Of a stretch of 64,000 nt of DNA, positions 1 through 64,000 are shown piece by piece (positions within the stretch are counted from its first letter, which is position 1; every line of letters begins with the position of its first letter). The notes under the pieces were generated by a model, which had not been told where the DNA came from, did no database searches, and was given only the letters and a program-made list of their open reading frames with translations. This DNA comes from Escherichia coli (lineage in GTDB: Bacteria > Pseudomonadota > Gammaproteobacteria > Enterobacterales > Enterobacteriaceae). The position numbers and the translations under genes were made by a program. The stretch lies in the NCBI RefSeq assembly GCF_051903065.1, contig NZ_CP178439.1; one strand, 5' to 3'.

Positions 1-341
1 TTTCGAGATTTCCTCAAAACCTGACGATGATAATTTTCGATCCACTCAATCCGGGCCAGCTGGTATGGGCTGAGCAGCAGTATCGACAACGTCTGGGTAG
101 TGGAAAAGTAATGCCAATGTTTACCCGTATCCAAAAAGATAATGGATGGGATCACCTAAATGATTTACGTGAAAAATTTAACGGTAAGGTGTTTAAAGTA
201 AACGAACAGATTATCTCACGCTTTCAGATTAAAAATACACCTGCGCTTATAACTACTGACCAAGATAAATTCCGGATCACCCTGTTTAGCGAGGCAGAAG
301 TCCGTGGAATCGGAGCCCCAAATCTTTCAGAGGAAAAATAA
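1..341 (+). CDS. traW: TraW/TrhW-like conjugal transfer protein, C-terminal part (5' end lies outside window)
   Basis: Frame is open from the window start; C-terminal residues (IIFDPLNPGQLVWAEQQ, RITLFSEAE) resemble the F-plasmid TraW C-terminus; sits directly upstream of traU and traN. Confidence 0.6.
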   Translation, partial: SRFPQNLTMIIFDPLNPGQLVWAEQQYRQRLGSGKVMPMFTRIQKDNGWDHLNDLREKFNGKVFKVNEQIISRFQIKNTPALITTDQDKFRITLFSEAEVRGIGAPNLSEEK

Positions 342-479
342 TATGAAACTCGGATTTATTATAGGCGCTCTCTTTGCAACATGGCTGACGCTAAATTATC
401 CGGACCAGATGAGAAGTTATTTTACCAAAGCCGTCGACTATATCGAAAGTGTTGCAACATTTATTACATCCAAGTGAGC

Positions 480-1541
480 ATGATGGTGAAAAAATTCAAA
501 AAGTTACTTTTAGAGTTCATTGTAGCAGTTATGCTTTCGCTTTCTATACCTGGTATGGCTATGGCAGCAGATGCTGGAGTCCCTGGGGCTATGTGTCAGT
601 CAGCTGGAGTGTGGCAGGGCTTGATTAAGAATATCTGTTGGAGCTGCATTTTTCCCATGAGGATAATGGGCATAGGGGCTGCTCCAGAAGGCGCTGCACC
701 TTCACGTCCGGGTTGCTACTGCACAGATCAGAACGGCGTACCGGAAATAGGTTGGCAATTGAGCTTCTTTCAGCCGGTGAAGATTGTAGAAGTTGTAAAG
801 AGCCCCTGGTGCAGCCCCTTTCTTGAAGGCACGATGCTTCAAAAATCGCAGTTTGATATTGGTAAAAGCAACACTAATCAGCCAATGACAGCAACTGAAG
901 CCGGATTTTACGATGTTCATCTTTGGGAGTTCCCAATCATGACAATGCTCAAATTACTGATTATTGGCGAGTGCACTGCTGAACCCTATATAGATGCCAG
1001 CCTGACCTATATAAGCGAAGTGGACCCTATGTGGGAAAGTGATCTGCTTACACTCGTCCTGAATCCCGAGGCAGTAGTTTTTGCAAACCCAATTGCCTCA
1101 ATGGTGTGCGCTGCTGACTGTGTAGCAGTAACAGCAGGAAAGGATAATCTCGCTGCATACTTTTGTGCCGGATGCGATGGCAACCTTTACCCATTAACCG
1201 GCCACATTTACGCAAATGATGACGCTGTAAGGACGAGTTCACTGATTACCCAGCGTCTTCTGACAAAACTACATCGCCAAGGCATGCTGATGCGAACGAT
1301 GGGAGCAGACGCAATGTGTGAGAAAACGTGGGAATACTTTACACCACGTTCCCAGTATCGGCTTTCAATGCTTTTCCCTACTCCTGAGGCGAAGGGACCG
1401 GATTGCTGTCATCGTCTTGGTGATTCGGTACACGACTGGTCAACCCTTAAAGGTGGGCGCAAAAAAATAGGCAACGATAATTATGTCTATATGTTGTGGC
1501 GTTACAATGACTGTTGTGTTCGCTACGTTCCGGGCGTTTGA
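480..1541 (+). CDS. traU: F-type T4SS protein TraU/TrhU
   Basis: Signal peptide (MMVKKFKKLLLEFIVAVMLSLSIPGMAMA) then TraU hallmark motifs ICWSCIFP, LNPEAVVFANPIA, KLHRQGM, YMLWRYNDC. Start moved to ATG 480; the track start at 381 adds an unlikely leader. Confidence 0.9.
   Translation: MMVKKFKKLLLEFIVAVMLSLSIPGMAMAADAGVPGAMCQSAGVWQGLIKNICWSCIFPMRIMGIGAAPEGAAPSRPGCYCTDQNGVPEIGWQLSFFQPVKIVEVVKSPWCSPFLEGTMLQKSQFDIGKSNTNQPMTATEAGFYDVHLWEFPIMTMLKLLIIGECTAEPYIDASLTYISEVDPMWESDLLTLVLNPEAVVFANPIASMVCAADCVAVTAGKDNLAAYFCAGCDGNLYPLTGHIYANDDAVRTSSLITQRLLTKLHRQGMLMRTMGADAMCEKTWEYFTPRSQYRLSMLFPTPEAKGPDCCHRLGDSVHDWSTLKGGRKKIGNDNYVYMLWRYNDCCVRYVPGV
500..510. repeat. AAAGTWACTTT palindromic motif copy 1
   Basis: AAAGTTACTTT inside the traU signal-peptide codons (KKLLL). 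Confidence 0.6.
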
Positions 1542-1559
1542 TTTCTAAGGAGAAAATAA

Positions 1560-4500
1560 GTGAAACTTAGAAAAACAATCACCTCAGCGATTATTGCATC
1601 AATGGTTGCCAATACTATGAGTTGGGCTTTTTATGTCACACTCATAAACATGGTAATGACACCACGTGTTTACGCTGCTGACGCTATATTTGACCAGCTC
1701 GAAAATAATTTTAACCTTGCAAATCCTAACGCAAATCGCAATGCAACCACCAGTGCTCAGGACATTGTGGAGAAATACAAGAACGCGGATTCAGGCGAGA
1801 ATGTCAGTGGGAAGATCACCGAGAAATACGTGGGTAAAGCCGAATCCGCTAATCTTAATCTCGGGAAGTATGGGGCAGGGAACTCTAATGAAAGTGTCAT
1901 GAAAAATGCCGCATCCGATGGAAAGTCTATTGGTAGCGCCGTACAACTGCCGAGTATGTCTGGAGGGACAATCAATTCAAACTACACCAAGGAAGGGGCA
2001 AAGCTGCTCTCTCGTGATGCTAATGGCAACATTGGTATAAGCAGTAATCCCAATACTACTCCTGGAACCAAAACAAATACGGGAGAGATTTTCAGCTCAG
2101 AGCAAAAGCACAGCGATATAAAGTTCAACGCCGCAGATCGTTATGGGGATGAGGATGGCTTTGTTAACGATATAAAGAATCGGAAAAGCCAGTTATTTGA
2201 TGCTCAAAGTTATGATGGCGTTGCCTACCGCACCCTCGTAAATGCTAACAAGGACAACCCGGCATCGTCTGTAAAGCCTAACGATCCCATGTTTACTGCG
2301 GGGAGAAATGAGATAACCAATGCTGTTGCTGGTACTGGAAACTGGCTTCAGAACTGTAATGTTGAGACCTCCAAAAAAACAGTAACCACACACTATCCTG
2401 ATTACAAAGAGTTCTACTGTAACTCGCCTAAGCAAGATAACTTCAGCAGCTGCACGATAACTCGTGACTTCTCTGTTCCTGTATACATTTCAGGCGGAAA
2501 CGGAGACATGTCGATGTGCGGCGATAATTGTGTGCGTATATGGTTTGGTCGCCGTGATGACAACTACTGGAGTGACGGGGTATTTAATAACGAACTGACA
2601 TTAAAATTCCATCCGGATGCAAAATTGGCCTCAGCAAAGATTGTTAACGCGGAGTGGGATGACCACATGCGGGTAACACTTGATGGCACGCAGATTTTTG
2701 CTCACATAGATGGTGCATATCGAGAAAGTGACTATCCGGCTCCAAAGGGATCTTGGGAGTTAAAAAAATCGTGGAAACTCGACAAAGTATACGATGTAAC
2801 TGAAAAGGTCAGAAAATCAGTTTATGAAGAACCTGATCGTGAAGTGACAATGGCATCCAGAGTCTGGGTTGGTGGGGGAGGTGAAGGGTACTTTGAGGTT
2901 GAGCTGACGTTTGAAAATATGAAGCTCGAAGATAAGCACGTCCAGGAACCAGCTGGTTGTTACGATGCTGTACAAACACCAAATACATTCTGCCGTTTCG
3001 ATCGGTTTAAAGATATGGATGTTGGCACGAAGCGGCTTCCGGAAAGCGTGCTTTCTATGGCAAAGCCGCTGTATGAAGGCGATAAAGGCTTTCTTACCTG
3101 GAAGACTAACCTTGAAGGCTATTTTTGTGATCCATTGGCTAAAGACAAGATTTGCTCTTATGACGCTAGTGGGAAAATTATGAAAGACGCTAATGGAAAG
3201 GACCTCTGTTACAACTACGAAGAAATTAAGAGTATGCCTGATGCATGTAGTTCTTATAAAAATGATGCAGCATGTGTACTCGATAAACAAACATGTGCAG
3301 AGGGTTGGTTCGATGAGGGCACTAACAGCTGCTACATGTATGAACAGAAATACACCTGTGACAGAGGTAAGGATGTAGTTCGTGAGGTTGAATCTTCTAC
3401 AAATGCCTGTGTTGGCATGATCCCATGTTCTGGAGGAACATGCGAAACTGGGCCAAAGGAAGAGAACAACGATTTTGGAAAAGTTGCGGCTTATTCAAAC
3501 ATGGTTCAGTACATGCAGGGCGAAGCCAAATGCGAAGACCCTAACGATGCCAATTCCTGTTCTGTCTTTGAAGGAAAACCTGAATGGTGTGGTCGTTCAG
3601 TAGGCTTTGTAAATGGCCTGGCAAAGACGGACTGCTGCGAAGCACCGCAGGGAACCGCAGGAGCACTTGAAGGTATCATGCTTGCCGGATCTATGATCAG
3701 AAACACTAACTGGACCAGAGTTAATGCTCAGCTAATAAAATGGACCGGCGGTGATACAGGTACATGGGCTTCTATGTCCAATGCGGTCGGTGAGTGGACT
3801 GCATCAGCTGGTAAAACAGTAGGGCAAATGTGGAACAATGTCACGAGCTCCTTAACGAGCGTATATGAAAACGTCGCTGGTAATCTAAGCAGGGCAGTTG
3901 GGTCTTCCGCAACTTCTGGAGGGGCAGGAGGTGCTGGCCAGTTGGCACAGGAAACAATGTCCAGCTTCGGTATAGGTCAGCTTAAGCAGATGGCAATGAA
4001 GAAAGCCTACGAATTGCTACCAGATACAGTTCGAGACTTTGTCTTTAAGAACGTTGCTACTACCGGAGGAGAGGTTGTCTTCTCGGCTGCGGTTCAAAAC
4101 TTTATGCTTGCATTAAACGTGATCGGTTGGATTTATACAGCCTATCAGGTCACTAAAATGCTTTTAGAAATGTTGGTAGCATGCGACCAGAAAGAGATGG
4201 AAGCTTCTATTCATAAGAATCAAAAATCCTGTTTTACATTAGATACGGAACGATGCGTCAAATATCTGAATGTTGGTTTCACAAAGAAATGCGTTAAAAA
4301 AGCAACAGACATGTGCTGTTATAATTCCATGTTGTCACGCGTTATTATGCAACAAGCTTATCCGCAATTAGGAATAGACCCTGTCGCCTCTAATTGCGTG
4401 GGGCTATCAATAAAGCAAATACAGCAACTGGATTTCGATAAAATTGATCTGACGGAGTGGATTAATGATGCAGTTCAGGTAGGAGAAGTTCCTGATCAAT

Positions 4501-4748
4501 ATTCAAAATTCTCCGAAGAATCAATTGTGGAAAACTTACCATTCCAGAATGAGAACTATCAACTTCCATCAGAACGTACCAAGGAAGCAATGGGCGGTGA
4601 AGAAAATATGATAAAGGCCAGACAAGAAAATGCTCAGGCTATAAAAGAGGAAAATGTAGATTGTAGCTATTTACCTCGACCGGCCATATGTGAGGTAGGT
4701 TCAACTACGCTGGATCCGGTTACGGGCAAGCAGTTGCCGAAATATTGA
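1560..4748 (+). CDS. traN: Mating-pair stabilisation protein TraN/TrhN, long form
   Basis: 1062-aa ORF with GTG start, N-terminal signal peptide, many conserved cysteines in the C-terminal half; conserved traW-traU-traN order. Confidence 0.8.
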   Translation: MKLRKTITSAIIASMVANTMSWAFYVTLINMVMTPRVYAADAIFDQLENNFNLANPNANRNATTSAQDIVEKYKNADSGENVSGKITEKYVGKAESANLNLGKYGAGNSNESVMKNAASDGKSIGSAVQLPSMSGGTINSNYTKEGAKLLSRDANGNIGISSNPNTTPGTKTNTGEIFSSEQKHSDIKFNAADRYGDEDGFVNDIKNRKSQLFDAQSYDGVAYRTLVNANKDNPASSVKPNDPMFTAGRNEITNAVAGTGNWLQNCNVETSKKTVTTHYPDYKEFYCNSPKQDNFSSCTITRDFSVPVYISGGNGDMSMCGDNCVRIWFGRRDDNYWSDGVFNNELTLKFHPDAKLASAKIVNAEWDDHMRVTLDGTQIFAHIDGAYRESDYPAPKGSWELKKSWKLDKVYDVTEKVRKSVYEEPDREVTMASRVWVGGGGEGYFEVELTFENMKLEDKHVQEPAGCYDAVQTPNTFCRFDRFKDMDVGTKRLPESVLSMAKPLYEGDKGFLTWKTNLEGYFCDPLAKDKICSYDASGKIMKDANGKDLCYNYEEIKSMPDACSSYKNDAACVLDKQTCAEGWFDEGTNSCYMYEQKYTCDRGKDVVREVESSTNACVGMIPCSGGTCETGPKEENNDFGKVAAYSNMVQYMQGEAKCEDPNDANSCSVFEGKPEWCGRSVGFVNGLAKTDCCEAPQGTAGALEGIMLAGSMIRNTNWTRVNAQLIKWTGGDTGTWASMSNAVGEWTASAGKTVGQMWNNVTSSLTSVYENVAGNLSRAVGSSATSGGAGGAGQLAQETMSSFGIGQLKQMAMKKAYELLPDTVRDFVFKNVATTGGEVVFSAAVQNFMLALNVIGWIYTAYQVTKMLLEMLVACDQKEMEASIHKNQKSCFTLDTERCVKYLNVGFTKKCVKKATDMCCYNSMLSRVIMQQAYPQLGIDPVASNCVGLSIKQIQQLDFDKIDLTEWINDAVQVGEVPDQYSKFSEESIVENLPFQNENYQLPSERTKEAMGGEENMIKARQENAQAIKEENVDCSYLPRPAICEVGSTTLDPVTGKQLPKY

Positions 4749-4752
4749 AGAA

Positions 4753-4774
4753 GGGGCCGTTAGGCCCCTTTTTT
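4753..4774. terminator. Bidirectional rho-independent terminator between traN and the convergent lipoprotein gene
   Basis: GGGGCC-gtta-GGCCCC stem-loop followed by TTTTTT and preceded by an A-rich tract. Confidence 0.7.
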
Positions 4775-4776
4775 AA

Positions 4777-5649
4777 TTACTTGGCTTTCAATGTTTTTTC
4801 TGGGAAGCCTTTTTTACCGTATTCACCGGTAAAGAGGTAATAATCTTTTCCGTTGATGGAGGCTGCAACACCCCCTGGAGTTGTTGTATTTGGGCTATCA
4901 GAACGGAAAATGATACCCGAAAAATCAGCGCTTGTTTCGTTTCCTTTAAATGGGATGAACACATAACGAATTACAGCGTAATCACCAGCGGGAAGGTTTA
5001 GCTGAGGAATTTCGGTTCCTGTTGCGGGGCGAATCGCCTGAAAGCTGTACATTGAATCTGTAGGGAAAACATCAGCATCAGGCTTAGAGGGCAGATCACA
5101 GGTACTCCATTTATTGACGACTGCCATATCAATTTTACATGTGGCCAGAGCTGCTTTCTGTTTTTCAGGGTTGTATCCAAATGAGGCCTGAGTTGCTTTT
5201 GTATGCTCAAAAACATACTTAGCTCCTTCACGTACCAAACTTTCATCATTGTAAGGCAATTTTTTTGGATTGGGGACGAACACTAGGTATTGATTGACCT
5301 GGATGTATTCGGCGTCAGAAGAACTGTACAAAGAGCCGAGGCTCATGATCCCAAAACCTTTTAGACCGCCTGTTACGTAGCCCATCGAACTATTGATGAG
5401 ATACTTAGAAAGAAAGTTGTCGGCATCCCCTCCAGGAGTAACCTCTTGCTCCTTAAAATTAACGTCGAAACCAGCAAACGAATAGGCATTCTTGGCGACA
5501 GAATCATTTGCTTTAGCATGCCAGTACTGGCCGTGACTGTACGCATTCAGAGCGGTGCCTGGCGTAGTGCCGGTGTCACCGGCACAACCCGATAGGGAAA
5601 AACCAATGACGACAGAAGAGACCAGAGATACTAAACGTAAAAGTTTCAT
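4777..5649 (-). CDS. Putative lipoprotein, function unknown
   Basis: 290-aa ORF; signal peptide with lipobox-like LSGC (LVSSVVIGFSLSGCAGD); no recognised catalytic motif. Confidence 0.6.
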   Translation of the reverse strand: MKLLRLVSLVSSVVIGFSLSGCAGDTGTTPGTALNAYSHGQYWHAKANDSVAKNAYSFAGFDVNFKEQEVTPGGDADNFLSKYLINSSMGYVTGGLKGFGIMSLGSLYSSSDAEYIQVNQYLVFVPNPKKLPYNDESLVREGAKYVFEHTKATQASFGYNPEKQKAALATCKIDMAVVNKWSTCDLPSKPDADVFPTDSMYSFQAIRPATGTEIPQLNLPAGDYAVIRYVFIPFKGNETSADFSGIIFRSDSPNTTTPGGVAASINGKDYYLFTGEYGKKGFPEKTLKAK

Positions 5650-5828
5650 TTAAAGCCCTTTTTGTAATGTCTTTTGGAGATGGAACCATTATTCCATAGT
5701 CACGCGTTTCACAAACAACCTGATTGCATAAAAAAGGAAAAAAAGTGATTTCCAGTAGAACCAGCAGTACACAAGAAAAGCGCTTTTATAAAAATGTATA
5801 ATTATTAAAACGAAGTAATGAGGTTGAA

Positions 5829-7613
5829 ATGGGTAAGCCAACAGAAGAGCAAAGACCTGTTATCGAGAATGCTAGCGCAAACAATATGGTGATAGCAGCG
5901 CCTGGATCAGGCAAATCATTCACCATGATAGAAGCGGTTATATCGATTCTCAAAAAGTATCCATATGCAAGAATCGGGATGGTGACCTTTACTCGCGCTG
6001 CAACAAACGCACTTGCAGCAAAGTTACAAAAGCGATTGAGCAAGAAGGATCTTGACCGGGTGCTGGTGGATACTTTTCACGGACTCGTTAAGAAGCAACT
6101 GGACATGATTCGCTGGCCGGGAAAGATGTTGATAGGGCCAGCACAGAGATCTGTCATTCACCGGGCTTTGAAAGAATCCGGTGTAACGATGAAGTTTGCT
6201 GAAGCTGAATTCGTTATTGATGCTATCGGCAGAGAAATGGATACGGATGTGATTTCAGTTCGGCATAACAGACAACAGATCCATTTATTTAATACCTATC
6301 AGGCGTTATGCCAGAAAGACCATGTGGCGGACCTCAATGCTCTTTCAAAATTTGTTGTCGGTCAAATGCATTCGGGAAAAATGCGCACGTTAGATTTGAC
6401 ACATTTGATAGTAGACGAAGTTCAGGATACTGACTCTATACAATTCTCATGGATAGCATTGCATACAAGAGCTGGAGTCTATACGAGTATAGTTGGAGAC
6501 GATGATCAGGCCATCTACTCCTTCAGATCCTCAGGAGGAGTCAAAATATTTCAACAGTTTGAAAAACACTTCAGACCTAACATATTTTACTTAAACACAT
6601 GCTTTAGGTGTGAACCTGAAATTTTAGAGGTGGCCGGAGCACTGATAGGAAAGAATGTTTACCGTTATGCCAAAGAGTTACGCTCGGCAAAAAAGGGAGG
6701 AGGAAAGGTCACTTTTCGTTCATATGTAGATATGGAGGAACAGATACAGGGTATTTTAAGCCTTATAAATCAGGATCCACATGGATGGGCAATTCTAAGC
6801 CGCAATAATGCTCACTTGGATGAGCTAGAAAGTTTGATCGAACAGCCAGTAATTCGTTACGGAGGTAAATCATTCTGGGATGAAAAAGAAACAAGCGATG
6901 TGTTAAGCCTTATGGCCTTTTTCCGACAATCAAATGATCCTCGCTTAATGAAGAGAGTATTGGCATTGTTTGGAGAACAGGAATCAGTTTTGGATGAAGT
7001 GGCATTGAGTATGAGAGGAAGAAAAGTTACTTTTGGCGACCTTGCCATCCCGGAGGACAGTTCTCTCGAAACAAAAACATTACATTCAAACTTCGTGCGC
7101 TTTACCCAGGAAAGTACTGATAAAGTTGAGATAGCAAAACGTTTCGCCAACCTTACGAAATGGATGGAATCGTCGTCAATCAAGATGAGGAGTAATAAAG
7201 GTACAGCAACCTTAACAAAAATTGCTTTAGACACTTGTAAACAGTGGGCAGAAAAGACTGGTTGGATGAATATGATCAATCGTGCTGCTGCAATGTCATT
7301 AGGCCCTAGGAAGAAGGACGAGGAATACAGCCCAGAGAAAGTAGTCCTATCAACCTTGCATGGTTCAAAGGGTCTTGAGTGGAATAAAGTAATAATAATG
7401 AGTTGTAATGCGGATCAGATACCAAGTAAAAGATCAGTTGGGGAGGAGGCAATAGAAGAAGAAAGACGTTTGCTTTATGTTGGATTTACGCGTGCAGAAA
7501 AGCAACTTTTTGTAATGTGGTATGGTGACCCTTCTTTCTTTTTAAGAGAATGCAGTGAAGAAAAGATAAAAGAAGCAGCTAATATTCGAATTTCTCCAGT
7601 TTATACAGAATAA
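5829..7613 (+). CDS. UvrD/Rep-family (SF1) DNA helicase
   Basis: Walker A AAPGSGKS near the N-terminus, DEVQD (DExx box), C-terminal TLHGSKGLEW and YVGFTRAEKQLFV helicase motifs; 594 aa. Confidence 0.85.
   Translation: MGKPTEEQRPVIENASANNMVIAAPGSGKSFTMIEAVISILKKYPYARIGMVTFTRAATNALAAKLQKRLSKKDLDRVLVDTFHGLVKKQLDMIRWPGKMLIGPAQRSVIHRALKESGVTMKFAEAEFVIDAIGREMDTDVISVRHNRQQIHLFNTYQALCQKDHVADLNALSKFVVGQMHSGKMRTLDLTHLIVDEVQDTDSIQFSWIALHTRAGVYTSIVGDDDQAIYSFRSSGGVKIFQQFEKHFRPNIFYLNTCFRCEPEILEVAGALIGKNVYRYAKELRSAKKGGGKVTFRSYVDMEEQIQGILSLINQDPHGWAILSRNNAHLDELESLIEQPVIRYGGKSFWDEKETSDVLSLMAFFRQSNDPRLMKRVLALFGEQESVLDEVALSMRGRKVTFGDLAIPEDSSLETKTLHSNFVRFTQESTDKVEIAKRFANLTKWMESSSIKMRSNKGTATLTKIALDTCKQWAEKTGWMNMINRAAAMSLGPRKKDEEYSPEKVVLSTLHGSKGLEWNKVIIMSCNADQIPSKRSVGEEAIEEERRLLYVGFTRAEKQLFVMWYGDPSFFLRECSEEKIKEAANIRISPVYTE
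7023..7033. repeat. AAAGTWACTTT palindromic motif copy 2
   Basis: AAAGTTACTTT inside the helicase gene (codons K-V-T-F). Confidence 0.6.
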
Positions 7614-7701
7614 TTCGATATGGGCATTTACTTATGCTTAAAGCTATAGTATAAAAACAATGAGCTTAAATATCAGCTCCCAAATTTGAGTAACTTTGCT
7701 T

Positions 7702-7712
7702 AAAGTTACTTT
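7702..7712. repeat. AAAGTWACTTT palindromic motif copy 3
   Basis: AAAGTTACTTT, intergenic; with the half-site AGTAACTTT at 7689-7697 forms a 9-bp hairpin AGTAACTTT-gctt-AAAGTTACT. Confidence 0.6.
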
Positions 7713-8007
7713 CGCGTTAAGCGTTGATTTAGCCGTGAAAAGCGGCCAGCTTAAACAAGCTGTAAGACACCACCGGCAAAATGTCACCTTTGTCGCTGGT
7801 GCACTTCCCATGCCTGAAAAAGGCAATCTGAATTTACCAAACCGTAACTAATTTAGCTCCTCCTGGAGCTATTTTTGTTGCGTACTTCTAATGCCAGATA
7901 GTATAAATCAGGCGGTTCATAGCTTACGGGAGATGAATGACAGGCTTTGCCTTCGTGTTGAAACAAAAAATTGTTTCTTCCTTCTTACTATATATAGGTG
8001 ACCCCAA

Positions 8008-8880
8008 ATGTCTAAAAATAAAGCTCGCAGTAAAGCCCTTCATCAAACCTTTAGTGAAATTATTCCAGAGATGGATAAGGCGCTAAACAAACAGCTCTTA
8101 GAAGTTCTGATGAAATATACAGAACGTGATAATGAACTGATTGTTATTTTGAATGAGGACGGCCCAAATATCATTGAACTTAAGTCTCTTAAGCCTGTGT
8201 CTTTGTTGGCCGAAAAGCTTTCTGCTTATTCAAGCTATTATCATGTGGATGTTGTGGAGCTCGTGGTCAAGAAAATTGATTTCGAAGGAGCTTATAAGCT
8301 TCTTAAAGCTTCCCCAGATGTACCACTTTTTAAAAGCTTAACTGAACTGGATAAATATCTTGTTGAGGAGTTTGAAAAATACGGATTAAATTCATTTCTT
8401 GACGTGGATAATCTGGATTACTCACTTGAAAAAGCCAGTGAACTCAAAAATGAGCAGTTAATAAATTGGGTTTCGGACATCATTTGCAAACGTGAAAAAT
8501 TAACTTTACGTAAGCGTTTTGATGTCGCAGTAAAGGCCCACTACGAAAATGTAGAAAAAATGTATGATACCATTCGTCCGTTAATGAAAAAACTGGGTTT
8601 CCCAGAAGATCTCATGACGCACACCTTTAGTGAGTTAAGCGTTTTTGAAACTAAAGGATGGGACCATGCAATAAAATCGAAAATTGAGACTCTCGCTAAG
8701 CGTGAAACTCAATATTTAGATGATGCGGCTAAAGCAGAGAATCGACGTCTTGTAACAGAGAAGTTGGAGAACTCTTTAGCGATTGCACCAACTAAACCAA
8801 CAAGAAATTGGTTACATATTGCCGGAATTGCCTGTTTGGTAGTCTGCACGTTCATGTATGTAACTAATAAATTTATTTAA
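8008..8880 (+). CDS. Hypothetical protein, C-terminal membrane anchor (ORFan array)
   Basis: 290-aa ORF; hydrophobic C-terminal segment IAGIACLVVCTFMYV; followed by a hairpin element. Confidence 0.55.
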   Translation: MSKNKARSKALHQTFSEIIPEMDKALNKQLLEVLMKYTERDNELIVILNEDGPNIIELKSLKPVSLLAEKLSAYSSYYHVDVVELVVKKIDFEGAYKLLKASPDVPLFKSLTELDKYLVEEFEKYGLNSFLDVDNLDYSLEKASELKNEQLINWVSDIICKREKLTLRKRFDVAVKAHYENVEKMYDTIRPLMKKLGFPEDLMTHTFSELSVFETKGWDHAIKSKIETLAKRETQYLDDAAKAENRRLVTEKLENSLAIAPTKPTRNWLHIAGIACLVVCTFMYVTNKFI

Positions 8881-8884
8881 TCCT

Positions 8885-8916
8885 GTTAAGGGGGAACCCT
8901 AACGGGGCTTCTCTTT
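8885..8916 (+). terminator. Structured GC-run intergenic element E1
   Basis: GTTAAGGGGG-aa-CCCTAAC-GGGGC then T-rich tract, between the stop at 8880 and the start at 8938. Confidence 0.4.
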
Positions 8917-8937
8917 GAACAAATCGAGGAGCGGAAA

Positions 8938-9315
8938 ATGTCATATCTTGAATATATCAATGAAGTAAAAGTGTCCGGGATAGTTATCAGTGCTGTGGAG
9001 AAAAAAATGACTGACCAGAGTATAGGTTTGTTAATAAAGCTCAAAAATAGGATGAAGACAGAAGTTGATGGTGAAATCACTGAGAGAGAATTTTCAGTTC
9101 AAATCAAGGTGTCGCCTGAAATGTATTCAACCTGTTTCACTGGTATAAATCAGGGTGATGAGTTGATGGTCTCCGGTTATATTGTTGTCGATACTATTAT
9201 GATTGAAGGGAGAGAACATCCTCTTGACTACATGAGAGTGGTAGCAACAAGTAAGTTGGCTCACATACCTAAACCTCTAAAAGGTTTTGGACAAAGTAGC
9301 TTTAATCAGATCTGA
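8938..9315 (+). CDS. Hypothetical protein
   Basis: 125-aa ORF, ATG start, same strand as neighbours, followed by a strong hairpin. Confidence 0.5.
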   Translation: MSYLEYINEVKVSGIVISAVEKKMTDQSIGLLIKLKNRMKTEVDGEITEREFSVQIKVSPEMYSTCFTGINQGDELMVSGYIVVDTIMIEGREHPLDYMRVVATSKLAHIPKPLKGFGQSSFNQI

Positions 9316-9322
9316 CATTAAA

Positions 9323-9366
9323 CCCACCCTAAAGGGGAGAAATCCCTTCATGGGATTTCTCCTTTT
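9323..9366 (+). terminator. Structured GC-run intergenic element E2 (rho-independent terminator-like)
   Basis: CCCACCC..GGGG, then an 11-bp stem GGAGAAATCCC / GGGATTTCTCC with loop TTCAT, then TTTT; the CTCC in the 3' arm is complementary to the downstream GGAG ribosome-binding site. Confidence 0.55.
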
Positions 9367-9375
9367 GGAGTCCCC

Positions 9376-10353
9376 ATGAAACAAAAATTTAGGGCTACTG
9401 CAATAAGTAGTAATCAACTTAGTTTTTTTTCTATACTCGATATAGATGAAGATGAAATAACGCAAATAGTTGATTCACCCAAAGAGCATTTAAATGATGC
9501 TTACACGTCCGGATTAAACTTTAAATCAGAAGAAAGTAACATTTCTGAGATAAATTATGATTCTGAAAGGCGTGAAAATCACCTTTATGAAAAATCCAAA
9601 TTACTTAAAAATCAGATTTTGCATACAATTAATTTTGCAACAGAAACAGATTATCTATATACGGTTGAAGAATATAACCCAGATTTGGGTGGTCTGGTAA
9701 TAGAATGGACCCCTGAGGATGTGTATGTTGTTTTTCTATCCGCTATGGAAGAGTCTTTGGAAATCATTAAAGAACTAGTGTTGAGGAGAAAGTTATTCTT
9801 CAAAGATGACAATGGTAATATCACAGTGAATCCACTTTTAGAAGCTGAAACACGGTGGTATATGTCAAAATCATTTGAATACACTTGTTTATCTCATGGA
9901 CTTGATGCATGTGAATTTAGAGCGGAATTAAAATCATGGCTCTATTATCATTCGCATCGTTCGATTAGTGAAAACACGAAATTAGCTGAATGCAGGAATG
10001 ATGATGAAATCATTTTGCATGATTGCAATGACGATATGGGCTGGGACATCTTCTTTGATCAGGATTATTTAATGTCAGAAAAAAAACTGGCTGTTAAATG
10101 GACTGACAGGGAAATTATGGATGTTTACATAAAAGCTTTTAAATCCTCATTAGAGTTGTTTGACGAGCTTGTTTCATGTGATCTGTTAACTAAACGAAAC
10201 GCTTTTGGCAAGTTAGAAATCAATCCAATATTCGAAAATCATTTTGAATGGATCATGTCTGAAGCTTTTGAAATAGTGGGAAATCATCTTGGTTATAATG
10301 TGCCTCAAATCAGGAAACTGATGGCAACTATTTGCCAAATGAATCTCAAATAA
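9376..10353 (+). CDS. Hypothetical protein
   Basis: 325-aa ORF, ATG start 10 nt after element E2. Confidence 0.55.
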   Translation: MKQKFRATAISSNQLSFFSILDIDEDEITQIVDSPKEHLNDAYTSGLNFKSEESNISEINYDSERRENHLYEKSKLLKNQILHTINFATETDYLYTVEEYNPDLGGLVIEWTPEDVYVVFLSAMEESLEIIKELVLRRKLFFKDDNGNITVNPLLEAETRWYMSKSFEYTCLSHGLDACEFRAELKSWLYYHSHRSISENTKLAECRNDDEIILHDCNDDMGWDIFFDQDYLMSEKKLAVKWTDREIMDVYIKAFKSSLELFDELVSCDLLTKRNAFGKLEINPIFENHFEWIMSEAFEIVGNHLGYNVPQIRKLMATICQMNLK

Positions 10354-10410
10354 AATGCCACTGGCAAACATCTGCCAGAGGGCGGTGTTTGCATTTTACC
10401 GGAGTTAAAA

Positions 10411-11469
10411 ATGTCTAATGCCGCTATGAAGTTAAATGAAACATCTTCTGATGCTTATGAAAAATTAGAAGCTCTTCTTTCCCCGGATGTTATAAAGTTA
10501 AAACATTATGTGGATAAAGGTGAGTATCTTTTAGTTCTAGCAAAGGACCTTTTTGGTATTCCAGAAATGGATCCAAAGATGGCTGTGCCTGTTTTCAAAA
10601 CTAAAACCTCGTATCGAGCTCCGCTGAACAAAGACTACATACCAAATCCCCGAATACTTGAACAAGTGGTTAAACTGCTTATCAGTCCGGATATAGATTT
10701 AAGTGTGTGTCTTAAAGGTGAGTCCGGTTCTGGCAAGACTGAAATGGTAATGTACATTAGCCACATGATGAATTGGCCGCTGACAATTAAGCAGATCAAC
10801 AGCAATATTCGAGTTGATGAGCTTGAAGGTGAGCGCAGTCTTAATGGTGGTAATACAGGTTTTGTACACAGCGATTTGGTAACGGGATTTCGTAATGGTC
10901 ACCTCATTCTTCTGGATGAAGTGGACAAAATCGATCCTGATACGGCAGCAAAACTTCACATGCCCATTGAACGTAAGCCCTGGTCACTCAGTGCTAATGG
11001 TGGTGAGGTTATAACTGCTAATGGCTACACGCGATTTATTGGTACTGCAAACACAAACATGAGTGGAGGCGCTCGCCGGTTCGTTTCTTCTCAACGTCAA
11101 GATGCAGCTTTTATAAAGCGGTTCTTGATAGTTGAAATGGAGAAGCCCGACAAAGTTGCTTTAACCAATGTGCTTACTAAACGATATAGCTCTTTGCCTT
11201 TTCAGGTCATTGAGAAGTTCGTAAGAGTAGCGATTGCAGTAAATGACTCTGGTACAGAAGACAGTGTGATGGATATTCGTCAATTAGTAGCTTGGGTTGG
11301 CACGTCGATGACGTTAAAAACCTTTAGTCTTCTTGACACTTTCAAAATAGCTTTTGCTTCTGCTTTACCTTTACATGTGGTCGATCTTGTTCTTCAAGCT
11401 ATAGATCTTTCTCTTGGCGAAGACAAGGATAAATCGCTGGAGTATTTCACAGCAAAAAAGTCGAGTTAG
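10411..11469 (+). CDS. AAA+ ATPase, MoxR/CbbQ/CobS-like
   Basis: Walker A GESGSGKT and Walker B HLILLDEVDK; 352 aa; a vWA-domain partner lies two genes downstream. Confidence 0.7.
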   Translation: MSNAAMKLNETSSDAYEKLEALLSPDVIKLKHYVDKGEYLLVLAKDLFGIPEMDPKMAVPVFKTKTSYRAPLNKDYIPNPRILEQVVKLLISPDIDLSVCLKGESGSGKTEMVMYISHMMNWPLTIKQINSNIRVDELEGERSLNGGNTGFVHSDLVTGFRNGHLILLDEVDKIDPDTAAKLHMPIERKPWSLSANGGEVITANGYTRFIGTANTNMSGGARRFVSSQRQDAAFIKRFLIVEMEKPDKVALTNVLTKRYSSLPFQVIEKFVRVAIAVNDSGTEDSVMDIRQLVAWVGTSMTLKTFSLLDTFKIAFASALPLHVVDLVLQAIDLSLGEDKDKSLEYFTAKKSS

Positions 11470-11780
11470 ATGGGATTTGTTATGAAACCTCTGATATTTG
11501 TATCTCAGAGTTATCCCATCTTGAATTTAGTGCGTTTTTAAGTACGGATGGTGCTGCTACCATTGCTATAGCAAAAAACGGAACTAATTTTACTGGACTT
11601 ATGCAACTGAATAACGACTATTCTTTATTGTTTTATCATGATGGTAAAATAAATATGGAAGGTCTGATTAAACAAATGGAATTAAAAGGTTATATGTATC
11701 AGGGAGCAATGGGCAATGATGATGTTGTTGCTGAGTTTCCCGGTATTCTTTTAATTTCACCAGAGTAGCTTTAATATCAA

Positions 11781-11827
11781 CCCTATCGGGAAATCTTTCC
11801 CGTTGGGGAGGGTTTCCCCTTTTTTTT
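11781..11827 (+). terminator. Structured GC-run intergenic element E3
   Basis: CGGGAAA-tc-TTTCCCG hairpin, GGGGA-GGGTT-TCCCC hairpin, T8 tract; GGGTTTC is complementary to the downstream GAAACCC next to the start codon. Confidence 0.5.
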
Positions 11828-11837
11828 GGAGAAACCC

Positions 11838-12965
11838 ATGACTTTAAATACTTCAATGCTTAACAAAGTATCTGCAAAACAAATCTCTGAGAATTTTGCA
11901 AAATCATATCCAGATTTACTGGAAGGTGCAGTTATAACAAAAATTGAAATAAGTGGCTGTCAAGGATCGCGTCGAACCGATAAAATCGATTTGTCTTATG
12001 ATGGAGATGATATTACGGATCAAAAAAGCGTATCTAAAAGCGAAGTACGCTGGATTGACATAAAAGCCCTTAGCTTCAAAAGTACGATTACCAGCAGAAT
12101 ATCAACTCTTTGCTCACGCTTGTGCATCCGCTATAGCAATATGTGGATTTTACCAGTATCCAGTATGGAAGAGTTTCTGGAAGGGGCCCAAGAGATTGAA
12201 CGAGAGTTTCAGGCAGGTATTCAAAACGTTGTAGACAATTATGAGATGCATATTGAGGCTGAAAAAAATAGAAGCCCAAGAATGTCTTCTTTGATTGATC
12301 AGTTGAAATTAACTAAAGATGATTTCATAAAATCCTTTAGATTTAATATTGCTCACTTTATTCCTTTTACGCCTATTAGCGTTGAAGGTGATGAAACCCA
12401 GGACTACTATCAGGAACAATTGATAACAGATCTGGCAGAAGAAGCAATGAAGGTTTATGAAAAAATTAGCAAAAATAACAATTTGCGCTCAAGTACTATT
12501 GACCGACTGAAGCAAATGCAAAATAAGATCATTAGCTTCATGTTTATACATAAAGAGGCGGCAGTACTTGCAGAAGCTATAAAACACATAATGAATAATT
12601 TACCTAAAGGTGCCATTTCTGAACCTCGCGACGTTGCGGTGTTACAGCAGTGGTTTTATTTCATGAGTGATGCTTCAATGTTAAAGCGTATTATTTCAGG
12701 AGAGCAAAAGGTTACTGACTGGTTGGAATCTATTACCAGATCATTTAATCAAAGCTCACAAACAGAACCGAACGCGCTACAGAACACAGGTATTGAAGCT
12801 ATTTTAGATTCAACAAATGTGTTCCAGGTTGAACCTGTCGTAGAGAACGATATAAATAACAGCACGTTTTCAAACACTGATCCTGTAGCTGAACCTGAGA
12901 AATCAGTTTCGCAACAGGAAGACAATGTTGAAAATGGTTTTGATATCGAGCTCAAAGGCTGGTAA
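11838..12965 (+). CDS. Hypothetical protein
   Basis: ORF in track from 11826 (TTG); ATG at 11838 with GGAGAAACCC upstream preferred; 375 aa. Confidence 0.55.
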   Translation: MTLNTSMLNKVSAKQISENFAKSYPDLLEGAVITKIEISGCQGSRRTDKIDLSYDGDDITDQKSVSKSEVRWIDIKALSFKSTITSRISTLCSRLCIRYSNMWILPVSSMEEFLEGAQEIEREFQAGIQNVVDNYEMHIEAEKNRSPRMSSLIDQLKLTKDDFIKSFRFNIAHFIPFTPISVEGDETQDYYQEQLITDLAEEAMKVYEKISKNNNLRSSTIDRLKQMQNKIISFMFIHKEAAVLAEAIKHIMNNLPKGAISEPRDVAVLQQWFYFMSDASMLKRIISGEQKVTDWLESITRSFNQSSQTEPNALQNTGIEAILDSTNVFQVEPVVENDINNSTFSNTDPVAEPEKSVSQQEDNVENGFDIELKGW

Positions 12966-12984
12966 CTGTTTGCTTTATTAAAAA

Positions 12985-13027
12985 CCCCAGATGGGTACTT
13001 CACCATCTGGGTGAGTACCCCTTTTTT
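12985..13027 (+). terminator. Structured GC-run intergenic element E4, interleaved dyads
   Basis: CCCAGATGG/CCATCTGGG and GGGTACT/AGTACCC dyads interleaved (pseudoknot-like or alternative hairpins), followed by TTTTTT. Confidence 0.5.
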
Positions 13028-13042
13028 ATAAAGAGGTATTCT

Positions 13043-15055
13043 ATGAAATTAGATCTTAAATCATCACCGCGCCATATTAAGCGTTTACAGAATATAGCAA
13101 AAGTCATTAGCGGCTTAGGCGATGTAAGAGTTGTAATAGACGACAATACCAAAGGACCGTATTTTGATCCTGTAAATAAAGTTTGTGTTTTACCAAACGG
13201 CGATTATAGCGATGATGACTTTGTCAGTCTGATTGAAGGTTTTACCTGTCATGAAGCTGGTCATGGTCGCTATACCGACAGCGAGGTTTACAGTGACGCC
13301 TTTAATAGTGTTCTCAAGTCATCTGAAGGGTTTACACGCTTCGATGACGGAATGAATGCAGAGTTTGAGAGCCTCGCTGAGAAACGTAAAGCTTATAGCA
13401 GGGCAAAACGTCTTACCGGGCTTATAAATCTGTTCGATGATGTACAGATGGAAGAGAAGGTTGGTAACGATTATCCGGATGCAAAGCGGCGGCTTGCAGC
13501 CACTTACGCACTGATGGTTAAAGCCGGAAGGATGACTCCTGATATATCTTCTCGTCCGGAAAATCCTGTCCTATTTATTGAGTGGTATCTGCTTAACTCA
13601 TTGCGAGTAAAAGTCCTTCAGCAGGCAGGTCACAAAGAAACACTCGATCCGTTTTTTGACTATGCCCAAAAGATACTTTCTCCAGTAATTTCTGATGTTG
13701 AGGAAATTTTTCATGATGCTCTTGGTTGTGAAAATACTCAGGGCTGTGAATCCCTTGCTCGTAAGACCCTGGCTCTTTTAGAGAGACTGCGGGATGAGGC
13801 AAGGGAACAACAGCAGCAGACAGAGCAGGAGGAGCAGGAGGCATATGATGAATCCGAGACCGAGACCGAGACCGATACCGAATCAGAAGATAAATCGCTT
13901 GAGTCGACTGATAGTCGTGAGGATGATTCTGAGGACGATAGTGAAGGTCAGGCAGATACTTCCGATAACTCTGATCTTGCTCAAGAGGGATGTTCTGAGC
14001 CTTCAGAACTTGCTGAAGATAACGAGGGAAATAATGAACCCACCGGTGGCAATCCCACAGGTGATAACATTATTGAAGACGATACTGATGCGATTAACCC
14101 TTCCGAGAGTGAATCAGATGAAGCCAGTTCGACTAACGTTGAAGATGAAAGTAACTTTTCATCGGCTCAATGGGAGATACTGGCAGATTTGTTGGATGCC
14201 TTTCTTGGCAGTGATGAGGATAGCGAAGATTATCACGATGCTTTGGCTAAAGAGATTGAAGGTATTGCATCAAAAGTATCCGATGACGTGAAAGCCGAAT
14301 TCGGTGCTTCTGAATGGGATATCCCTGATCTCCTTATCGATTTGAATGTTTACAATGAGGCTTTGTCTCTGAGTCATTCAATCGGTAGCGACTTGTCTGT
14401 TTTACAGCAGGTTAAAATGCGTGGCCGAAACAAAACTCATGAGCGTGGAATTACCTTCGATGGAAATCGATTAATTCTGTCACCAATGGGAGTTCGTGAT
14501 GTCTTCAGAGCTCAAAGCGAATCTAAAAATAGAGGGCATGTTGGCCTCGTATTAGTTCGTGATATTTCAGCGTCAATGGCTAATGATGAAAGATATATTC
14601 ATGCCATTAAGTCAGATCTTGCTTTATCGATGGCCGCTGAAAGTTTGTCAAAAATGCATGTCTCCAATATAGTCTTTCCCTTCAAGGAAAGTGAATTTGA
14701 GATTATCAAAACGTTTGATCAAAGCGTTGAGGAATCTCTATCGAAATTCACTCTTGGATGTAAGGGTTATTATACCCCTACGGGATCGGCTTTAATGGCA
14801 GCTGTTGATCTGTTACTTGACAGCCAATTCGATAGGAAAATAATTTTTCTTATAACTGATGGTTATCCGAATAAATCGGAATTTACTATCGGCGAAGTTA
14901 TGGAAAAGGCTAAATGTAATGGAATAGAAATCGTTGGTGTTGGTATTAAGACTGATGAAATAATTGGTTTTGAAACGGACACTTTCGTAACAGTTGATGA
15001 TACTTCTTTATTGTCTATTGAAGTCAGTAAGCTAGTTCATCAAATACTTTCTTAA
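13043..15055 (+). CDS. vWA-domain protein with long acidic linker (CobT/ViaA-like partner of the AAA+ ATPase)
   Basis: C-terminal vWA/MIDAS motifs (VRDISASM, TPTGSA, ITDGYPN); central Asp/Glu-rich low-complexity stretch (ETETETDTESEDKS and onward); 670 aa. Confidence 0.7.
   Translation: MKLDLKSSPRHIKRLQNIAKVISGLGDVRVVIDDNTKGPYFDPVNKVCVLPNGDYSDDDFVSLIEGFTCHEAGHGRYTDSEVYSDAFNSVLKSSEGFTRFDDGMNAEFESLAEKRKAYSRAKRLTGLINLFDDVQMEEKVGNDYPDAKRRLAATYALMVKAGRMTPDISSRPENPVLFIEWYLLNSLRVKVLQQAGHKETLDPFFDYAQKILSPVISDVEEIFHDALGCENTQGCESLARKTLALLERLRDEAREQQQQTEQEEQEAYDESETETETDTESEDKSLESTDSREDDSEDDSEGQADTSDNSDLAQEGCSEPSELAEDNEGNNEPTGGNPTGDNIIEDDTDAINPSESESDEASSTNVEDESNFSSAQWEILADLLDAFLGSDEDSEDYHDALAKEIEGIASKVSDDVKAEFGASEWDIPDLLIDLNVYNEALSLSHSIGSDLSVLQQVKMRGRNKTHERGITFDGNRLILSPMGVRDVFRAQSESKNRGHVGLVLVRDISASMANDERYIHAIKSDLALSMAAESLSKMHVSNIVFPFKESEFEIIKTFDQSVEESLSKFTLGCKGYYTPTGSALMAAVDLLLDSQFDRKIIFLITDGYPNKSEFTIGEVMEKAKCNGIEIVGVGIKTDEIIGFETDTFVTVDDTSLLSIEVSKLVHQILS
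14148..14158. repeat. AAAGTWACTTT palindromic motif copy 4
   Basis: AAAGTAACTTT inside the vWA gene acidic region (E-S-N-F). Confidence 0.6.
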
Positions 15056-15063
15056 TAAACTCT

Positions 15064-15099
15064 ACCCAATCGGGGCAAAAGGCCCCGGTGGGTCTTTTT
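15064..15099 (+). terminator. Intergenic element E5, rho-independent terminator
   Basis: ACCCAATCGGGGC-aaaag-GCCCCGGTGGGT nested hairpin followed by CTTTTT. Confidence 0.6.
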
Positions 15100-15126
15100 G
15101 CTCCATGAAGGAATAAGGAGCAAAAT

Positions 15127-15348
15127 ATGACTCAGATAAAAACTTACCGTGTAGAACATGAAAAAGTCGGTGCGATGCATAAAGTCCGTATTTTCGGACG
15201 TGTTGGTGAAGTTATAAGCAATGATAGCCCTCAGGAAAGAATCTTCCGCGAAGTCACTATAGCGGAGGGTAATAGCCAGCAGGCTGCGTTACTTGTAGAT
15301 AACTACATACAGCGTCTTGAGAATAATGGCTTCACGACTGAAGCATAA
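15127..15348 (+). CDS. Small hypothetical protein (73 aa)
   Basis: ATG start with AAGGAG upstream; flanked by hairpin elements E5 and E6. Confidence 0.5.
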   Translation: MTQIKTYRVEHEKVGAMHKVRIFGRVGEVISNDSPQERIFREVTIAEGNSQQAALLVDNYIQRLENNGFTTEA

Positions 15349-15354
15349 ATGTTG

Positions 15355-15377
15355 AGGGCCCCCGGGCCCTCTTTCTT
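15355..15377 (+). terminator. Intergenic element E6
   Basis: GAGGGCCC-CC-GGGCCCTC perfect hairpin followed by TTTCTT. Confidence 0.55.
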
Positions 15378-15461
15378 AAATTCTGCGTTGTGGGTTTCTC
15401 CCTGTCTTCTGCACCGCAGAAGGCATTGAGAAACTCACAATGCCAGATAAGAGAGATCATC

Positions 15462-16694
15462 ATGACTTATGCATCCCCGGCTCTTCGTCGTAATCCACAG
15501 GAAGTATCTGAACACTTTATTAAACTCGTTCATGCTCGAATTGCTGAAGTGTCTGGCTGGAAGTATATATTCGAAAGAATACCTGCTTTCAAAGACGCTT
15601 GTGCAAAAGCCCCGAGCCAGGTTCCTTGCCCGTTTACTGGCGCAGGGAAATCGAAGTTTCGTTTCCGACAAAAAGACCTTTATACCGGATGTGCGATCCA
15701 TAATGACTTTCCGGTAAATGAGTTTTGCGACGGAATTGATGTTCTGGCGAAATATTATGAATTAAGTAAAACGCAGACTTGCAAAAAGATTCTCTCAGAT
15801 TTTTTCGGGATGGATCTGCATGCTCCGTTAACTGACGCCGACATTGAAAATGAACGACGCTATAAATCAGCAGTTCGTGCCACAGAAACTCTTGACCGAG
15901 AGGAAGTGGCAAAGCGAATGCGAAAACTTGATGTGATGTATCACTATACCGGTGAAATCAAGCCTAATACTCCTGTTGCTTTGTACCTCCGTAATCGTGG
16001 GATCTCCCGCTTACTGAGTCACTTACCAAAGGATTTAGGCTTTAATAACCGGATCTACTATTGGGATAAAGATAAGCAGAAATCGATTATCTATCCGGGA
16101 ATGATTGCGATCTATCGTGACACCCGAGGTCGGCCTCTGACTATTCATAGAACATACGTAGACAAAAATGGTGATAAGGCACCTGTAGAAAATCCAAAGC
16201 TGATGATGAAGCCTCCTGCCGATATGACAGGTGGCTCAATTCAGTTGTTTGACCCTCACTATGATTCAGGTAGTTCGACCTGGACACTGGGAGTGGCTGA
16301 AGGGATCGAGAACGCGCTTTCTGTTGTAGAAGCGACTTCAACACCATGCTGGGCAGCCAGCTCCGCATGGTGCCTTGAAAACGTTACTGTTCCTGATTTT
16401 TTACTGCCTCCGCCGGATGTAAAATCTATAAACTTTTATATCTGGGCGGATAAGGATATTGCTAACTCACAAGGCACTCGTGCCGGTATTGAAGCTGCTC
16501 AGCGACTTCAAAGCCGCATGGTTGAGTTTTTGGCTAAACGATATCCCGCATCAAAGCTGACAATTGAAGTCTTCGAACCAGCACAAGATATTCCTGATGG
16601 GAAAAAGGGTATCGACTGGAACGATGTTCTCCAGTTAACAGGGCAGGATGGATTCCCGATTCACTGGGCTCCTGAATGTCTTAATCAGCTGTAA
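15462..16694 (+). CDS. DNA primase-like protein (zinc-ribbon plus Toprim)
   Basis: N-terminal CPFTGAGKSKFRF..GCAIHNDF resembles the primase-helicase zinc-binding motif; Toprim-like VAEGIENALSV and WADKDIANSQG (DxD); track ORF starts at GTG 15390, ATG 15462 preferred. Confidence 0.5.
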   Translation: MTYASPALRRNPQEVSEHFIKLVHARIAEVSGWKYIFERIPAFKDACAKAPSQVPCPFTGAGKSKFRFRQKDLYTGCAIHNDFPVNEFCDGIDVLAKYYELSKTQTCKKILSDFFGMDLHAPLTDADIENERRYKSAVRATETLDREEVAKRMRKLDVMYHYTGEIKPNTPVALYLRNRGISRLLSHLPKDLGFNNRIYYWDKDKQKSIIYPGMIAIYRDTRGRPLTIHRTYVDKNGDKAPVENPKLMMKPPADMTGGSIQLFDPHYDSGSSTWTLGVAEGIENALSVVEATSTPCWAASSAWCLENVTVPDFLLPPPDVKSINFYIWADKDIANSQGTRAGIEAAQRLQSRMVEFLAKRYPASKLTIEVFEPAQDIPDGKKGIDWNDVLQLTGQDGFPIHWAPECLNQL

Positions 16695-16701
16695 CAACGA
16701 T

Positions 16702-16733
16702 AACTCCCCCGCTTTTTGCGGGGGGGGTTATCT
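16702..16733 (+). terminator. Intergenic element E7
   Basis: CCCCCGC-TTTTT-GCGGGGG hairpin immediately after the stop at 16694. Confidence 0.5.
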
Positions 16734-16773
16734 TATCAATATTATATTTTAAAATTGTATTGATAAGATAACC
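16726..16773. promoter_or_regulatory. 14-bp perfect inverted repeat flanking a 20-bp AT-rich spacer
   Basis: GGTTATCTTATCAA (16726-16739) and TTGATAAGATAACC (16760-16773) around TATTATATTTTAAAATTGTA; sits in a 270-bp gene-free interval. Confidence 0.4.
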
Positions 16774-16904
16774 GCTTTCCTTCGTGATAATTACCTGCCT
16801 TTAAGGTCTTTTCACGGCTGAGATGCTTGCTCAGTTAAATAAATGTGCGGTACTACTGGCTATGGTCGGTTGTATGACATGGTTATTCCATAAACTATTA
16901 AAAC

Positions 16905-16930
16905 CCATAACGGGAGTATTACCGTTATGG
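16905..16930. promoter_or_regulatory. 9-bp inverted repeat, candidate operator upstream of the gene at 16965
   Basis: CCATAACGG-gagtatta-CCGTTATGG, 35 bp upstream of the ATG. Confidence 0.35.
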
Positions 16931-16964
16931 TGATGCTCGTCGTTTTACATCGGAGAGCATTTTA

Positions 16965-17486
16965 ATGAATTTTCAAATTAACGAAGTTTTTAATAAATTT
17001 GCTGCTGTTATAAAATCGCGCATCGTCAATGAACCATCGTCATGCTATTTGCTGCATGATAATGAGATAGATATAACGATTTTGAAACATAGCATATTAG
17101 AAAATGACAGAAACCTGTTGTACGTAGTTCGTCCTTCAGGAACGTGTTTGTTGCGTTGTGACAAATATTTCTATCCGAAATATTATCTTCGTTGCCGTGG
17201 AGATTATAAGTCATTCATATATGTCCATCTTGATCTACATAGTGGTGAAGCTAAAGAAATCACATGGGAGCAAGCAGACGATATGCTGTCTAGTCCAGGA
17301 AAACCCCCATTAAAAGGGAATCTTGGACGATTTGAGTATATAAAAGTTGTGGTTGAGGACCTTCGTATTCGAGGTTACGCTGATTATCTTCCTGCGTATA
17401 ATCTTGATGACCTTCGCCGTTTTGCCTTACAGGACGACCGCCCATCCCTTGTCAGATACATTGACAATGTCATGGCAACGGTCTGA
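16965..17486 (+). CDS. Hypothetical protein
   Basis: 173-aa ORF, ATG start. Confidence 0.5.
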   Translation: MNFQINEVFNKFAAVIKSRIVNEPSSCYLLHDNEIDITILKHSILENDRNLLYVVRPSGTCLLRCDKYFYPKYYLRCRGDYKSFIYVHLDLHSGEAKEITWEQADDMLSSPGKPPLKGNLGRFEYIKVVVEDLRIRGYADYLPAYNLDDLRRFALQDDRPSLVRYIDNVMATV

Positions 17487-17512
17487 TTGATTGCTAATTG
17501 ATTTACATATTT

Positions 17513-17539
17513 TCCCTGATGGCCAACCTGCATCAGGGA
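17513..17539. other. Intergenic hairpin
   Basis: TCCCTGATG-gccaacctg-CATCAGGGA dyad between the genes ending 17486 and starting 17565; no downstream T-tract. Confidence 0.35.
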
Positions 17540-17564
17540 GGCCTCAATAACGAATGGAGGCTGT

Positions 17565-18443
17565 ATGAAGTTAGCTACGGACCTGGTAAAAGCTATTTTG
17601 ATTAGAAATGGCGTTGAACCAGTAAATATAAGCGAATCATCTAAGTTATCTTTGAAACAACCACTGACAGAACTTAAATTCAGTTTATATTTGCGAACTG
17701 AGCATTTATCTCACTTCCTACCCGGTTATGTTTATTCTATAAAAGAATGTCCACTGTCATATGACATCGGGATCGAAATTCAGAAAATCTTCGAAAGTTT
17801 ACATTTGTTAAACGAAGAATTTGAATCCCTCGGTTTTGTTTCTGTATGGATAGAAATGCATCAAAGCATTTTTGAACAAAGTCGGTTTAAGAAAAGTAAC
17901 TTTACTTTTCGGGAGGAAGAGGTCGAGCTTGCTAAAGGGCTTGTTTGTTCTCACAATTCACAAATAAGTAATGCGGCTTATTTCTGGCTTCAGCACTTTG
18001 AGGAGTTTATGATTTATGTTCGTAATAAGCTTATCGACCTCTTTCGAGAGGCCTATGACCTGATCCTTGGAATGCAGCAAGTATTTTTCATTCGGGAAAA
18101 GGAAGAGCTGTTGAAAACTATAAGTTATGGCGATGAGCTGTATGAGGTGAAATTCATGGCGGCTGAGCTTTACTCTATCGAACAGAACTTAAAGTGTTCT
18201 GAATCGATAAGTACAAAATCTCAAGCTTCGGCATATATTAACCGCATCCGTGAGTTTGTGCGTTCGGGGTGGAGGCAGGGCTATATAGTCTGCCATCATA
18301 AGCGAAGTAATCAAATTTCATCATTGTCATTACCGATGTACTTGAAAGATACGTCAGGCCGAAGTGCTCGAAAGCGAGTAAAACGTCTTATATCTTCTAC
18401 AGTTTGTGGTAGAAATAAAGATTTAGGTCTTACAGATTTTTAA
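17565..18443 (+). CDS. Hypothetical protein
   Basis: 292-aa ORF; contains one AAAGTAACTTT motif copy. Confidence 0.55.
   Translation: MKLATDLVKAILIRNGVEPVNISESSKLSLKQPLTELKFSLYLRTEHLSHFLPGYVYSIKECPLSYDIGIEIQKIFESLHLLNEEFESLGFVSVWIEMHQSIFEQSRFKKSNFTFREEEVELAKGLVCSHNSQISNAAYFWLQHFEEFMIYVRNKLIDLFREAYDLILGMQQVFFIREKEELLKTISYGDELYEVKFMAAELYSIEQNLKCSESISTKSQASAYINRIREFVRSGWRQGYIVCHHKRSNQISSLSLPMYLKDTSGRSARKRVKRLISSTVCGRNKDLGLTDF
17893..17903. repeat. AAAGTWACTTT palindromic motif copy 5
   Basis: AAAGTAACTTT inside the ORFan gene at 17565-18443 (K-S-N-F). Confidence 0.6.
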
Positions 18444-18453
18444 TTAAATTATA

Positions 18454-18497
18454 CCCATGTGGGGATCACACCCCATATGGGAGTGATCCCTTTTTTT
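18454..18497 (+). terminator. Structured GC-run intergenic element E8, interleaved dyads
   Basis: CATGTGGGG/CCCCATATG and GGGATCAC/GTGATCCC dyads interleaved, then T7; a third GGATCAC copy overlaps the downstream ribosome-binding site. Confidence 0.5.
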
Positions 18498-18513
18498 ATT
18501 GAGAGAGGATCAC

Positions 18514-19269
18514 ATGAAAATTATCGAAAAAATCATTAATGCCTTTTTGGTTGTTCAACATAAAAAAATACAGGTTAAAAACATTACATTTTTAGACAAT
18601 GGGCAGGGCATGTTCTCTGGTATGTCTTTTGATGCTGATGTTTCACTGGAGTTTATGTATGAATCAGCAAAAGCATATAGTTCTTGTTTCTGTGATATTC
18701 CCTTTCCAGGTTTTGAAGATGCAAATCTGGAGGAAATTACGAAATTTCAATTAGATGCTCTGAAGCAAAGAAAGAATCATTCTTTCTTTGTTAACCATTT
18801 GAGGTTTCCTATAGTTTTAAGGGAAGGGTGCAAAATCGAAAGAGGAGAAGTCTATTCAATTTCGAATTGCACTTATAATAAAGAAAGATTGCAGTATCTT
18901 TTTTCTCAGGATATTTACGGTAAGTTGTATAATTCCTTAGAGAAAGAATTAAGCTCGTTTTTCTCATTTATCAATGTTGAGGTGCACGAGTTGTTAAAAG
19001 ATGCTGTATGCTTTGCATTAAAAATCCTGAATAAGATATCTTTGGATACACCTGAAAGACTTATTAAAGCTTTTAATTATCGTGACTGGTATTGTAGTTA
19101 CGATGTTGAGCTTTTTAGGAAAGGCTTACCTGGTCATATTCTGGAAGAGCTCATTGCTCCAGATATCTTACTTTCAGACCTTAACGGTTGTAGAAAAATA
19201 CTTAGAAATGCAAAACGATTTCTAAATGGACATACACAAACCAATTGTGTTTATATTAAATATGAATGA
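18514..19269 (+). CDS. Hypothetical protein
   Basis: Track ORF from TTG 18499; ATG 18514 with GAGAGAGGA upstream preferred; about 251 aa. Confidence 0.55.
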   Translation: MKIIEKIINAFLVVQHKKIQVKNITFLDNGQGMFSGMSFDADVSLEFMYESAKAYSSCFCDIPFPGFEDANLEEITKFQLDALKQRKNHSFFVNHLRFPIVLREGCKIERGEVYSISNCTYNKERLQYLFSQDIYGKLYNSLEKELSSFFSFINVEVHELLKDAVCFALKILNKISLDTPERLIKAFNYRDWYCSYDVELFRKGLPGHILEELIAPDILLSDLNGCRKILRNAKRFLNGHTQTNCVYIKYE

Positions 19270-19462
19270 TGGTTGGGGCCTGTTGATACCTCACACTCAG
19301 CTAAGTTGATGTCTGACAAAGAAATTAATAACCGAAGTGACTTGAAGAATTTTTCAAAGGTCTTTTTCAAAGAGTGTTTAAGTTCTGGTAAGTCGGAATA
19401 TGAAAACCATCTTAGTGAAAAAGAACATGCGCTTCGCTATAATTATTAATTAAAATTATTTT

Positions 19463-19510
19463 CTCCCATAGGGATTTCTCCCTATGGGAGAAATCCCTCT
19501 ATTAAGAGGG
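19463..19510 (+). terminator. Structured GC-run intergenic element E9
   Basis: TCCCATAGGGA and GGGATTTCTCCC/GGGAGAAATCCC dyads (same arms as E2); CCCTCT-atta-AGAGGG can sequester the downstream ribosome-binding site. Confidence 0.5.
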
Positions 19511-19517
19511 TATTGAA

Positions 19518-20438
19518 ATGAATGCTATACAAAAGTTAGTTGAATCTATTCTTGTTAAAATGGGTTTTGTTGGCGCTGTAGTGGAAAATATATATTTGGA
19601 TTCAAAACCATTTCGGCATATTCGATTTGTGGCTGATATTCCAGTAATATCTTTTCTACCTCATTTGGTGAAATATCTTAAGGGTGCAGACCATCTTTAC
19701 AGTGGTAACGATGATTTGCATCCTCTTTTCATTTATTTTTCCGAAGCGGCTACATTAAAAGCAGGTCCTGTAAATCTCGCGAACTTTCGTTTTGAAGTTT
19801 CTATAGCTTCAACTCATTTACGACTGGTCTCAGAGCAGCCTGATTTGCTTTTCAAAGGATTTAACCGGGATAATCTAGAATACGTTTATTACCGCTCAGA
19901 TTTGGCCTCTAAGGATCTTATACTAGGCCTTGTTGAACACGGTTCTCCTTTCATAAAACATCTACATGGACTTATACAAAAGCGAATTTTAAACGAGTTC
20001 TCTCTGATTTTTTCTGTTCTTGAAAAGATTTTAGAAAGCGCGAAGCCACAAATTCTTGCTTGCTTCCATAGTGTTGATTATGAAATGAACGTAAAAATAA
20101 TAGCCGAAGCTATACCTGAAACTGTATCTAATCAGATAGTCACATCTGATTATATAGTTAATTCTATATCAGATGCGGACAAGTTTATAAATCATGTTCG
20201 TCGCTATTTAGCAGGCAGGGTAATGAAGAGGCGGATATACGCTGAATTAGATGTTTGTGAAGAAACATCAAGTATTTCACTAGTGAACTTAGGATGCTTT
20301 ACGTCTCCTCTGCTCGTTACGGAATATCAAATGTTTAAGCCACACTCTTCAGGGTTATATCGAAAAGCTATAAACAACTCCTTAAAACAGTTCAAACCAG
20401 AAATGCATGTACCTTCTGAAGAACTCTTTTATAATTAA
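19518..20438 (+). CDS. Hypothetical protein
   Basis: 306-aa ORF, ATG start. Confidence 0.55.
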   Translation: MNAIQKLVESILVKMGFVGAVVENIYLDSKPFRHIRFVADIPVISFLPHLVKYLKGADHLYSGNDDLHPLFIYFSEAATLKAGPVNLANFRFEVSIASTHLRLVSEQPDLLFKGFNRDNLEYVYYRSDLASKDLILGLVEHGSPFIKHLHGLIQKRILNEFSLIFSVLEKILESAKPQILACFHSVDYEMNVKIIAEAIPETVSNQIVTSDYIVNSISDADKFINHVRRYLAGRVMKRRIYAELDVCEETSSISLVNLGCFTSPLLVTEYQMFKPHSSGLYRKAINNSLKQFKPEMHVPSEELFYN

Positions 20439-20442
20439 TCTA

Positions 20443-20486
20443 ACCCATCCGGGAACCTGCTTCCCGGTGGGAAGCACTTCCTTTTT
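20443..20486 (+). terminator. Structured GC-run intergenic element E10
   Basis: CCGGGAA/TTCCCGG and GGAAG-cac-TTCC dyads followed by TTTTT; GAGGTAGTGTAAATG ribosome-binding context downstream. Confidence 0.5.
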
Positions 20487-20504
20487 AGTCATGAGGTAGT
20501 GTAA

Positions 20505-21368
20505 ATGTTTAAAGAATCTGACCACGTGGAATTTGTTAGTGCCTTTCTTTATCAAAATTTAGGCCTTAATGTTTCCGCTGACGATATAACCGTTCAATTA
20601 TCTGATACTTCGTTCGACAAAGTAACCTTTGATTACGATGTAGATATCGATAATTTAAATTGTATGTTGGATCTCTACATATCTGAGCTAATAAAGCACA
20701 ACGCATCTTACTCCGATTCTATTCTTTTGAAACAAAAAATAATTTATTTTCTTGGAGTATTTAAGAATTTCGGATTTTTTACGTTTGATATTCGCGGATA
20801 TAGTAATACTTTAAGCCCAGTTAAAGTTATTGATATTGTTTCAATGATTATTAATGACTGTGAAGAGTTATCTAAAGCTAATTCTTCTACTGATGCTATA
20901 AGAAATCTTTATCTCGATAAAATGAAGGTGGATGGGAAAGTGTTAGTTGCGAAATTTGCACTTAAACAGTTTTTTCATTCCGACTTTGGTGACTTTATCT
21001 CATTTGTCGAGAAAAGAATTACAGATTGTCTTAATGAAACTTTAAGGATTATCAAAGCTGTTGAACATGGCTTTGTACGTGTAGGGCAGCATAAGATTAA
21101 TCGCCGTATTAATGATGACTTAAAGTTATGCATTGATTTCAATACTGATGATTATCCGGCAAATATGCCAGATATATATATTAAGTTTAACGATACATTT
21201 GATGGGAACGGGGCGTTATATTGTGACAATGATGCCCTCATATCCCTCTATACCGATGTTGCTTCAATTATCAATGTGCCGGTGATGATGGAAGTAAGAT
21301 TGATCAATAAAAGAGGGCGTGTTGTCTGTGATTCTTCGCATTCAACTTACGTATCTCGGCTTTGTTGA
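20505..21368 (+). pseudogene. Hypothetical protein, paralog A; 3' end truncated by IS903
   Basis: Clear paralog of the gene at 22681-23637 (KVDGKVLVAKFALKQFF vs QVDGQVMIARFALQQFW). The ORF runs into the IS903 left end; removing the IS restores a C-terminus similar to the paralog. Confidence 0.6.
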
Positions 21369-22414
21369 ATAAATCGAACTTTTGCTGAGTTGAAGGATCA
21401 GATCACGTATCTTCCCGACAACGCAGACCGTTCCGTGGCAAAGCAAAAGTTCAAAATCACCAACTGGCCCACCTACAATAAAGCCCTCATCAACCGTGGC
21501 TCCATAACTTTCTGGCTGGATGATGAAGCTATTCAGGCCTGGTATGAGTCAGCAACACCTTCTTCACGAGGCAGACCTCAGCGCTATTCTGACCTTGCCA
21601 TCACGACTGTGCTGGTCATTAAACGCGTATTCAGGCTGACCCTGCGCGCTGCGCAGGGCTTTATTGATTCCATTTTTTCTCTGATGAACGTTCCGCTACG
21701 CTGCCCGGATTACAGCTGTGTCAGCAGGCGGGCAAAGTCGGTTAATGTCAGTTTCAAAACGCCCACCCGGGGTGAAATCGCACACCTGGTAATTGATTCC
21801 ACCGGGCTGAAGGTCTTCGGTGAAGGCGAGTGGAAAGTCAAAAAGCATGGCCAGGAACGCCGCCGTATCTGGCGTAAGCTGCATCTCGCCGTTGACAGTA
21901 AAACACATGAAATCATCTGCGCTGACCTGTCGCTGAACAACGTTACGGACTCAGAGGCCTTCCCCGGGTTAATCCGGCAAACCCACCGGAAAATCAGGTC
22001 AGCCGCCGCCGATGGCGCTTACGATACCCGGCTATGTCACGATGAACTGCGGCGTAAGAAAATCAGCGCGCTTATCCCTCCCCGAAAAGGTGCGGGTTAC
22101 TGGCCCGGTGAATATGCAGACCGTAACCGTGCAGTGGCTAATCAGCGAATGACCGGGAGTAATGCGCGGTGGAAATGGACAACAGATTACAACCGTCGCT
22201 CGATAGCGGAAACGGCGATGTACCGGGTAAAACAGCTGTTCGGGGGTTCACTGACACTGCGTGACTACGATGGTCAGGTTGCAGAGGCTATGGCCCTGGT
22301 ACGAGCGCTGAACAAAATGACGAAAGCAGGTATGCCTGAAAGCGTGCGTATTGCCTGAAAACACAACCCGCTACGGGGGAGACTTACCCGAAATCTGATT
22401 TATTCAACAAAGCC
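21358..22414 (+). mobile_element. IS903 (IS5 family), complete, 1057 bp
   Basis: 18-bp terminal inverted repeats GGCTTTGTTGAATAAATC at both ends; 9-bp direct target duplication ACGTATCTC at 21349-21357 and 22415-22423. Confidence 0.9.
21435..22358 (+). CDS. IS903 transposase
   Basis: 307-aa ORF from GTG 21435 (track extends upstream to TTG 21390); spans nearly the whole element between the inverted repeats; matches my recollection of the IS903 transposase. Confidence 0.85.
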   Translation: MAKQKFKITNWPTYNKALINRGSITFWLDDEAIQAWYESATPSSRGRPQRYSDLAITTVLVIKRVFRLTLRAAQGFIDSIFSLMNVPLRCPDYSCVSRRAKSVNVSFKTPTRGEIAHLVIDSTGLKVFGEGEWKVKKHGQERRRIWRKLHLAVDSKTHEIICADLSLNNVTDSEAFPGLIRQTHRKIRSAAADGAYDTRLCHDELRRKKISALIPPRKGAGYWPGEYADRNRAVANQRMTGSNARWKWTTDYNRRSIAETAMYRVKQLFGGSLTLRDYDGQVAEAMALVRALNKMTKAGMPESVRIA

Positions 22415-22529
22415 ACGTATCTCTCGAAAGTAATGACCGATACAGAGTAACTGATCGCACATTACTAATAACTGAAGCTTTTGACGATTTTCGTAACGCG
22501 TCTCAATGATCCTTTTGCTTCAGTCCAAA

Positions 22530-22540
22530 AAAGTAACTTT
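22530..22540. repeat. AAAGTWACTTT palindromic motif copy 6
   Basis: AAAGTAACTTT, intergenic; embedded between CTTCAGTCCAA and TTGGCTGAAG inverted repeats. Confidence 0.6.
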
Positions 22541-22620
22541 GGTTGGCTGAAGACACTTGTCTATGACAATGTAAAATCTGTCGCTGGCATCTTCTTTTAG
22601 CTTAACCAAATTTTTATCTA

Positions 22621-22662
22621 ACCCAGTGGGGAAGTCGCTTCCCTTCTGGGGCACTTCCTCTC
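22621..22662 (+). terminator. Structured GC-run intergenic element E11
   Basis: CCCAGTGGGGAAG-tcg-CTTCCC..GGGG runs ahead of the GAGGTAGTGTATATG start context, as upstream of paralog A. Confidence 0.4.
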
Positions 22663-22680
22663 AAATTCGAGGTAGTGTAT

Positions 22681-23637
22681 ATGACACATTCATCTGATGA
22701 TAAAAACTATGTCCGAGCAGTTCTGAGTTATCTTGGCATAGATTTTGATGAGGCGGATATAGTATTAAGTGTTTGCCATTGTCAAAGTGACGAGCTTTCT
22801 TTTACCTGTAATATCAAAGCTATTGAACTCAAGAATGCTGTTGATTTATATGTCGATAGTATCTCTGAGAATGAAATAGAAGCTTTAAACAGAGAATCTT
22901 TAAAATCGCGACTCTGTTACTTTCTTGAGGTGTTTGACGCAGTCTCTGGTCAGTACCTTGAAATTTCAGGAAAACACTTTGCAACTAGTCGTTTTGAATA
23001 TGATGATGTTTGTAGTGAAGTTCTTAGCATGTCTAATGATGTTTCTCAGTCGAAAGGTTATGACCGGGATGAATATAACAGACTGATGCAGGTTGATGGT
23101 CAGGTTATGATTGCCCGTTTTGCTTTGCAACAGTTCTGGGATACTCATTTTATTGGACTAATAACATTTGTATCTGAGTCTATAACATCGAGCCTCTATA
23201 AAGCTTATGAAACTTTTAGTGATATTAGTTTGGCTTGCTATAAACTGAGTGAATATTCTTATTCACGCTCTATCAACAGTGAATTGACCCTTAATATTTC
23301 ACTTAAAGAAAATGACTTCTGTGAGGACCTATCTGATTGCTATATGGAAGATGAGGCTTTACCTTCTGGTAGGGTAATTTCTCGACGCAACAATGACTCC
23401 ATAATAAGTATTTATGAGAGCTATGCTGCGGCTTCTTATATTCCGATGATTGCATCTTTGGAAGTCGTTGATGAATACGGCGAAGTGGTTACTGACCTCT
23501 GCCATACCGTTTATGTTTCAGAGTTAACCGGTGGGCGGATTAAAATCCACGACCGTAATGACTTAGTATCTGAAGTTTTCGATAACCTAAGAAATTTAAA
23601 TCTTGCAGTTGGAGATTCAGTTTCACAAGCTGCTTGA
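22681..23637 (+). CDS. Hypothetical protein, paralog B (intact)
   Basis: ATG 22681 with GAGGT upstream; 318 aa; C-terminal half aligns with paralog A. Confidence 0.6.
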   Translation: MTHSSDDKNYVRAVLSYLGIDFDEADIVLSVCHCQSDELSFTCNIKAIELKNAVDLYVDSISENEIEALNRESLKSRLCYFLEVFDAVSGQYLEISGKHFATSRFEYDDVCSEVLSMSNDVSQSKGYDRDEYNRLMQVDGQVMIARFALQQFWDTHFIGLITFVSESITSSLYKAYETFSDISLACYKLSEYSYSRSINSELTLNISLKENDFCEDLSDCYMEDEALPSGRVISRRNNDSIISIYESYAAASYIPMIASLEVVDEYGEVVTDLCHTVYVSELTGGRIKIHDRNDLVSEVFDNLRNLNLAVGDSVSQAA

Positions 23638-23676
23638 TTCTTTCCCTGATTTTGATTTTTTCTCACATACTCTTAT

Positions 23677-23701
23677 GGCACGGTTTCCGTGCCTTTTTTT
23701 T
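23677..23701 (+). terminator. Rho-independent terminator
   Basis: GGCACGG-ttt-CCGTGCC followed by T8. Confidence 0.7.
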
Positions 23702-23900
23702 GCCTCGCTTACAAGCGTCTACTCCTCTTCTACCTATCCCACCTTACATCACCACTTAAAATCTATCTTTCTAATTCCATTATCCTTTTCGTAGCCTCTA
23801 ATGCTCTGGTATGAACATACTCTTTAAACTCAAAAAAGTGCTATTAACGAAAAAAAATCCCTAAAGAGATTTGTATACTGTTCTCAACCAAGGAGAGCTC

Positions 23901-24176
23901 ATGAATGAACTAAAATCCAAAAACGAGAACAGTACCAAAAGCAACTTTCCCCCGGTTGATAATCAGTTTTGCTTTTACCATGTTGATTTCAGCATAGAAC
24001 GACTACTTTCTACGGCCGAGGATCTCCAGCTTGAGTACATCTTCCAGAAACCTGGAAGTGAAGTAAGAAAGGATTTGGTTGAGCGATTCGAACGTGGAGA
24101 GCGCTTTGTTACAGCTTCACACTGTGACAATTTCTGTGAAATCCTTGGTTGTCAAGGCCATCAGGAAAATGCATAA
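23901..24176 (+). CDS. Small hypothetical protein
   Basis: ATG 23901 preceded by AAGGAGAG; track ORF starts at TTG 23871. Confidence 0.45.
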   Translation: MNELKSKNENSTKSNFPPVDNQFCFYHVDFSIERLLSTAEDLQLEYIFQKPGSEVRKDLVERFERGERFVTASHCDNFCEILGCQGHQENA

Positions 24177-24220
24177 ACCCATAAACCTACATTTCCACTT
24201 TTAAGGATGTTCACTAAAGA

Positions 24221-24811
24221 ATGATTGGAGAAAGTATTTTTGACTGGGTAATTTACGGAATATCCATTTTGATATTTGCCTCAGCACTAATTGAAGGAAA
24301 GACAACTCGCTACCCAGCACTTTTTTTCTATGGGAGTTTAATTTTAATGTTAATCCTGATAGTTGCTGGAGGCCTTAACTGGTGGTTCTACAGGTCAAAA
24401 TATGGCGCAGTAATCGTTATCTTCACAGTGGTTTCTTTACTGATGACTCGATTCCGCCTGGTCATATATAAATTAAGATTAAGAAAGTTAGTTTCAGAGA
24501 TCAGATTTCGTATAAAAACGGGTTTTCGTATAATTCTTGTTTTGTCGGATAATGAGGATGAGCGTAATGTTCTGCTGTCTATGCTTAGCAACGTATTGCC
24601 AGAGCAAACGCTTATTCACACGCGTGATGCTCTCGGACCTCATTCAGGGCCTATCCTAAAAGCTCTTGAGCTACATCATCAACAGGGAACAGGTTACATA
24701 CTCGTCTGTGAACAACAAATCTCAGCGCGTACGTGGTTGAGTATCGTAGAAAATGGGAAACCTGATACATCTATAGCTGTTAATTTTCATTCGATCCCAG
24801 AAATGGAGTGA
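24221..24811 (+). CDS. Hypothetical membrane protein
   Basis: 196-aa ORF with three predicted N-terminal transmembrane segments. Confidence 0.5.
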   Translation: MIGESIFDWVIYGISILIFASALIEGKTTRYPALFFYGSLILMLILIVAGGLNWWFYRSKYGAVIVIFTVVSLLMTRFRLVIYKLRLRKLVSEIRFRIKTGFRIILVLSDNEDERNVLLSMLSNVLPEQTLIHTRDALGPHSGPILKALELHHQQGTGYILVCEQQISARTWLSIVENGKPDTSIAVNFHSIPEME

Positions 24812-24818
24812 TTTTTCA

Positions 24819-25076
24819 ATGAGTAGAACCGTTTCACAAAGTGTCACAGAAGATTGTCTTTTTGATACCCGCACACAAGTCAGATTACAACTAAGTCGAA
24901 GCGTTCATAAAACGCTGGCATCTGCTAAAGAAATTTTACAGGGAAGGGGGGTTGATTCGGTCTCTATTGAAGATCTTGTGCGAGCCTGTCTTGAAGAGAA
25001 CCAGCCAATTGATCTCGCCTCACTTTACCTTGAAAATCTCTTAAAACAGAAAGGTACCAGCATTTGCGATTTTTAG
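24819..25076 (+). CDS. Small hypothetical protein (85 aa)
   Basis: ORF 7 nt after the preceding stop, same strand. Confidence 0.4.
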   Translation: MSRTVSQSVTEDCLFDTRTQVRLQLSRSVHKTLASAKEILQGRGVDSVSIEDLVRACLEENQPIDLASLYLENLLKQKGTSICDF

Positions 25077-25149
25077 TGTTTTCAAACCTATTAGATAAAA
25101 TGCCGGTTGTGTTTATATAACATCAATAATTTCATGCAACAGGTAAAAC

Positions 25150-25686
25150 ATGAGTACTCAAAAGCAACTTTCCAGAACAACCGGCACTGAACGTATGTTT
25201 AAGGAAGAGCTGGCGTTATCCTTAATTTGTTGGGTTTTCACCAGTCCATTTACCAACTGGACCGATAAAGTCTTCAGTGGTATTGAAGTTCCGTCTGAAG
25301 GACCGTCAACATTACTGGGTGAGGCTGAAAAATTCTTTCGTTTTGTCGTTAATGAAGAAGGCTACGACGCAGGAAGGGCTGCTCTTGGTCTTGACCTATG
25401 TTGTTTTTCACTTCCGTCGTGTTTGTTCCCGGACGCTGCCCTGTCTGAGGAAGAGGTTATGAGTAAGTTAACCGGAGAAGTTATCCATGGGATTCTTCTT
25501 TCCTTACCTGAATTTATTGATATGCCAGAAGTGCTCGCTTACCAGGTCAGGGATGAAATTCTTGCTTTTAACACTCGCTGTGGAGACGGGATCTTTCATG
25601 GTTGGAACACGGCTTCAGAATTGTGGAAGTTTGAAATCTTTCCCCGCACCACCATCATGATGCAGCATACTTCGGCAATACATTAA
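25150..25686 (+). CDS. Hypothetical protein
   Basis: 178-aa ORF. Confidence 0.5.
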   Translation: MSTQKQLSRTTGTERMFKEELALSLICWVFTSPFTNWTDKVFSGIEVPSEGPSTLLGEAEKFFRFVVNEEGYDAGRAALGLDLCCFSLPSCLFPDAALSEEEVMSKLTGEVIHGILLSLPEFIDMPEVLAYQVRDEILAFNTRCGDGIFHGWNTASELWKFEIFPRTTIMMQHTSAIH

Positions 25687-25702
25687 AATTAGGCGGGGCA
25701 GA

Positions 25703-26149
25703 ATGCATAAAAAACTTTTTCTTCTCGAATGGAAACCCTGTCAGAGCCGCGTATGGGCCGGTTGGATGGCCCTGTGGTTGACTATCAGTTTTCTGATGTT
25801 ATCTGCCTTGCTTATGACAGATCATCTCCTGAACAAAGTCATCCTGCCGCCAACATGGTTGTTGATCTGGTTTTCGCCAATGCTGGGGTTTTTGATAAAA
25901 GTTCGCGTCGTCGAAACTCAACATTTCCTGGAGCATGACCTCTGTGTTGCAGGTTTCTCTTTTTACCGCTGGAAGAGGTTAGTTTCTCCCGGGCTTTGGT
26001 CAGTTGACTGTATAAATGGTCGTTTTCGCCTCAATCGGATCACCCAGGTGGGTAAGACTATCCACTATCCATGGCGTCTCCATTATCATCCTTTGTTCAT
26101 GAGCCCTATCGAACATAAATCGCATGCTGTGAAAGCTGTTTCAAAATGA
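25703..26149 (+). CDS. Hypothetical membrane protein
   Basis: 148-aa ORF with two hydrophobic segments. Confidence 0.45.
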   Translation: MHKKLFLLEWKPCQSRVWAGWMALWLTISFLMLSALLMTDHLLNKVILPPTWLLIWFSPMLGFLIKVRVVETQHFLEHDLCVAGFSFYRWKRLVSPGLWSVDCINGRFRLNRITQVGKTIHYPWRLHYHPLFMSPIEHKSHAVKAVSK

Positions 26150-26221
26150 CTTCTTTAGAGGTTTACATGACATTTATGTTCTGCAAGGTCAGCCAGGGCA
26201 GCAAAATTGATTTGAAATAAC

Positions 26222-27202
26222 ATGAGCCTGGAGAAACGTATGAGTTATGACGATTTGCCCTATTTTCGTGACCAGATTCTGGAACGTATCGACTCGCTTA
26301 AGTGTTTTCTTTCGAACACCCCCCCGCTGATGGCAAACCTGATGACTGTCTCCACCGTATCTCGAACAGAAGAGCGACTGAAGCAGGTTAAACCCATCAG
26401 GGTTAGTGTTAAAGACGATGCTTCGGTTGAGGAAATTATTCAGGCACTTACTGACATCTGTGTGGATGACATAGAGTCATTAAGTCATGATTCCACCAAA
26501 GTGACCACTAAATACCCGGGTCTTATCATTGTCCCAGAAAGAGCAGATCTTCTCGAAAGCTTGATCACATCTATAAATGAAGCAAAAAATGATTTTGCTG
26601 CGGCAATGAGGCGTATCGATAATAAAAAGAATGTCCGTTTTGATAAAGTGCACAAGAAGCTCCCGGGCCTTGTCGCTATGCACTCAACAAGAAATGTCCT
26701 TTTCATCAAGTCCCAGCTTAAAAAAGTTACTTTTTCATGGCGGCTAAACCGAAACCAGGAAGTTAAAACAGCAGAGCAACTTGTGAGTTTGTTGGAGCGC
26801 AGGAGAGCCTCAGAAGTAAAAAATGTAGCAACTACCAATTTGAATGTCGTGTCTAATATCGATAAGGCTTTACACCGTCTTGAATTTCACCCACTGAAGC
26901 AGGGCGAATCTTATCGCCTTTGTCGAACTAACTCTTTCCCTGTTCCGATTGCTCACATTTTTGCATTTAGGCCTGAAGGGCAGGAACGAAACGGGAATAA
27001 ATATGCTGAGACTGATTATTCAGTAGTAAAAGCATCCTTGCCCATTTTCGCAGCAGGCAACATACCTCAATTAAAAACGCTCTCTGACTGGGCTCCTGAA
27101 AACAGCCAGGGCCCGTCCAACCAACGGAAGCTGAGCCTGAAATATACAGAACTCGTGCCGGGGGCTGAGCTGGGCATTTTCATTGTCAGCCCCGAAAATT
27201 AA
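26222..27202 (+). CDS. Hypothetical protein
   Basis: 326-aa ORF; contains one AAAGTTACTTT motif copy. Confidence 0.55.
   Translation: MSLEKRMSYDDLPYFRDQILERIDSLKCFLSNTPPLMANLMTVSTVSRTEERLKQVKPIRVSVKDDASVEEIIQALTDICVDDIESLSHDSTKVTTKYPGLIIVPERADLLESLITSINEAKNDFAAAMRRIDNKKNVRFDKVHKKLPGLVAMHSTRNVLFIKSQLKKVTFSWRLNRNQEVKTAEQLVSLLERRRASEVKNVATTNLNVVSNIDKALHRLEFHPLKQGESYRLCRTNSFPVPIAHIFAFRPEGQERNGNKYAETDYSVVKASLPIFAAGNIPQLKTLSDWAPENSQGPSNQRKLSLKYTELVPGAELGIFIVSPEN
26723..26733. repeat. AAAGTWACTTT palindromic motif copy 7
   Basis: AAAAAGTTACTTTTT (15-bp palindrome) inside the ORFan gene at 26222-27202 (K-K-V-T-F). Confidence 0.6.
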
Positions 27203-27211
27203 GGAACAACA

Positions 27212-28117
27212 ATGCAATGGATTTCCACAGCCAGCCAGAAAATCGATGAGCGTCTCTATCGTGTCTGTGTCTGGGTAAAAAAATATCACGCTGATGCGAT
27301 TAACCGCGTTGTGCTTACCGTTGATCTAAGTAAAGCCCGACATGACCCTGACGAGGACCAGGTAAGAGCAGAGCTGCTGTGCGGCCATTATTTTTTGCTT
27401 CGTAAGGAAAACGCTTCGAACTCTGCGCCTGACGATCAAAAGTTTGCTTTCCTGCCTGACGGGCGCAATCTGTGTTGGCAGACCGCAACCCCGGTGCTTC
27501 AGCATCTCCTGCTCAATAAAAACGTTCCTGAGTCGCTGAGGTTGCTTACGGACTACATACATATGCGTCTGGCCAGGCTGACAATGGTACCAATGTCCGG
27601 AACCATCATGAACGAGGCTCTGCTGGACAGCATCAGCTGGGTTAAGGTGGATTTGACCTACTTCTGGCAGTACGAACAGCTCAGCTCTCATCTGGGACCC
27701 ATCCAGATAACCCACAAGGCACTAGTACGCTTCGGGCATCTGGCAAAGAATGATGAAAACTCCAGTGCCATAAGAATCCTGCGTCAGCGTCTGTCTTCAG
27801 AATTCTTACAAGAATTTCAGATGGCTGAGGATGAGCTAAAGCGCAAACAGTCGTTGATGGGCACCATGGACGTGAAAATGCTGTTTCATGCTCATTACCC
27901 CAGCCAGAAGATGCTGGTGGCTCGATATAAAAATGGTTGGGTAATGGTGGATTGTTTTCTGTTTCATCATACCAAACCTAAGAAAAAAGCAAAAAACAAA
28001 ACTACTGTGGCTAAGCCTCAACTTAAAGAGACTAAAAGAGAAGGGAGTGAAAATGGAACTGGGCATTATGGTGTGCATCGTGTTGTTACTCTCCGTGGCG
28101 GCGGCGTGGATCAGTAA
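27212..28117 (+). CDS. Hypothetical protein with Lys-rich C-terminus
   Basis: 301-aa ORF starting 10 nt after the preceding stop. Confidence 0.55.
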   Translation: MQWISTASQKIDERLYRVCVWVKKYHADAINRVVLTVDLSKARHDPDEDQVRAELLCGHYFLLRKENASNSAPDDQKFAFLPDGRNLCWQTATPVLQHLLLNKNVPESLRLLTDYIHMRLARLTMVPMSGTIMNEALLDSISWVKVDLTYFWQYEQLSSHLGPIQITHKALVRFGHLAKNDENSSAIRILRQRLSSEFLQEFQMAEDELKRKQSLMGTMDVKMLFHAHYPSQKMLVARYKNGWVMVDCFLFHHTKPKKKAKNKTTVAKPQLKETKREGSENGTGHYGVHRVVTLRGGGVDQ

Positions 28118-28397
28118 TAAGACAGTTGATTTGCTCGAAAGATTCTATTTCAAGCGTCCGCTGAGCATGGAGTACGCGGCATGGCTACGTGTAATGTGTG
28201 CAGGCTTGTTATTGGTTTTTATTCAGGTTGCTCCACAATTTACACTTCTGTATACCCTTAAACTTGTCACGCTTATTAATCTTGGAATCCAGACAATGAA
28301 ATTAAATGGCGTGTACAAATATAAAAGAACGGGAATTTTGCCTCCGGGAGGGGCACTCTCTAATCTCACCAGACTTAACCCGTTCAAGAAAAAATAA
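28053..28397 (+). CDS. Small hypothetical membrane protein
   Basis: ATG 28053 preceded by AAGGGAG; overlaps the 3' end of the preceding gene in another frame; two hydrophobic segments. Confidence 0.4.
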   Translation: MELGIMVCIVLLLSVAAAWISNKTVDLLERFYFKRPLSMEYAAWLRVMCAGLLLVFIQVAPQFTLLYTLKLVTLINLGIQTMKLNGVYKYKRTGILPPGGALSNLTRLNPFKKK

Positions 28398-28418
28398 AGT
28401 TATGCGCCCGTGAGGGCG

Positions 28419-29603
28419 CTATTCATCAAAGGCATTTCGCATAAGCTTGATCATTGCTTTTTTACCAGCTTCAATATTACGAATGTAGCGCATAACCATT
28501 TCTTCATTCGACCAGTTCCCCATTTCCATAATCTGTGGTAGCGAGTAACCTTCAATATTTAGCTGTATCGCTCCGCCTACACGAACGCTGTGCCCTGTCC
28601 AGTAACGAGTTTTAGTCTCATTTGGATAAAGCTCATTCCACATCTCTTTAAATGCTCGTAAAAGGGAATTTTTGCTGAGCATACCGGCATCGTCCACAGT
28701 GTCTTCTTCATCTTCATCGTTCAGAAGACTTTGCTTAGCACGATAGGGTAGGTTATGCCTTTTAAGAAGTTCAGATAGCTCATTCCCCTTACTCCGAAGC
28801 TTCCAGCCGGGTGGCATATAGCCTGTATCATGGAAATTTACGGCCTGGAAAAGGAATTCATCCGGATGACTGTGCTGATCCATTTTCACGAGGTTCATCA
28901 ATCTCAAGAGGCAGTTAGTTAACTGACGTGTCAGCCGGTAGGTAAGAAGTGTACTAATGTTCGTTTTTGTACGGTATACCGTCAGGTTAAATTCACCGGT
29001 CATACTATCCAGAGACAGATCTTTCAGACGTATACGTCGAATTTCGGATGAACGGAGCAGTGTTTCAAAGCCTGTCCAGATCAGGCACAGGTCACGAAGT
29101 TTACGAACTGAGTTTGTAGTACTGCGTAACTTTATCAGAGCCTTGAGATCGCCAATAAGAAAGGGAGTTGCCTGTTTAGTCGTCTTTCGCTTCCGGGCTT
29201 CCGATTGTTTTAAGGCTTCCAGCATGTACCATGCTTCAGACGTAATAATCCCGGGCAGGTTAAGCCCTTTTTTATGGATACTATTTAAGGCCTGAAGACA
29301 GCTGTTTATGCTGCTTCGTGACAATTTGCCTTCAAGATGCCCCATAAACGCAAGCAGAGCGTCCTCAGACACGGGGAGCGAACTTACTGGCCAGTCTGTA
29401 TGCAACCGGGCATTCGCCAGATACCATTCGTTCCATACTCGTAGCCAGTGCAGATAGGTTTTAGCAGTGTTGTATCTCAGATGGGAAAAGTAACGGATCA
29501 AGCGTGAAAGCTGTTTATCATGGTTGCCGAACGTTTCCAGCTGCTGATGCAATTCGCTTTCCGAAAACTGTCTGATCACTGATTGATTCTTCATCCTGCT
29601 CAC
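28419..29603 (-). CDS. Tyrosine site-specific recombinase (phage-integrase family)
   Basis: C-terminal catalytic region with GHSVRVGGA (H-x-x-R) and the nucleophile Tyr in MRYIRN; upstream Arg box (LRSSEIRRI); 394 aa. Confidence 0.75.
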   Translation of the reverse strand: MSRMKNQSVIRQFSESELHQQLETFGNHDKQLSRLIRYFSHLRYNTAKTYLHWLRVWNEWYLANARLHTDWPVSSLPVSEDALLAFMGHLEGKLSRSSINSCLQALNSIHKKGLNLPGIITSEAWYMLEALKQSEARKRKTTKQATPFLIGDLKALIKLRSTTNSVRKLRDLCLIWTGFETLLRSSEIRRIRLKDLSLDSMTGEFNLTVYRTKTNISTLLTYRLTRQLTNCLLRLMNLVKMDQHSHPDEFLFQAVNFHDTGYMPPGWKLRSKGNELSELLKRHNLPYRAKQSLLNDEDEEDTVDDAGMLSKNSLLRAFKEMWNELYPNETKTRYWTGHSVRVGGAIQLNIEGYSLPQIMEMGNWSNEEMVMRYIRNIEAGKKAMIKLMRNAFDE

Positions 29604-29758
29604 CGGGATACACTGGTTTTAATTACAGGTCATTTTAGCACTCATGTACCTGGTTATGAACAGGGTGGAAACAACGAAAAAGGTTGTGAAATCGTTAGGC
29701 TTAAGTGAAAAATGATATTAAGATTATCCCTGGCCAGTTGAGGCCTGTCTAAAGAAGG

Positions 29759-29977
29759 TTGATTATGTCTGACACAAAGCAGTCTTATTTAATGAAATTC
29801 CGTAAGTGTAGTTCGTTCGAAACGCTCGAAAAAGTATTTGAAAGGTTATGTGAAAAAAACTCGGGTGTCGCCTCTCTTGAAATTTCTGGTGCTTATGATC
29901 ATCGTAAAGCCGAACTGACAATGAAAAAGTTATATGACAAAGTTCCTGCGAGTGTGTGGACCTTTGTTCGCGAGTAA
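29759..29977 (+). CDS. Small hypothetical protein (72 aa)
   Basis: Isolated short ORF in the recombinase-proximal intergenic region; weak evidence. Confidence 0.3.
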   Translation: MIMSDTKQSYLMKFRKCSSFETLEKVFERLCEKNSGVASLEISGAYDHRKAELTMKKLYDKVPASVWTFVRE

Positions 29978-30167
29978 TTATTAATATTGGCACAACAAAA
30001 AGACTGTGCCTGGATTTGAAAATAGTTTATGCCCCTTTCGGGGCTAAAGGCATTGTAATAGCCTGTCTTTTAAAGTTGTTTATTAAGTTCGGAGAAAAAC
30101 TTTAATCATAAGCCAAGCCCACTGCTAAATACATCCGATATTCTCCTTCATTTTATTAGAAGTGATA

Positions 30168-30178
30168 AAAGTTACTTT
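30168..30178. repeat. AAAGTWACTTT palindromic motif copy 8
   Basis: AAAGTTACTTT, intergenic, upstream of the IS100-interrupted gene. Confidence 0.6.
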
Positions 30179-30184
30179 ACCTAA

Positions 30185-32774
<2,590 letters not shown>

Positions 32775-32779
32775 CTGAT

Positions 32780-33379
32780 ATTGAATATGAAATCAGTCAG
32801 GTGCAGCTCGGGCGACGTAAAACAACATACAGTGAGTGCATTGAAAGCCTGATCATTGATGAGACCAGTTCCCGGGAATGGCTATATCATCCATTAATGC
32901 ATGAACTTGAATCTGAACCTCTTCAGGAGTATCGGGGACGGGAGCCTTCAGAGGAAGGGCCTCTTCTTCAGCGCCTTGCTGACTGTAAGATGAAATTGCC
33001 TGATATCCTTCCGGGCAGTCATAACGCGCTAGTCAGGTTACAGCAGGATACGATTGTATGTCTGTGTCGGTTAACGGTTCGGGCTTATGACATCGCTCAG
33101 ACCGATGAATTTCCTTTGTTCCTTCGCTATTTCAGGTTGCACTGCCTGGAAAACAGCGAACATGTCAGTTACGAAAGACTGATCTGCTGGCAGGAAATGA
33201 TTTCAAAAACCCAGGAAGGCCAGTCCTTGACACAAAACGAACTTGAATATCTTCATGAGATTGTCCGCATCGCCTTTTACAATCACCGGCTTAACAATGT
33301 CAGTATTTCAGATGTTAAAAACCATGACACTGGAAAGAAGAGCGGCAGGGTAGAGTCACAAAACTATTCACTTTTATAA
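32780..33379 (+). pseudogene. Zinc-finger protein (CoiA-like?), 3' fragment downstream of IS100
   Basis: In frame with 30308-30820 once IS100 and one copy of the duplication are removed; the track ORF start at 32747 is inside IS100. Confidence 0.5.
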
Positions 33380-33545
33380 ATAACTTGGGCTTTGCGCATT
33401 AAACCCTTGCCGCAGGCGGTGTACCGCATATCCGGCACAGACAGTCAGTTTTTTCTGGCAGCTTAAATTTGACACTGCTTAATATAGTGATTCATTAAAC
33501 AGGTTCAGTATGCTGCCAGAACGTTTTAGTCGTAATGGGCGTCCG

Positions 33546-35099
33546 TTAGTTTTCAACTAACTGAACGACGACCAGCCTGCCGCCTTCCTCCTTTGACAGA
33601 ACAAACTGAGCGTTATTCGTCAGTTCAATTTTTTCCCCAATGGCAATCTGTCGTTTATCCGGTAATGACATAAGCCCATTTATGCCTTCATTTACTAACC
33701 ACCACTGATCGTTATGGAAAACAAAATACCCAACTCGTTTCCTTTGTGCATCGGTTGTGCGCTCATTTGGCGCAATGAGGCGATTCACATGCCACGCATA
33801 GATTGACTGCCCGCTCCACACCATCAACCGGTGGTCGTCAGGACGATAACTGCCTTCCTTTCGGGATGAATATAAATTTAGAACCGGTAATTTACCCTTG
33901 TATGGCGTACCGCAGTAGGGACAAACCGGCTTTGTCTTACCTGAGAAAACGTACCATTTCTGTTCACACGCCTTGTTCTGGCAGGGCTGTATCAGATCGA
34001 CTGTTTTAACCAGGGCACTTTCCCACTCATCGGCGGTCGGGCGTTTATTGGCATCGTGTAAGCCATCAATAAAGGCGCGTTCAAACAAAGGCGTCAAATA
34101 AGGGCCCATGATGGTGTAAGGAATTTTCTCCGGGTCAGCCCAGGGCAGTGAAAAGGAGGATAGCTGACTGACTTTGACTGCATTGCTTTTGTCTGTCGGA
34201 TGTTCAATGAAGAGTGCCTTCTCACCCATAGATAAGGTCTCATCACGTACTTCATCCGACATGTCATGTATTTTTCCGCCACGTAGCGGATGACGGAAGA
34301 ACAGATACATGTAGATAAGCACCGACAGCGCATGACGGTCAGTAGAAATGCTTGGCAATACGCGGTTCGGATCCTCTTTGGAAAGATGGCTGGTTTTCAC
34401 CACTTCCGGAGCGATAAAATCCGGGGTGCCCACGACGTCGGGAGGATACTTTCCAGGGACAACCAGGCCGTCTACGTCAATGATGCAGGCATGTCCCATT
34501 TCTGGATCGATAAGCACGTTTTTATAGCTTAGATCGCTGTGACAGAGACCTGCCGCATGCATCCTTCTGACGGCTCTTGTTAGCAGCAGACAGACCTTGA
34601 GATAGGTAAGCGTATTGCCTCGTTCACGTGGGTCGAGAAATTTATTCTGGTTGCTGGCGCTGGCAAACCATTTGCCTTCCTTTTCACGGCCTTTTATGCC
34701 AAGAAAATCATCGTTTTTAGAGCCGTATTTAAAGAAAAAGTAGCTTTTGTAGGTTGGAACCACGATGCCGATTTTATCCCCATGCTCAACAACGTGGGTC
34801 GGCCAGCAAAACAGGTCCTTCCAGTATTCACCTCCGGACTGGCCAAAAATGTTTTGCCTGTAGCGTCCGGTGATCATATCAATCCGATCCCGGGCCTGCT
34901 CGTTCTGCGGTTTATGATAAAAAGCGACGACGTATGATTTATCAGGCGAGAAGTAAACATCCTTCATCGAGCCCGAACCAATTACCTCGTCAACATACTG
35001 GACTGTTTCGCCGTCCTTTGTTTTGCACGTAACAATATTTGCCATATTGATCACCGAAGAAGCGTATCCCTTACCACAACACCGCAATAGTGCGGTCAT
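33546..35099 (-). CDS. Ser/Thr protein kinase, Ter-linked, with C-terminal zinc-ribbon region
   Basis: Glycine loop GSGSMKDVYF, catalytic loop HSDLSYKNVLI, DFG-like IIDVDGL; C-terminal CPYCG; the true start may be the internal ATG at 35045. Confidence 0.7.
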   Translation of the reverse strand: MTALLRCCGKGYASSVINMANIVTCKTKDGETVQYVDEVIGSGSMKDVYFSPDKSYVVAFYHKPQNEQARDRIDMITGRYRQNIFGQSGGEYWKDLFCWPTHVVEHGDKIGIVVPTYKSYFFFKYGSKNDDFLGIKGREKEGKWFASASNQNKFLDPRERGNTLTYLKVCLLLTRAVRRMHAAGLCHSDLSYKNVLIDPEMGHACIIDVDGLVVPGKYPPDVVGTPDFIAPEVVKTSHLSKEDPNRVLPSISTDRHALSVLIYMYLFFRHPLRGGKIHDMSDEVRDETLSMGEKALFIEHPTDKSNAVKVSQLSSFSLPWADPEKIPYTIMGPYLTPLFERAFIDGLHDANKRPTADEWESALVKTVDLIQPCQNKACEQKWYVFSGKTKPVCPYCGTPYKGKLPVLNLYSSRKEGSYRPDDHRLMVWSGQSIYAWHVNRLIAPNERTTDAQRKRVGYFVFHNDQWWLVNEGINGLMSLPDKRQIAIGEKIELTNNAQFVLSKEEGGRLVVVQLVEN

Positions 35100-36711
35100 C
35101 GTGGTTCCCTGTGGAGAAAAAGTTAAGCCAGTCGCCTAACCTCTCAGGCGCAATACTGGCGTCTGTAAGGACAGGGATGAGCTCATCAAGGAGACGGGTC
35201 CATTTTTCGTCACTGCGAAGCCCGTTATCTGTCTCAAACAGAGGGTCTGATACGCCATCTGTCATGAGGATCAAGTGAGATACATCATTCCATTTACCCA
35301 CGCTGATGCGGCCGCTAAACGAGGGGTCTGCGATAATGCTCTGGTCAAGAAAGCGGGTTTGTCCTGCGTATTCTCCGCTATCGGGATTTCCCAGTATCCT
35401 GACTTTACCGGAAGGGCTGTATGCACCTATCGCACCATCACCAAGCCAGAATGCAGCCGCAAACAGCTCGTTATCAGTTCGTAGCGCTACAGTTGCCAGT
35501 AGGGTTGTTGAATAGGATTTCACAGGTTGTTCTGCACAAATGGCTTCGTTCTGGATACTGTTGACCGCGAGCGTAGCTGCCTGTTTAAAATGATGAAGCA
35601 TGGCGTTTATGGTTGCCTGCTGATCGCTCCCTTCCCACGCCGTGATGTGCTGCTTTAGATGGACGCCTTTCAAACCACTGAGCTGATTGAAAAGGTAATC
35701 GCCAGCCGTTTGGACTGCAATCCGGGAGCCTTCCCGGGAATTTACCGCACTACCGGCCCCGTCTGCGACCAGCATGACAGACCATCCTGTTTCCTGGCAG
35801 TGGTTGATATAGAAGTCGTCATCTCTGAAGCTCCCGGCATGCTCATGAGATCGTCCCCGGCGACTGGCGGCAGCAATACGTATGTCACCCCTGACCAGGC
35901 CAGCAGCGTCCAGATGGGACTTAGGGTAGGAAGCGTCTGCTGGTGGCTCTACCACCTTCCACAGGCTTCTCGGATCGGGATTGACTATAAAAAGCTGTTT
36001 TGTTTCGCATTCGTCGTGCGAAGCGCATGACCAGAGTACTGAAAGCTCTATATCGCCGCTTTCGGTGGGTGTACCTGTCAGCAACTTATGCTCTTTGTCA
36101 AAGGTCAGGCCAATGTTCCTGGGAAAGACAACGTCCCTGACAGTAGCCTGCTGGCCCTCATCCAGAACTATAGCAACCGGCGAAGAGAAACGTTCGCCTG
36201 CGCGGGCGTTGGGAATAACTATTTTAGCTCTCGGGGGAACGGCAGGTGGCACAGCTAATCCGGCCCGCTGCTGGCCTGTCGGTATCTGCCCGGGTTTTAA
36301 TACCAGGGAAGACAGGTTTTCGTCTTCCCTCTGTGCTGGTTTATCAAATTCGTAATAAGGCATCAGCTTCCAGAACGGAGGATGAGGTTCATTTTCTGGC
36401 AGGGGTTGCAGTAATGGTGTATCGGTAGCGTCAATGCCCGGGTTATCAGCATCACTTACGACCGTTTGTTGCTGATCGGAAAGGCTGGATGCTGACGAGG
36501 GGGCGATCTCTGCGTCGTTATAACCTTCGCTAACCCGCGCAGATAAACCCTGTGCAAGGCTCTCAATCCGCTCTTTAAGCCGCATAATCTCTTCAGTAAG
36601 GGAAGGGTCGTGCGATAGAAGAAAAAGCCGCTCACCTTCTACAGGGTGGCCCAGCTCAGACAGCACTAAGCGGATAATCTTCTCTTCAAGTAAAACATTT
36701 TGCGACATCAA
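35071..36711 (-). CDS. PP2C-family Ser/Thr protein phosphatase, Ter-linked
   Basis: PP2C motifs LVADGAGSAV, WLGDGAIG, LMTDGVSD; 546 aa; overlaps neighbours at both ends (operon-like). Confidence 0.65.
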   Translation of the reverse strand: MMSQNVLLEEKIIRLVLSELGHPVEGERLFLLSHDPSLTEEIMRLKERIESLAQGLSARVSEGYNDAEIAPSSASSLSDQQQTVVSDADNPGIDATDTPLLQPLPENEPHPPFWKLMPYYEFDKPAQREDENLSSLVLKPGQIPTGQQRAGLAVPPAVPPRAKIVIPNARAGERFSSPVAIVLDEGQQATVRDVVFPRNIGLTFDKEHKLLTGTPTESGDIELSVLWSCASHDECETKQLFIVNPDPRSLWKVVEPPADASYPKSHLDAAGLVRGDIRIAAASRRGRSHEHAGSFRDDDFYINHCQETGWSVMLVADGAGSAVNSREGSRIAVQTAGDYLFNQLSGLKGVHLKQHITAWEGSDQQATINAMLHHFKQAATLAVNSIQNEAICAEQPVKSYSTTLLATVALRTDNELFAAAFWLGDGAIGAYSPSGKVRILGNPDSGEYAGQTRFLDQSIIADPSFSGRISVGKWNDVSHLILMTDGVSDPLFETDNGLRSDEKWTRLLDELIPVLTDASIAPERLGDWLNFFSTGNHDDRTIAVLW

Positions 36712-37748
36712 CCTCTCCCTCTGTTTACGTCGAAGTTAGTGTTTCCGCCATCATTGCTGAATGACAGACCTGTTTCACACCACGGGCAGATCACGTCATC
36801 CGGGCCGTCAATGCACAGCAATTTTCCGCATGAGCACAGGGCAAACGCACTGGCATTACCGCAGTGAGGGCAACCCGGTACGCCATGCAGTTCGCTGGTG
36901 TTTACCTGCAAACCGGTAGCGGTGGCATCTGACCATGCAAAATAGTCTTCATCGATGGGATAGCATCCGGCAATATTAAAGCTGTTCAGGTTCAGGCTGA
37001 AATCGAGCCCGGAAATCCTTGCTGGTGGCCGTTCATACTTCATCAGATACGGACGACGGGTCTTGCTGCAACGGCCGGTAAGCGTAACGCAGTTTTCGTC
37101 GTACGCTTTTACTGGCTCGTCCTTGGCCAGCCGGACTATGTATTCAGTCTGGCTGAGCTCAGGTTGTTTGTCGTCTCCGACGCTGCGGCTGTGCGCCGTA
37201 ACCGAGGCTGTGATCCATTTGATGAAGCGGGTAAAGTCCCCTTCCTGAGACTCGGTGAACAGCATGACATTCTCTGTCAGTTGCCGCAGGGTATTCAGGT
37301 CCGCTGACGGCCCCAGGCCAACGGCAATGAGATTCACTTTACTCGCGTAGTGATCCTTCCAGCGCTTCACTTCTGCGGTTGTGTCGTCAGTCGGACGTCC
37401 GTCGGTAAGGAGATACACGACGGGTTTCCAGTCGCCTTTAGCCTCATGAGTGGTTTTTCTGACCTGGGTATCAATTTGTACGGTCAGCTCACGCAATGCG
37501 GCCCCAAGGCTCGTACCGCCGCCAACGGGAAGGCGGGGAGGGTAGAACGAGGCAATTTCGTGAAGAGGTACAATCGTACGGGCTACACCGGCAAATGCGA
37601 TTACCGAAACCCAGGCTGTTTCAAGTGCGTGTGGATCCTTTCTTAAATCTCCGATGATCATTTGCAGACCATCAGTCATTTTTTTCAGGTTTTCACCAAT
37701 CATGGACTCTGAACAGTCCAGGACAAAAAACACGGGAAGGCGTCTCAT
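36708..37748 (-). CDS. terY: TerY-like vWA protein with C-terminal zinc ribbon
   Basis: MRRLPVFFVLDCSESM MIDAS start, LLTDGRPTDD; C-terminal CPHCG..CSCG..CPWC; start set at ATG 37748 with GAGGA upstream (track ORF extends to 37952). Confidence 0.7.
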   Translation of the reverse strand: MRRLPVFFVLDCSESMIGENLKKMTDGLQMIIGDLRKDPHALETAWVSVIAFAGVARTIVPLHEIASFYPPRLPVGGGTSLGAALRELTVQIDTQVRKTTHEAKGDWKPVVYLLTDGRPTDDTTAEVKRWKDHYASKVNLIAVGLGPSADLNTLRQLTENVMLFTESQEGDFTRFIKWITASVTAHSRSVGDDKQPELSQTEYIVRLAKDEPVKAYDENCVTLTGRCSKTRRPYLMKYERPPARISGLDFSLNLNSFNIAGCYPIDEDYFAWSDATATGLQVNTSELHGVPGCPHCGNASAFALCSCGKLLCIDGPDDVICPWCETGLSFSNDGGNTNFDVNRGRG

Positions 37749-37833
37749 AATTTTCCTCGTACGGCTGGTACGGCCAGCAGAAAACGTTGCTGTACAGAAA
37801 GGTGCTGCCCGGAAAGCAGCACCTTTCTGTCTG

Positions 37834-38475
37834 TCAGAGCACCAGCTGGATTTCTGGTGGAGGAGGGGGAAGGGTATCAGTTCCGTTATTGATCCCCGCG
37901 CTTGTGCTGCCGGAAGACACGCTGGCCGATACCCATTTAAAGAAACCTGCAAACGCGGTTGAATCTAGCGTCTCCAGAGACACAACCTTATCGGTGAGCT
38001 GTTTTAAGTGCTCATGGCCTGCTTTAGGACCAACGGCGCAGGCAATGATGGATCCGAATCCCCGGCCGCGAATCGCTTTTACCGCTTCACCGTACGCCAG
38101 GGCATCAGAAGGGGTTCCATCAGTCATCAGGAATACCAGAGGACGCCAGTCTCCTTTTGTATCACCATCTGAGCGACGTACATCCCGTTCAACACACTGC
38201 ATCAGACATTCAAGGGCAGCACCGGTGAACGTCCCGCCTGCGCTTGGCACAACGATGTCAGAAAACTGGAAGTCTTCCAGCGGCGTGAGAGGAATGAACT
38301 CACGCGCCTCATTGTCATAGGTGATAATGGAGATATGAACGCTTTCGAGGGCGTAGGGATCCTGGCGAAGAGCGCTAAGCATCGCCTGAATTCCAACGTT
38401 AACGGAATGGATGGACTCACCGCGCATCGAGCCGGATGTGTCGATAACAAGGTAAACAGGCAGGCGGCGCATCAC
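37834..38475 (-). CDS. terY: TerY-like vWA protein
   Basis: MMRRLPVYLVIDTSGSM, FLMTDGTPSD; 213 aa; start overlaps the terX stop. Confidence 0.75.
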   Translation of the reverse strand: MMRRLPVYLVIDTSGSMRGESIHSVNVGIQAMLSALRQDPYALESVHISIITYDNEAREFIPLTPLEDFQFSDIVVPSAGGTFTGAALECLMQCVERDVRRSDGDTKGDWRPLVFLMTDGTPSDALAYGEAVKAIRGRGFGSIIACAVGPKAGHEHLKQLTDKVVSLETLDSTAFAGFFKWVSASVSSGSTSAGINNGTDTLPPPPPEIQLVL

Positions 38476-39113
38476 ATGTAATTCCTCAGGTGCGAGACAA
38501 ACGAATCTGATTCTGAAGGCTCACCAATTGCCCTGAGTTTCCAGCCTGTAGCCTCGCGTATCAGCTCGGCAAAAACCATGGAGCGCTGGCTGGCGAAGGC
38601 GGGTCCGCCAGAAAGATCGAATCGTGCCATTTCAATATTACGGGCATCTACTGCCCGGATGAAGGCATTCTGAACTTTACCAAAGTGCTGCTGGAGCTTT
38701 TCACCATTGTAGATCTGAACGATGAACACAATTTTCTCGTACTGAGCGTCAAGGGAATTCAGGCGCACAATAATTTGCTCATCGTCACCATCACCGGCTC
38801 CGGTTCGGTTATCGCCCGTCAGCCAGATATTTCCTGACTTATGGCGAAGGCTGTTGAAAAAGATGATATCGCCATTCACAAGCGTTGGTTTACCATTTTC
38901 CACATTGCCGAGATCGGTCACCTTTCCGGCTGAATTACACAGGAAAGCGATCACATCAAGGTCGTATTCTTCTTCTTTTTTACCAAAGATCCCGCCGAGG
39001 AAACCTTTCTTTTCCTCATTAATATCCCAACCCAGGCCGATAGTAACGGACGAGAGATCGTATTCATTTTTTTTCAGGCTTACGCCCTGGCCTTTGCTCA
39101 GACTGACAGACAT
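38472..39113 (-). CDS. terX: TerD-family protein TerX
   Basis: TerD signature GDNRTGAGDGDDE; 213 aa; flanked by terY paralogs. Confidence 0.75.
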   Translation of the reverse strand: MSVSLSKGQGVSLKKNEYDLSSVTIGLGWDINEEKKGFLGGIFGKKEEEYDLDVIAFLCNSAGKVTDLGNVENGKPTLVNGDIIFFNSLRHKSGNIWLTGDNRTGAGDGDDEQIIVRLNSLDAQYEKIVFIVQIYNGEKLQQHFGKVQNAFIRAVDARNIEMARFDLSGGPAFASQRSMVFAELIREATGWKLRAIGEPSESDSFVSHLRNYM

Positions 39114-39135
39114 GACATCCCCTTAATTAATAAAA

Positions 39136-39774
39136 TTATAAGACCACGTTTACTTCTGGCGGCGGCGGTGGCAGGTCTTCAAGACCGATCACTTCTTTTT
39201 TGCTGGACTCCACTTTCTGACTGCCTACCGAAATGCTCGCACTGACCCATTTAAAGAAAGCTTTAATCGTCGAACTGTCAGCTGTATCGAGCTGAACCAC
39301 GATTTCAGTGATTTCTTTGAGGACGCTGGTATCGGCATCATGCCCGGCTGCACATGCCACAACAACGCCGGTTCTGGCCGCTTTAAAGTCATTCAGGCCT
39401 TTACGCCAGTCATCATTCGGACTTCCATCCGTCATCAGGAATACAAGGGGACGCCAGTCACCTTTAGTGTCAGCCGTCGTTTTCTGTACTTCTTTGGCAA
39501 TGGAGCTGGCCGTGAGGGAAAGCGCTTCGCCAAGAGAGGTGGTGCCGCTGGCTGTTAGTGCTGGCATCTGGAAACTCAGGAGGTCTGTCAGGGGGACTGC
39601 CTGTCGGGCTGAAGAATCAAAGGTGATCACTGACACGTAAGCCGTTTCGAGTGCATACGGATCCTGTTTCAGCGTGGTAAGCAGCGTCTGAACGCCATTC
39701 TTAACCGCTTCGATAGGCTCTCCGTGCATAGAGCCGGACGTGTCGAGTAGCAGATATACGGGTAAGCGTCTCAA
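39136..39774 (-). CDS. terY: TerY-like vWA protein, probable TTG start
   Basis: LRRLPVYLLLDTSGSM and FLMTDGSPND; homologs begin MRRLPVY, so the TTG at 39774 (AAGAAGGAA 6 nt upstream) is preferred over the track ATG at 39855. Confidence 0.65.
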   Translation of the reverse strand: MRRLPVYLLLDTSGSMHGEPIEAVKNGVQTLLTTLKQDPYALETAYVSVITFDSSARQAVPLTDLLSFQMPALTASGTTSLGEALSLTASSIAKEVQKTTADTKGDWRPLVFLMTDGSPNDDWRKGLNDFKAARTGVVVACAAGHDADTSVLKEITEIVVQLDTADSSTIKAFFKWVSASISVGSQKVESSKKEVIGLEDLPPPPPEVNVVL

Positions 39775-40200
39775 ATGTAATTCCTTCTTAAGAGATCGGA
39801 AGAGGAGAGTAGTTTCAGGAAGAGGCCAGAGTTTGTAGATTTGATAAAACGGCACGACATCTGTCGGGTGGAGATTAAATACTCAGAAGCGGCATTAAAG
39901 AAATAAGTTAACCACCATTGAATTACCGACATGTGAATGGCCTCTTATCAGAGAAAAAAATTCAGACCGTACTGGAATATAAATTTCTGAAAAAAACTCC
40001 GGCAAAAATAAACTTTCTTATGTATGAAAATCATCATACATCACAGATCTGCATGAATGGAGTGTAAATCGCCCAAAGATTGATGTGTAGCACAAGAGGA
40101 TGTCAAGACACCAGGTTTTGTAGGCAGAAAGGCGCTGCTGACATTGCGGGAGGAGAATAGATCAAAACTCCGTCACGCAGATACAGAGGTGAAATATGAC

Positions 40201-40222
40201 AAAACCGGGGTTTTCACCCCGG
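40201..40222 (-). terminator. Hairpin plus T-tract between terW and terY (attenuator/terminator on the minus strand)
   Basis: Minus-strand reading gives CCGGGG-tgaaaa-CCCCGG followed by TTTT. Confidence 0.45.
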
Positions 40223-40236
40223 TCTGAGATTTAGCG

Positions 40237-40704
40237 TCAGGACTTTTTAGCGCTGTATTCTTTTATCAGTTCATCAACGGAGTGCAGAGCCAGCTTCTCT
40301 ACCGCTTCACTTCGGGTCGAGCCACTCAGCGCAGCCAGACGGTCAATTTTTCTTAAAATCCGCATGCGTAGCGATAATGACACGGCTGTTTTTTTATCCT
40401 TATCGAGTACGACCTTCCCTGTGGACTCACCGGTTTTCAGTTCAGCATTCTGTGCGAGCGCTTCATTCATCCGGCGAAGGGTCTTTTTATCCAGCTGGCC
40501 CGGATTAACGAGATGGTAGGAATGACCTGCCTTGCTGTATTTGATCTCCGCAGAATATGACTCGCGTAGCTCTTTGAGTGCCCGGGTTAATGTCGGCTCT
40601 GAGCATTCCAGACTGGTTATAATGTCGGCAGCGGAAACGGGCTTGCCGGTGCCCAGTAAGTTGGCAAGCTTAAAAATCCGGGCCTGTCTGGTATTTAATT
40701 GCAT
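40237..40704 (-). CDS. terW: TerW, winged-helix DNA-binding protein
   Basis: 155-aa ORF with N-terminal helix-turn-helix-like segment (AADIITSLECSEPTLTRALKELR); position upstream of terY/terX. Confidence 0.65.
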   Translation of the reverse strand: MQLNTRQARIFKLANLLGTGKPVSAADIITSLECSEPTLTRALKELRESYSAEIKYSKAGHSYHLVNPGQLDKKTLRRMNEALAQNAELKTGESTGKVVLDKDKKTAVSLSLRMRILRKIDRLAALSGSTRSEAVEKLALHSVDELIKEYSAKKS

Positions 40705-40721
40705 CGTAAGATTTAGCCTGC

Positions 40722-41930
40722 TTAAAGGGTTAGTGGTTCAATAGGCTGAAAAATGAAGGTACTGCTCATCTTTCGAATAACCGGGTGATCGCCTAACGCT
40801 TCAACCGGATCAATGTGTTCTAAGCCTGCAAAATTTACTGACGACATCTGGCTGCGACTGCATTTGCAGGACAGGATATACTCATCCTCCAGATAGCCGG
40901 TCCGCTTACTGACCCGTTGCGTAAAGCCTGACACAATCACGTTGTCGAACGGTAGCGTATGTAAAACGATACCGACCAGGCGGAACAAGCAGCCATGGAC
41001 GTGGCGGGCATAGTTTTCGCGTACGGCTTTTTGCGTCATGGCTTTTTCCGTCAGCTCCGTGCCCCGGGCATTAACGCCGTAAATCTTATCAGGGAAATCT
41101 TCAATCTCAGCTAAATCAACATCCAGCAGGACTGCTGATAGCTCCGGCTTTACTTCAAATGCAACAAGCGTTTCACGCGGCCATTCAGTTTCTGCCAGCA
41201 CACCCGCCAGGTATGATTCGAAAAACGCGGCGTCTGTCCGGAACTGCTGCCGGGCATCTGCCTGAGCCGTGGCGAGCCGTTTTTCATGTTCTTCAGCCTC
41301 AAACTTCCAGTTTGCATACTGTTCGGCCCAGGCCGTCCGTTGTTGCTGGTACCGGTGCTGTCGAAGGGTATTCTCACGCTCCACATCAATCAGCTCCTGC
41401 TGCCACCGGCGAAGATTTTCGGCGTGGCGCTCAGCTTTAGCTGATTCCGATTCAAACCATTTACCCAGAAAACTAATGCCTTCGCTCTCGGCAGGCTTTT
41501 CCGGCAATGCAAGATAGTCTGGCTTTTCTGGACGCACCGGTGCCGGAACCTGAAAAGGCGACGTTCTGTTATGCAGGTATACTGCTTCCAGCTCTGCCCA
41601 GCTGATGCCTGTTTTAGGATCCGGCGTCAGCTCGTGAATATTACGGATTGCGGTCACCGCTGACATGAGATCAGCGGCTTCCTCCTCAAGCGCCTGTCTG
41701 AGCCCCGGGTCGGTAGCCGTCCGGTTCCCACCTCCGGAACGCGCGGCCCGATCAAGCCGGGTACGGTAACTCAGCCCGGTACCGGGCAAGCCCAGATTGG
41801 CATAGGTCCCCCGGCTTCCAAAAGAAACAGAAGCACCTCTCGGCCCGACACTCAGGCTCGGTGCACCGTTACTCAGGTTGAGGCGAACACCAGGAATAAT
41901 GTTGATCGACTTTCTGAATCTGAACCCCAT
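40722..41930 (-). CDS. Ter-linked hypothetical protein (DUF4236-like N-terminus)
   Basis: N-terminus MGFRFRKSINIIPGVRLNLS, Gly/Arg-rich, then coiled-coil-like region; 402 aa. Confidence 0.5.
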   Translation of the reverse strand: MGFRFRKSINIIPGVRLNLSNGAPSLSVGPRGASVSFGSRGTYANLGLPGTGLSYRTRLDRAARSGGGNRTATDPGLRQALEEEAADLMSAVTAIRNIHELTPDPKTGISWAELEAVYLHNRTSPFQVPAPVRPEKPDYLALPEKPAESEGISFLGKWFESESAKAERHAENLRRWQQELIDVERENTLRQHRYQQQRTAWAEQYANWKFEAEEHEKRLATAQADARQQFRTDAAFFESYLAGVLAETEWPRETLVAFEVKPELSAVLLDVDLAEIEDFPDKIYGVNARGTELTEKAMTQKAVRENYARHVHGCLFRLVGIVLHTLPFDNVIVSGFTQRVSKRTGYLEDEYILSCKCSRSQMSSVNFAGLEHIDPVEALGDHPVIRKMSSTFIFQPIEPLTL

Positions 41931-41940
41931 TATGATTTCC

Positions 41941-42900
41941 TTAATGATGCTGGGTCACGGTAAGTAATCTGATTCCATCAGCGCTTTGCTCGTTCTGTAA
42001 CCCATAAAAACGAGCTCTGTCCAGAATGCCAGCCGCCCAGCGGCGATGTGTGGCGGGTTCACACATTGCTCCCTGCGACTTAAACACGGCCTGGGTAGAG
42101 TTCAGGATCCGCAGAGCGTCAGAATGCTCACCCTGAGTGACCATCAGCGCGTTTTGAATGACCTCTATCTGACCCGGGTGAATGGCCGTTTTCCCAACAA
42201 GCCCATGTGCCATATCAAGAGCCAGCTCTCTGGCCATTACGGCATGATCGTCAATATGCTCACATACGGGCGCGGTCAGGGCAAAATCACGCGGGCCGAA
42301 GACCGAAACGAGCATTTTGATGACGTAGCCCATCGGGCTGTCATACAGCGTCAGGTCCCGGGGACGGCGAAGCGACACAACGTTCATAAGATCGTTGCCG
42401 CCGATTCGAAGCGCAATAATGCGGTCGTGGCAGGGATGTTCCACCAGACGGGTGGCCAGCTCCCGCATCTGAACCACGTCAAAGACGTCTTCTGTTTCCA
42501 GCGTTGGCATCATGCACAGGTGAGTCCCGCCCATGATATCCCACCATTCAGCTAACGAACTGAGGGTAAATTTCGGCAACACAAACCCGTCGACAGCGGA
42601 AAGATCATAATGCGCTTTTAACCATCTGCCCATTTCGGCATGCCGGGGGCGAATGAACACCAGAGGCCAGTCATTTTTACCCAGGCTATGCATGCTGTTA
42701 CTGAGCTCGTGCAGCAGGTGCTCCAGATTTTTGAGGGCGACGGGGATGTCTGCTTCACTGACAGCATCCTCCAGGCAAATCACCAGAGAGCGCAAACCCG
42801 GGATTTTCCCGTGCAGGACGGCATCAGCAATATCTTCCCGTGTTGCAGGCATGTATAGCGTGGCTCCCAGATTCCAGGGAGAAAGACGATTTTTCATCAA
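41941..42900 (-). CDS. HpcH/HpaI aldolase / citrate lyase beta-like (TIM barrel) protein, Ter-linked biosynthesis module
   Basis: LVICLEDAVSE motif typical of the CitE/HpcH family; 319 aa. Confidence 0.6.
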   Translation of the reverse strand: MMKNRLSPWNLGATLYMPATREDIADAVLHGKIPGLRSLVICLEDAVSEADIPVALKNLEHLLHELSNSMHSLGKNDWPLVFIRPRHAEMGRWLKAHYDLSAVDGFVLPKFTLSSLAEWWDIMGGTHLCMMPTLETEDVFDVVQMRELATRLVEHPCHDRIIALRIGGNDLMNVVSLRRPRDLTLYDSPMGYVIKMLVSVFGPRDFALTAPVCEHIDDHAVMARELALDMAHGLVGKTAIHPGQIEVIQNALMVTQGEHSDALRILNSTQAVFKSQGAMCEPATHRRWAAGILDRARFYGLQNEQSADGIRLLTVTQHH

Positions 42901-43976
42901 AGTACCTTCTTGATAATGGTTACAGCCCGATACTGGCCGAGGGTTCCCCCCATTTCTGTAACAACTATTCCCTTTTCACGAGCAAGCCCTACAAGCAAGG
43001 CAACGTCCGGGTCGTCAATAGAACGCACAAATACATGGTCCGGTACCCGACGTAATACAGCCCGGGTTGCTTCAGCAATACCGGGTTTTATACGATTGAC
43101 GCTGTCCACTTTAAATTCATCGGCCAGGAACGCGATAACGTCGCGACTTGTCTGCCATAAGATCCGGGCTGACTCCGTATTCCAGCTCAGGGGAGCGAGG
43201 GATGACGGGGTTAACTTCTTACGGAAATGAGCGACGGTATCGACAAGCATCCGGCTGCATTCGAATTCACTGAGATGCTCGCAAACCATGCACCCGTGTA
43301 ATCCTTCAGAGGACCACACTGACCGGGAGATCAGGCCTGACACCGGCGCACCCATGATGCCAAAAGGAATGAGCCAGTCATCATCACTGGCTGCAAGCCA
43401 GGAGCAGCCACAGGGATCGGCCAGGACAACCAGTCGCGGCTGCTCAGGATAGCCCGGGCGATCTTTCAGTGCGCGTACAAGCTCTCCGGTAATTGCGCCT
43501 TTACCTGTCCATCCGTCAACAAAGACAATACCGCTGGTACCATGCCGCTCTTCAATGACGTCGAGGGCTGCACCGTCAATTCCACGATCCCGGATAATGC
43601 TGATACCGTAATGCCATGAGGTTTTCCCCATGTCACGCAGGGCCTGGTGCAGCATAACGCCGAGCGGCACGCCAGCCCTGACAAGACTGGCCAGTACAAT
43701 GGGCTCATCACCAAAGCGTTTGGCCAGAGCAATAGCGAGCTGTGTGACTTCTTTTGCAAGTCTCTCTGCGCCCCGATCCAGCGCCCGGTGAAACAAATCA
43801 AGATGCCATTGTGTTGGCGCTGGCTCCTGACTGAGCATGTCCGAATAATGTTTCTTCCCTGACTGAATCAGCTCTTCTTTTTGCTCAACCGGCGTCATCT
43901 CAATGACAACCGGCTTTAGCAGAAATTCCACGTCACCGGGCTGGTATGAGCCGGTAAATGTGTCATGTGGCTGCAT
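42897..43976 (-). CDS. Ter-linked biosynthesis-module protein (possible divergent phosphoribosyltransferase-like)
   Basis: IVFVDGWTGKGAITG loosely resembles a PRTase PRPP loop; start set at the internal ATG (track ORF to 44042 overlaps the upstream gene). Confidence 0.45.
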   Translation of the reverse strand: MQPHDTFTGSYQPGDVEFLLKPVVIEMTPVEQKEELIQSGKKHYSDMLSQEPAPTQWHLDLFHRALDRGAERLAKEVTQLAIALAKRFGDEPIVLASLVRAGVPLGVMLHQALRDMGKTSWHYGISIIRDRGIDGAALDVIEERHGTSGIVFVDGWTGKGAITGELVRALKDRPGYPEQPRLVVLADPCGCSWLAASDDDWLIPFGIMGAPVSGLISRSVWSSEGLHGCMVCEHLSEFECSRMLVDTVAHFRKKLTPSSLAPLSWNTESARILWQTSRDVIAFLADEFKVDSVNRIKPGIAEATRAVLRRVPDHVFVRSIDDPDVALLVGLAREKGIVVTEMGGTLGQYRAVTIIKKVL

Positions 43977-43977
43977 T

Positions 43978-44751
43978 TTAATTTTCTCCAAAAATTCGCT
44001 GTGAAATGGCATCTGCAAACTGACTCTGACGCGGGATGCCAAACCAGCTGCACAGTTTCATAAAACGATGATCGCTCAGGCTGTCGCCCAGGCCAATTAC
44101 GGGGAAGACTCCGCGTTCAGCCCGAAGTTTTTCAAGCAGCCATCTGACGGCCAGCCCTTTCTCAACCGGGGTGGGAAGCCAGGCCACGTTATTACTGTTG
44201 CGGTGGATGTAGAAGCCCTCGGTCGGAAACACCGTTTCTATCTCATCTGCAATGGCATTGAGCTCGTCAAGGCGGGTGCTGTCGCGGTGCTTCATCACCA
44301 TATAAACCGCCGTTTCACCGTATTCGAAGTTCAGCCTTGCCCAGGCATTGATCCCTTTTGCGTCCATCATTTCAGTGATCAGACGCTGCATCGATGTCAG
44401 CTTTTCCTGGTAGGGAGCCAGCTGGCCAAGCATATGGGCCTTCCACTCCTCGTCGGGTTTGCCTTCAGGCGTGAGAATGACGGCCCCGTGCGTGGTGATT
44501 GCCCAGGAGTGGAAAGGGATCCGGACGCGGCTGATTTCTTCAGTTCCCCGGGCGGTAACAGGTATGAGTTCAGCCTGCTCCAGGAGCCAGTCCACCAACA
44601 TGGACTGTTCTTCCGTCATAAAGCTTCGTGGATTCAGGGTGCGATCAACGGCACCGGTACGGAATGGCTCCAGGGCCAGCTCGTCCACCATTTTACGACG
44701 GGTCTGAAAGAGCGTGTCGTCAAGGTCGCTCAGAACAACGGGTTTATTCAT
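43978..44751 (-). CDS. HAD-superfamily hydrolase, Ter-linked biosynthesis module
   Basis: HAD motif I VVLSDLDDTLF; start set at ATG 44751 (MNKPVV); the track ORF's upstream extension overlaps the PRTase gene out of frame. Confidence 0.65.
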   Translation of the reverse strand: MNKPVVLSDLDDTLFQTRRKMVDELALEPFRTGAVDRTLNPRSFMTEEQSMLVDWLLEQAELIPVTARGTEEISRVRIPFHSWAITTHGAVILTPEGKPDEEWKAHMLGQLAPYQEKLTSMQRLITEMMDAKGINAWARLNFEYGETAVYMVMKHRDSTRLDELNAIADEIETVFPTEGFYIHRNSNNVAWLPTPVEKGLAVRWLLEKLRAERGVFPVIGLGDSLSDHRFMKLCSWFGIPRQSQFADAISQRIFGEN

Positions 44752-45892
44752 AGGTAACAATCTCCACGACGGGCGCAACCTCAGCCAGGGCTTTAAGAAG
44801 CTGCGTGTCAATACTTTCTGCGGGTGTCTCAGTACACACAAGAATACGGTCAAACTGCTGGTGGGCGACGTTATAGACAAAATTGGGGATGCCCAGCCCG
44901 TAGTTATCCGTAAAGGAAATGGCGGACTCAATGGCATAACCAACGGCGATAGGGGAGCGGGTGGTCGAACCATAAAGTGCCTGTGCTCCGGCAGCTTCGA
45001 GCCGTTCAGCAAGCAGGAACGGCTCCCAGACGAATTCCCCGGTCCCGAGAACCAGAATACGTTCCCCCTTGCGGACGGAGACCTCATGGCCGAGATCGGC
45101 CGCAGGTGCGAGCATCCCCAGTCGACCCCAGGACTGTTTTCCCAGGATGTCCCATTCTCCGCGTGAAGTTACGTTGACTTTCGGCATGTCCGGGACAGGT
45201 GCATCAGGTAATGGGGTCCATCCCCACTGACCGCTTACAAGCGAAACCGAAGTGACGGGCAAGGATGTGCGCTCCGACAGGGCGTTGCTACTCCAGTCGG
45301 TAAGCGTAACGGCGATAACCTGTTCAATATGTTGAAGCTTGCCGGTATTACGCAGGGCAGAAAGCAGGTTAATAAAGGTATTACCGGTGGTTGCCTCGTC
45401 ATCAATCAAAACCAGCGTTCGTGCGTTGGTAACACGACGTCTTTTCTCTTCATCATCTGGCAGATAGATCAGATGATCGGTGGCGTGGCTGTGTTCTTCC
45501 TTGAACTCGCAAAGTAACGTGCCATCAACCGGGTGACGGGTAGAGGTCAGATAGACAGATTCACGATGCTGGTGGCGCACTTCATCAAACACACCGGCCC
45601 CTAGCCCAACGGCGGTTTCAGCCATACCGATAAAAAGTACGGGCCCTGTCAGCGTTGCGGGGAACTGGCTGGCAAGCTGTCTGTAGGCCTGCCGCATGAC
45701 TGAGGGTGGCACGGGAATGTGCCTGCCGAGTACTTTGCTGACAAACAGAAAGGCGCGTTTCGGGTTACGTCTTTCAGCGATATCAAACAGGTCATCGAGC
45801 GAAACATCACCCTGGTCGCGGGTTACCTGTATCGTACCGCATGAGAGGGTACGGCGATAAATCATATCTTCGAGGGTATCAGACATAAACAC
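44744..45892 (-). CDS. Phosphoribosyltransferase-domain protein, Ter-linked biosynthesis module
   Basis: PRPP-binding motif LVLIDDEATTGNTF; 382 aa. Confidence 0.65.
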   Translation of the reverse strand: MFMSDTLEDMIYRRTLSCGTIQVTRDQGDVSLDDLFDIAERRNPKRAFLFVSKVLGRHIPVPPSVMRQAYRQLASQFPATLTGPVLFIGMAETAVGLGAGVFDEVRHQHRESVYLTSTRHPVDGTLLCEFKEEHSHATDHLIYLPDDEEKRRRVTNARTLVLIDDEATTGNTFINLLSALRNTGKLQHIEQVIAVTLTDWSSNALSERTSLPVTSVSLVSGQWGWTPLPDAPVPDMPKVNVTSRGEWDILGKQSWGRLGMLAPAADLGHEVSVRKGERILVLGTGEFVWEPFLLAERLEAAGAQALYGSTTRSPIAVGYAIESAISFTDNYGLGIPNFVYNVAHQQFDRILVCTETPAESIDTQLLKALAEVAPVVEIVTYE

Positions 45893-45895
45893 GCC

Positions 45896-46954
45896 TTAAT
45901 TCAGATGGTTAGAGAGTGATTCCGGGTAAACGATGACATCTGTGATGGATCTCACTGCAACCGGAGAAAAGGTATTTCTGGCGCTCTGGATCACCGCATC
46001 TTCAGACATCAGACCGAGCTTAAAGGCAGCAAACAACCCGGGAAGGTTCACCCCGCTGTGAAGGGTATAACCCACCCCGCCTGACGGACGCATGTTGGTT
46101 TCAAGCAGCACCGGGTTGCCATTCACATCGTTTCGCGTCTGAACATTCACCAGCCCGTCGGCCTTCATAACCCGGGCGCAGTCACAAGCCAGTTCCCAGG
46201 CGCTTCCTTCGTTTACCAGATACTGGATAGCCCCTTCCTTACGGCGTCCCACGGCTGCGAGTATTTCGCCCTTATCCGCGAGGATATCGACGGAAAATTC
46301 CGGGCCTGGCAGGTACGGCATCAAAACAAGGGGTTTAAACGACTCAGAAGCCGATGCTGCTGCAATATACTGTTGCGGACTGACCAGACGATGTTCGGGA
46401 TGATTAAAGACGGCCATGGGCGAAGCACTGTCATCAAAGCGCCAGAATCCCATGCCATAGATACCCGTCACCGGCTTCACGCATACCGGGCTGTCCGAGA
46501 ACGGCGGGGCCGCGAGGTGCGTCTTTAATTCTGCCAGCGTATTCACCCGCCAGGACGGTACGACCGGGAGCCCGTTTTGCTCCATAAACTGAGCAAAAGT
46601 AACTTTTTCGTCAGCCAGAGTTAACCAGTCGACGCCTGTTGCACCGGTAGTAAGGGTGGCTCCGGTCGATTCAATGGCTGAACGGTGTTCTTCAAACCAC
46701 TGGCTGTTACGGCCAGTATGAATATGGTGGATGCCGTAGGTCTGAATGGTTTCCTGAATAAACTGAAGACGTTTTTGAGGATCTTCAGGTTCAGTCAAAG
46801 AATAATCGGCAACGGAAAGAATTTCATGTCTTTCGTTACGGTGGGAGGCAAATACGGTAATAGCAAAATTATTTTTTTGTGCAAATGATTTTACCCCCTG
46901 AATAATATCTCGCTGGGAGGACAAACCTTCCATAAACCAAATTTTCTTGTTCAT
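45896..46954 (-). CDS. ATP-grasp enzyme, Ter-linked biosynthesis module
   Basis: 352-aa ORF, first gene of the minus-strand biosynthesis operon divergent from terZ; Gly-rich VCVKPVTGIYGMGF segment; call based mainly on position. Confidence 0.5.
   Translation of the reverse strand: MNKKIWFMEGLSSQRDIIQGVKSFAQKNNFAITVFASHRNERHEILSVADYSLTEPEDPQKRLQFIQETIQTYGIHHIHTGRNSQWFEEHRSAIESTGATLTTGATGVDWLTLADEKVTFAQFMEQNGLPVVPSWRVNTLAELKTHLAAPPFSDSPVCVKPVTGIYGMGFWRFDDSASPMAVFNHPEHRLVSPQQYIAAASASESFKPLVLMPYLPGPEFSVDILADKGEILAAVGRRKEGAIQYLVNEGSAWELACDCARVMKADGLVNVQTRNDVNGNPVLLETNMRPSGGVGYTLHSGVNLPGLFAAFKLGLMSEDAVIQSARNTFSPVAVRSITDVIVYPESLSNHLN
46596..46606. repeat. AAAGTWACTTT palindromic motif copy 9
   Basis: AAAGTAACTTT inside the minus-strand ATP-grasp gene (E-K-V-T-F on the coding strand). 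Confidence 0.6.
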
Positions 46955-46985
46955 TTTTTTTAATTATCCGGAACGCCATGCAAAT

Positions 46986-47036
46986 TTATGATTGAGAAGT
47001 GAGTCTATGAGTGTCTACGCTACATGTCAATCATAA
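46986..47036. promoter_or_regulatory. Inverted repeats in the divergent ter promoter region
   Basis: TTATGATTGA (46986-46995) and TCAATCATAA (47027-47036), 31-bp spacer, overlapping a second dyad ATCATAaTATGAT; lies between the biosynthesis operon and terZ. Confidence 0.4.
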
Positions 47037-47277
47037 TATGATTAATAACTTCAGTGGTTATGGAGTGCGTCAGTGTTTTTTTTAGTGCCTTATAACGTAT
47101 TGATATTTAAATTAAAAATAGAAAAATGAACACCATGAAAAGGATTTATTTTTGTGTTTTTGAAGAAAACTACCAAAATTTCCCTTGTCAGAGAACTTCA
47201 TCATGATATGATTTTCTTCGTCAGTTACTAAATATACCTTTGATTGTCTCGGTCATTACCATTTTAAGGAATAAAAC

Positions 47278-47859
47278 ATGGTTTCATTAGTTAAGAACCA
47301 GACGGTATCACTCAGCAAAGAATCATCTGCATTAAGCCAGCTTCATTTCGGTCTCGGTTGGGATCCGGTTAAGAAAAAAGGTCTTCTTGGAGGATTGTTT
47401 GGAGGCAACGACTCAATCGATCTCGATGCTGGCTGCGTATTAATGGACAGCACCGGTAAAACAATTGACACCATCTGGTTCCGCAAACTGGAATCCACCT
47501 GCGGCGCTGTTGTGCACAGTGGCGATAACCTGACCGGTGAGGGTGACGGTGACGATGAGGTGATTAAGGTCAACCTCTCCCGACTGCCTGCAAACGTTGA
47601 ATACCTGGCGTTTACGGTAAACAGCTTCCGTGGTCAGTCGTTCAATGACGTCGAAAACGCGTTCTGCCGCGTTGTCGATCAAACCGGCAAAGAGCTGGCT
47701 CGCTACAAGCTGACTGAGCAGGGCTCACATACCGGGATCGTTATTTCTTCGCTGCGCCGTAATAACGGCAACTGGGACTTTACCGCCCTTGGCCATGCCT
47801 GTCGCGGCCGCACAATTGACGATATGCACTCCGATATCGTTTCAGCGGTTATTCGCTAA
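47278..47859 (+). CDS. terZ: Tellurite resistance protein TerZ (TerD family)
   Basis: [13 protein letters not shown] signature; 193 aa; first gene of the terZABCDEF order. Confidence 0.85.
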   Translation: MVSLVKNQTVSLSKESSALSQLHFGLGWDPVKKKGLLGGLFGGNDSIDLDAGCVLMDSTGKTIDTIWFRKLESTCGAVVHSGDNLTGEGDGDDEVIKVNLSRLPANVEYLAFTVNSFRGQSFNDVENAFCRVVDQTGKELARYKLTEQGSHTGIVISSLRRNNGNWDFTALGHACRGRTIDDMHSDIVSAVIR

Positions 47860-49016
47860 TGAACCTGACGCCGGGGGGCAATGCCCCCGTTCCAGCCCAG
47901 GAGTTGCGGGTCCGGATCACCTCGGGCGGCCAGGTGGATGCTTCGGCGTTTCGCCTGTATGCCGACGGGAAGGTGCAGGGTGATGCGGACATGGTGTTTT
48001 ATGGTCAGCCACGTAACGATGATGGTACCGTCAGCCTGGTCAGTGAAGGCCAGTACTCAACCTTTACTGTCGCGCTCAACCGGCTGAAACCTGATGTCCA
48101 GAAAATTGCGTTCACCGTGACCTGTGACGGTGGGCAGACGGTGTCCGGTCTTCGTAATCTTTCCATCGACGTGGAGCAAGGGGCTACCGGCCTGGTTAGC
48201 GGCAGTGTCGAACTGAGCGGCCGTCAGGAAGCAGCCTTAATTCTGGGTGAATTTTACCGTCGTAATAATGACTGGAAATTCCGCTTCGTTGCGCAGGGGT
48301 TCAACGGTGGACTTAAACCGCTGGCAGAGCATTTCGGCGTAAATATTGCCGACGAACCGGCTCCCGCAGCCCCGACTCCTCCGGTTGTAACCCCTCCGCC
48401 AGTTGAGACAAAAATCAGCCTGAGCAAGGTATCGCTGACAAAAGAGAAGCCTGCAATCAGCCTGACCAAACGGGATAACTTCGGTGAAATCCGGATCAAC
48501 CTGAACTGGCACCGGGGCAGCGGCAAATCAGGCTTTGCAGGCATGTTCGGCTCCAAAGGAATCGACCTGGATCTGGGGGCCTTTGTTGAGCTTCAGGACG
48601 GGTATAAATCGGTCATTCAGGCGCTCGGTAATGCATTCGGTAATTATCGCGATGAACCGTATGTTCAGCTCAAGGGCGATGACCGGACGGGTGATGTATC
48701 AGACGGCGAGTGGCTGCATATCAATGGACGTGAATGGAAGCATATCCGCGAAGTGCTGATTTACGCCTTTATTTATGAAGGTGTTCCCAGCTGGGACAAG
48801 ACTGATGGTGTGGTCACCATTCATGTGCCGGATCAACCGCCCATTGAGACCCGCCTGACCGAAGGTGAAAACCGTCGCACATTGTGCGCCATTGCCAGAC
48901 TCGTAAACGAAAACGGCGCAATTAAAGTCGAGCGAATTAACCAGTACTTCAAAGGCCAGGACGAAATGGACCGGGCATTTGGCTGGGGATTTCGCTGGAG
49001 CGCCGGTTCTAAATAA
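47859..49016 (+). CDS. terA: Tellurite resistance protein TerA
   Basis: 385-aa TerD-family-like protein; start overlaps the terZ stop. Confidence 0.8.
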   Translation: MNLTPGGNAPVPAQELRVRITSGGQVDASAFRLYADGKVQGDADMVFYGQPRNDDGTVSLVSEGQYSTFTVALNRLKPDVQKIAFTVTCDGGQTVSGLRNLSIDVEQGATGLVSGSVELSGRQEAALILGEFYRRNNDWKFRFVAQGFNGGLKPLAEHFGVNIADEPAPAAPTPPVVTPPPVETKISLSKVSLTKEKPAISLTKRDNFGEIRINLNWHRGSGKSGFAGMFGSKGIDLDLGAFVELQDGYKSVIQALGNAFGNYRDEPYVQLKGDDRTGDVSDGEWLHINGREWKHIREVLIYAFIYEGVPSWDKTDGVVTIHVPDQPPIETRLTEGENRRTLCAIARLVNENGAIKVERINQYFKGQDEMDRAFGWGFRWSAGSK

Positions 49017-49038
49017 CACAGCAACAAAGGAAACAGGT

Positions 49039-49494
49039 ATGAGCTTTTTCGACAAGGTAAAAGGTGCCATTAACTCTGGCCGGGACGAACTGACCCGCCA
49101 GGTTGGTCGTTTCAAAAACAAAAAATTTATGCACGGCACCGTTGCTGTATGTGCCCGTATTGCCGTATCGAGTGACGGCGTGAGTTCGGAAGAAAAGCAG
49201 AAAATGATGGGCTTTCTTCGCTCTTCAGAAGAGCTGAAGGTCTTCGATACCAATGAGGTGATCGAGTTCTTCAATAAACTGGTTTCAAGCTTCGATTTCG
49301 ATGTTGAAATCGGCAAGGGCGAAACCATGAAATACATCCTGGCGCTGAAAGATCAGCCTGAGGCCGCTCAGCTGGCCTTACGTGTTGGTATTGCCGTTGC
49401 GAAAAGTGACGGTAACTTCGATCAGGACGAGAAACTGGCCTCCCGCGAGATCGCTATCGCGTTGGGCTTCGACCCGGCTGAATTTGGCCTCTGA
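49039..49494 (+). CDS. terB: Tellurite resistance protein TerB
   Basis: MSFFDKVKGAINSGRDE N-terminus; 151 aa; start set at ATG 49039 (the track's earlier start overlaps terA). Confidence 0.85.
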   Translation: MSFFDKVKGAINSGRDELTRQVGRFKNKKFMHGTVAVCARIAVSSDGVSSEEKQKMMGFLRSSEELKVFDTNEVIEFFNKLVSSFDFDVEIGKGETMKYILALKDQPEAAQLALRVGIAVAKSDGNFDQDEKLASREIAIALGFDPAEFGL

Positions 49495-49516
49495 TCCACA
49501 TCCCTAAGGGTAAAAT

Positions 49517-50557
49517 ATGGTTTCCACACACATCGGCTTCCCGACTGAAACGGTCATTGTTTTCATTGCGCTTTCAGTCGGTGCCATCTTTATTGACCTG
49601 TTTATGCACCGTGATGACAAGCCCATTTCCCTGAAGAGTGCGGCGCTCTGGTCCGTATTCTGGGTTGTGGTTGCGATGGCATTTGCCGGTTTCCTCTACA
49701 TCCACCACGGTGCTGAGGTTGCCAGCCTGTTTGTAACGGGTTATGCGCTGGAGAAAGTGCTGTCGGTCGACAACCTGTTTGTCATGATGGCCATCTTCTC
49801 CTGGTTCGCCGTTCCTGATCGTTACCGCCACCGTGTTCTCTACTGGGGGATCATTGGTGCCATCGTCTTCAGGGGCATCTTTGTCGCCATCGGTACGAGC
49901 CTGCTGAGTCTGGGGCCGTATGTTGAAGTTGTCTTCGCTATCATCGTCGCCTGGACGGCGGTCATGATGCTTAAAAGCGGTGATGACGATGATGAAATTG
50001 AGGATTATTCCCAGCATCTGGCTTACCGCATGGTTAAACGCTTCTTCCCTATCTGGCCGAAGCTCAGAGGTCATGCTTTCCTGCTTAACCAGAAGGAAGT
50101 GGATGCCGAACTGGCGAAACCAGAAAACAGCGATGTCACCATTGGCCGTGGTAAAAAGGCGGCGCTGTATGCGACCCCTCTGTTCCTGTGTGTGGCCGTG
50201 GTTGAACTCTCGGATGTTATGTTTGCGTTTGACTCGGTACCGGCAATCATTGCCGTCAGTCGTGAACCGCTTATCGTCTATAGTGCCATGATGTTTGCTA
50301 TCCTGGGCCTGCGTACTCTGTACTTTGTCCTTGAAGCACTGAAACAGTACCTGGTTCATCTGGAGAAGGCCGTTATCGTGCTGCTGTTCTTCATCGCGGC
50401 AAAACTGGGCCTGAATGCGACCGATCACATTTGGCATCATGGTTACAGCATCGCGGCGACAACCAGCCTGTATGTTGTACTGGGTGTTTTGGCGCTGGGC
50501 ATTCTCGCAAGCGTCATGTTCCCGGGCAAACCTGAATCTGAGGAAAAGGGGAGCTGA
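49517..50557 (+). CDS. terC: Tellurite resistance integral membrane protein TerC
   Basis: 346-aa polytopic membrane protein with many hydrophobic segments, in the canonical position. Confidence 0.85.
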   Translation: MVSTHIGFPTETVIVFIALSVGAIFIDLFMHRDDKPISLKSAALWSVFWVVVAMAFAGFLYIHHGAEVASLFVTGYALEKVLSVDNLFVMMAIFSWFAVPDRYRHRVLYWGIIGAIVFRGIFVAIGTSLLSLGPYVEVVFAIIVAWTAVMMLKSGDDDDEIEDYSQHLAYRMVKRFFPIWPKLRGHAFLLNQKEVDAELAKPENSDVTIGRGKKAALYATPLFLCVAVVELSDVMFAFDSVPAIIAVSREPLIVYSAMMFAILGLRTLYFVLEALKQYLVHLEKAVIVLLFFIAAKLGLNATDHIWHHGYSIAATTSLYVVLGVLALGILASVMFPGKPESEEKGS

Positions 50558-50605
50558 TCCCCTGAAGTGTTAACCTGAACAATTACTAATCGAAGAGGTT
50601 ATTTT

Positions 50606-51184
50606 ATGAGTGTTTCTCTTTCCAAAGGCGGGAACGTCTCCCTGAGTAAAGCAGCTCCGTCAATGAAAAACGTCCTGGTGGGCCTTGGCTGGGATGCGCG
50701 TTCAACAGACGGTCAGGACTTTGACCTGGATGCTTCAGCATTCCTGCTGGCCGCAAATGGCAAAGTGCGCGGCGATTCAGATTTCATCTTCTATAACAAC
50801 CTGACGTCATCTGACGGTTCCGTAACCCATACCGGTGATAACCGTACCGGTGAAGGTGATGGTGATGATGAATCGCTGAAAATTAAACTGGACGCCGTCC
50901 CGTCTGATGTTGACAAGATCATCTTCGTTGTCACTATCCATGATGCTCAGGCTCGTCGCCAGAGCTTTGGTCAGGTATCCGGTGCGTTTATTCGCCTGGT
51001 CAATGACGATAACCAGACTGAAGTCGCTCGCTACGATCTGACCGAAGATGCGTCCACTGAGACTGCCATGCTGTTCGGCGAGCTGTATCGCCACAATGGT
51101 GAGTGGAAATTCCGCGCAGTGGGCCAGGGTTATGCTGGTGGTCTGGCATCTGTATGTGCTCAGTACGGCATTAACGCGTCCTGA
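50606..51184 (+). CDS. terD: Tellurite resistance protein TerD
   Basis: [13 protein letters not shown] signature; 192 aa. Confidence 0.9.
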
Positions 51185-51188
51185 TCGA

Positions 51189-51199
51189 AAAGTAACTTT
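51189..51199. repeat. AAAGTWACTTT palindromic motif copy 10
   Basis: GAAAAGTAACTTTTC (15-bp palindrome) in the terD-terE intergenic region. Confidence 0.6.
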
Positions 51200-51251
51200 T
51201 CACCCGGGGCTGTTAATGCAGCCCTCATTCAACTGTTTGCAGGAGCTAAAA

Positions 51252-51827
51252 ATGGCAGTTTCTCTCGTAAAAGGCGGCAACGTATCTCTGACCAAAGAAG
51301 CACCAACCATGAATATCGCTATGGTTGGCCTCGGCTGGGATGCCCGTGTAACTGACGGTCAGGCTTTTGACCTGGACGCTTCCGTGTTCGCAGTAGGCGA
51401 AGACGGTAAAGTGCTGTCAGATGCGCATTTCATTTTCTTCAATAACAAAACCAGCCCTGATGGCGCGGTAGAGCACCAGGGCGACAACCGTACCGGTGAA
51501 GGCGACGGTGACGATGAGCAGGTCAAAATCGATCTGACCAAAGTCTCAGCAGATATCAAAAAACTGGTGTTTGCCGTTACCATCTATGATGCAGAAGCGC
51601 GTAAACAAAACTTCGGCATGGTGAGCAACAGCTTCATGCGCGTTTACAACAACGACAACGGCACGGAAATTGCCCGTTTCGATCTGTCTGAAGATGCCTC
51701 AACCGAAACCGCTATGGTCTTCGGTGAACTGTATCGTCATGGCGCTGAGTGGAAGTTTAAAGCTGTCGGTCAGGGCTTTGCCGGTGGCCTGGCGGCTCTT
51801 GCCTCCCAGCACGGCGTTAACATCTAA
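51252..51827 (+). CDS. terE: Tellurite resistance protein TerE
   Basis: [13 protein letters not shown] signature; start at ATG 51252 with AGGAGC upstream (the track ORF begins upstream in the intergenic region); 191 aa. Confidence 0.9.
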
Positions 51828-51844
51828 AACAACGCTGAATCATA

Positions 51845-51869
51845 CCCCGGCAATGCCGGGGTTTTTTTT
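51845..51869 (+). terminator. Rho-independent terminator after terE
   Basis: CCCCGG-caatg-CCGGGG followed by T8. Confidence 0.75.
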
Positions 51870-52255
51870 GGTTGCGATCCGCTTTCAGGAGGGAGTAGTA
51901 GAAAGGGGACTGGAAATTTCAGAAAGCAGGTCATGTTAATTCAGACCTGAGCCTTTTAAAGGCAGGAAACGGATTTATCTCTGGTTGCTGGTTAAAGCCG
52001 GTATTCCGTGCCTTTTATCAACAGAATGCCCCTCTGATATATGTTACTTTTGCGGTTTATGAAGGAACGGGATCTGGAACATAAGATACCCGGTCAATCA
52101 AAATTCCAGTTCAACAGGTATAGAAACTTCAGCGTGATGAAATATGGTGTCACACCATATATACGCCTCACCAGAAATCCAGCGTCCTGAACTAAGCCTG
52201 GGGAACATATATAAGCGCTGCGCTTTAAAAATAATCAAAAATCAGGAGAGTTAAT

Positions 52256-53497
52256 GTGAATCTACAATCCGGACAAAACATACCGCTTCAGCAATCTGCG
52301 ATCAGGCTGAATCTTCAGTACCCTGCCAAATCCGGCTTTAAAGGCGAACCCGATACCTGCCTCTTCCTGCTTAATGCTCAGGGAAAGGTAACCGGCGATT
52401 CTGACTTTATCTTTTATAATAATCTGTCTTCTCCTGAAGGGGCAGTAAAGCTCGTTACCGGTTCTCAGCAGTCCAGCATTGAGATAGCACTGGATCGTGT
52501 TCCGGCGAACGTCAGTAAGATTGCGATCACCGTTGTCATTGATGGTGAAGATACTATCAGTGGGCTCAGTTTATTGAGCATTCAGGCTCCTGGTATCGCT
52601 GATTTTCAGGCTGAGACTCAGGGCCGCAGTGAGAAAGCAATCATCCTGGGTGAAGTATATCGGCACAATGGCGCCTGGAAGCTTCGTGCGCTCGGGCAGG
52701 GTTTCAACGGTGGTCTTGAGCCTCTGGCCATTAGCTTTGGCGTTGATGTCGCACAGCCAGCTCCGCAGCCAGCAAAGCCTGCTCGTATCAGTCTGGAAAA
52801 GAAACTTGAAACCAGATCTCCGCGCCTCGTAAGCCTCGCTAAAAAAGCCTCGGTCAGTCTCACTAAAAATAAACTGGACACCCTTGAGGCAGCGGTTGCA
52901 TTTGTACTTGACGCATCCGGCTCAATGAGTGGCCAGTTCAGTAAGGGCAACGTTCAGTCTGTGCTGGACCGCATCGCCGTTCTTGCCGCCCAGTTCGACG
53001 ACGACGGTGAAATGGATGTCTGGGGATTTGGAGAGAAGCACAAGAAGTATCCAAACGTCACACTGGACAACCTGGACACATATATTCAGTCCATTCGCGG
53101 GTCTGGAAAGCGTTCAGCCTGGGAGAACCTGCCGGGACTTGGTGGGACAAACAATGAGCCCCCTGTGATGGAAGAAATTGTCGACTACTTTAAGGACTCG
53201 AAAATCCCGGTATATGTTGTATTTATTACCGATGGCGGGATCAGCAAGACCCGGGCGATTAAAGATGCAATCCGGCGTTCTGCCAACTACCCCATCTTCT
53301 GGAAGTTTGTCGGCCTGGGTGGTTCAAGCTACGGTATCCTCAAAAATCTGGATGACTTTACTGACCGCCGGGTTGATAACACCCACTTCTTTGCCATGGA
53401 TGATTTCGGTTCGATCAGCGATGAAAAGTTATATGATAATTTACTGGAAGAATTCAGACCGTGGATCGATGAAACAAAAAGGTTAGGCATCCTGTAA
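52256..53497 (+). CDS. terF: TerF (TerD-like N-terminal domain plus C-terminal vWA-like domain)
   Basis: GTG start; N-terminal TerD-like region ([10 protein letters not shown]); C-terminal [11 protein letters not shown] and FITDGG vWA motifs; 413 aa. Confidence 0.75.
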
Positions 53498-53524
53498 TAC
53501 GCACAGTTTTCGCATGGTTAAAGG

Positions 53525-53560
53525 AGCTCTACAGCAGCTTAATACTGTAGAGCCTTTGTT
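53525..53560 (+). terminator. Hairpin terminator after terF
   Basis: GCTCTACAG-cagcttaata-CTGTAGAGC followed by CTTTGTT. Confidence 0.5.
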
Positions 53561-54059
53561 CACTGGAAATCGTACAGGGAGGAGCATATGGACCGCATCA
53601 AGTACCTGAAATGGATAGCTGAAGAATCACCAACTGATGATGAAATCGACAACTACGATAGTATCATTAGTCGGGGCGCAGAAAGGGCCGAGAAGGTTCA
53701 GTTGTCTTTAAGACGTTAATATACGGGAGTTTAAATGTTCGCAGAAATCAAAGATAATTATTCGTTAGGTGGATAAAGAAAGGTTGCCATTACCAGCTTT
53801 CGACGAGTCGAAAATAAAAACCTTATTTATAGTGACAGGGAGTATGAGCTGACGCTTGCCAATGGAACAATAATTAAAAATGTACTTAGAAAAGAAGAGT
53901 GGGAACTGTTAGAAAGCAATTCAATTAAGGTTATATTATAACGAAAATATATTTACAGTTTTGGATAGGTTTCAAACGAGTCCGGACATTTGTACCTGAA
54001 GTATCTGACATTACAGTTAAGTGACGATTATGCCAGCACGTCTGTTGCTGGCAGCTTAG

Positions 54060-54341
54060 CTATCGGTCTAAAAGCTGATCCATTAATAATTCTTCGTAAA
54101 GCCCAGAGGTATCGGGCTTTATTACAATATCCGTTATTTCGAAGCGTTCAAGTACAAATTGCAGATATTCCGGAGTAACGTAGTAGGGATCAGGTTCAGC
54201 CAGATTAGTATAGAGTGGGTCTTCTGCTGCATTAATGTCATAATCAATGCACATATGAAACCACTGCAAAGGTGGATCCCAGCCTAACATCACCTGAACA
54301 ATTCCCTGATTGCTTTTCACCTCATACCAGTGCTGGCTCAT
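54060..54341 (-). CDS. Small hypothetical protein (93 aa)
   Basis: ORF convergent with the ter operon; no recognised motif. Confidence 0.4.
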   Translation of the reverse strand: MSQHWYEVKSNQGIVQVMLGWDPPLQWFHMCIDYDINAAEDPLYTNLAEPDPYYVTPEYLQFVLERFEITDIVIKPDTSGLYEELLMDQLLDR

Positions 54342-54390
54342 ACTTAGTCCTTAAGAAAATTTGTCATCGGAAAATAACACGAAGCCTGCA

Positions 54391-54582
54391 TCATCGAGGC
54401 GCATAACCTTCTTCCCTTAACGCCTGTTGTAATTTATCAACTGCGCTTTTCATTACCCAGGCTTCTTCGTCACTCACAGCACAACCACGTAGATCGCTCC
54501 AGCTCAGACGTTTAACAAATTGAGCAAGGGCCATAGTTTCGTTCTCATCAAGCCGCAAACTCAGTGTCTCAATACCTTCCAC
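54391..54582 (-). CDS. Small hypothetical protein (63 aa)
   Basis: Immediately upstream of the 93-aa ORF on the same strand; possible two-gene module. Confidence 0.35.
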   Translation of the reverse strand: MEGIETLSLRLDENETMALAQFVKRLSWSDLRGCAVSDEEAWVMKSAVDKLQQALREEGYAPR

Positions 54583-54805
54583 TATCTAACCTCCCTTATA
54601 ATGAAAAATGGCGCTTTACTTCTGACCAGATGCCGAAGCCTTGAATGCAGCCGGAACTGTCGTTGTTTCTACTTTACAGAAATGGAATTAAAAAGTGGTG
54701 ATGCTGTCAGCGCCAGTGATATAAGACGGTAATTCGCCATTTGGATTGTCCGCTCCACCCAACATGTTGTTTCCTTAAGGTTCTCACACCAGAAAGGACA
54801 TCAAC

Positions 54806-56775
<1,970 letters not shown>

Positions 56776-56813
56776 CGAAAGTATTTAGCGGGCATGAAAA
56801 TGGCAAATAACGG

Positions 56814-57179
56814 TCAAACATCGTGGCGTTGACAATGCTGGGCACGTTTCTTTTCCAGCCGGGGTTTAAGCCAGAGCTGAAACTCATTCAACTTCTCAGC
56901 AGCCAAAACCGCTTCAACGGGGAAAACTTTATATTTACCCTGTTGCTGAGGTTCACCCAGCCATCGCCTGATGGCTCCGTCAGTCCATAAACGAGTCTCT
57001 TTTAGCCTAGTTACAGTGACCCATTTTCTGGACCATTCATCAAATTGTCGCTGGCGATCCCGATAACGTTGTTCTTCCTGCTGCCGAAGCCACTCGCGAT
57101 CAACAGCAAATTTTCGGTATCCAACAAAGAGCCCTTGTACTTTGGCCATGTCATATTCCGGTTGCTTAGAGTTACTCAT
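56814..57179 (-). CDS. Hypothetical protein, C-terminus altered by the IS21-like insertion
   Basis: The last 21 nt including the stop codon lie inside the IS right end; without the IS the ORF would end ..KRAQHHHFLIPFL. Confidence 0.5.
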   Translation of the reverse strand: MSNSKQPEYDMAKVQGLFVGYRKFAVDREWLRQQEEQRYRDRQRQFDEWSRKWVTVTRLKETRLWTDGAIRRWLGEPQQQGKYKVFPVEAVLAAEKLNEFQLWLKPRLEKKRAQHCQRHDV

Positions 57180-57482
57180 TCAACCAAAACCTAAACGTCG
57201 ATACAAACTCTGTTTCATAACCAGGGTTTTATCCTTACCGCGACAGTAAGTAACAGGGGCTGCATAAACCGGTCATTTAGTCCGTTATGCAAAAATTATT
57301 GAGGATCCGGGCTGTTAAACTGTTCTTCCTCTTTCGCTTCCGGTGAAAAGGGGAGGTGTCACCCTGCGAGCCCGTGTAGTGAAAGGGATTCGTCGTAATA
57401 CAGGCCAAAGGCTAACATGACCGCAAAGGACGCCCGGGCGACCGGATACCTGCCGGGTTGTGCGATGTAAAATCCGGAAGCA

Positions 57483-57914
57483 GTGATAACACAAACAGGC
57501 CCCTACAGCGTAAGGATTGTGATGGACGATAAAGAGCAGTTTACGAATCTTGTGGCAAAGCATGCCTCCGGACTCACCGAAGAGCAGCTGGCCGGGTACG
57601 ATGCCTGTTCCCTGGATGGTGAATGCGTCACGCCTTCATACGAGGTTTTCCGGGGGTATCGTACCCGCCACACACTGGATGAATTTCTGGAGATGGCCAT
57701 ATCGCTGAATGCCATCCACCCGGATGAATATTTAACGGATATGCTGCTGAAGCCTCATGAGGTGATCGGCGCTCTGGCCGATGAAGGCGACCAGCTGAAC
57801 AACGCCACCCCGGTTTATTTCTTTCCGGATACCGGCGTCTATGCAGCGGCCGTTAGTGAAACCCGGGTGCTCGATGCCTGGCTTTGCTGGCCATGCTACC
57901 CGGCGAACTGGTAA
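57483..57914 (+). CDS. Hypothetical protein (143 aa)
   Basis: ORF with ATG start; no recognised motif. Confidence 0.45.
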   Translation: MITQTGPYSVRIVMDDKEQFTNLVAKHASGLTEEQLAGYDACSLDGECVTPSYEVFRGYRTRHTLDEFLEMAISLNAIHPDEYLTDMLLKPHEVIGALADEGDQLNNATPVYFFPDTGVYAAAVSETRVLDAWLCWPCYPANW

Positions 57915-57982
57915 CGCGGCCGTTGGAATTGCACCGGCCGGATACGAATTTAACCGACCCCGTGGCGGGAAGGCTATCAGAG

Positions 57983-58235
57983 TTGCATGTCCTCATCCCT
58001 CAAGCCCCCTGCCAGGCCCCAACGTGCTGTCAGGCTTCGCCTGATTCCCGATCTGCGCCGATACTTCAGCCGATAACTTTTTGTTTTCTTTTTATTTTCT
58101 TCCCATTTCCTCAAAAATCGCGGGCGGCGTGGACAGGGCACCATTGCCGCATGTGGGGTCTTAATAAGGGCAGGGTGGTCAGTTTTGCTCGATGCCAGGG
58201 GTAGGCCCTCCCCTTCATGGGATGAGGACATGCAA
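57983..58235. repeat. Non-coding element of about 253 bp bounded by 17-bp perfect inverted repeats
   Basis: TTGCATGTCCTCATCCC (57983-57999) and GGGATGAGGACATGCAA (58219-58235); interior is GC-rich with T-rich stretches and no credible ORF. Confidence 0.5.
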
Positions 58236-58386
58236 GTAAGCTAACTATCTGAAATGACGAAGGTTCATTTGGTGAATGTCGCTTCATATTAATGTTGTGT
58301 CACTTATGATCGTATGTAGCTGGTTGCAAAGAGGAGCGATGAGACAATAAAGTTGTATCGCTAACAAGATTTATGCTGCCACATAG

Positions 58387-58490
58387 TAACAGCCTAAAAG
58401 TTGTACGCCCTATTTAACAGCTTTTAGGCTGTTAATTTGATATTACAGCTTTTAGGGTGTATGTTTAGGAAACAGCCTGCAAGGTGTATC
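58387..58490. promoter_or_regulatory. Four imperfect palindromic repeats (ACAGC-N6-GSTGT) upstream of hipB, candidate operators
   Basis: AACAGCCTAAAAG, AACAGCTTTTAGGCTGTT, TACAGCTTTTAGGGTGTA, AACAGCCTGCAAGGTGTA within 100 bp ending 25 bp before the hipB start. Confidence 0.5.
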
Positions 58491-58514
58491 AGAGGAAACT
58501 ACTGAGGCCAGCTT

Positions 58515-58811
58515 ATGATCAATAATGATTACCCGTTAAACACGCTCAACCAGCTGCGTCCCTTGCTCATTGGTTTTCGCAAGGCGAATGGCCTGACGCA
58601 AAAAGACCTGTCCGAAAGGTTAGGCGTCACTCAACAGACATACTCACGTCTGGAAGCCAACCCTGCCAGTGCGAGCATTGAACGGCTATTCAAGGTGTTT
58701 TCCATCCTGGGCGTAAAAATCAGCTTCTCCTCGGCAACCACCTCTTCAGAGAGGAAGCAGACGGAAGAAATGCTTAAATCAAACTCACCTGCACGACAGG
58801 AGGATTGGTAA
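58515..58811 (+). CDS. hipB: HipB-like XRE-family helix-turn-helix antitoxin
   Basis: Helix-turn-helix segment GLTQKDLSERLGVTQQTYSRLE; 98 aa; stop 4 nt before the hipA start. Confidence 0.8.
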   Translation: MINNDYPLNTLNQLRPLLIGFRKANGLTQKDLSERLGVTQQTYSRLEANPASASIERLFKVFSILGVKISFSSATTSSERKQTEEMLKSNSPARQEDW

Positions 58812-58815
58812 CGAT

Positions 58816-60141
58816 ATGAGCCGGAAACAGCAACGTCTGGTAATTTGGATGAACGGCATCAAAGTCGGGTACTGGGAAAAAAGCAAAGGGGTAGACAGCT
58901 TAGAATACCTTCCTGAATGGGTTGCTGACGAACAGGGAAGGCCGCTGTCATTGTCCCTTCCTTTTACTCCCGGGAACCAGGTCTGGCGTGGAAATGTGGT
59001 ACGTGACTATTTTGATAATTTACTGCCGGACAGCGAAGGCATACGCAGACGTCTGGCAATGCGTTACAAGGCCGATAGCCTGGAGCCTTTTGATCTGCTG
59101 ACGGAGCTGGGAAAAGACTGCGTGGGCGCGATACAGCTGCTTCATGACGGAGATGAACCCACTGATTTATATTCCGTGAAGTATCACCCGCTTACTGAAT
59201 CAGAAATTGCGGCAACTTTGCGTAATACCACGGAGACATTGCTACCGGGCAGGCCAGAAGATAACGACGACTTACGTTTATCTATTGCCGGTGCTCAGGA
59301 GAAAACAGCCCTACTGTGGCATGAAGATCGGTGGTGTATGCCGGAGGGTAATACACCAACGACGCATATATTCAAGCTACCGCTCGGACTTGTGGGGAAC
59401 ATGAAAGCCGACATGAGCTCGTCGGTTGAAAATGAATGGCTCTGCTCGGTACTTCTCGGCCAGTACGGGCTCCCCGTGGCAAGAACGCAGATTGCTCACT
59501 TTGAAGATCAGAAAGCGCTGGTGGTAGAACGTTTTGACCGAAAATGGTCAGGAGACGGACAATGGATCATTCGTTTACCCCAGGAGGATATGTGTCAGGC
59601 CCTGGGCGTTTCGCCATTACGAAAATATCAGGCGGACGGCGGGCCAGGTATATCGGAAATTATGGAGGTTCTGAGTAATTCAGACCGTGCTGAGCGTGAC
59701 AAAGCGCAGTTTTTTATGACGCAGATAATTTTCTGGATGATGGCCGCAACAGATGGCCACGCTAAAAATTTCAGTATTTCTATTGGGCCACAGGGACGTT
59801 ATCACCTTACACCAAACTATGATGTGTTGTCGGCATGGCCGGTGATCGGTCATGGGAACAATCAGATATCCTGGCAGAAGTGCAAACTGGCGATGGCCGT
59901 ACGTGGCAGTAGCAACTATTACCAGATATATCGAATACAACGACGCCACTGGATCAGGCATGGTGAGATAACCGGCCTGAGTAAACAGCAGACAGAGGCG
60001 ATGATAGAGGAAATCATCGCCAGAACCCCGGGTGTCATTGAACGTGTTAGCGGGCTTCTTCCGGACCAGTTCCCCCAGCAGCTTGCGGAAAGTATTTTTG
60101 ATGGAATGAGGCAGCAATGCAGGCGCCTGGCTGAGAAATGA
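58816..60141 (+). CDS. hipA: HipA-family Ser/Thr kinase toxin
   Basis: 441 aa; conserved HipA blocks (FFDNLLPDS, SIAGAQEKTALL, ERFDR, ATDGHAKNFS) matching E. coli HipA along its length. Confidence 0.9.
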   Translation: MSRKQQRLVIWMNGIKVGYWEKSKGVDSLEYLPEWVADEQGRPLSLSLPFTPGNQVWRGNVVRDYFDNLLPDSEGIRRRLAMRYKADSLEPFDLLTELGKDCVGAIQLLHDGDEPTDLYSVKYHPLTESEIAATLRNTTETLLPGRPEDNDDLRLSIAGAQEKTALLWHEDRWCMPEGNTPTTHIFKLPLGLVGNMKADMSSSVENEWLCSVLLGQYGLPVARTQIAHFEDQKALVVERFDRKWSGDGQWIIRLPQEDMCQALGVSPLRKYQADGGPGISEIMEVLSNSDRAERDKAQFFMTQIIFWMMAATDGHAKNFSISIGPQGRYHLTPNYDVLSAWPVIGHGNNQISWQKCKLAMAVRGSSNYYQIYRIQRRHWIRHGEITGLSKQQTEAMIEEIIARTPGVIERVSGLLPDQFPQQLAESIFDGMRQQCRRLAEK

Positions 60142-60201
60142 CAGCCGCAATTTATAGTGTGCATGTTTTCAGAATAGCTGATGTAAGCGTGAGGATTCAG
60201 T

Positions 60202-60408
60202 ATGACTGAAGAACAAAAAAGAATAGAGCGGGCTATTGAGTTGGCTTGTCGTTACGGCGGAACCGATGAAATGCATCATCTGCAATGGGTCGTGGATCAG
60301 ATGGTAAGAGAACTTGCTGGAGAACGTTATGCACAGATTGTAGCTGATGCCACCAGCGGAGAAGATGGGCCTGATACTTACAAATGGAGTGTTGGGATCG
60401 CGCCTTAA
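60202..60408 (+). CDS. Small hypothetical protein (68 aa)
   Basis: Short ORF with ATG start downstream of hipA. Confidence 0.35.
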   Translation: MTEEQKRIERAIELACRYGGTDEMHHLQWVVDQMVRELAGERYAQIVADATSGEDGPDTYKWSVGIAP

Positions 60409-60509
60409 CAGCTGTCGGTCTGGGGGTGAAAACGTATTCTTCATTCAGCGAATTCCCAGGCTTCACATTAAGACTAAAGCGGCGGCCGCAGTAACGTAAG
60501 AGAAAATAA

Positions 60510-60920
60510 ATGGCTATTTTAGCAATCATTGCAGTTATCGCCCTGGGTGGGTACGCCTACGGATTTATTAAAACCCGTGAGCTGAGCGCTTTGCGTAAAG
60601 AAATGAAACTATACGTGGATCGCATGGAAGCGGCGGAGCTGGACTTACACGCAATCAGAAGTGTAGCGGAGCACCGGTTGCACGGTGCAGGTAAACAGTT
60701 TGCCGACCTTTACAGCCGTATCGACGGTGCAACTGTGACGCTGACACCCGAAGATCAGCTGTTACTGGCAACGATGCCATTTAATATTCAGGATGTAGAA
60801 GACATCGTAAACGAGCGCGGTCCAAAGACAATTAGCGGCCGTCCATTCTGGGAAGTTGAGCCAGGCCCGCATGATTATGAATATGGCCCGCAATATCCGT
60901 ATTTCCCAGACCAGCGCTAG
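60510..60920 (+). CDS. Hypothetical protein with N-terminal transmembrane anchor
   Basis: N-terminus MAILAIIAVIALGGYAYGFI; 136 aa; ends 12 nt before the HNH gene. Confidence 0.5.
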   Translation: MAILAIIAVIALGGYAYGFIKTRELSALRKEMKLYVDRMEAAELDLHAIRSVAEHRLHGAGKQFADLYSRIDGATVTLTPEDQLLLATMPFNIQDVEDIVNERGPKTISGRPFWEVEPGPHDYEYGPQYPYFPDQR

Positions 60921-60932
60921 GAAGAGATCAAG

Positions 60933-61748
60933 ATGAGAGAGCCAAGACCACGCCATACCTTGCAGGTCATTCGTGTACCTTCTCTGGAGGTTCAGGACCT
61001 GGGGCTGACCAGCTTTGATAGCTGGCTTGACGAGCACGGGTATGACAAAACGAATGCCAGAAATAACCGTACCATCTGGGCGAGAGAAGGCGGATGGCAT
61101 CTGAAACGTTGCAGAAATCTTGAAACTGGCACGGACGATTTCTGGTTTATCGCTTTCGATGGTAAAGGCGGGAAGATTTACCCGCTGAAAACCCAAAGAG
61201 ACTACCGGGCTGCATATCGTAAGCTGGAAGCAGAAGGTTATGCGCCTGCGGTCATCGAGCAAATGACCACAGGCGCAGCATATAACCTGGCCTATCCACG
61301 TTCCACCCTAAAACAAGCTGAGACGGCCACCAGCGAGCCAATTCGGAAACCTGACGTAGATATCCAGGGTGAGCACTGCGAGCGCGTAGTGACGCAACGT
61401 AGTGGCGTGGCACAGGGTAAATTCAAAGCTCTGCTCATCGAGAATTTCGCAGGCCGTTGTGCGGTAACCGGTTGGGTTAATGGAGGTGTCCTGGATGCGG
61501 CACACATTGAACATGGAACCCGGTACAATCCGTCTAATGGCATCCTGATGACTCCAACAATGCATGCGCTGTTTGATGCCGATCTTATGGGCATAGATCC
61601 GGCCACCCTGACCGTTCATTTTAAGCCAGGCATTGAGGTGGGCGAGCTGTTTGAAGGCCGTAAAATCACACCGCTGGTGTACGATCTGGACTTAGAGCGG
61701 CTGGCCGTACGCTGGGCAGAATACCAGGGCCTTGCTCAGGACCAATGA
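60933..61748 (+). CDS. HNH endonuclease-domain protein (HNH_2-like)
   Basis: C-terminal CAVTGW..LDAAHIEH..SNGILMTPTMHALFDADLMGI matches the HNH nuclease signature; 271 aa. Confidence 0.65.
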   Translation: MREPRPRHTLQVIRVPSLEVQDLGLTSFDSWLDEHGYDKTNARNNRTIWAREGGWHLKRCRNLETGTDDFWFIAFDGKGGKIYPLKTQRDYRAAYRKLEAEGYAPAVIEQMTTGAAYNLAYPRSTLKQAETATSEPIRKPDVDIQGEHCERVVTQRSGVAQGKFKALLIENFAGRCAVTGWVNGGVLDAAHIEHGTRYNPSNGILMTPTMHALFDADLMGIDPATLTVHFKPGIEVGELFEGRKITPLVYDLDLERLAVRWAEYQGLAQDQ

Positions 61749-62001
61749 AGGGTGACAGCCAGGTTGTGCCTAAACCTGGCAGTAAAACCTGCATGCCACA
61801 AACCTTTAAATTCTGACTCAAGAGCCTGGCACAAGATAAAAGCGAAATGAAAAGGTTAAAACCGGTGCACCAGACCTCTTAGGTTTAATACCTGAGCCAG
61901 TATACTGGCAGTCTCAGGTAAGTGGGTATCATACACTTCAGAAATATCCACACCGAGATAACCGCAACAGTTAAAGAGCTAAAAAGGACGGTTTTAATTT
62001 T

Positions 62002-62427
62002 ATGAATAAAACAGCTTTAATTATGATTCTGGGAATCCTCGGATGTGGTAAAGCATTTGCAGCCACTGAATTACAGCTCCAGCAAAAACGCGTTATGCAT
62101 TTCTGTGCCAATGCCAGCCTTCCGTTGTTGATTGCCGGTACAACTTATGCGAATACGTCTGACAATGGACGACCAGAAAAAGAAAGAGTGGCAATCCTGA
62201 AAAATTCAGTTGCAAGCTCGACAGCTTATAAAATGGCATCTCCCGGAGTTCAGATGGCCATGATGAGCGTGGTGGAAGATATTGCCGATCCGAAAGAATT
62301 AGCTCTACATCAAAAAGAAGTTAGACGTCTTGGGGCTAGTTATCTTTCCGACAGCGGTGTTTCATGGGCTTCAAAAACTGTTTCACCATTTACAGCCTGG
62401 TGTAACTTTAACCGTTTAGAAAGTTAA
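62002..62427 (+). CDS. Putative secreted protein or lipoprotein
   Basis: Signal peptide MNKTALIMILGILGCGKAFAA; 141 aa. Confidence 0.5.
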   Translation: MNKTALIMILGILGCGKAFAATELQLQQKRVMHFCANASLPLLIAGTTYANTSDNGRPEKERVAILKNSVASSTAYKMASPGVQMAMMSVVEDIADPKELALHQKEVRRLGASYLSDSGVSWASKTVSPFTAWCNFNRLES

Positions 62428-62453
62428 GGCTGGCAAGGCGGTTTCTGTTCAGG

Positions 62454-62464
62454 AAAGTTACTTT
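62454..62464. repeat. AAAGTWACTTT palindromic motif copy 11
   Basis: GGAAAGTTACTTTCC (15-bp palindrome), intergenic; a related inverted pair GTAACTTT..AAAGTTA lies at 62402-62427. Confidence 0.6.
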
Positions 62465-62975
62465 CCGTGCGGGGACCGTAAGATACAGATAAAGCTTAAG
62501 GCCTTTGAATTTTTGGAAAGCATTTGAAAATTTCATTGCGCTTGTCTGATATGAAACAGCCCCTGCATTTCTGCAAAGGCTGAAAGAGTGTGTACGGACT
62601 TTGGAAGGAGTGATGATATACGCCTGAGCCATCCCATCACCGCAGACAGGGTAATTAACCCTGACTAAAGCTTTCACCTATTCCGTCGCTCGCAAGCGGC
62701 TTTCGCACACTAACGAAGGTATGGCCTTTCGTCGGTGTTAAATTTTTCAAACTTTGCTTACTTTGTCAAGGAAGGTGACCGCAGTAGCAGGCACAACTAC
62801 TTTAATCTGTATGAATAATAAGGTAGAACCGGCCAGTGAATGAATGCTTACCCTGAAATCAGGCGGACAACCTTCAGGAATATTGATAGCAAGACTGAAT
62901 CTCTCGCTGCGGCGATAAACATTTCGCCATAACCCTGAACGAGAGTGGTTCATCCATCATATACAGGAGCGTTAC

Positions 62976-63284
62976 ATGCGCAAATTTAAGTACATAATCT
63001 GTCACCAGTGCGAAGGCCACGGGACCATGGAAAACCCGGCCTTTGAAAATGGATTCACCCAATCAGAAATGGCTGAGTGGGAGCCAGAAATGCGTGAAAA
63101 GTATTTTGCCGGAGCATTTGATGTTCGCTGTAACGTTTGTGCCGGTGACGGTAAGCTCAGCGTACCAAACGTAGCGGCTATGTCTTTTTCAGAACGACGG
63201 GTTCTGGCAGCACGGCGGCGTGATGAGCGTCTTCAGGCTGCTGATGAACGGCTGTCCCGCCAGGAACGAGCAATGGGGTACTGA
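62976..63284 (+). CDS. Small zinc-finger protein (CxxCxGxG repeats)
   Basis: CHQCEGHG and CNVCAGDG DnaJ-type zinc-finger motifs; 102 aa; directly upstream of the second HNH gene. Confidence 0.5.
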   Translation: MRKFKYIICHQCEGHGTMENPAFENGFTQSEMAEWEPEMREKYFAGAFDVRCNVCAGDGKLSVPNVAAMSFSERRVLAARRRDERLQAADERLSRQERAMGY

Positions 63285-63299
63285 GGTGCTACAGCAAAG

Positions 63300-64000
63300 A
63301 TGAAAATGACGAAGCCAAAACCGGTAAGCCGGATGAAAAGACCGTTTATTAGTGAGCTTGCAGAGCTGGGTTTATCGGGTGAAATTCTTTCAATTCGAAC
63401 TGACGGCATGCAGGGGACGCTCATACCCGATCTTACCGCAGGGGTGAGTGAAGCAGGCCGTGTGAAAACCGGCAACTGGGTAATCTCTGACAAGAGAACC
63501 TTCGACCATGTCGTTCTGTGTGTTGAAAGACAAGATGAGAACCATGATGTGTACGTAGGTAAATTCATCCAGTTACATGTAGCCGCTAATAAGAGCCTTA
63601 AGATCGTCGAAATGGGCGATGTGAAACTGGTGGCCATAACCAGCTCGATTCCTACCACTTTTAATGGTGGGATAAAGAGATACAAAGGGGTTACGTATGT
63701 GTCACTTTCCCAAACAGCTCAAACCACTATCGACTTCCCGAAGCGTATCTACAAAGAGGGCCAGGAATGTACTTCTGTCACCAGTCCTGACCAAGGTCCT
63801 TTCGCCCGGGATGTTAGGTTGAATTGCTACGGGCGATGTGTTGTCACCGGCGTAAGGTCCCCCTGGCGTACTGAGGCCGCGCACTTAACGCCACGTCATG
63901 AAGAAGGCATTCCCGACGTAACGAACGGAATTTTACTTCGCCGTGATATCCATACACTGTTCGACAATGACCATTGCGCCATAAACCCTGACACTATGAA
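63300..64000 (+). CDS. HNH endonuclease-domain protein, paralog-like (3' end outside window)
   Basis: Open frame from ATG 63300 to the window end, absent from the ORF track; contains CVVTGV..EAAHL..TNGILLRRDIHTLFDNDH, similar to the C-terminus of the 60933-61748 protein. Confidence 0.6.
   Translation, partial: MKMTKPKPVSRMKRPFISELAELGLSGEILSIRTDGMQGTLIPDLTAGVSEAGRVKTGNWVISDKRTFDHVVLCVERQDENHDVYVGKFIQLHVAANKSLKIVEMGDVKLVAITSSIPTTFNGGIKRYKGVTYVSLSQTAQTTIDFPKRIYKEGQECTSVTSPDQGPFARDVRLNCYGRCVVTGVRSPWRTEAAHLTPRHEEGIPDVTNGILLRRDIHTLFDNDHCAINPDTM

Follow-up and report, generated by a model that had tools for sequence, protein, structure and literature searches.

The Ter-linked biosynthesis module and TerY-PP2C-kinase triad are said to have been described by Anantharaman, Iyer and Aravind in 2012, reportedly also the source of the Pfam families from ATPgrasp_Ter to TerY_C. 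The ter locus confers resistance to tellurite, some phages and pore-forming colicins, and its gene set appears in the literature as terWY1XY2Y3 / terZABCDEF (PMC11003894) or as terY-CYXYW-ZABCDEF. The segment terZ-F suffices for tellurite resistance, with a predicted biosynthetic operon on the opposite strand (PMC8115787); according to the Whelan 1995 insertions as summarised in PMC12054061, the phenotypes seen with tellurite, phage and colicin depend on terZ, terC and terD, and terC has a role in Zn and Mn tolerance and in phage resistance (PMC12054061). The role of TerW as a regulator is credited to Valkovicova 2011, as cited in PMC7843439 and PMC12054061, and the region it protects has a 25-bp palindrome (PMC7843439). 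A TerY-P triad is defined as a VWA protein, a PP2C phosphatase and a kinase whose C-terminus bears a zinc ribbon (PMC11090510).

The window analyzed here is a 64,000-nt stretch of Escherichia coli DNA (NZ_CP178439.1), in which 20 genes lie between positions 33546 (the kinase stop) and 53497 (the terF stop; Table 1). This part is the well-known ter gene cluster of IncHI2 plasmids; it is real, correctly read and already known, not new. Many IncHI2 plasmids have a ter locus that matches all 19,952 bp at 100% identity. Coverage reaches 80% or more in 1229 plasmids of PLSDB and in 328 complete genomes of E. coli; among 5426 complete E. coli genomes, ter DNA is found in 1026. The RefSeq annotation agrees with the gene calls, and the gene order, which the initial annotation took to be canonical, recurs unchanged in hundreds of plasmids. 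The locus is a horizontally acquired stress-resistance island whose G+C exceeds that of the plasmid backbone (0.49-0.55 over most of the ter locus vs 0.36-0.46 where the window carries transfer genes). As a whole it is best explained, with a probability of about 0.9, as a canonical IncHI2 (R478-type) ter locus with four transcription units and the mechanism proposed below. In the flanks, IS100 lies inside the neighboring coiA-like gene and IS21 lies 1.2 kb past terF.

Table 1. Genes, candidate regulatory elements and predicted units of the ter locus, in window coordinates
Feature	Position	Strand	Basis or remark
Ser/Thr kinase, Hanks-type, 499 aa	33546..35045	-	Pkinase E 9.3e-10
PP2C phosphatase, 545 aa	35071..36708	-	PP2C_2 E 1.8e-46, residues 284-529
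terY3 / terY-C, VWA + C-terminal Cys-rich TerY_C metal-binding domain	36708..37748	-	PF00092, PF13519, PF15616 recorded for identical protein
terY2, VWA, MIDAS motif DTSGS	37834..38472	-	PF00092/PF13519
terX, TerD-domain protein	38472..39113	-	PF02342
terY1, VWA, TTG start	39136..39774	-	AAGGAA 7 nt before start; same start in RefSeq
Candidate sigma-70 promoter of terY1-X-Y2-Y3-PP2C-kinase operon, TTGCCG-18-TATATT	39976..40005	-	consensus scan, weak, 9/12 matches
Palindrome TGTATGA-N6-TCATACA, directly upstream of candidate terY1 promoter	around 40021-40040		palindrome scan
Terminator-like hairpin (intrinsic) right after terW stop, 10-bp GC-rich stem + T-rich tail	40202..40225	-	MFE -17.9 kcal/mol, z -3.8, 0/200 shuffles as good
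terW, small DNA-binding regulator, N-terminal winged-HTH-like region	40237..40704	-	AMRFinder terW, 100% identity
DUF4236 protein, 402 aa	40722..41930	-	PF14020
HpcH/CitE-like C-C bond lyase	41941..42897	-	PF15617 C-C_Bond_Lyase; weak NCBIfam matches RipC, CitE
StiP (PRTase-like) + PELOTA_1 protein	42897..43976	-	PF11202, PF15608
HAD-IIB phosphatase	43978..44751	-	PDB 6D3V/6CJ0 E 2.7e-43 full length; HAD-IIB NCBIfam matches
Phosphoribosyltransferase, PRTase_2 + TRSP	44744..45886	-	PF15609, PF12500
ATP-grasp ligase, ATPgrasp_Ter	45896..46954	-	PF15632; NCBIfam carbamoyl-phosphate-synthase-like E 1e-12
Candidate promoter of biosynthesis-DUF4236-terW operon, TTGACA-17-TAGACT	47002..47030	-	consensus scan, 10/12 matches
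Candidate TerW operator 1, palindrome ATCATAATATGAT	47030..47042	.	core of about 25-bp imperfect palindrome abutting leftward promoter -35
Candidate terZABCDE promoter, TTGTCA-16-TG-TATGAT	47185..47212	+	scans
Candidate TerW operator 2, palindrome ATCATGATATGAT	47200-47212		covers -10 of candidate terZABCDE promoter
terZ, TerD domain	47278..47859	+	PF02342; AMRFinder terZ 99.5% identity
terA, TerD-domain protein, 385 aa	47859..49016	+	PF02342
terB	49039..49494	+	PF05099
terC, TerC/Alx-family integral membrane metal-homeostasis protein	49517..50557	+	TIGR03718 E 1.1e-107; PF03741
terD	50606..51184	+	PF02342
terE	51252..51827	+	PF02342
Intrinsic terminator after terE, 8-bp GC-rich stem then eight T	51844..51862	+	MFE -19.9 kcal/mol, z -4.1, 0/200 shuffles as good
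terF, TerD + VWA domains, GTG start	52256..53497	+	MIDAS motif DASGS in translation
Unit ATP-grasp / PRTase / HAD / StiP-PELOTA / C-C lyase / DUF4236 / terW	promoter near 47030-47002, terminator 40225-40202	-	predicted
Unit terZABCDE	promoter 47185-47212, terminator 51844-51862	+	predicted

Profile, structure or PDB comparisons bear out the labels given in the initial annotation to the signaling genes (PP2C, Ser/Thr kinase, VWA/TerY and metal-binding TerY_C), to the biosynthesis genes (ATP-grasp, PRTase, HAD, PRTase-like StiP, HpcH-like lyase) and to DUF4236 and TerD/TerB/TerC; the TTG start that it had proposed for terY1 likewise holds. The Pfam accessions in Table 1 are those recorded for identical proteins. 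The kinase domain is followed by a C-terminal zinc ribbon (C355, C360, C375, C378) and a further all-beta domain (residues 385-499). The PP2C protein opens with N-terminal helices; a disordered linker leads to a beta-sandwich of Ig-like type (160-243), and the PP2C domain proper occupies residues 266-545, with invariant Asp-rich motifs (DDD296-298, ADGAG 315-319, TDGVSD 483-488, HDD 536-538); the best Foldseek PDB matches of its structure model (pLDDT 76.5) are PP2C phosphatases, TAP38/PPH1 at the top (E 2.5e-9) and also tPphA, PPM1A and PstP, and a homologue (P0116) carries PF05345 He_PIG. The VWA domains of the three TerY proteins share 38-47% pairwise identity (TerY2 has 47% to TerY1 and 38% to TerY3), and TerY3 combines the DxSxS MIDAS, present as DCSES, with a Cys cluster. 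All three terY paralogs, including the one with the zinc ribbon, are present as had been noted, but they are not new, as terY1, terY2 and terY3 / terY-C are names already in use (PMC11003894, PMC12054061) and TerY_C is Pfam PF15616. MIDAS motifs are intact in all four VWA proteins, and six proteins of the locus have TerD domains; identities are 66% for TerD and TerE, 39% for TerX and TerD, and 44% for TerA and the TerF N-terminus. TerC scores 360 bits against TIGR03718, for which the cut-off is 246. The PRTase_2 protein has a classical PRPP loop, VLIDDEATTGNT, and the StiP-PELOTA_1 protein, which has no PDB relative found by sequence, a degenerate PRPP-loop-like VDGWTGKG. Pfam support for the HAD label is marginal, and the label is confirmed by the full-length match to PDB 6D3V, with the DLDDT and GDSLSD motifs aligned to 6D3V/6CJ0, and by HAD-IIB NCBIfam models. 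PDB, NCBIfam and PADLOC searches returned no relative of the DUF4236 protein. The DNA-binding domain of TerW is suggested by weak profile matches, to a PADLOC WYL-regulator N-terminus (E 4e-5) and to ArsR/MafR-type HTH.

We read the genes as four predicted transcription units, namely terZABCDE, terF, ATP-grasp to DUF4236-terW, and terY1-terX-terY2-terY3(TerY_C)-PP2C-kinase; their boundaries, promoters and terminators were all predicted from sequence, spacing and folding, and the promoter scans returned sites no more numerous than in shuffled sequence. terF, 428 nt after terE, is a unit apart from terZABCDE, with the predicted terminator between them. In the 64 kb there are just two exact ATCAT-N3-ATGAT palindromes, both at the divergent promoters and both kept in O157:H7, and they are likely to be TerW operators, a reading that agrees with the TerW footprint and palindrome of PMC7843439. 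In Pectobacterium a third putative TerW site lies ahead of terY1 (PMC7843439); here, since the same scan found no exact motif upstream of terY1, TerW control of that operon is unsupported.

In the mechanism that we propose, the core effector is TerC, as shown in the literature: this metal-ion membrane protein of the TerC/Alx family works together with TerB and the TerD-family proteins. TerW serves as regulator of the locus, a role partly shown and partly deduced, and may repress both divergent promoters through the two palindromes. The five enzymes may make a small phosphorylated compound from PRPP, either a sugar or nucleoside-like, that would be dephosphorylated by the HAD-IIB phosphatase. 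The three MIDAS VWA proteins, PP2C and the Hanks-type kinase may form a reversible Ser/Thr phosphorylation switch tuning the TerC/TerD complex, which would be an accessory part of the locus, because STEC ter islands that lack it stay tellurite-resistant.

The initial annotation had placed terW in one minus-strand operon running to the kinase; the genes and their order stand, but terW probably belongs elsewhere. An operon terW-terY1-terX-terY2-terY3-PP2C-kinase, with the biosynthesis genes and DUF4236 as a separate neighboring operon, is improbable, even though all 13 minus-strand genes are co-directional, older papers speak of 'terXYW' or 'terWY1XY2Y3' as a group (PMC11003894, PMC8115787), and terminator read-through is always possible. 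Because terW starts 17 nt past DUF4236 and is followed by the GC-rich hairpin with its T tract and a 462-nt gap before the terY1 start, terW probably ends the biosynthesis/DUF4236 unit. Chromosomal STEC copies (about 700, e.g. O157:H7) point the same way: they cover window positions 40173-52561 alone, terW to a truncated terF, so that terW and the biosynthesis genes are retained without anything past 40173, just beyond the terW hairpin. The PhoP responses of terW and 'the terY operon' also differ (PMC7843439).

As to function, the initial description of the locus as known but poorly understood fits PMC8115787, PMC12054061 and PMC11090510. A tentative case can be made for a primarily metal-homeostatic locus, in which TerC would export or load Mn/Zn, the TerD-domain and VWA-MIDAS proteins would be cation sensors or buffers, and the effects on phage, colicin and tellurite would follow indirectly from changes in the envelope. 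The TerC/Alx membership far above the curated cut-off, the intact MIDAS motifs and TerD domains, the induction by Zn and the Zn/Mn phenotypes reported for terC (PMC12054061) and the P-type cation ATPase that adjoins a related cluster are all consistent with it; however, it leaves the tight linkage of the five-enzyme PRTase/ATP-grasp/HAD/lyase module unexplained, and no yybP-ykoY or other riboswitch was found ahead of terC, unlike many TerC/Alx genes. Slightly weaker is the case for a primarily anti-phage/anti-colicin island, in which terY-PP2C-kinase would be a TerY-P-type infection sensor triggering a TerC/TerD membrane complex, with tellurite resistance a laboratory side-effect. The phage-inhibition and colicin phenotypes of R478 map to terZ, terC, terD and terA (Whelan 1995 as summarised in PMC12054061), plaques are larger on a Klebsiella terC mutant (PMC12054061), TerY-P-like triads provide defence on their own (Gao 2020, as cited in PMC11090510), the triad is modular, occurring alone (L010) or beside a Pif1 helicase, and the kinase weakly matches the defence-associated kinases mad6 and PD-T4-6. 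Yet in published work the phage phenotypes are tied to terZACD and not to the triad, the VWA and PP2C proteins matched none of the PADLOC models with E allowed up to 10, and the kinase matches cover the generic catalytic core alone. The strongest known inducer, moreover, is Zn(II), terC influences how well Zn and Mn are tolerated (PMC12054061), and TerC belongs to a metal-homeostasis family. The canonical IncHI2 ter locus with the mechanism set out above remains the preferred reading.

Among known systems, TerY-P (Gao et al. 2020; PADLOC) shares the VWA, PP2C phosphatase and Ser/Thr kinase logic, but the window kinase has a further beta domain after its zinc ribbon, and the PADLOC models miss the window VWA and PP2C proteins. 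In P. aeruginosa, a DUF4236 gene likewise adjoins ter genes, and the 'trehalose 6-phosphate phosphatase' (PDB 6CJ0, 6D3V, 6D3W) is a full-length homologue of the window HAD protein (36.5% identity by tblastn); a 99.6%-identical phosphatase gene lies between PRTase and StiP of a Ter module there, the position it has in the window. The crystal structures are reportedly those of Cross et al. 2018. Trehalose 6-phosphate is the assayed substrate of that enzyme (PMC6838324), not necessarily the physiological one. The module of this other genus has an extra HAD-IB gene and is co-directional with terZ..E, which supports a functional link between the biosynthesis genes and terZ..E, whereas the two are divergent in the window. 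STEC islands (O157:H7 type) have 97% identity over a stretch that begins shortly beyond terW and takes in the biosynthesis genes and terZABCDE, with both promoter palindromes the same, but lack terY1, terX, terY2, terY3, PP2C and kinase; their terF is truncated and their terW flanked by IS66 copies. The match to the Ter-linked modules of 2012 is confirmed, as ATPgrasp_Ter, PRTase_2, TRSP, StiP, PELOTA_1, C-C_Bond_Lyase and TerY_C are all here in the expected order; from the triad of that work the window does not differ in kind, although its VWA component is triplicated, the TerD-domain gene terX is inserted, and its PP2C has the extra N-terminal helical region and Ig-like domain. With the IncHI2 ter locus (R478 / pKL53-L type; terZABCDEF + terWY1XY2Y3), whose matching records carry the IncHI2A replicon and trh transfer genes, the window shares sequence, gene order and annotation throughout the locus, and only the flanks vary.

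The ter (tellurite-resistance) locus consists of 20 genes whose reading frames are all intact; by ORF listing and translation, the minus strand carries 13 genes, all co-directional, and the plus strand seven, the two sets being separated by a divergent intergenic region of 323 nt. The limits 33546-53497 assigned to it by the initial annotation are exact, being the stop of the kinase gene and the stop of terF, respectively. The gene order is that of the IncHI2/R478 type, with terZABCDEF divergent from the genes for ATP-grasp through terW and from terY1-terX-terY2-terY3-PP2C-kinase. When the 19,952-bp locus was compared with PLSDB by megablast, matches were found in 2482 plasmids, 1229 of them with at least 80% of the stretch, and all 15 PLSDB records among the matches listed (hosts Salmonella, E. 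coli and Enterobacter) are full length and 100% identical. The plasmid record examined, which types as IncHI2A, MOBH and MPF_F, has the same gene set and order and is identical base for base to window 27546-54582; trh transfer genes, typical for IncHI plasmids, occupy the left part of the window. Among complete E. coli genomes ter DNA is present in 1026 of 5426, of which 328 hold 80% or more of the 20-kb locus, and in the assembly index the TerY3 protein occurs in 22,107 blocks and TerC in 53,203; few accessory loci of the Enterobacteriaceae have been sequenced as often as ter. The cluster recognized initially is real, rightly delimited and essentially rightly interpreted, and it is an exact copy of the long-known ter locus, already known and with nothing new in kind. 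Features and domain assignments are collected in the table.

Features of the ter locus and its surroundings (window positions; Pfam families are those precomputed for identical proteins)
Feature	Strand	Position	Pfam family or description
Minus-strand ter genes	minus	33546-46954	13 genes
ATP-grasp protein	minus		ATPgrasp_Ter
PRTase	minus		PRTase_2 + TRSP
HAD (257 aa)	minus		no precomputed family
StiP protein	minus		StiP + PELOTA_1
Lyase	minus		C-C_Bond_Lyase
DUF4236 protein	minus		DUF4236
TerW	minus		no precomputed family
TerY1	minus		VWA (PF00092)
TerX	minus		TerD
TerY2	minus		VWA (PF00092)
TerY3	minus		VWA + TerY_C (PF00092)
Phosphatase	minus		PP2C_2
Kinase	minus		Pkinase
Region of kinase all-beta domain	minus	33546-34700	residues 385-499
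Plus-strand ter genes	plus	47278-53497	7 genes; series TerD, TerD, TerB, TerC, TerD, TerD
Leftward promoter-like site		47030-47002	TTGACA-17-TAGACT
Rightward promoter-like site		47185-47212	TTGTCA-16-TG-TATGAT
Palindrome at leftward promoter		47030-47042	ATCAT-N3-ATGAT
Palindrome at terZ promoter		47200-47212	ATCAT-N3-ATGAT
Weak promoter-like site past terW		40005-39976	
Palindrome near terY1		~40021-40040	TGTATGA-N6-TCATACA
terE-terF terminator		51844-51862	z -4.1
Segment aligned in STEC copies		40173 to ~52561	97% identical
Second VWA-containing cluster		11477-17760	
Tus-like gene		26240-27202	'DNA replication terminus site-binding protein'
Tyrosine recombinase		28419-29594	
Hha/YmoA regulator		29765-29977	nucleoid-associated
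IS100		30821-32774	1954 bp, istA/istB
IS21		54707-56834	istA 390 aa, istB 266 aa
HipB-like HTH, HipA-family toxin, HNH genes		~58518-60141	carried over by offset from L001

The G+C content is 0.49-0.55 over 34-52 kb, which covers most of the ter locus, versus 0.36-0.46 over the transfer genes at 1-30 kb, a contrast consistent with ter as a foreign insert in an IncHI2 backbone. To the left of the island lie genes for a Tus-like protein, a tyrosine recombinase and a Hha/YmoA regulator. Next to the kinase gene a coiA-like gene (CoiA_N) is split by IS100, which is flanked by a 5-bp target duplication; in other copies, such as the related ter-carrying locus L002, this gene is intact (360 aa). An IS21 element lies 1.2 kb past terF, an insertion relative to plasmid NZ_CP068042.1 that is also seen beyond terF in other IncHI2 plasmids, so that the ter locus in the window copy is bracketed by two IS21-family elements. 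Downstream of IS21 are an HTH (HipB-like) and HipA-family toxin pair and then HNH endonuclease genes, located by offset from the related ter-carrying locus L001. The plasmid backbone also holds a co-directional group of genes whose annotated products are an AAA ATPase, a DUF3150 protein, a VWA protein of 670 aa and a protein with a toprim domain; this second VWA-containing cluster is unrelated to ter by position.

In the minus-strand array from ATP-grasp to terW the genes are spaced by -8 to +17 nt (-8 to +10 nt for the five biosynthesis enzymes), and a gap of 462 nt follows 3' of terW. The terW stop is followed at once by a GC-rich hairpin of 10 bp and its T tract (MFE -17.9 kcal/mol, z -3.8), a fold that not one of 200 shuffled sequences equals; a weak promoter-like site lies downstream of it. 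The approximately 700 chromosomal copies in the ter islands of Shiga-toxigenic E. coli (STEC) align only from just past the terW terminator into terF, and so these islands are without terY1, terX, terY2, terY3, PP2C and kinase. Because spacing, hairpin, promoter-like site and STEC break coincide, terW is most likely the last gene of the biosynthesis/DUF4236 unit, and the genes from terY1 to the kinase most likely form an operon of their own that is dispensable. The initial annotation had instead placed terW at the head of the terY genes, an arrangement against which the 462-nt gap, the terminator-like hairpin and the STEC boundary all speak. On the other strand, 428 nt with a strong terminator lie between terE and terF. 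The window copy can serve as a clean reference for annotation, since it shows four transcription units, likely operators for TerW and a natural boundary between modules just past terW.

Two good promoter-like sites face outward in the divergent region, and two exact ATCAT-N3-ATGAT palindromes, the sole exact copies in the 64-kb window, lie upon them: the first directly adjoins the -35 element of the leftward promoter, and the second overlies the -10 element of the terZ promoter. In O157:H7 the two palindromes are conserved. TerW controls ter transcription (Valkovicova 2011, as cited in PMC7843439 and PMC12054061), and the pair are likely candidate TerW operators, a confirmation rather than a discovery. 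Before terY1 a search for a third ATCAT-N3-ATGAT site, also with one mismatch allowed, found none; a palindrome of another sequence, unlike these sites, lies there upstream of the candidate terY1 promoter. An Rfam scan of the whole window returned no riboswitch or other RNA family, including yybP-ykoY before terC.

Domain assignments were examined gene by gene. The core is confirmed as the TerD-domain proteins TerZ, TerA, TerD, TerE, TerX and TerF together with TerB and TerC (by PF02342, PF05099 and PF03741 on identical proteins and by the paralogy table), TerC scoring 360 bits against the TerC/Alx model TIGR03718 (cut-off 246). Translations of the three TerY proteins show MIDAS motifs of the DxSxS type (DTSGS in TerY1 and TerY2, DCSES in TerY3), and their VWA domains share 38-47% pairwise identity. 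The TTG start proposed for terY1 is correct, lying 7 nt after AAGGAA. The three terY paralogs that had been called notable are indeed present, but they are not a new feature, since they already bear names (terY1, terY2, terY3 in PMC11003894; terY-C, Y, Y in PMC12054061) and TerY_C is a Pfam family. The PP2C label is borne out both by the PP2C_2 profile (E 1.8e-46, residues 284-529) and by structure: a model built with 42 homologues has the PP2C fold, with TAP38/PPH1 as top Foldseek match in the PDB (E 2.5e-9) and tPphA, PPM1A and PstP among the further best matches. Its Asp-rich catalytic motifs do not vary between homologues. In the model the catalytic domain comes last, after a helical segment at the N-terminus, a linker that is disordered and an Ig-like beta-sandwich; the He_PIG family is assigned to one homologue. 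The Ser/Thr kinase has a C-terminal zinc ribbon with four nearly invariant Cys residues, a region whose profile matches COX5B/eS31 zinc ribbons (E 0.0016), followed by a confidently modelled all-beta domain; for this last domain, which may be of FHA or OB fold, Pfam gave no match and a whole-chain search no assignment. A PDB sequence search returned nothing useful for PRTase_2/TRSP, StiP, DUF4236, TerW or ATP-grasp, and a literature search on the experimental role of StiP returned nothing relevant.

Pfam support was weak for a single label, that of the HAD protein (marginal matches at E 0.009-0.03, Trehalose_PPase at E 0.009). This label is settled by full-length homology to PDB 6D3V/6CJ0 (E 2.7e-43), in which the DLDDT and GDSLSD motifs align, and by HAD-IIB NCBIfam matches (TIGR01486, E 3.6e-9; TIGR01484 below its cut-off, 24.1 vs 41.8 bits). 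PDB 6CJ0, 6D3V and 6D3W, each homologous to the HAD protein over its full length, bear the deposited name 'trehalose phosphatase' and come from P. aeruginosa, and a gene 99.6% identical to that of the crystallised enzyme lies on P. aeruginosa plasmid CP109686.1 (13992-14750 of the Pseudomonas locus L006) in the order ATP-grasp, PRTase, 'trehalose phosphatase', StiP, HpcH lyase, HAD-IB, TerD, TerB, TerC, TerD, TerD, with a DUF4236 gene and a VWA gene nearby. Because this gene lies inside a Ter module, the crystallised enzyme is a Ter-module component; moreover, the enzyme genes there are co-directional with terZ..E, which strengthens the functional link between biosynthesis module and ter core. 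The Pseudomonas enzyme was assayed in vitro on trehalose 6-phosphate (Cross et al. 2018, as cited in PMC6838324). Its gene context, in which two PRTase-type enzymes stand beside an ATP-grasp ligase and a C-C lyase, suggests that the true substrate is another sugar- or ribosyl-phosphate, and the name 'trehalose phosphatase' may describe a surrogate activity. In the five open-access or bioRxiv papers that bring up trehalose, phosphatase, tellurite resistance and aeruginosa, a set without Cross et al. 2018, no link between trehalose phosphatase and the Ter module was apparent from titles and abstracts. HAD is the only biosynthesis-module enzyme with a close homologue for which both a crystal structure and in-vitro activity exist, and the link could help to name the metabolite of the module; together with the corrected operon map it constitutes the residual value of the locus.

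The ter genes abound on IncHI2 resistance plasmids of clinical importance, on virulence plasmids of Klebsiella and in STEC, and their physiological role is still debated. Tellurite, phage and colicin phenotypes are known for R478 and Klebsiella ter (PMC12054061, PMC8115787), and terZ-F suffices for tellurite resistance (PMC8115787). A locus that serves chiefly as phage/colicin defence would agree with the loss of all three phenotypes upon insertion in terZ, terC or terD and the lowered phage inhibition upon insertion in terA (Whelan 1995, as cited in PMC12054061). That it is at heart a metal-homeostasis device would agree with induction of the Klebsiella ter operon by Zn(II), and Klebsiella terC itself speaks to both, contributing to Zn and Mn tolerance as well as to phage resistance (PMC12054061).

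In the most likely mode of action, the membrane protein TerC, TerB and the cation-binding TerD-domain proteins would form the effector complex, the biosynthesis enzymes would make a PRPP-derived small molecule, and the VWA-MIDAS proteins, PP2C and kinase would act as a reversible phosphorylation switch, accessory because STEC islands are without terY1 to kinase. A more tentative reading, to which a probability of about 0.2 is given, is that terY1-terX-terY2-terY3-PP2C-kinase is a separable, plug-in phospho-signalling module of the TerY-P defence type. It would detect attack by phage or on the envelope and gate the TerC/TerD membrane complex, with the molecule made by the biosynthesis module as messenger or effector. 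If this signalling scheme is true, the crystallised 'trehalose phosphatase' would offer structural access to that metabolite for the first time.

Comparison with known systems places each module. The Ter-linked module of Anantharaman 2012 is a co-directional array beside ter of ATPgrasp_Ter, PRTase_2+TRSP, HAD, StiP+PELOTA_1 and C-C_Bond_Lyase, as found here, where by translation the PRPP loop of the PRTase is intact and HAD has the nucleophile motif DxDxT; that the module makes a nucleoside-like metabolite is a prediction. The validated TerY-P defence system of Gao 2020 was considered as the identity of the triad and rejected: PADLOC profiles gave no match for the VWA or PP2C proteins (E up to 10), nor for TerD, DUF4236 or TerF proteins, and the kinase matched only other kinase families (mad6, PD-T4-6, MkoA). 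The triad is therefore kept apart from that system. The kinase of that system is fused to a C-terminal OB fold; in the window kinase a zinc ribbon is followed by the all-beta domain, for which an OB fold is among those suspected. The zinc-ribbon definition of the TerY-P kinase in PMC11090510 does fit. Homologues of the kinase are also encoded in minimal VWA-PP2C-kinase triads that have no ter genes, and in larger arrays that further include TerD, several VWA genes and TerY_C along with a Pif1 helicase and a second kinase. One such array, in the metagenomic relative L012 (1-11452), contains two TerD and three VWA genes, AIM24, a Pif1-type helicase, VWA+TerY_C, PP2C and two kinase-family genes, with a P-type cation ATPase downstream, and represents the terY operon in expanded form. 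The TerY-P triad as defined by a VWA protein with MIDAS, a PP2C with catalytic Asp and a kinase with a C-terminal zinc ribbon is present in full, and at every testable point the locus agrees with an IncHI2 ter locus carrying the Ter-linked biosynthesis module and a TerY-P triad.

Follow-up and report, generated by a model that had tools for sequence, protein, structure and literature searches.

The divergent promoter region of the ter (tellurite-resistance) locus harbours two copies, O1 and O2, of one short palindromic element. We consider it likely, with a probability of about 0.78, that O1 and O2 form an operator pair for TerW, and that TerW bound to them occludes the −10 region of the terZ promoter and the −35 region of the leftward promoter, leading to repression and negative autoregulation. 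The two copies are present and unique in the window (the whole stretch of 64,000 nt that was analysed), they are conserved, they overlap the predicted promoters, they co-occur with terW, and TerW has predicted DNA-binding folds. TerW is probably a repressor and autoregulator; we infer this direction of regulation, and likewise the autoregulation, both transcription starts and the nature of the inducing signal.

The ter locus and its divergent spacer

Many IncHI2 plasmids of Salmonella and E. coli contain the segment 46800-47400 with 100% identity, and this region of the window is the ter locus of an IncHI2 plasmid. An AT-rich divergent region of about 320 bp had been described in the initial annotation. 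This is correct: the spacer 46955-47277 comprises 323 bp with 30% G+C and corresponds exactly to the gene-to-gene distance between an ATP-grasp gene on one side and terZ on the other. The leftward block consists of seven genes with gaps of at most 17 nt (ATP-grasp, PRTase, hypothetical, StiP, HpcH, DUF4236, terW), and the rightward block terZABCDE(F) begins at 47278. The relevant features are:

45896-46954, minus strand: ATP-grasp gene (Ter-associated), first gene of the leftward operon (Pfam ATPgrasp_Ter, E 1.7e-37; annotation of an identical plasmid)
47278-47859, plus strand: terZ, first gene of terZABCDE(F) (Pfam TerD, E 2.4e-46; annotation)
40237-40704, minus strand: terW, candidate regulator gene, last gene of the leftward operon (named by the annotation of an identical plasmid)
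40202-40225, minus strand: intrinsic-terminator-like hairpin directly 3′ of terW (10 pairs, 6 of them G-C, followed by a T-rich tail; terminator scan)

The hairpin at 40202-40225 marks the end of the leftward operon. The promoter scan revealed no sigma-70-like promoter just upstream of terW, and a search of 46700-47500 against Rfam gave no RNA family.

Two copies of one palindrome in the spacer

All three strings reported in the initial annotation were found exactly at the positions given there (TTATGATTGA at 46986-46995, TCAATCATAA at 47027-47036 and ATCATAaTATGAT at 47030-47042). The palindrome ATCATAaTATGAT is the core of O1. A repeat search recovered the inverted repeat and also showed that the 14-mer ATCATAATATGATT (47030-47043) recurs as ATCATGATATGATT at 47200-47213, which is part of the second copy, O2, absent from the initial annotation. 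A single shared operator had been suggested; instead, each promoter has its own separate copy, and the two lie about 170 bp from each other:

47028-47044, no strand assigned: O1, putative operator, CAATCATAATATGATTA; core palindrome 47030-47042; published 25-mer 47024-47048
47198-47214, no strand assigned: O2, putative operator, TCATCATGATATGATTT; core 47200-47212; published 25-mer 47194-47218

A position weight matrix (PWM) derived from 35 sites gave the 17-bp consensus CAATCATnnTATGATTG, in which none of the 35 sites deviates at the TCAT and ATGA positions. The exact pattern ATCATNATATGAT occurs at only two places in the 64-kb window, and these are the two operators. O1 had the best PWM score of the window (24.2 bits) and O2 the second best (21.2 bits). 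The next score was 8.8 bits and lies within the range of shuffled sequences, for which the best value over 30 shuffles of the window was at most 19.8 bits. A degenerate pattern with 2-3 mismatches occurred at chance level across the window.

Statistics within the spacer are weak. Palindromes with arms of at least 7 nt were present in about 10% of dinucleotide shuffles of the spacer, and a 14-mer direct repeat with at most one mismatch in 2.7%. Due to these weak values, neither of the two dyads that had been reported can be judged from the sequence of the window alone.

A weak third TerW site before terY1 was proposed for Pectobacterium (PMC7843439), but the PWM gave no hit in 39775-40236 of our window. 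The spacer before terY1 was not alignable with its Klebsiella counterpart. The only sigma-70-like promoter predicted before terY1 is TTGCCG-18-TATATT (40005 to 39976). Just upstream of it we noticed an 8-bp inverted repeat, ATGTATGA-N6-TCATACAT (40020-40041, minus strand), which is not a TerW-type site by PWM.

Predicted divergent promoters and their overlap with O1 and O2

The promoter scan predicted one promoter in each direction, both with 10 of 12 matches to the consensus hexamers:

47185-47212, plus strand: predicted terZ promoter, −35 TTGTCA at 47185-47190, 16-nt spacer, extended −10 TGaTATGAT at 47204-47212
47002-47030, minus strand: predicted leftward promoter (ATP-grasp to terW), −35 TTGACA at 47030 to 47025, 17-nt spacer, −10 TAGACT at 47007 to 47002

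The terZ promoter also has the TG of an extended −10. Transcription would start near 47219 on the plus strand and near 46995 on the minus strand. O2 covers the extended −10 of the predicted terZ promoter. O1 abuts and overlaps the upstream edge of the leftward −35, and its centre (47036) is at about −41 from the predicted start. Across genera the two hexamer pairs keep their register relative to the operators, and their spacing lies within the 16-18 nt of a sigma-70 promoter: TGTCAA is invariant, GAGTCTA shows an identity of 0.84 at a fixed distance across loci, and a cTTGnnn hexamer is located at a fixed distance from O2 in the two-site loci.

Two further elements were observed in the spacer. 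An A-tract, CCAAAATTTCC, at 47172-47184, which directly precedes the terZ −35, shows partial conservation across genera and resembles a proximal UP-element subsite. Between O1 and O2, a perfect match to the IHF core consensus, WATCAANNNNTTR, is found at 47093-47105 on the minus strand. Such a match was equalled in 26 of 500 shuffles and is conserved only in the close clade.

Conservation of the sites across ter loci

A scan with one genome per species yielded 80 terZ loci, and identities relative to the window were calculated from a MAFFT alignment of 12 sequences. Mean identity was 0.90 for O1 and 0.96 for O2, versus 0.50 for the whole spacer and 0.38 for the sequence between the sites; the core palindrome 47030-47042 reached 0.94. 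In Enterobacterales loci with a divergent ATP-grasp gene the core is located at about −248 and −79 from the terZ ATG, with the distal copy lacking in locus L003. Both sites are present in Enterobacter, Escherichia sp., Yersinia nurmii, Rouxiella, Rahnella, Morganella, Proteus penneri, Superficieibacter and Serratia, and a Klebsiella virulence-type plasmid has them at the usual positions. In loci that keep the core, identity decreases to about 67% for TerZ and to about 46% for the ATP-grasp protein. Altogether, near-invariant copies of both sites were found in about 18 divergent ter loci of Enterobacterales and on one plasmid each of Aeromonas and Acinetobacter. The initial annotation had viewed the palindrome as an operator-like element of the divergent promoter region. 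The palindrome was conserved in all terW-type loci that were examined; homologous ter promoters thus do possess it, which supports this view.

Three copies are found in Xenorhabdus, an Enterobacteriaceae MAG, Pantoea, Mixta and the Acinetobacter plasmid (L009, L011, L012, L017, L018, L089). The extra copy precedes the terZ-proximal one by 32-35 bp, or about three helical turns, on the side away from terZ and lies over the −35 region; in L009 the copies are at −225, −101 and −69 from terZ. This third copy may provide tighter or cooperative repression.

Other loci deviate in different ways. L003 (Enterobacter sp. Bisph1) has kept the divergent ATP-grasp gene and the terZ-proximal operator, while O1 is missing. 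This is a naturally occurring variant, and its leftward operon may have escaped TerW control. In L014 (Candidatus Hartigia pinicola) the operators at −240 and −80 from terZ are degenerate (ATCATGTTATAAT and ATCATGATAGCAT), which is consistent with decay of regulation in an endosymbiont. By eye, the ter intergenic region of L089 (Acinetobacter venetianus plasmid, positions 6640-6946) appears to match that of L018 (Mixta sp., positions 2660-3000) as the reverse complement. This match, seen by eye only, would suggest either that the whole ter cluster was recently acquired by horizontal transfer or that an assembly was mis-assigned.

Association of the sites with TerW

Sites and terW are found together in the window and in L082, L088 and L089 (Klebsiella, Aeromonas and Acinetobacter plasmids); the 3-kb flanks of L002-L081 end before terW. 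TerW of the Aeromonas caviae plasmid is 45% identical, and the motif scores there are 17.2 and 10.8 bits. For the Acinetobacter venetianus plasmid these values are 41% identity and 25.3, 21.4 and 18.8 bits. Pseudomonas citronellolis pRBL16 (L090) has no TerW homologue by tblastn (E at least 0.21), and its top PWM score was 0.1 bits. The other non-Enterobacterales terZ loci did not exceed 5 bits, and named TerW homologues are almost all from Enterobacterales. In L090 (5072-16537) the genes for ATP-grasp, PRTase, StiP, HpcH and HAD are co-directional and located directly upstream of terZABCDE, with neither terW nor a divergent promoter. Based on this layout, the TerW/operator module seems to be an add-on of the enterobacterial-type ter locus.

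The palindrome has been described before. According to Kravchenko et al. [quoted passage not shown] They gave the R478 sites as putative TerW operators that coincide with the TerW-protected region of Valkovicova et al. 2011. The stretch 47024-47048 is the reverse complement of 'terZ1_R478_site_1' in their TerW.fa (Supplementary file 4, PMC7843439) in 25 of 25 bases, and 47194-47218 agrees with 'terZ2_R478' of the same file in 24 of 25 bases. These are thus the same two sequences, with the same placement between terZABCDE and the divergent operon (Suppl. Fig. 4). That study was based on R478 and three Pectobacterium strains and defined a 25-bp palindrome, while in our comparison strong conservation is confined to 17 bp; symmetry of the outer arms of the 25-mer is seen in some lineages only, e.g., Pectobacterium and Aeromonas. 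According to citing papers, Valkovicova et al. 2011 (Biologia 66:565-573) showed for E. coli KL53/pTE53 specific binding of TerW to the promoter region of terZABCDE, with protection of a stretch that coincides with the palindrome. TerW, proposed as candidate regulator by the initial annotation, stands as the best candidate; the literature assigns the palindrome to this protein, and the sites track terW. TerW is very likely the regulator acting at O1 and O2.

TerW comprises 155 aa. In Pfam, HTH_11, HVO_A0261_N and RHH_1 all remained below threshold, and a HicB-type ribbon-helix-helix (RHH) was also indicated at the C-terminus. By sequence TerW is not a member of the TetR or MarR family, and a sequence search of the PDB gave no solved relative. 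The AlphaFold2 model has a mean pLDDT of 88, with values above 90 over residues 10-80. It predicts a canonical winged helix at residues 4-66 that is followed by a long helix and, beyond a flexible linker, by two helices at the C-terminus. The predicted winged helix is composed of H4-16, H24-31, H35-49, E52-56 and E61-66, i.e., a three-helix bundle with a beta-hairpin wing. The top 50 Foldseek hits were MarR/ArsR/SarA-type regulators (E from 2e-3, TM about 0.4-0.54). As judged from the model, the N-terminal domain is a winged helix-turn-helix. Orthologues with as little as 40% identity to TerW retain the recognition helix CSEPTLTRxLxELR as well as the KxxVSLSL strand and the RSE turn.

At the C-terminus, RHH_1 reached 16.1 bits against a cutoff of 20.5, and 12 of 25 homologues match this family (best E 3.6e-5). 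The Klebsiella orthologue is named 'ribbon-helix-helix protein, CopG family' by PGAP, and hhalign aligned residues 104-135 of TerW with residues 2-33 of CopG (E 0.0025, with an approximate CopG query). The monomer model shows two helices and no strand in this part. TerW thus appears to combine a winged helix with a ribbon-helix-helix-like unit, i.e., two potential DNA-reading modules within 155 residues, and both modules are preserved in homologues as distant as 40% identity.

Proposed action of TerW at O1 and O2

We propose that TerW binds to two copies of the 17-bp palindromic operator. Since O2 lies over the terZ −10, bound TerW would block RNA polymerase at the extended −10, and terZABCDE would be held at a low level. 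The products of terZA are toxic upon over-expression. As cited in PMC4633105, Whelan 1997 reported that terW protects E. coli from terZA lethality. The leftward promoter drives the operon that extends from the ATP-grasp and PRTase genes to terW; TerW on O1 at the leftward −35 would therefore most likely limit its own operon, resulting in negative autoregulation. In a phoP mutant of Pectobacterium the level of terW was increased 6.9-fold, while terZABCDE was at 0.16x and the first leftward gene at 0.45x (PMC7843439). The authors favoured direct control by PhoP; the expression pattern also fits repression by TerW.

Alternatively, TerW could repress terZ at O2 and activate the leftward operon from O1 in a class II-type manner, which would result in positive autoregulation. 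The position of the O1 centre (47036), about 41 bp upstream of the predicted leftward start, is the classical position of class II activators. In addition, the leftward −10 (TAGACT) is imperfect, and one secondary source paraphrases Valkovicova et al. 2011 as TerW 'inducing overexpression' of ter genes. However, the leftward −35 is a perfect and invariant TTGACA, which is usually lacking in activator-dependent promoters, and the distance to O1 is counted from a start that we infer. Moreover, in Pectobacterium more terW was accompanied by less transcript of the first leftward gene (PMC7843439). We therefore regard activation from O1 as unlikely.

The distance between O1 and O2 was 156-171 bp (15 or 16 helical turns, approximately) in 17 of 17 loci measured and falls into two narrow groups (156-159 and 166-171 bp) that are about one helical turn apart (R = 0.65 at a period of 10.5 bp). 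This suggests a face-of-helix constraint or looping, yet the loci are not independent in their phylogeny. Because they represent two related groups with indels of 1-5 bp inside each, we do not take the helical phasing as evidence. It is a rather doubtful idea that two-headed TerW oligomers bridge O1 and O2, that the resulting loop silences terZA together with the divergent pathway for a nucleoside-like metabolite, and that a ligand, possibly the pathway product, opens the loop. The IHF-like site midway between the operators (47093-47105) could help to bend such a loop.

The 10-bp inverted repeat

The initial annotation had proposed as operator a 10-bp inverted repeat, the arms of which are TTATGATTGA and TCAATCATAA. 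Our data do not support this.

46986-46995, no strand assigned: left arm, TTATGATTGA, resembling an isolated operator half-site (TATGATTG) near the predicted leftward start

The right arm (47027-47036) consists of the −35 hexamer and the left half of O1 and shows an identity of 0.955. The left arm has an identity of 0.31 in the 12-sequence alignment, is below the spacer mean of 0.50, and ranks 271st of 313 ten-base windows. It is limited to a clade of about 95% identity (IncHI2, chromosomal islands of E. coli O157:H7 and O104:H4, Leclercia IncHI2A) and is missing from the next relative, Enterobacter asburiae, and from every locus outside the clade. Thus, the left arm is not conserved in homologous ter promoters. 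A perfect 10-bp inverted repeat with a gap of at most 60 nt was found in 5.3% of dinucleotide shuffles of the spacer. The repeat is a coincidence, in which the −35 hexamer and one half of O1 face a non-conserved sequence that looks like a half-site. An RNA hairpin formed by the two arms was also considered and ruled out, since the right arm is located upstream of the predicted leftward start.

There are some features in favour of a function, either of the repeat itself as shared operator or of the left arm as an auxiliary TerW half-site that contributes to repression of the leftward promoter in the IncHI2/O157 clade. Both arms are perfect, TATGATTG in the left arm equals the right half-site of the consensus, and the left arm spans about +1 to +10 of the predicted leftward transcript, at a distance from the left O1 half of about 41 bp, or four helical turns. 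In addition, all members of the clade that were examined have retained the left arm. This retention carries no information, however, because the entire left segment is identical within the clade. Considering also that the left arm does not score as a full site by PWM, that it is absent outside the clade, nearest locus included, with a conservation below the spacer mean, and that the repeat arises in 5.3% of shuffles, we regard such a function as quite improbable. At most, the left arm is a clade-specific auxiliary half-site.

Global regulators and core promoter elements

That a host global regulator (OxyR, PhoP, Fur, Zur, CRP or FNR) and not TerW reads the palindrome appears very unlikely. The centre of the palindrome, TCATAATATGA, bears a loose resemblance to the centre of a Zur box, but a Zur box has other bases where the motif has its invariant C and G, and the motif is restricted to terW-bearing loci. 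For all six regulators the best matches were reached by 392-500 of 500 shuffles. The OxyR pattern ATAGnTnnnAnCTAT-N7-ATAGnTnnnAnCTAT (four ATAG-type elements) matched at best in 12 of 20 positions in the region, a value equalled by 392 of 500 shuffles, and the PhoP direct repeat TGTTTA-N5-TGTTTA in 8 of 12 positions, equalled by 500 of 500. OxyR control of ter has been reported for Proteus mirabilis (Toptchieva et al. 2003) and Yersinia pestis (Ni et al. 2014), and PhoP boxes have been reported for Pectobacterium (PMC7843439). In the Klebsiella ter promoter, however, no OxyR motif was detected by Vornhagen et al. The P. mirabilis and Y. pestis systems concern the same operon and promoter region, and Proteus penneri and Yersinia nurmii carry both palindromes. 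The conserved element described here is a different, much shorter dyad, and no OxyR-like motif above chance was detected.

It is even less probable that the conserved blocks are core promoter elements only, with no dedicated regulator: O1 does include part of the TTGACA hexamer, O2 contains TATGAT, and AT-rich palindromes are common by chance, but the same 17-mer is found at the −35 edge in one promoter and at the −10 in the other, with a third copy in some loci, conservation is symmetric beyond the hexamers with the dyad symmetry kept, the presence of the sites tracks terW, and protection by TerW is reported in the literature as cited above.

Relation to known systems and significance

An operator pair for TerW would resemble other divergent regions with paired dyads. 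The tetR-tetA region (two tetO dyads) and marO of marRAB (two MarR sites) both combine repression with autoregulation through such pairs. By analogy, one dyad would act on the −10 of the target and the other on the regulator's own promoter. Unlike in these systems, terW is not adjacent to the region but lies about 6.3 kb from it as the last of the seven genes in the divergent operon, and O1 and O2 are about 170 bp apart and not adjacent.

Both sites are already known: TerW binding to the ter promoter was described in 2011, as related by citing papers, and the R478 sites were listed in 2021. As the element has been published for this plasmid family, our finding is correct but ordinary. What our analysis adds is a phylogenetic footprint of broad scope, the overlap of each site with a promoter, the variants with three sites and the negative result for the 10-bp repeat. 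Of 5426 complete E. coli genomes, 954 (about 18%) carry the ter locus, which is also found on thousands of IncHI2 and Klebsiella virulence plasmids. The exact positions at which the regulator would sit, over the −10 of terZ and at the −35 of the biosynthetic operon, allow clean designs of reporter fusions and operator mutants to find the inducing signal.

Follow-up and report, generated by a model that had tools for sequence, protein, structure and literature searches.

The 64-kb window (the whole stretch of DNA that was analysed) contains a hipBA module which, judged by its genes and their surroundings, belongs to the IncHI2 plasmid backbone and is a type II toxin-antitoxin operon of the canonical two-gene form. 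Four palindromes with TACAG half-sites lie upstream of hipB. These repeats are almost certainly HipB binding sites on the sequence evidence, and we consider it very probable that the operon is autoregulated by HipB at these four promoter-covering operators. We regard hipBA with TACAG operators as a well-supported new instance of a known regulatory scheme and not as a new kind of system.

The hipBA genes and their plasmid setting

A sequence-only reading of this DNA had called the two gene products homologs of the E. coli persistence module. The open reading frames were exactly as proposed (Table 1), and database comparisons bore the homology out. The top PDB matches of the plasmid HipB were E. 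coli HipB chains (E 1.4e-6), while the plasmid HipA matched, over its own full length, all the E. coli K-12 HipA chains (E ~1e-100) and the Shewanella HipA chains much more weakly (E 2.8e-21). Pfam assigned HTH_3 to HipB (55.9 bits) and two domains to HipA, both well over their cut-offs (PF07804 HipA_C, 174 bits; PF13657 Couple_hipA, 76 bits); HipA also matched TIGR03071 with 93.5 bits. In a global alignment the plasmid and K-12 HipA proteins are 41% identical. The catalytic residues, whose loss would argue against the identification, are all present: Ser150, Lys181, Asp309, Asn314 and Asp332 in E. coli numbering are identical in the plasmid protein, as S156, K187, D313, N318 and D336. We take Asp309 to be the catalytic residue, Asn314 and Asp332 to be Mg-binding and Ser150, of the Gly-rich loop, to be autophosphorylated. 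In the pairwise alignment Lys157 and His311 (E. coli numbering) are likewise identical, and the hipA7/high-persistence and dimer-interface positions Gly22, Pro86, Asp88 and Asp291 are kept.

The plasmid module shares with K-12 hipBA (b1507/b1508) the hipB-hipA order, the tight coupling of the genes, the two HipA Pfam domains and the catalytic and P-loop residues. The K-12 genes overlap by 1 nt, whereas on the plasmid the hipB stop codon TAA (58809-58811) is followed by a gap of 4 nt before the hipA start, and the Shine-Dalgarno sequence of hipA, AGGAGGA, lies within the 3' end of hipB. That of hipB is GAGG at 58504-58507. The RefSeq annotation places the hipB start later (58518-58811, 97 aa) and names the pair 'helix-turn-helix transcriptional regulator' and 'type II toxin-antitoxin system HipA family toxin'.

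The plasmid HipB, like that of K-12, belongs to the XRE HTH proteins and has Trp as its last residue. Its sequence ends in ...ARQEDW, and the terminal Trp and the p.k.E.W motif are kept family-wide and in E. coli (...QNLEW). The HipB C-terminal tail has been reported to dock into HipA (PMC8262856). Against the K-12 HipB equivalog model NCBIfam NF007271 the plasmid protein scored 41.5 bits, below the cut-off of 79; by this measure it is a member of a HipB-like subfamily and not a K-12 equivalog, so the K-12 mechanism may not carry over in every detail.

A 2-kb segment with the module is widespread. Identical (100%) copies are found in many plasmid records (at least 25), and the segment is present at 99% identity or more in 689 records and at 95% or more in about 1,180. 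Its hosts include Escherichia, Salmonella, Enterobacter, Klebsiella and Citrobacter, and the carriers are mostly large conjugative plasmids; among complete E. coli genomes it was present in 285 of 5,426, nearly always plasmid-borne. The retrieved records with the module are IncHI2A/MOBH plasmids, e.g. pSTM6-275 and pSG17-135-HI2, in which hipBA follows the tellurite-resistance cluster. Plasmids of the IncHI2 group are major vehicles for mcr-1, mcr-9, ESBL and heavy-metal resistance genes. The module is already known at the level of annotation, and IncHI2 papers count hipA and hipB from annotation as backbone 'stability' genes (PMC4855149, PMC6617520). We found no experiments on the IncHI2/R478 hipBA (binding, expression or toxicity) in the literature searched, and no paper describing a TACAG/CTGTA-type HipB operator.

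The palindrome array upstream of hipB

Table 1. Features of the hipBA region, in window coordinates.
Feature	Position	Strand	Sequence	Description and basis
Operator 1	58388..58405	+	AACAGCCTAAAAGTTGTA	Pattern match; aligned to the first of the phased sites in related loci
Operator 2	58416..58433	+	AACAGCTTTTAGGCTGTT	Pattern match, 12-species alignment
Putative -35	58437..58442	+	TTGATA	Promoter scan
Operator 3	58444..58461	+	TACAGCTTTTAGGGTGTA	Pattern match, promoter scan, alignment; overlaps the first -10 bases
Putative -10	58460..58465	+	TATGTT	Promoter scan
Operator 4	58471..58488	+	AACAGCCTGCAAGGTGTA	Pattern match, 12-species alignment; over the expected transcription start
hipB	58515..58811	+		98-aa XRE/HTH antitoxin-repressor; ORF list, Pfam, PDB match
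hipA	58816..60141	+		441-aa HipA-family Ser/Thr kinase toxin; ORF list, Pfam, PDB match

The sequence-only reading had described four palindromes of the form ACAGC-N6-GSTGT in 100 bp. The four clustered sites stood, but GSTGT fits sites 2 to 4 only, since site 1 reads GTTGT. Written as ACAGC-N6-GNTGT, the 16-bp matches lie at 58389-58404, 58417-58432, 58445-58460 and 58472-58487, and the array spans 58389-58487. No further match to this pattern was found in the 64 kb, where about 0.5 is expected per whole window. In 1000 Markov-simulated 64-kb sequences there was never more than one match per 100 bp, and the Poisson probability of at least four matches in a given 100 bp is ~4e-15.

In 18-bp form the plasmid sites read (T/A)ACAG-N8-(C/G/T)TGT(A/T). 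Their centres are 28, 28 and 27 bp apart, which leaves gaps of 10, 10 and 9 bp between them. Operator 1 is the most distal and the weakest, with an imperfect right half (TTGT). Operator 2 has perfectly matched ACAGC/GCTGT arms, and the palindrome can be extended to TTAACAGC/GCTGTTAA; pFORC19 and at least 11 other plasmids carry a duplication of this operator and its spacer (28 bp), giving five-operator variants.

Four operators also precede K-12 hipBA, as the sequence-only reading had pointed out, and the likeness extends to their geometry. Read from the K-12 sequence, O1-O4 are 18 bp long with gaps of 10, 21 and 10 bp (centres 28/39/28 bp apart), in agreement with Wen et al. 2014 (PMC4150777). 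Both systems have four 18-bp palindromes of 5-N8-5 form over the promoter with neighbours 28 bp apart. The half-site differs (TACAG vs TATCC), and the spacing is uniform on the plasmid, at 28/28/27, vs 28/39/28 in K-12. That the plasmid repeats depart from TATCC-N8-GGATA, as the same reading had stated, was confirmed, with no match to this pattern at up to 2 mismatches in 58300-58514. Because the 5-N8-5 geometry is the same, what had been termed a non-canonical sequence is a half-site change in an otherwise canonical architecture.

The HipAB system of Shewanella oneidensis MR-1 (SO0705/SO0706) provides a precedent for a HipB orthologue with a palindrome unlike that of E. coli in four evenly spaced copies upstream of the operon. 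There HipB binds GTGTA-N6-TACAC, present in four copies 34 bp apart, and the assembly of HipAB on DNA is quite different from that in E. coli (PMC4150777). In contrast to the plasmid array, the Shewanella sites have N6 between the half-sites, a 34-bp interval and one operator inside hipB, and their sequence and orientation differ from those of the plasmid operators. The GTGTA-N6-TACAC pattern (34-bp intervals) was absent from the four-site array and, at up to 2 mismatches, occurred only at chance level in the window; the only such match in the region before hipB, with 2 mismatches at 58484-58499, overlaps the edge of operator 4 and was rejected as an artefact. Both foreign patterns, the E. coli type and the Shewanella type, were at chance frequency across the window.

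A relaxed search of the window for TACAG-type sites (up to 1 mismatch) gave 36 matches vs ~21 expected. Those outside the array were scattered, and this search of the 64-kb window gave no sign of a plasmid HipB regulon. Two adjacent relaxed matches, at 3344 and 3361, would fall within the conjugal-transfer gene trhN if the window is collinear there with pSG17-135-HI2, a collinearity established for 44000-64000 only. A candidate fifth half-site, AAGTTGTATC at 58350-58359, was rejected: it lies 48 bp from operator 1 and is therefore out of phase, has no left half and is not part of the block that is conserved between IncHI2 lineages. Rfam gave no match in 56500-61000, and the composition profile showed no anomaly apart from the A/T-rich promoter.

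The putative promoter hexamers of hipBA form a sigma-70-like TTGATA-17-TATGTT element with 9/12 consensus matches. It is the sole such match in the intergenic region near hipB, at a level that is near chance in the region (5 found vs 2.8 expected). A -35-like hexamer (e.g. TTGCAT) occupies the equivalent place relative to operator 3 in several Enterobacterales relatives, and the positional counterpart of TATGTT in relatives is TATTGT. In the predicted layout operator 2 abuts the -35, operator 3 fills the spacer and operator 4 lies just downstream of the -10; from the promoter geometry, transcription would be expected to start ~6-8 nt past the -10, under operator 4.

Conservation of the operators and the HipB recognition helix

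One genome per species was scanned for relatives of the module, which gave 80 loci with HipA proteins 59-81% identical. The sample includes Enterobacterales (Citrobacter, Brenneria, Rahnella, Pantoea, Morganella, Hafnia, Yersinia and others) and Betaproteobacteria (Paraburkholderia, Caballeronia, Gallionella, Rhodocyclales and others). A hipB homologue lies directly upstream of hipA in 79 of the 80 related loci. Locus L073, which holds only the 3' part of hipA and is cut at the locus edge, was left out; the 80 usable upstream regions are the 79 related loci plus the identical plasmid copy (L001).

The upstream regions are otherwise unalignable, yet the same element is visible in them. When the 250 bp before hipB were scanned for ACAG-N8-CTGT with up to 1 mismatch, we found 245 sites in 22 kb (11 per kb) vs 114 in 457 kb (0.25 per kb) elsewhere in the loci, a 44-fold upstream enrichment. 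Of the 80 loci, 75 carry at least two sites; most have three (36 loci) or four (26 loci), and Yersinia thracica has six operators. A spacing of 27 bp was counted 145 times, one of 28 bp 12 times and one of 54-55 bp 9 times, and in the last class the intervening site is more degenerate. Loci with 0-1 sites mostly have a misplaced hipB start or a cut contig; one has ACAA/TTGT half-sites. From the position frequencies the family consensus is tTTACAG-cyTATAGg-CTGTAt, that is, an 18-bp TACAG-N8-CTGTA, with a pattern of its own conserved in the central 8 bp (c-y-T-A-T-A-G-g). The core of this consensus is inflated by the selection criterion, and the phasing of the sites is independent evidence.

In a promoter alignment of 12 Enterobacterales species the ACA and TGT of each of the four operators account for the invariant columns, whereas the operator centres, the spacers and the leader vary. 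Among IncHI2 lineages homology starts ~23 bp before operator 1, and substitutions within the array fall in the central N6 or between operators. The sole half-site change among these lineages, in pESC17ND16, turns the right half of operator 1 from GTTGT into GCTGT, towards the consensus. This conservation pattern and the shared start of homology are as expected for protein-binding operators that travel with hipBA. The comparison with hipBA loci of related plasmids that the sequence-only reading had called for, here widened to chromosomal loci, spoke for the operators, with phased sites before hipB in most loci and half-sites kept among the IncHI2 lineages.

The recognition helix of the plasmid HipB is TQQTYSRLEANP (TQQTYS). 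In the family helix, TQQ.YA.lEANP, most positions reach 90% conservation or more, and its E. coli counterpart is KQATISNFENNP (KQATIS). Over the longer HTH the family reads LTQ..(5)..LG.TQQ.YA.LEANP and E. coli reads WTQ..IGIKQATISNFENNP. The helix difference, TQQxYA vs KQATIS, plausibly explains the half-site change, TACAG vs TATCC. By eye we saw no consistent pattern of covariation between the fourth half-site base (G/A) and the HipB residue after TQQ. The array and the helix are conserved together over ~80 species, and the TACAG specificity appears to belong to a broad chromosomal and plasmid subfamily and not to be peculiar to the plasmid. The earlier suggestion of a distinct HipB specificity on this plasmid is supported by the difference from E. 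coli in helix and half-site, but that specificity is shared by a wide subfamily.

The chromosomal relatives (L002-L081) resemble the plasmid module in operator consensus, 27-28-bp phasing, HipB recognition helix and C-terminal motif. They differ from it in lying on chromosomes or other replicons and in an operator number that varies, mostly 3-4, and many of the betaproteobacterial HipB proteins are longer than that of the plasmid. On these shared sequence traits the loci, of the Citrobacter-to-Gallionella type, are the true family of the plasmid module. To our knowledge none of them has been studied experimentally.

Proposed autoregulation by HipB and alternative readings

In the reading that we favour, HipB, an XRE-type HTH dimer, would both neutralise HipA and repress its own operon, with HipB dimers occupying the four operators and the promoter occluded as a result. 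As in the structure of E. coli HipB on DNA, the two recognition helices of each dimer would enter successive major grooves at a distance of 13 bp, and the dimer would read TACAG in place of TATCC through a TQQxYA helix rather than KQATIS. HipA is probably a co-repressor, and since the E. coli interface residues are conserved, complexes on adjacent operators may also sequester it through HipA-HipA dimers formed between them. E. coli HipB binds its four operators cooperatively, with HipA as co-repressor and a 70 degree bend in the DNA (PMC3920265), and when HipA dimerises within the higher-order complex on DNA its active sites become blocked (PMC7758455). Since unit geometry, neighbour spacing and interface residues are all conserved, we infer that these findings likely hold for the plasmid module as well. 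As a HipA-type kinase, the plasmid toxin would be expected to arrest growth by phosphorylating GltX or another aminoacyl-tRNA synthetase, and the role of the module on the plasmid may be maintenance (post-segregational growth arrest) and/or persistence.

A more elaborate form of autoregulation, which we think rather improbable, takes the periodic 27-28-bp array, with its 3-6 operators and duplication of whole units, as a scaffold for a HipA2B2 filament that sequesters HipA. HipA2B2 complexes on every neighbouring pair of operators would dimerise via the conserved Gly22/Pro86/Asp88 interface. If this were true, operator number would set the threshold at which free HipA escapes, making a tunable switch for persistence and plasmid addiction, and the TACAG specificity would insulate the module from a resident chromosomal hipBA of the K-12 type.

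Other readings dispute where HipB binds, or whether it is HipB that the repeats serve. A strictly periodic palindrome array holds two registers, and its A/T-rich inter-site spacers are of constant length, so HipB might use everted CTGTA-N9/10-TACAG sites across neighbouring operators, or only some of the sites might be functional. We judge this quite unlikely: read inward, the half-site centres stand 13 bp from each other, the very distance found in the E. coli operator with its homologous dimer (PMC3920265), whereas the everted register would put them at 14-15 bp and leave an unpaired half-site at either end of every array. The conserved central 8-bp pattern is, moreover, what would be expected of a bent operator centre. 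That the repeats adjoin hipBA by chance and serve something else, as iterons, a partition site or the target of a regulator from host or plasmid, seems extremely unlikely. The plasmid encodes many uncharacterised proteins, and regular spacing does resemble iterons, but chromosomal loci from dozens of unrelated genera have the array at a constant distance before hipB although their flanks cannot otherwise be aligned, the point at which IncHI2 homology begins indicates that it travels with hipBA, and the motif is not beyond chance elsewhere in the 64-kb window.

We find it scarcely credible that the palindromes are nucleic-acid structures, such as an insulating terminator or leader hairpins, and not protein sites. 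A terminator scan did flag 58414-58435, and operator 2 folds at -9.9 kcal/mol (z -5.3); the other three sites, however, fold at ~-4 kcal/mol, within the shuffle range, the U-tract is poor and the predicted transcription start comes only after sites 1-3. Conservation, too, falls on the outer ACA/TGT and not on stem strength, the stem-proximal G/C positions being variable. There is likewise a very small chance that the module is a domesticated or attenuated remnant, in which HipB is kept as a repressor and HipA is no effective toxin in current hosts. HipB variants shortened to 86-87 aa in one protein cluster would fit such decay. Yet more than 1100 plasmid records carry both open reading frames intact at 95% identity or more, HipA lacks none of its catalytic residues, and the family, with intact operators, is conserved over two proteobacterial classes.

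Autoregulation by HipB at TACAG operators would alter nothing fundamental in the current view of hipBA function. The hipBA pair of IncHI2 plasmids is routinely listed as a stability determinant, and its operators, now defined, are a reagent for testing autoregulation. The operator difference explains why no transcriptional cross-talk need arise between the IncHI2 hipBA and the chromosomal E. coli hipBA with its TATCC sites. The plasmid and K-12 HTH/operator systems are, in addition, a natural homologous pair in which to map how a few recognition-helix changes re-target a Cro-like repressor.

Boundary and flanks of the hipBA module

All similarity between the window and the plasmids pR47-309 and pESC17ND16, which represent two other IncHI2 lineages, is lost upstream of approximately position 58366. 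This break point lies 23 bp before operator 1, the first of the putative HipB sites, and marks the left boundary of the conserved hipBA unit.

Flanking features of hipBA in the window
Feature	Coordinates	Domain match
IS21-family ORF	55975-56775	Full IstB_IS21 domain, 302 bits
143-aa ORF upstream of the operator array	57483-57914	
HNH_2 endonuclease-domain ORF, 271 aa, downstream of hipA	60933-61748	HNH_2, 30.6 bits

Because the matching IncHI2A plasmid pSG17-135-HI2 has an IS21-family istA annotated at the position of the first ORF, while the interval from the ter region to hipB in pSTM6-275 is free of IS elements, this ORF is an IS21-family insertion carried by only some IncHI2 plasmids. In the approximately 470 bp between the 143-aa ORF and operator 1 (57915-58387) there is neither a supported gene nor a match to Rfam; the interval starts G+C-rich and is A/T-rich in its promoter-proximal part. 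Between hipA and the HNH_2 ORF, a Pfam search with the small ORFs at 60202-60408 and 60510-60920 gave no match.

Start codon of hipB

RefSeq places the hipB CDS at 58518-58811 (97 aa, N-terminus MNNDYPL), which implies an ATC start codon. An in-frame ATG is located at 58515, 3 bases upstream of this start, with GAGG 7 nt before it. The ATG appears to be the likelier start of hipB.

Operator-like sites and operator number

Two sites resembling the TACAG-type operators, ACAGAAATACACCTGT and ACAGAGGTAAGGATGT, occur at 3344-3376. By the coordinates of pSG17-135-HI2, for which collinearity with the window was demonstrated for 44000-64000 only, the pair falls inside the conjugal-transfer gene trhN. 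Since its 17-bp spacing does not fit the operator array, the pair is probably due to chance.

In plasmid pFORC19 (NZ_CP012397.1; positions 417-472 of comparison locus L083), operator 2 and its spacer are present as an exact 28-bp tandem duplication. The promoter therefore has five operators, with the extra unit inserted after window positions 58416-58443. pFORC19 is of replicon type IncFIB/IncFII/IncQ1, not IncHI2. At least 12 records of Salmonella and E. coli plasmids share this 101-bp five-operator sequence at 100% identity, so the duplication is a real polymorphism and not a single assembly error.

The Yersinia thracica locus (L019:2000-2200) has six phased operators with a period of 27 bp, the largest array among the loci compared. 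The number of operators clearly varies within the hipBA family.

Follow-up and report, generated by a model that had tools for sequence, protein, structure and literature searches.

Tandem HNH_2 nucleases with unrelated N-terminal domains in the IncHI plasmid backbone, candidate enzymes on a Type IV restriction plan

VcaM4I is an EVE-HNH endonuclease of Type IV (the VcaM4I/TspA15I/CmeDI group) that depends on 5hmC or 5mC. Mutagenesis has established the importance of its residues H224, N241, D250 and D254, and its HNH domain is toxic without the linker (PMC7897488). TagI and ScoA3IV (Sco5333) are SRA-HNH Type IV endonucleases (PDB 6ghs), and both are toxic to Dcm-positive E. coli (PMC6765204). 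PD-T4-3 of E. coli O157:H7 (PDB 9u75) is specific for 5hmC and carries a GIY-YIG nuclease domain, not HNH, whereas the ScoMcrA-type endonucleases (NF045808) are phosphorothioate-dependent SBD-HNH enzymes. PUA-HNH fusions restrict T4gt and T4, and sensor and nuclease modules are interchangeable (PMC6765204; PMC12191111). More kinds of sensor module are expected in the field than are known so far (PMC12191111), and domains of this sort have become epigenetic mapping tools, as in the case of AbaSI (PMC4081097).

The window analyzed here is a stretch of 64,000 nucleotides of E. coli DNA, and its source replicon is an IncHI2 plasmid. Plasmids of this type are important vehicles of multidrug resistance in Salmonella, E. 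coli and Enterobacter. Two HNH nuclease genes lie on the plus strand at the end of the window. The first, HNH1 (WP_001572439, 271 aa, 60933..61748 in the ORF list), is annotated by PGAP as "HNH endonuclease signature motif containing protein" and consists of a candidate sensor domain at the N-terminus, followed by a linker and then the HNH_2 module at the C-terminus. The second, HNH2 (WP_000784387, 285 aa), occupies 63300..64000, which covers its first 233 codons, with 157 nt more past the window end. An earlier note on this DNA had called for the full gene. We took it from an identical plasmid (locus L001, 15201-16058; the overlap, 60100-64000, is 100% identical), where it ends at the equivalent of window position 64157.

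The same note had described the two proteins as paralogs with a common C-terminal signature and unrelated N-terminal domains, and had asked for an HMM check of the motif; our analysis bears out both points. The Pfam HNH_2 model (PF13391) matches HNH1 at aa 176-222 (E 1.5e-6; 61458-61598, plus strand) and HNH2 at aa 180-229 (E 3.3e-12; 63837..63986, plus strand), and in the HNH2 family alignment it matches 14 of the 14 members. The signatures are CAVTG..AAH191..N202GIL..H211ALFD215 in HNH1 and CVVTG..AAH195..N209GIL..H218TLFD222 in HNH2. The common module of ~130 aa (HNH1 aa 145-266, at 61365..61730 on the plus strand, versus HNH2 aa 153-279) aligns by BLASTP with 31% identity and an E-value of 3e-12. 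The N-terminal halves, on the other hand, gave no BLASTP alignment with each other, and kinship between the two N-domains was rejected by profile-profile comparison (probability 0.2%). Judged by sequence, HNH1 and HNH2 are true HNH_2 nucleases whose active-site residues are intact and whose N-terminal domains have been swapped.

Searches of the PDB with the single sequences of HNH1 and HNH2 returned nothing; the family profiles reached one solved structure, VcaM4I (PDB 6yex), with E-values of 6.7e-7 for the HNH1 family and 1e-5 for the HNH2 family. The predicted catalytic residues H191, N202, H211 and D215 of HNH1, invariant in its family alignment, and H195 (63882-63884), N209, H218 and D222 of HNH2, invariant among 14 aligned sequences, align to H224, N241, D250 and D254 of VcaM4I (a HMMER alignment in the case of HNH2). 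Each protein thus has a general-base His, a structural Asn and metal ligands, with the roles of these residues carried over from the VcaM4I mutagenesis (PMC7897488). At the position of D250, however, both proteins have a His (H211 and H218), which is the canonical HNH residue. At sequence level only the HNH region resembles the VcaM4I group, and structural alignments show no more than 11-18% identity. The hosts here are Dcm-positive, so a 5mC activity like that of VcaM4I would harm self. Unlike TagI and ScoA3IV, which are toxic in such a background, the HNH1 and HNH2 genes live in Dcm-positive enterobacteria, and an SRA match in Pfam is absent. PD-T4-3 has no sequence similarity to either protein. 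The ScoMcrA-type enzymes have an HNH_2-type catalytic domain in common with them, with weak NCBIfam matches (E 0.002-0.025), but membership of NF045808 was rejected: its curated cut-off is 180 bits and the scores reached 13.7 and 17.2, with an alignment that was restricted to the HNH region and left the sulfur-binding domain unmatched.

No catalogued defense system was recognized in PADLOC-DB v2, the check that the earlier note had proposed: the matches were limited to two generic models, PDLC04132 "HNH" (E 2e-8 and 7e-4) and PDLC03546 (E 0.003), neither of which denotes a defined system. Foldseek against AFDB50 retrieved proteins named "HNH nuclease domain-containing" and no others, with no fold label gained, and literature searches found nothing about these genes or proteins. 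The closest characterized relatives by sequence and fold are the modification-dependent (Type IV) endonucleases VcaM4I, TagI and PD-T4-3, which makes a defense role with two different target specificities the most likely reading. To this extent the earlier suggestion of two related but differently targeted effectors stands, given also the swapped N-domains; its partner modules and its island, discussed below, do not.

The N-terminal domain of HNH2 (aa ~15-138; 63342..63713, plus strand) is a beta-barrel domain that is predicted to resemble the PUA superfamily (EVE/YTH/ASCH/SRA class), and we consider it a candidate modified-base reader, although neither the EVE nor the SRA model of Pfam matches it. 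When its profile was run against 5.8 billion proteins, only fragments of the same family were retrieved and no fusions to other effectors. HNH2 would then be an additional representative of an already known nuclease type, a PUA-like reader joined to HNH_2. The HNH1 N-terminal domain (aa 1-123, ~120 aa; 60933..61301, plus strand) carries conserved RHTLQ...GGWHLK...FW(F/L)I motifs and has no resemblance to PUA domains. It is a candidate sensor of nucleic acid or of modification, the word sensor reflecting its position only. This domain was found in only 19 representative clusters and adjoins HNH_2 in every complete protein examined, some of which have added N-terminal extensions or a second HNH, as expected of a dedicated sensor module. 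Conversely, HNH1-type C-terminal modules of 52-60% identity occur behind different N-terminal regions in proteins of 254-472 aa, so that the nuclease and N-terminal parts are modular. HNH1 is possibly a new sensor variant among Type IV-like nucleases.

The small genes around the two nucleases were then a central question, as the earlier note had treated them as partners. The order and features that it gave were confirmed. HNH1 is preceded by orf68 (WP_000134171, a small soluble protein, 60202..60408 in the ORF list) and by orf136 (WP_000985911, 136 aa, 60510..60920), which has one N-terminal transmembrane helix (Kyte-Doolittle 19-residue mean 2.23, aa 2-20). HNH2 is preceded by ZnF102 (WP_001224687, 102 aa, 62976..63284) with two DnaJ-type CxxCxGxG zinc-knuckle motifs, CHQCEGHG and CNVCAGDG. 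All three are on the plus strand. Two further genes had been omitted: orf141 between the HNH units (WP_001043843, 141 aa, 62002..62427, plus strand), predicted from sequence and hydropathy to be a lipoprotein with a signal peptide and an ILGC lipobox, and orf67, a 67-aa gene just past HNH2 and outside the window. A PADLOC scan of these five small genes gave no matches; orf68 matched neither PADLOC nor NCBIfam, and orf141 had no meaningful family match there. PADLOC, NCBIfam and PHROGs together, run on all seven genes, yielded at most generic HNH families or families of unknown function, with no match for the small genes.

Each HNH gene with its small upstream genes could form a two- or three-gene module of the toxin-antitoxin or abortive-infection kind, in which the partners act as antitoxin, immunity factor, membrane sensor or zinc-finger regulator. 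Only 12 nt separate orf136 from HNH1 in IncHI2, and only 15 nt separate ZnF102 from HNH2, so co-transcription is likely, and the known toxicity of a free HNH domain makes a protective partner conceivable. We nevertheless consider such modules very improbable. Homologues of orf68, orf136, orf141, ZnF102 and orf67 were not found beside diverged HNH1 or HNH2 orthologues at any of 13 distinct places (16 loci), and the co-occurrence to be expected of such a module is thus lacking across diverged homologues. At locus L025, which holds relatives of 90% and 73% identity, both HNH genes are intact and under purifying selection, but orf136 is reduced to an anchorless fragment (aa 69-126) and ZnF102 to its C-terminal half. 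In addition, orf136 is an orphan specific to IncHI2, since tblastn on plasmids gives only copies at 90% identity or above, and ~585 further records of large conjugative plasmids contain ZnF102 homologues of 46-49% identity. Of these plasmids, the two that we inspected (IncFIB/IncHI1B and IncU typing) carry no HNH gene next to the homologue, and the gene downstream of it is unrelated to HNH2. ZnF102 is thus an independent gene, and the small upstream genes are neighbors and not conserved partners of HNH1 and HNH2. They should not be annotated as components of a defense system.

More than 1,100 sequenced plasmid records contain the HNH locus segment, and the HNH1-HNH2 tandem is conserved IncHI backbone, syntenic across IncHI-type plasmids. 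Its place between hha/coiA and hns is the same in IncHI2, in a diverged plasmid resembling IncHI2 and in additional plasmid contigs with the hha and hns backbone markers. The term "defense island" is therefore too strong, as the pair is part of a syntenic backbone and was not recently assembled. A scan of the 7-kb locus with Rfam gave no matches, and promoter and terminator scans showed no enrichment over shuffles. The annotation of the identical plasmid shows no methyltransferase in the 12 kb to either side, nor is one annotated in the 50 kb upstream, and the HNH genes are accordingly solitary nuclease genes without a cognate methyltransferase. As had been noted earlier, hipBA lies directly upstream of the HNH locus (hipB at 58515-58811, hipA at 58816-60141). 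A functional link to it was considered and set aside, its adjacency being preserved only in IncHI2-type plasmids.

Elsewhere, orthologues stand alone. One, of HNH2, lies directly after terF, which led us to consider a functional connection with the ter operon beside it; this was rejected, as ter genes are missing from the surroundings of other orthologues. Another is near smpB in a Leclercia chromosome, and a third is in an island bounded by an integrase, next to a Lamassu-like (LmuB_C) locus. Other relatives reside in integrative or mobilizable elements, where small genes of early type abound (NikA-like, tRNA_anti-like OB), and in one case (L023) there is again a tandem of two HNH_2 genes. 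In phage genomes only distant copies of the HNH module were found, in 11 records.

A backbone position by hns is equally compatible with HNH proteins that serve the biology of the plasmid and not phage defense, for example by an attack on competing plasmids or on DNA that enters in conjugation (exclusion or competition), by processing DNA structures in replication, recombination or transfer, or by working with the adjacent H-NS/Hha silencing. The relatives in integrative and mobilizable elements, the L023 tandem included, fit such a role as well. We regard it as unlikely. Single orthologues are present in chromosomes and islands without plasmid functions nearby, and the closest characterized relatives are all restriction enzymes. 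Furthermore, HNH2 is truncated in about a third of the IncHI2 records and HNH1 in many, yet the matching plasmids are mostly still typed as conjugative, making an essential role in maintenance or transfer unlikely. Competition or exclusion would in any case use the same sensor-nuclease mechanism, so this explanation overlaps with the one that we prefer.

These frequent natural truncations show that the HNH genes are dispensable, which fits an accessory defense function but does not prove it. They also bear on whether the genes could be selfish or decaying, either relics resembling homing endonucleases or non-specific nuclease toxins silenced by H-NS, with no current adaptive function. Truncated copies are common in the plasmid collection, an HNH2 homologue (P0014) in plasmids like that of locus L012 has lost its first ~70 residues, and both families are narrow, with 19 clusters for HNH2 matching the number for the HNH1 N-domain. 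An explanation of this kind is highly improbable, as full-length orthologues of 42-90% identity have kept the reading frame and all the catalytic residues. The dN/dS ratios are 0.05-0.15 in N- and C-terminal halves alike (0.05-0.10 for HNH1 against its orthologues; 0.11 for HNH2 against a 73%-identical orthologue), pointing to strong purifying selection on both domains, with dS being saturated. The syntenic position is fixed and does not resemble intron, intein or homing-site contexts, and HNH_2 is a restriction-type and not a homing-type HNH subfamily.

Taken with the conserved active sites, the selection on both domains and the lack of conserved partners, the comparison with Type IV enzymes leads us to a model that we hold to be probable, if by no great measure: HNH1 and HNH2 would each be an autonomous nuclease of one polypeptide that follows the plan of Type IV (modification-dependent) restriction endonucleases. 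The N-terminal sensor domain would detect some property that marks DNA as foreign, most probably a modified base, and would then license cleavage nearby by the C-terminal HNH_2 (beta-beta-alpha-metal) domain, which would probably act as a homodimer. The enzymes would require no methyltransferase. The reader of HNH2 would be PUA-like (EVE/YTH/ASCH-class) and that of HNH1 a different, undescribed domain, and with different N-terminal domains the two enzymes should differ in their targets. Both would have to spare Dam- and Dcm-methylated host and plasmid DNA, so that plausible targets are the hypermodified DNA of phages, with hydroxymethyl-cytosine, glucosyl-cytosine or further hypermodified bases, or mobile elements that arrive with a foreign methylation pattern. 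On this model the two genes are ancestral IncHI-type backbone and work independently of the small upstream genes of IncHI2.

A more specific version, which we put forward tentatively and with some doubt, is that the HNH1 N-domain is an undescribed sensor of DNA modification or of another non-self feature. IncHI plasmids, among them the multidrug-resistance IncHI2 lineage that has spread across the globe, would then possess, in HNH1 and the PUA-like HNH2, a conserved pair of methyltransferase-free restriction enzymes with two specificities, which would shield the host from hypermodified phages or exclude rival mobile elements. In that case the modular set of modification-dependent nucleases would gain a new sensor domain from HNH1. 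If the two proteins are active Type IV enzymes, then they would shape which phages kill plasmid-bearing strains, with consequences for phage therapy and plasmid persistence, as well as which foreign DNA enters these cells.

The locus is itself variable. In one IncHI2 lineage, part of it has been swapped for a gene pair that encodes a UvrD/GajB-like helicase. Hachiman and Gabija were considered for this replacing pair and rejected, as the partner of the helicase is a 328-aa CoiA_N-domain protein and not GajA or HamA.

The earlier note had read two HNH-domain genes in the neighborhood of hipBA, and every ORF was found where that note had put it. HNH1 (60933-61748, 271 aa) and HNH2 (starting at 63300, 285 aa at full length) are both members of the Pfam HNH_2 family, the HMM matching aa 176-222 of the former (E 1.5e-6) and aa 180-229 of the latter (E 3.3e-12). 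The 3' end of HNH2 missing from the window was taken, together with the PGAP annotation, from the identical plasmid pMTY18780-1 (NZ_AP023198). BLASTP aligned residues 145-266 of HNH1 with residues 153-279 of HNH2 (31% identity, E 3e-12), bearing out the shared C-terminal part; it aligned nothing in the N-terminal halves, which had been called unrelated, and hhalign of the two N-domain profiles gave a probability of 0.2%. The N-terminus of the 136-aa protein (orf136, 60510-60920) is strongly hydrophobic, as expected of the membrane anchor claimed for it, and the 102-aa zinc-finger protein (ZnF102, 62976-63284) does contain two CxxCxGxG motifs. Our analysis added a gene for a 141-aa predicted lipoprotein (orf141, 62002-62427) and, past HNH2, one for a 67-aa product (orf67), as well as a 548-bp stretch free of genes.

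The single solved relative reached by both family profiles was VcaM4I (PDB 6yex), matched in the HNH region (E 1e-5 for the HNH2 family and 7e-7 for the HNH1 family). This protein is an EVE-HNH restriction endonuclease dependent on 5hmC/5mC, and mutagenesis has established that its activity needs H224, D250 and D254, N241 being structural (PMC7897488). The residues aligned to VcaM4I H224/N241/D250/D254 are H191/N202/H211/D215 in HNH1 and H195/N209/H218/D222 in HNH2. Because these active-site equivalents show no variation in the family alignments, both proteins are predicted to be catalytically competent. Both genes already carry the annotation HNH endonuclease on more than 1,000 plasmids, and the architecture itself is familiar; what is notably new is limited to the putative, so far unassigned sensor domain of HNH1 and to the conservation of the pair on a plasmid family of clinical importance.

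When the N-domain of HNH1 (aa 1-123) was searched as a profile against 1.84 billion representative proteins, only 19 clusters were retrieved. All seven aligned complete proteins with this domain (271-540 aa) also carry an HNH_2 domain, some with a long Lys-rich extension ahead and one with two HNH domains; the remaining matches were mostly fragments of 44-135 aa, along with two weak ones. Proteins of 254-472 aa carry the HNH1-type C-terminal module at 52-60% identity behind other N-terminal regions. Such swapping fits the modular sensor-plus-nuclease pattern known for modification-dependent restriction enzymes (PMC6765204, PMC12191111). A further comparison lists 7.1 for VcaM4I, 6.7 for TagI, 5.9 for the 5hmC-specific defence nuclease PD-T4-3, and 4.3-5.4 for EVE proteins (PH1033, 5mC-DNA-bound THYN1), YTH domains, the m5C-binding McrB N-domain and ASCH. 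HNH2, with its predicted PUA-like N-domain, would work as the PUA-HNH Type IV endonucleases do and is probably one of them. The HNH1 N-domain, as far as could be tested, did not qualify as a PUA-superfamily sensor, and the more fitting description of HNH1 is therefore an enzyme that would act in the Type IV manner through an undescribed putative sensor. Neither protein is a phosphorothioate reader of the ScoMcrA type; the scores, 13.7 and 17.2 bits, fall below the cut-off of 180.

Two observations on HNH2 orthologues touch on the sensor. One orthologue (P0014), seen on plasmid contigs carrying hha and hns (L012-L014, 7380-8090 or 1689-2399) and present on at least 1000 contigs, has only 236 aa; with the first ~70 residues of the PUA-like domain missing, it probably has an incomplete sensor. 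On a Leclercia chromosome, near smpB, the HNH2 orthologue is preceded at 380 nt by a stand-alone gene for an ASCH domain, of the PUA superfamily (L005, 5212-5622), which may be coincidence or point to a second reader.

The small upstream genes had been proposed as partners of the nucleases. The gaps upstream of HNH1 and HNH2 are short (12 and 15 nt), making co-transcription with the upstream genes likely in IncHI2. The comparison loci, with HNH orthologues at 41-90% identity, included further plasmid contigs with the IncHI backbone markers hha, coiA and hns (L002, L012-L017, L027), a diverged IncHI2-like plasmid (L025), a ter locus (L004), the Leclercia chromosome and an integrase-bounded island adjoining a Lamassu-like locus (L008). 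In these fetched loci, tblastn found no homologues of orf68 (60202-60408), orf136, orf141, ZnF102 or orf67 except in L025/L026. The nucleases have no conserved partners, and no methyltransferase is annotated within 12 kb on either side of them in the identical plasmid. On L025 both HNH genes are full length (HNH1 90% identical, HNH2 73%), orf136 is an anchorless fragment (aa 69-126) and ZnF102 survives as a C-terminal half without an intact ORF. No relative of orf136 was found outside IncHI2. ZnF102 homologues (46-49% identity) occur on ~585 other large plasmid records, and in both of the plasmids inspected (IncFIB/IncHI1B and IncU typing) the downstream gene is unrelated to HNH2. A module in which the HNH genes depend on these small genes is contradicted by the comparative data and seems highly improbable; functional dependence is not supported by the comparison of loci, and the partner claim falls with it.

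We slightly favor a reading of HNH1 and HNH2 as autonomous Type IV, modification-dependent, sensor-HNH nucleases, with more confidence for HNH2 than for HNH1. The N-domain of either would bind a non-self DNA feature and thereby free or position the HNH domain. The natural hosts are enterobacteria, whose DNA generally carries Dam and Dcm methylation, so the targets could not be GATC 6mA or CCWGG 5mC; the obvious candidates would be phage DNA with hypermodified bases or methylation patterns of foreign origin. By analogy with VcaM4I and TagI, the HNH domain would probably act as a homodimer making nearby double-strand cuts (PMC7897488). PADLOC placed neither protein in a defined system, and no paper found in our literature search mentions them.

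Many IncHI2 plasmids of Salmonella, E. coli and Enterobacter carry the 3.9 kb of 60100-64000 at 100% identity. This segment matches 1,174 plasmid records in all, with at least 80% covered in 482, and 370 of its 377 occurrences in complete E. coli genomes are on plasmids. Elsewhere the window holds the end of the Tra2 transfer region, Tus, an integrase, hha, an IS100-split coiA-family gene, the TerY-P triad and the ter operon, followed by hipBA and then the HNH locus. IncHI2, the diverged IncHI2-like plasmid and the other plasmid contigs with hha/hns markers all share the order HNH1, HNH2 and, on the opposite strand, hns. The pair follows integrase-hha-coiA at a distance of a few kb in L012; IncHI2 has the ter cluster and hipBA interposed. 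Because the order recurs across IncHI-type plasmids, the pair reads as old IncHI backbone and not as a recently assembled island. The suggestion of a small defence island thus gives way to syntenic backbone outside any PADLOC-defined system; what stands of it is two real nucleases with different N-domains, likely effectors of the restriction type, without the partner genes and the island. The HNH proteins might instead serve the plasmid's own biology, in competition with rival elements or in DNA processing, as the backbone synteny and the occurrence of relatives in integrative elements would allow, but frequent truncations weaken this idea, which we judge unlikely; it would probably use the same mechanism as the sensor-HNH nucleases.

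Several side observations concern this setting. The backbone coiA-family competence gene (30338-33379, by correspondence with locus L029) is interrupted, since the identical plasmid annotates it as two pieces around IS100 (IS21-family). Another IS21-family element (54806-56775; istA 54806-55978, istB 55975-56775) sits between the small genes downstream of terF and a 121-aa ORF; pMTY18780-1, the identical-backbone reference, lacks it, and the spanning segment 53400-58600 is at least 80% covered in at most 39 of the best 5,000 plasmid records. On a metagenome contig (L004, 1-6855), an HNH2 orthologue (41% identical) follows terF by 150 nt, with neither hipBA nor other genes between; this may be a remnant of IncHI2-like synteny or a genuine link to ter. 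Mobile elements repeatedly carry HNH_2 paralogues in tandem: another pair (264 aa and 540 aa, the second with an HNH1-type N-domain) lies on a mobile-element-like metagenome contig (L023, 5094-7623), amid many small ORFs and adjoining an IS200/IS605 element.

By the Nei-Gojobori method, dN/dS came to 0.05-0.11 for HNH1 and 0.11 for HNH2, with N- and C-terminal halves similar, demonstrating purifying selection on both domains of both genes. These values and the invariant catalytic residues contradict the notion of selfish or decaying genes, which we find very unlikely. Both genes are dispensable. At 90% identity or more, HNH2 is found on 966 plasmid records, at most 678 of which hold at least 80% of the gene; partial forms starting at aa 73 or 159, or stopping at aa 186, recur, as do HNH1 fragments of aa 1-82, 1-120 and 1-143. 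In the p179-mcr IncHI2 lineage (L020, NZ_CP091561, 1781-6384, corresponding to window 62428-63775), ZnF102 codon ~11 is fused to HNH2 codon ~159, with deletion of ZnF102 and the first 158 HNH2 codons. The neighboring gap holds a two-gene module of a 679-aa UvrD/GajB-like helicase (PADLOC GajB match, E 1e-51) and a 328-aa protein with CoiA_N as its sole domain match. Matching none of the catalogued defence systems, this pair may represent one still uncharacterised. The replacement is the behavior of an accessory, exchangeable locus.

Of all sigma70-like promoter matches in the locus, the best (10/12 positions, minus strand, ~62769->62742) falls in the gene-free gap between orf141 and ZnF102 (62428-62975, 548 bp). 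About 160 nt downstream is a minus-strand hairpin (62582->62557) that has a stem of 11 bp and a T-rich tail. The ~190-nt RNA from promoter match to hairpin has a fold z of -2.5 and no Rfam match; this candidate minus-strand transcript (~62550-62740) could be a small RNA. The same gap is the site of the inserted helicase gene pair in one IncHI2 lineage.
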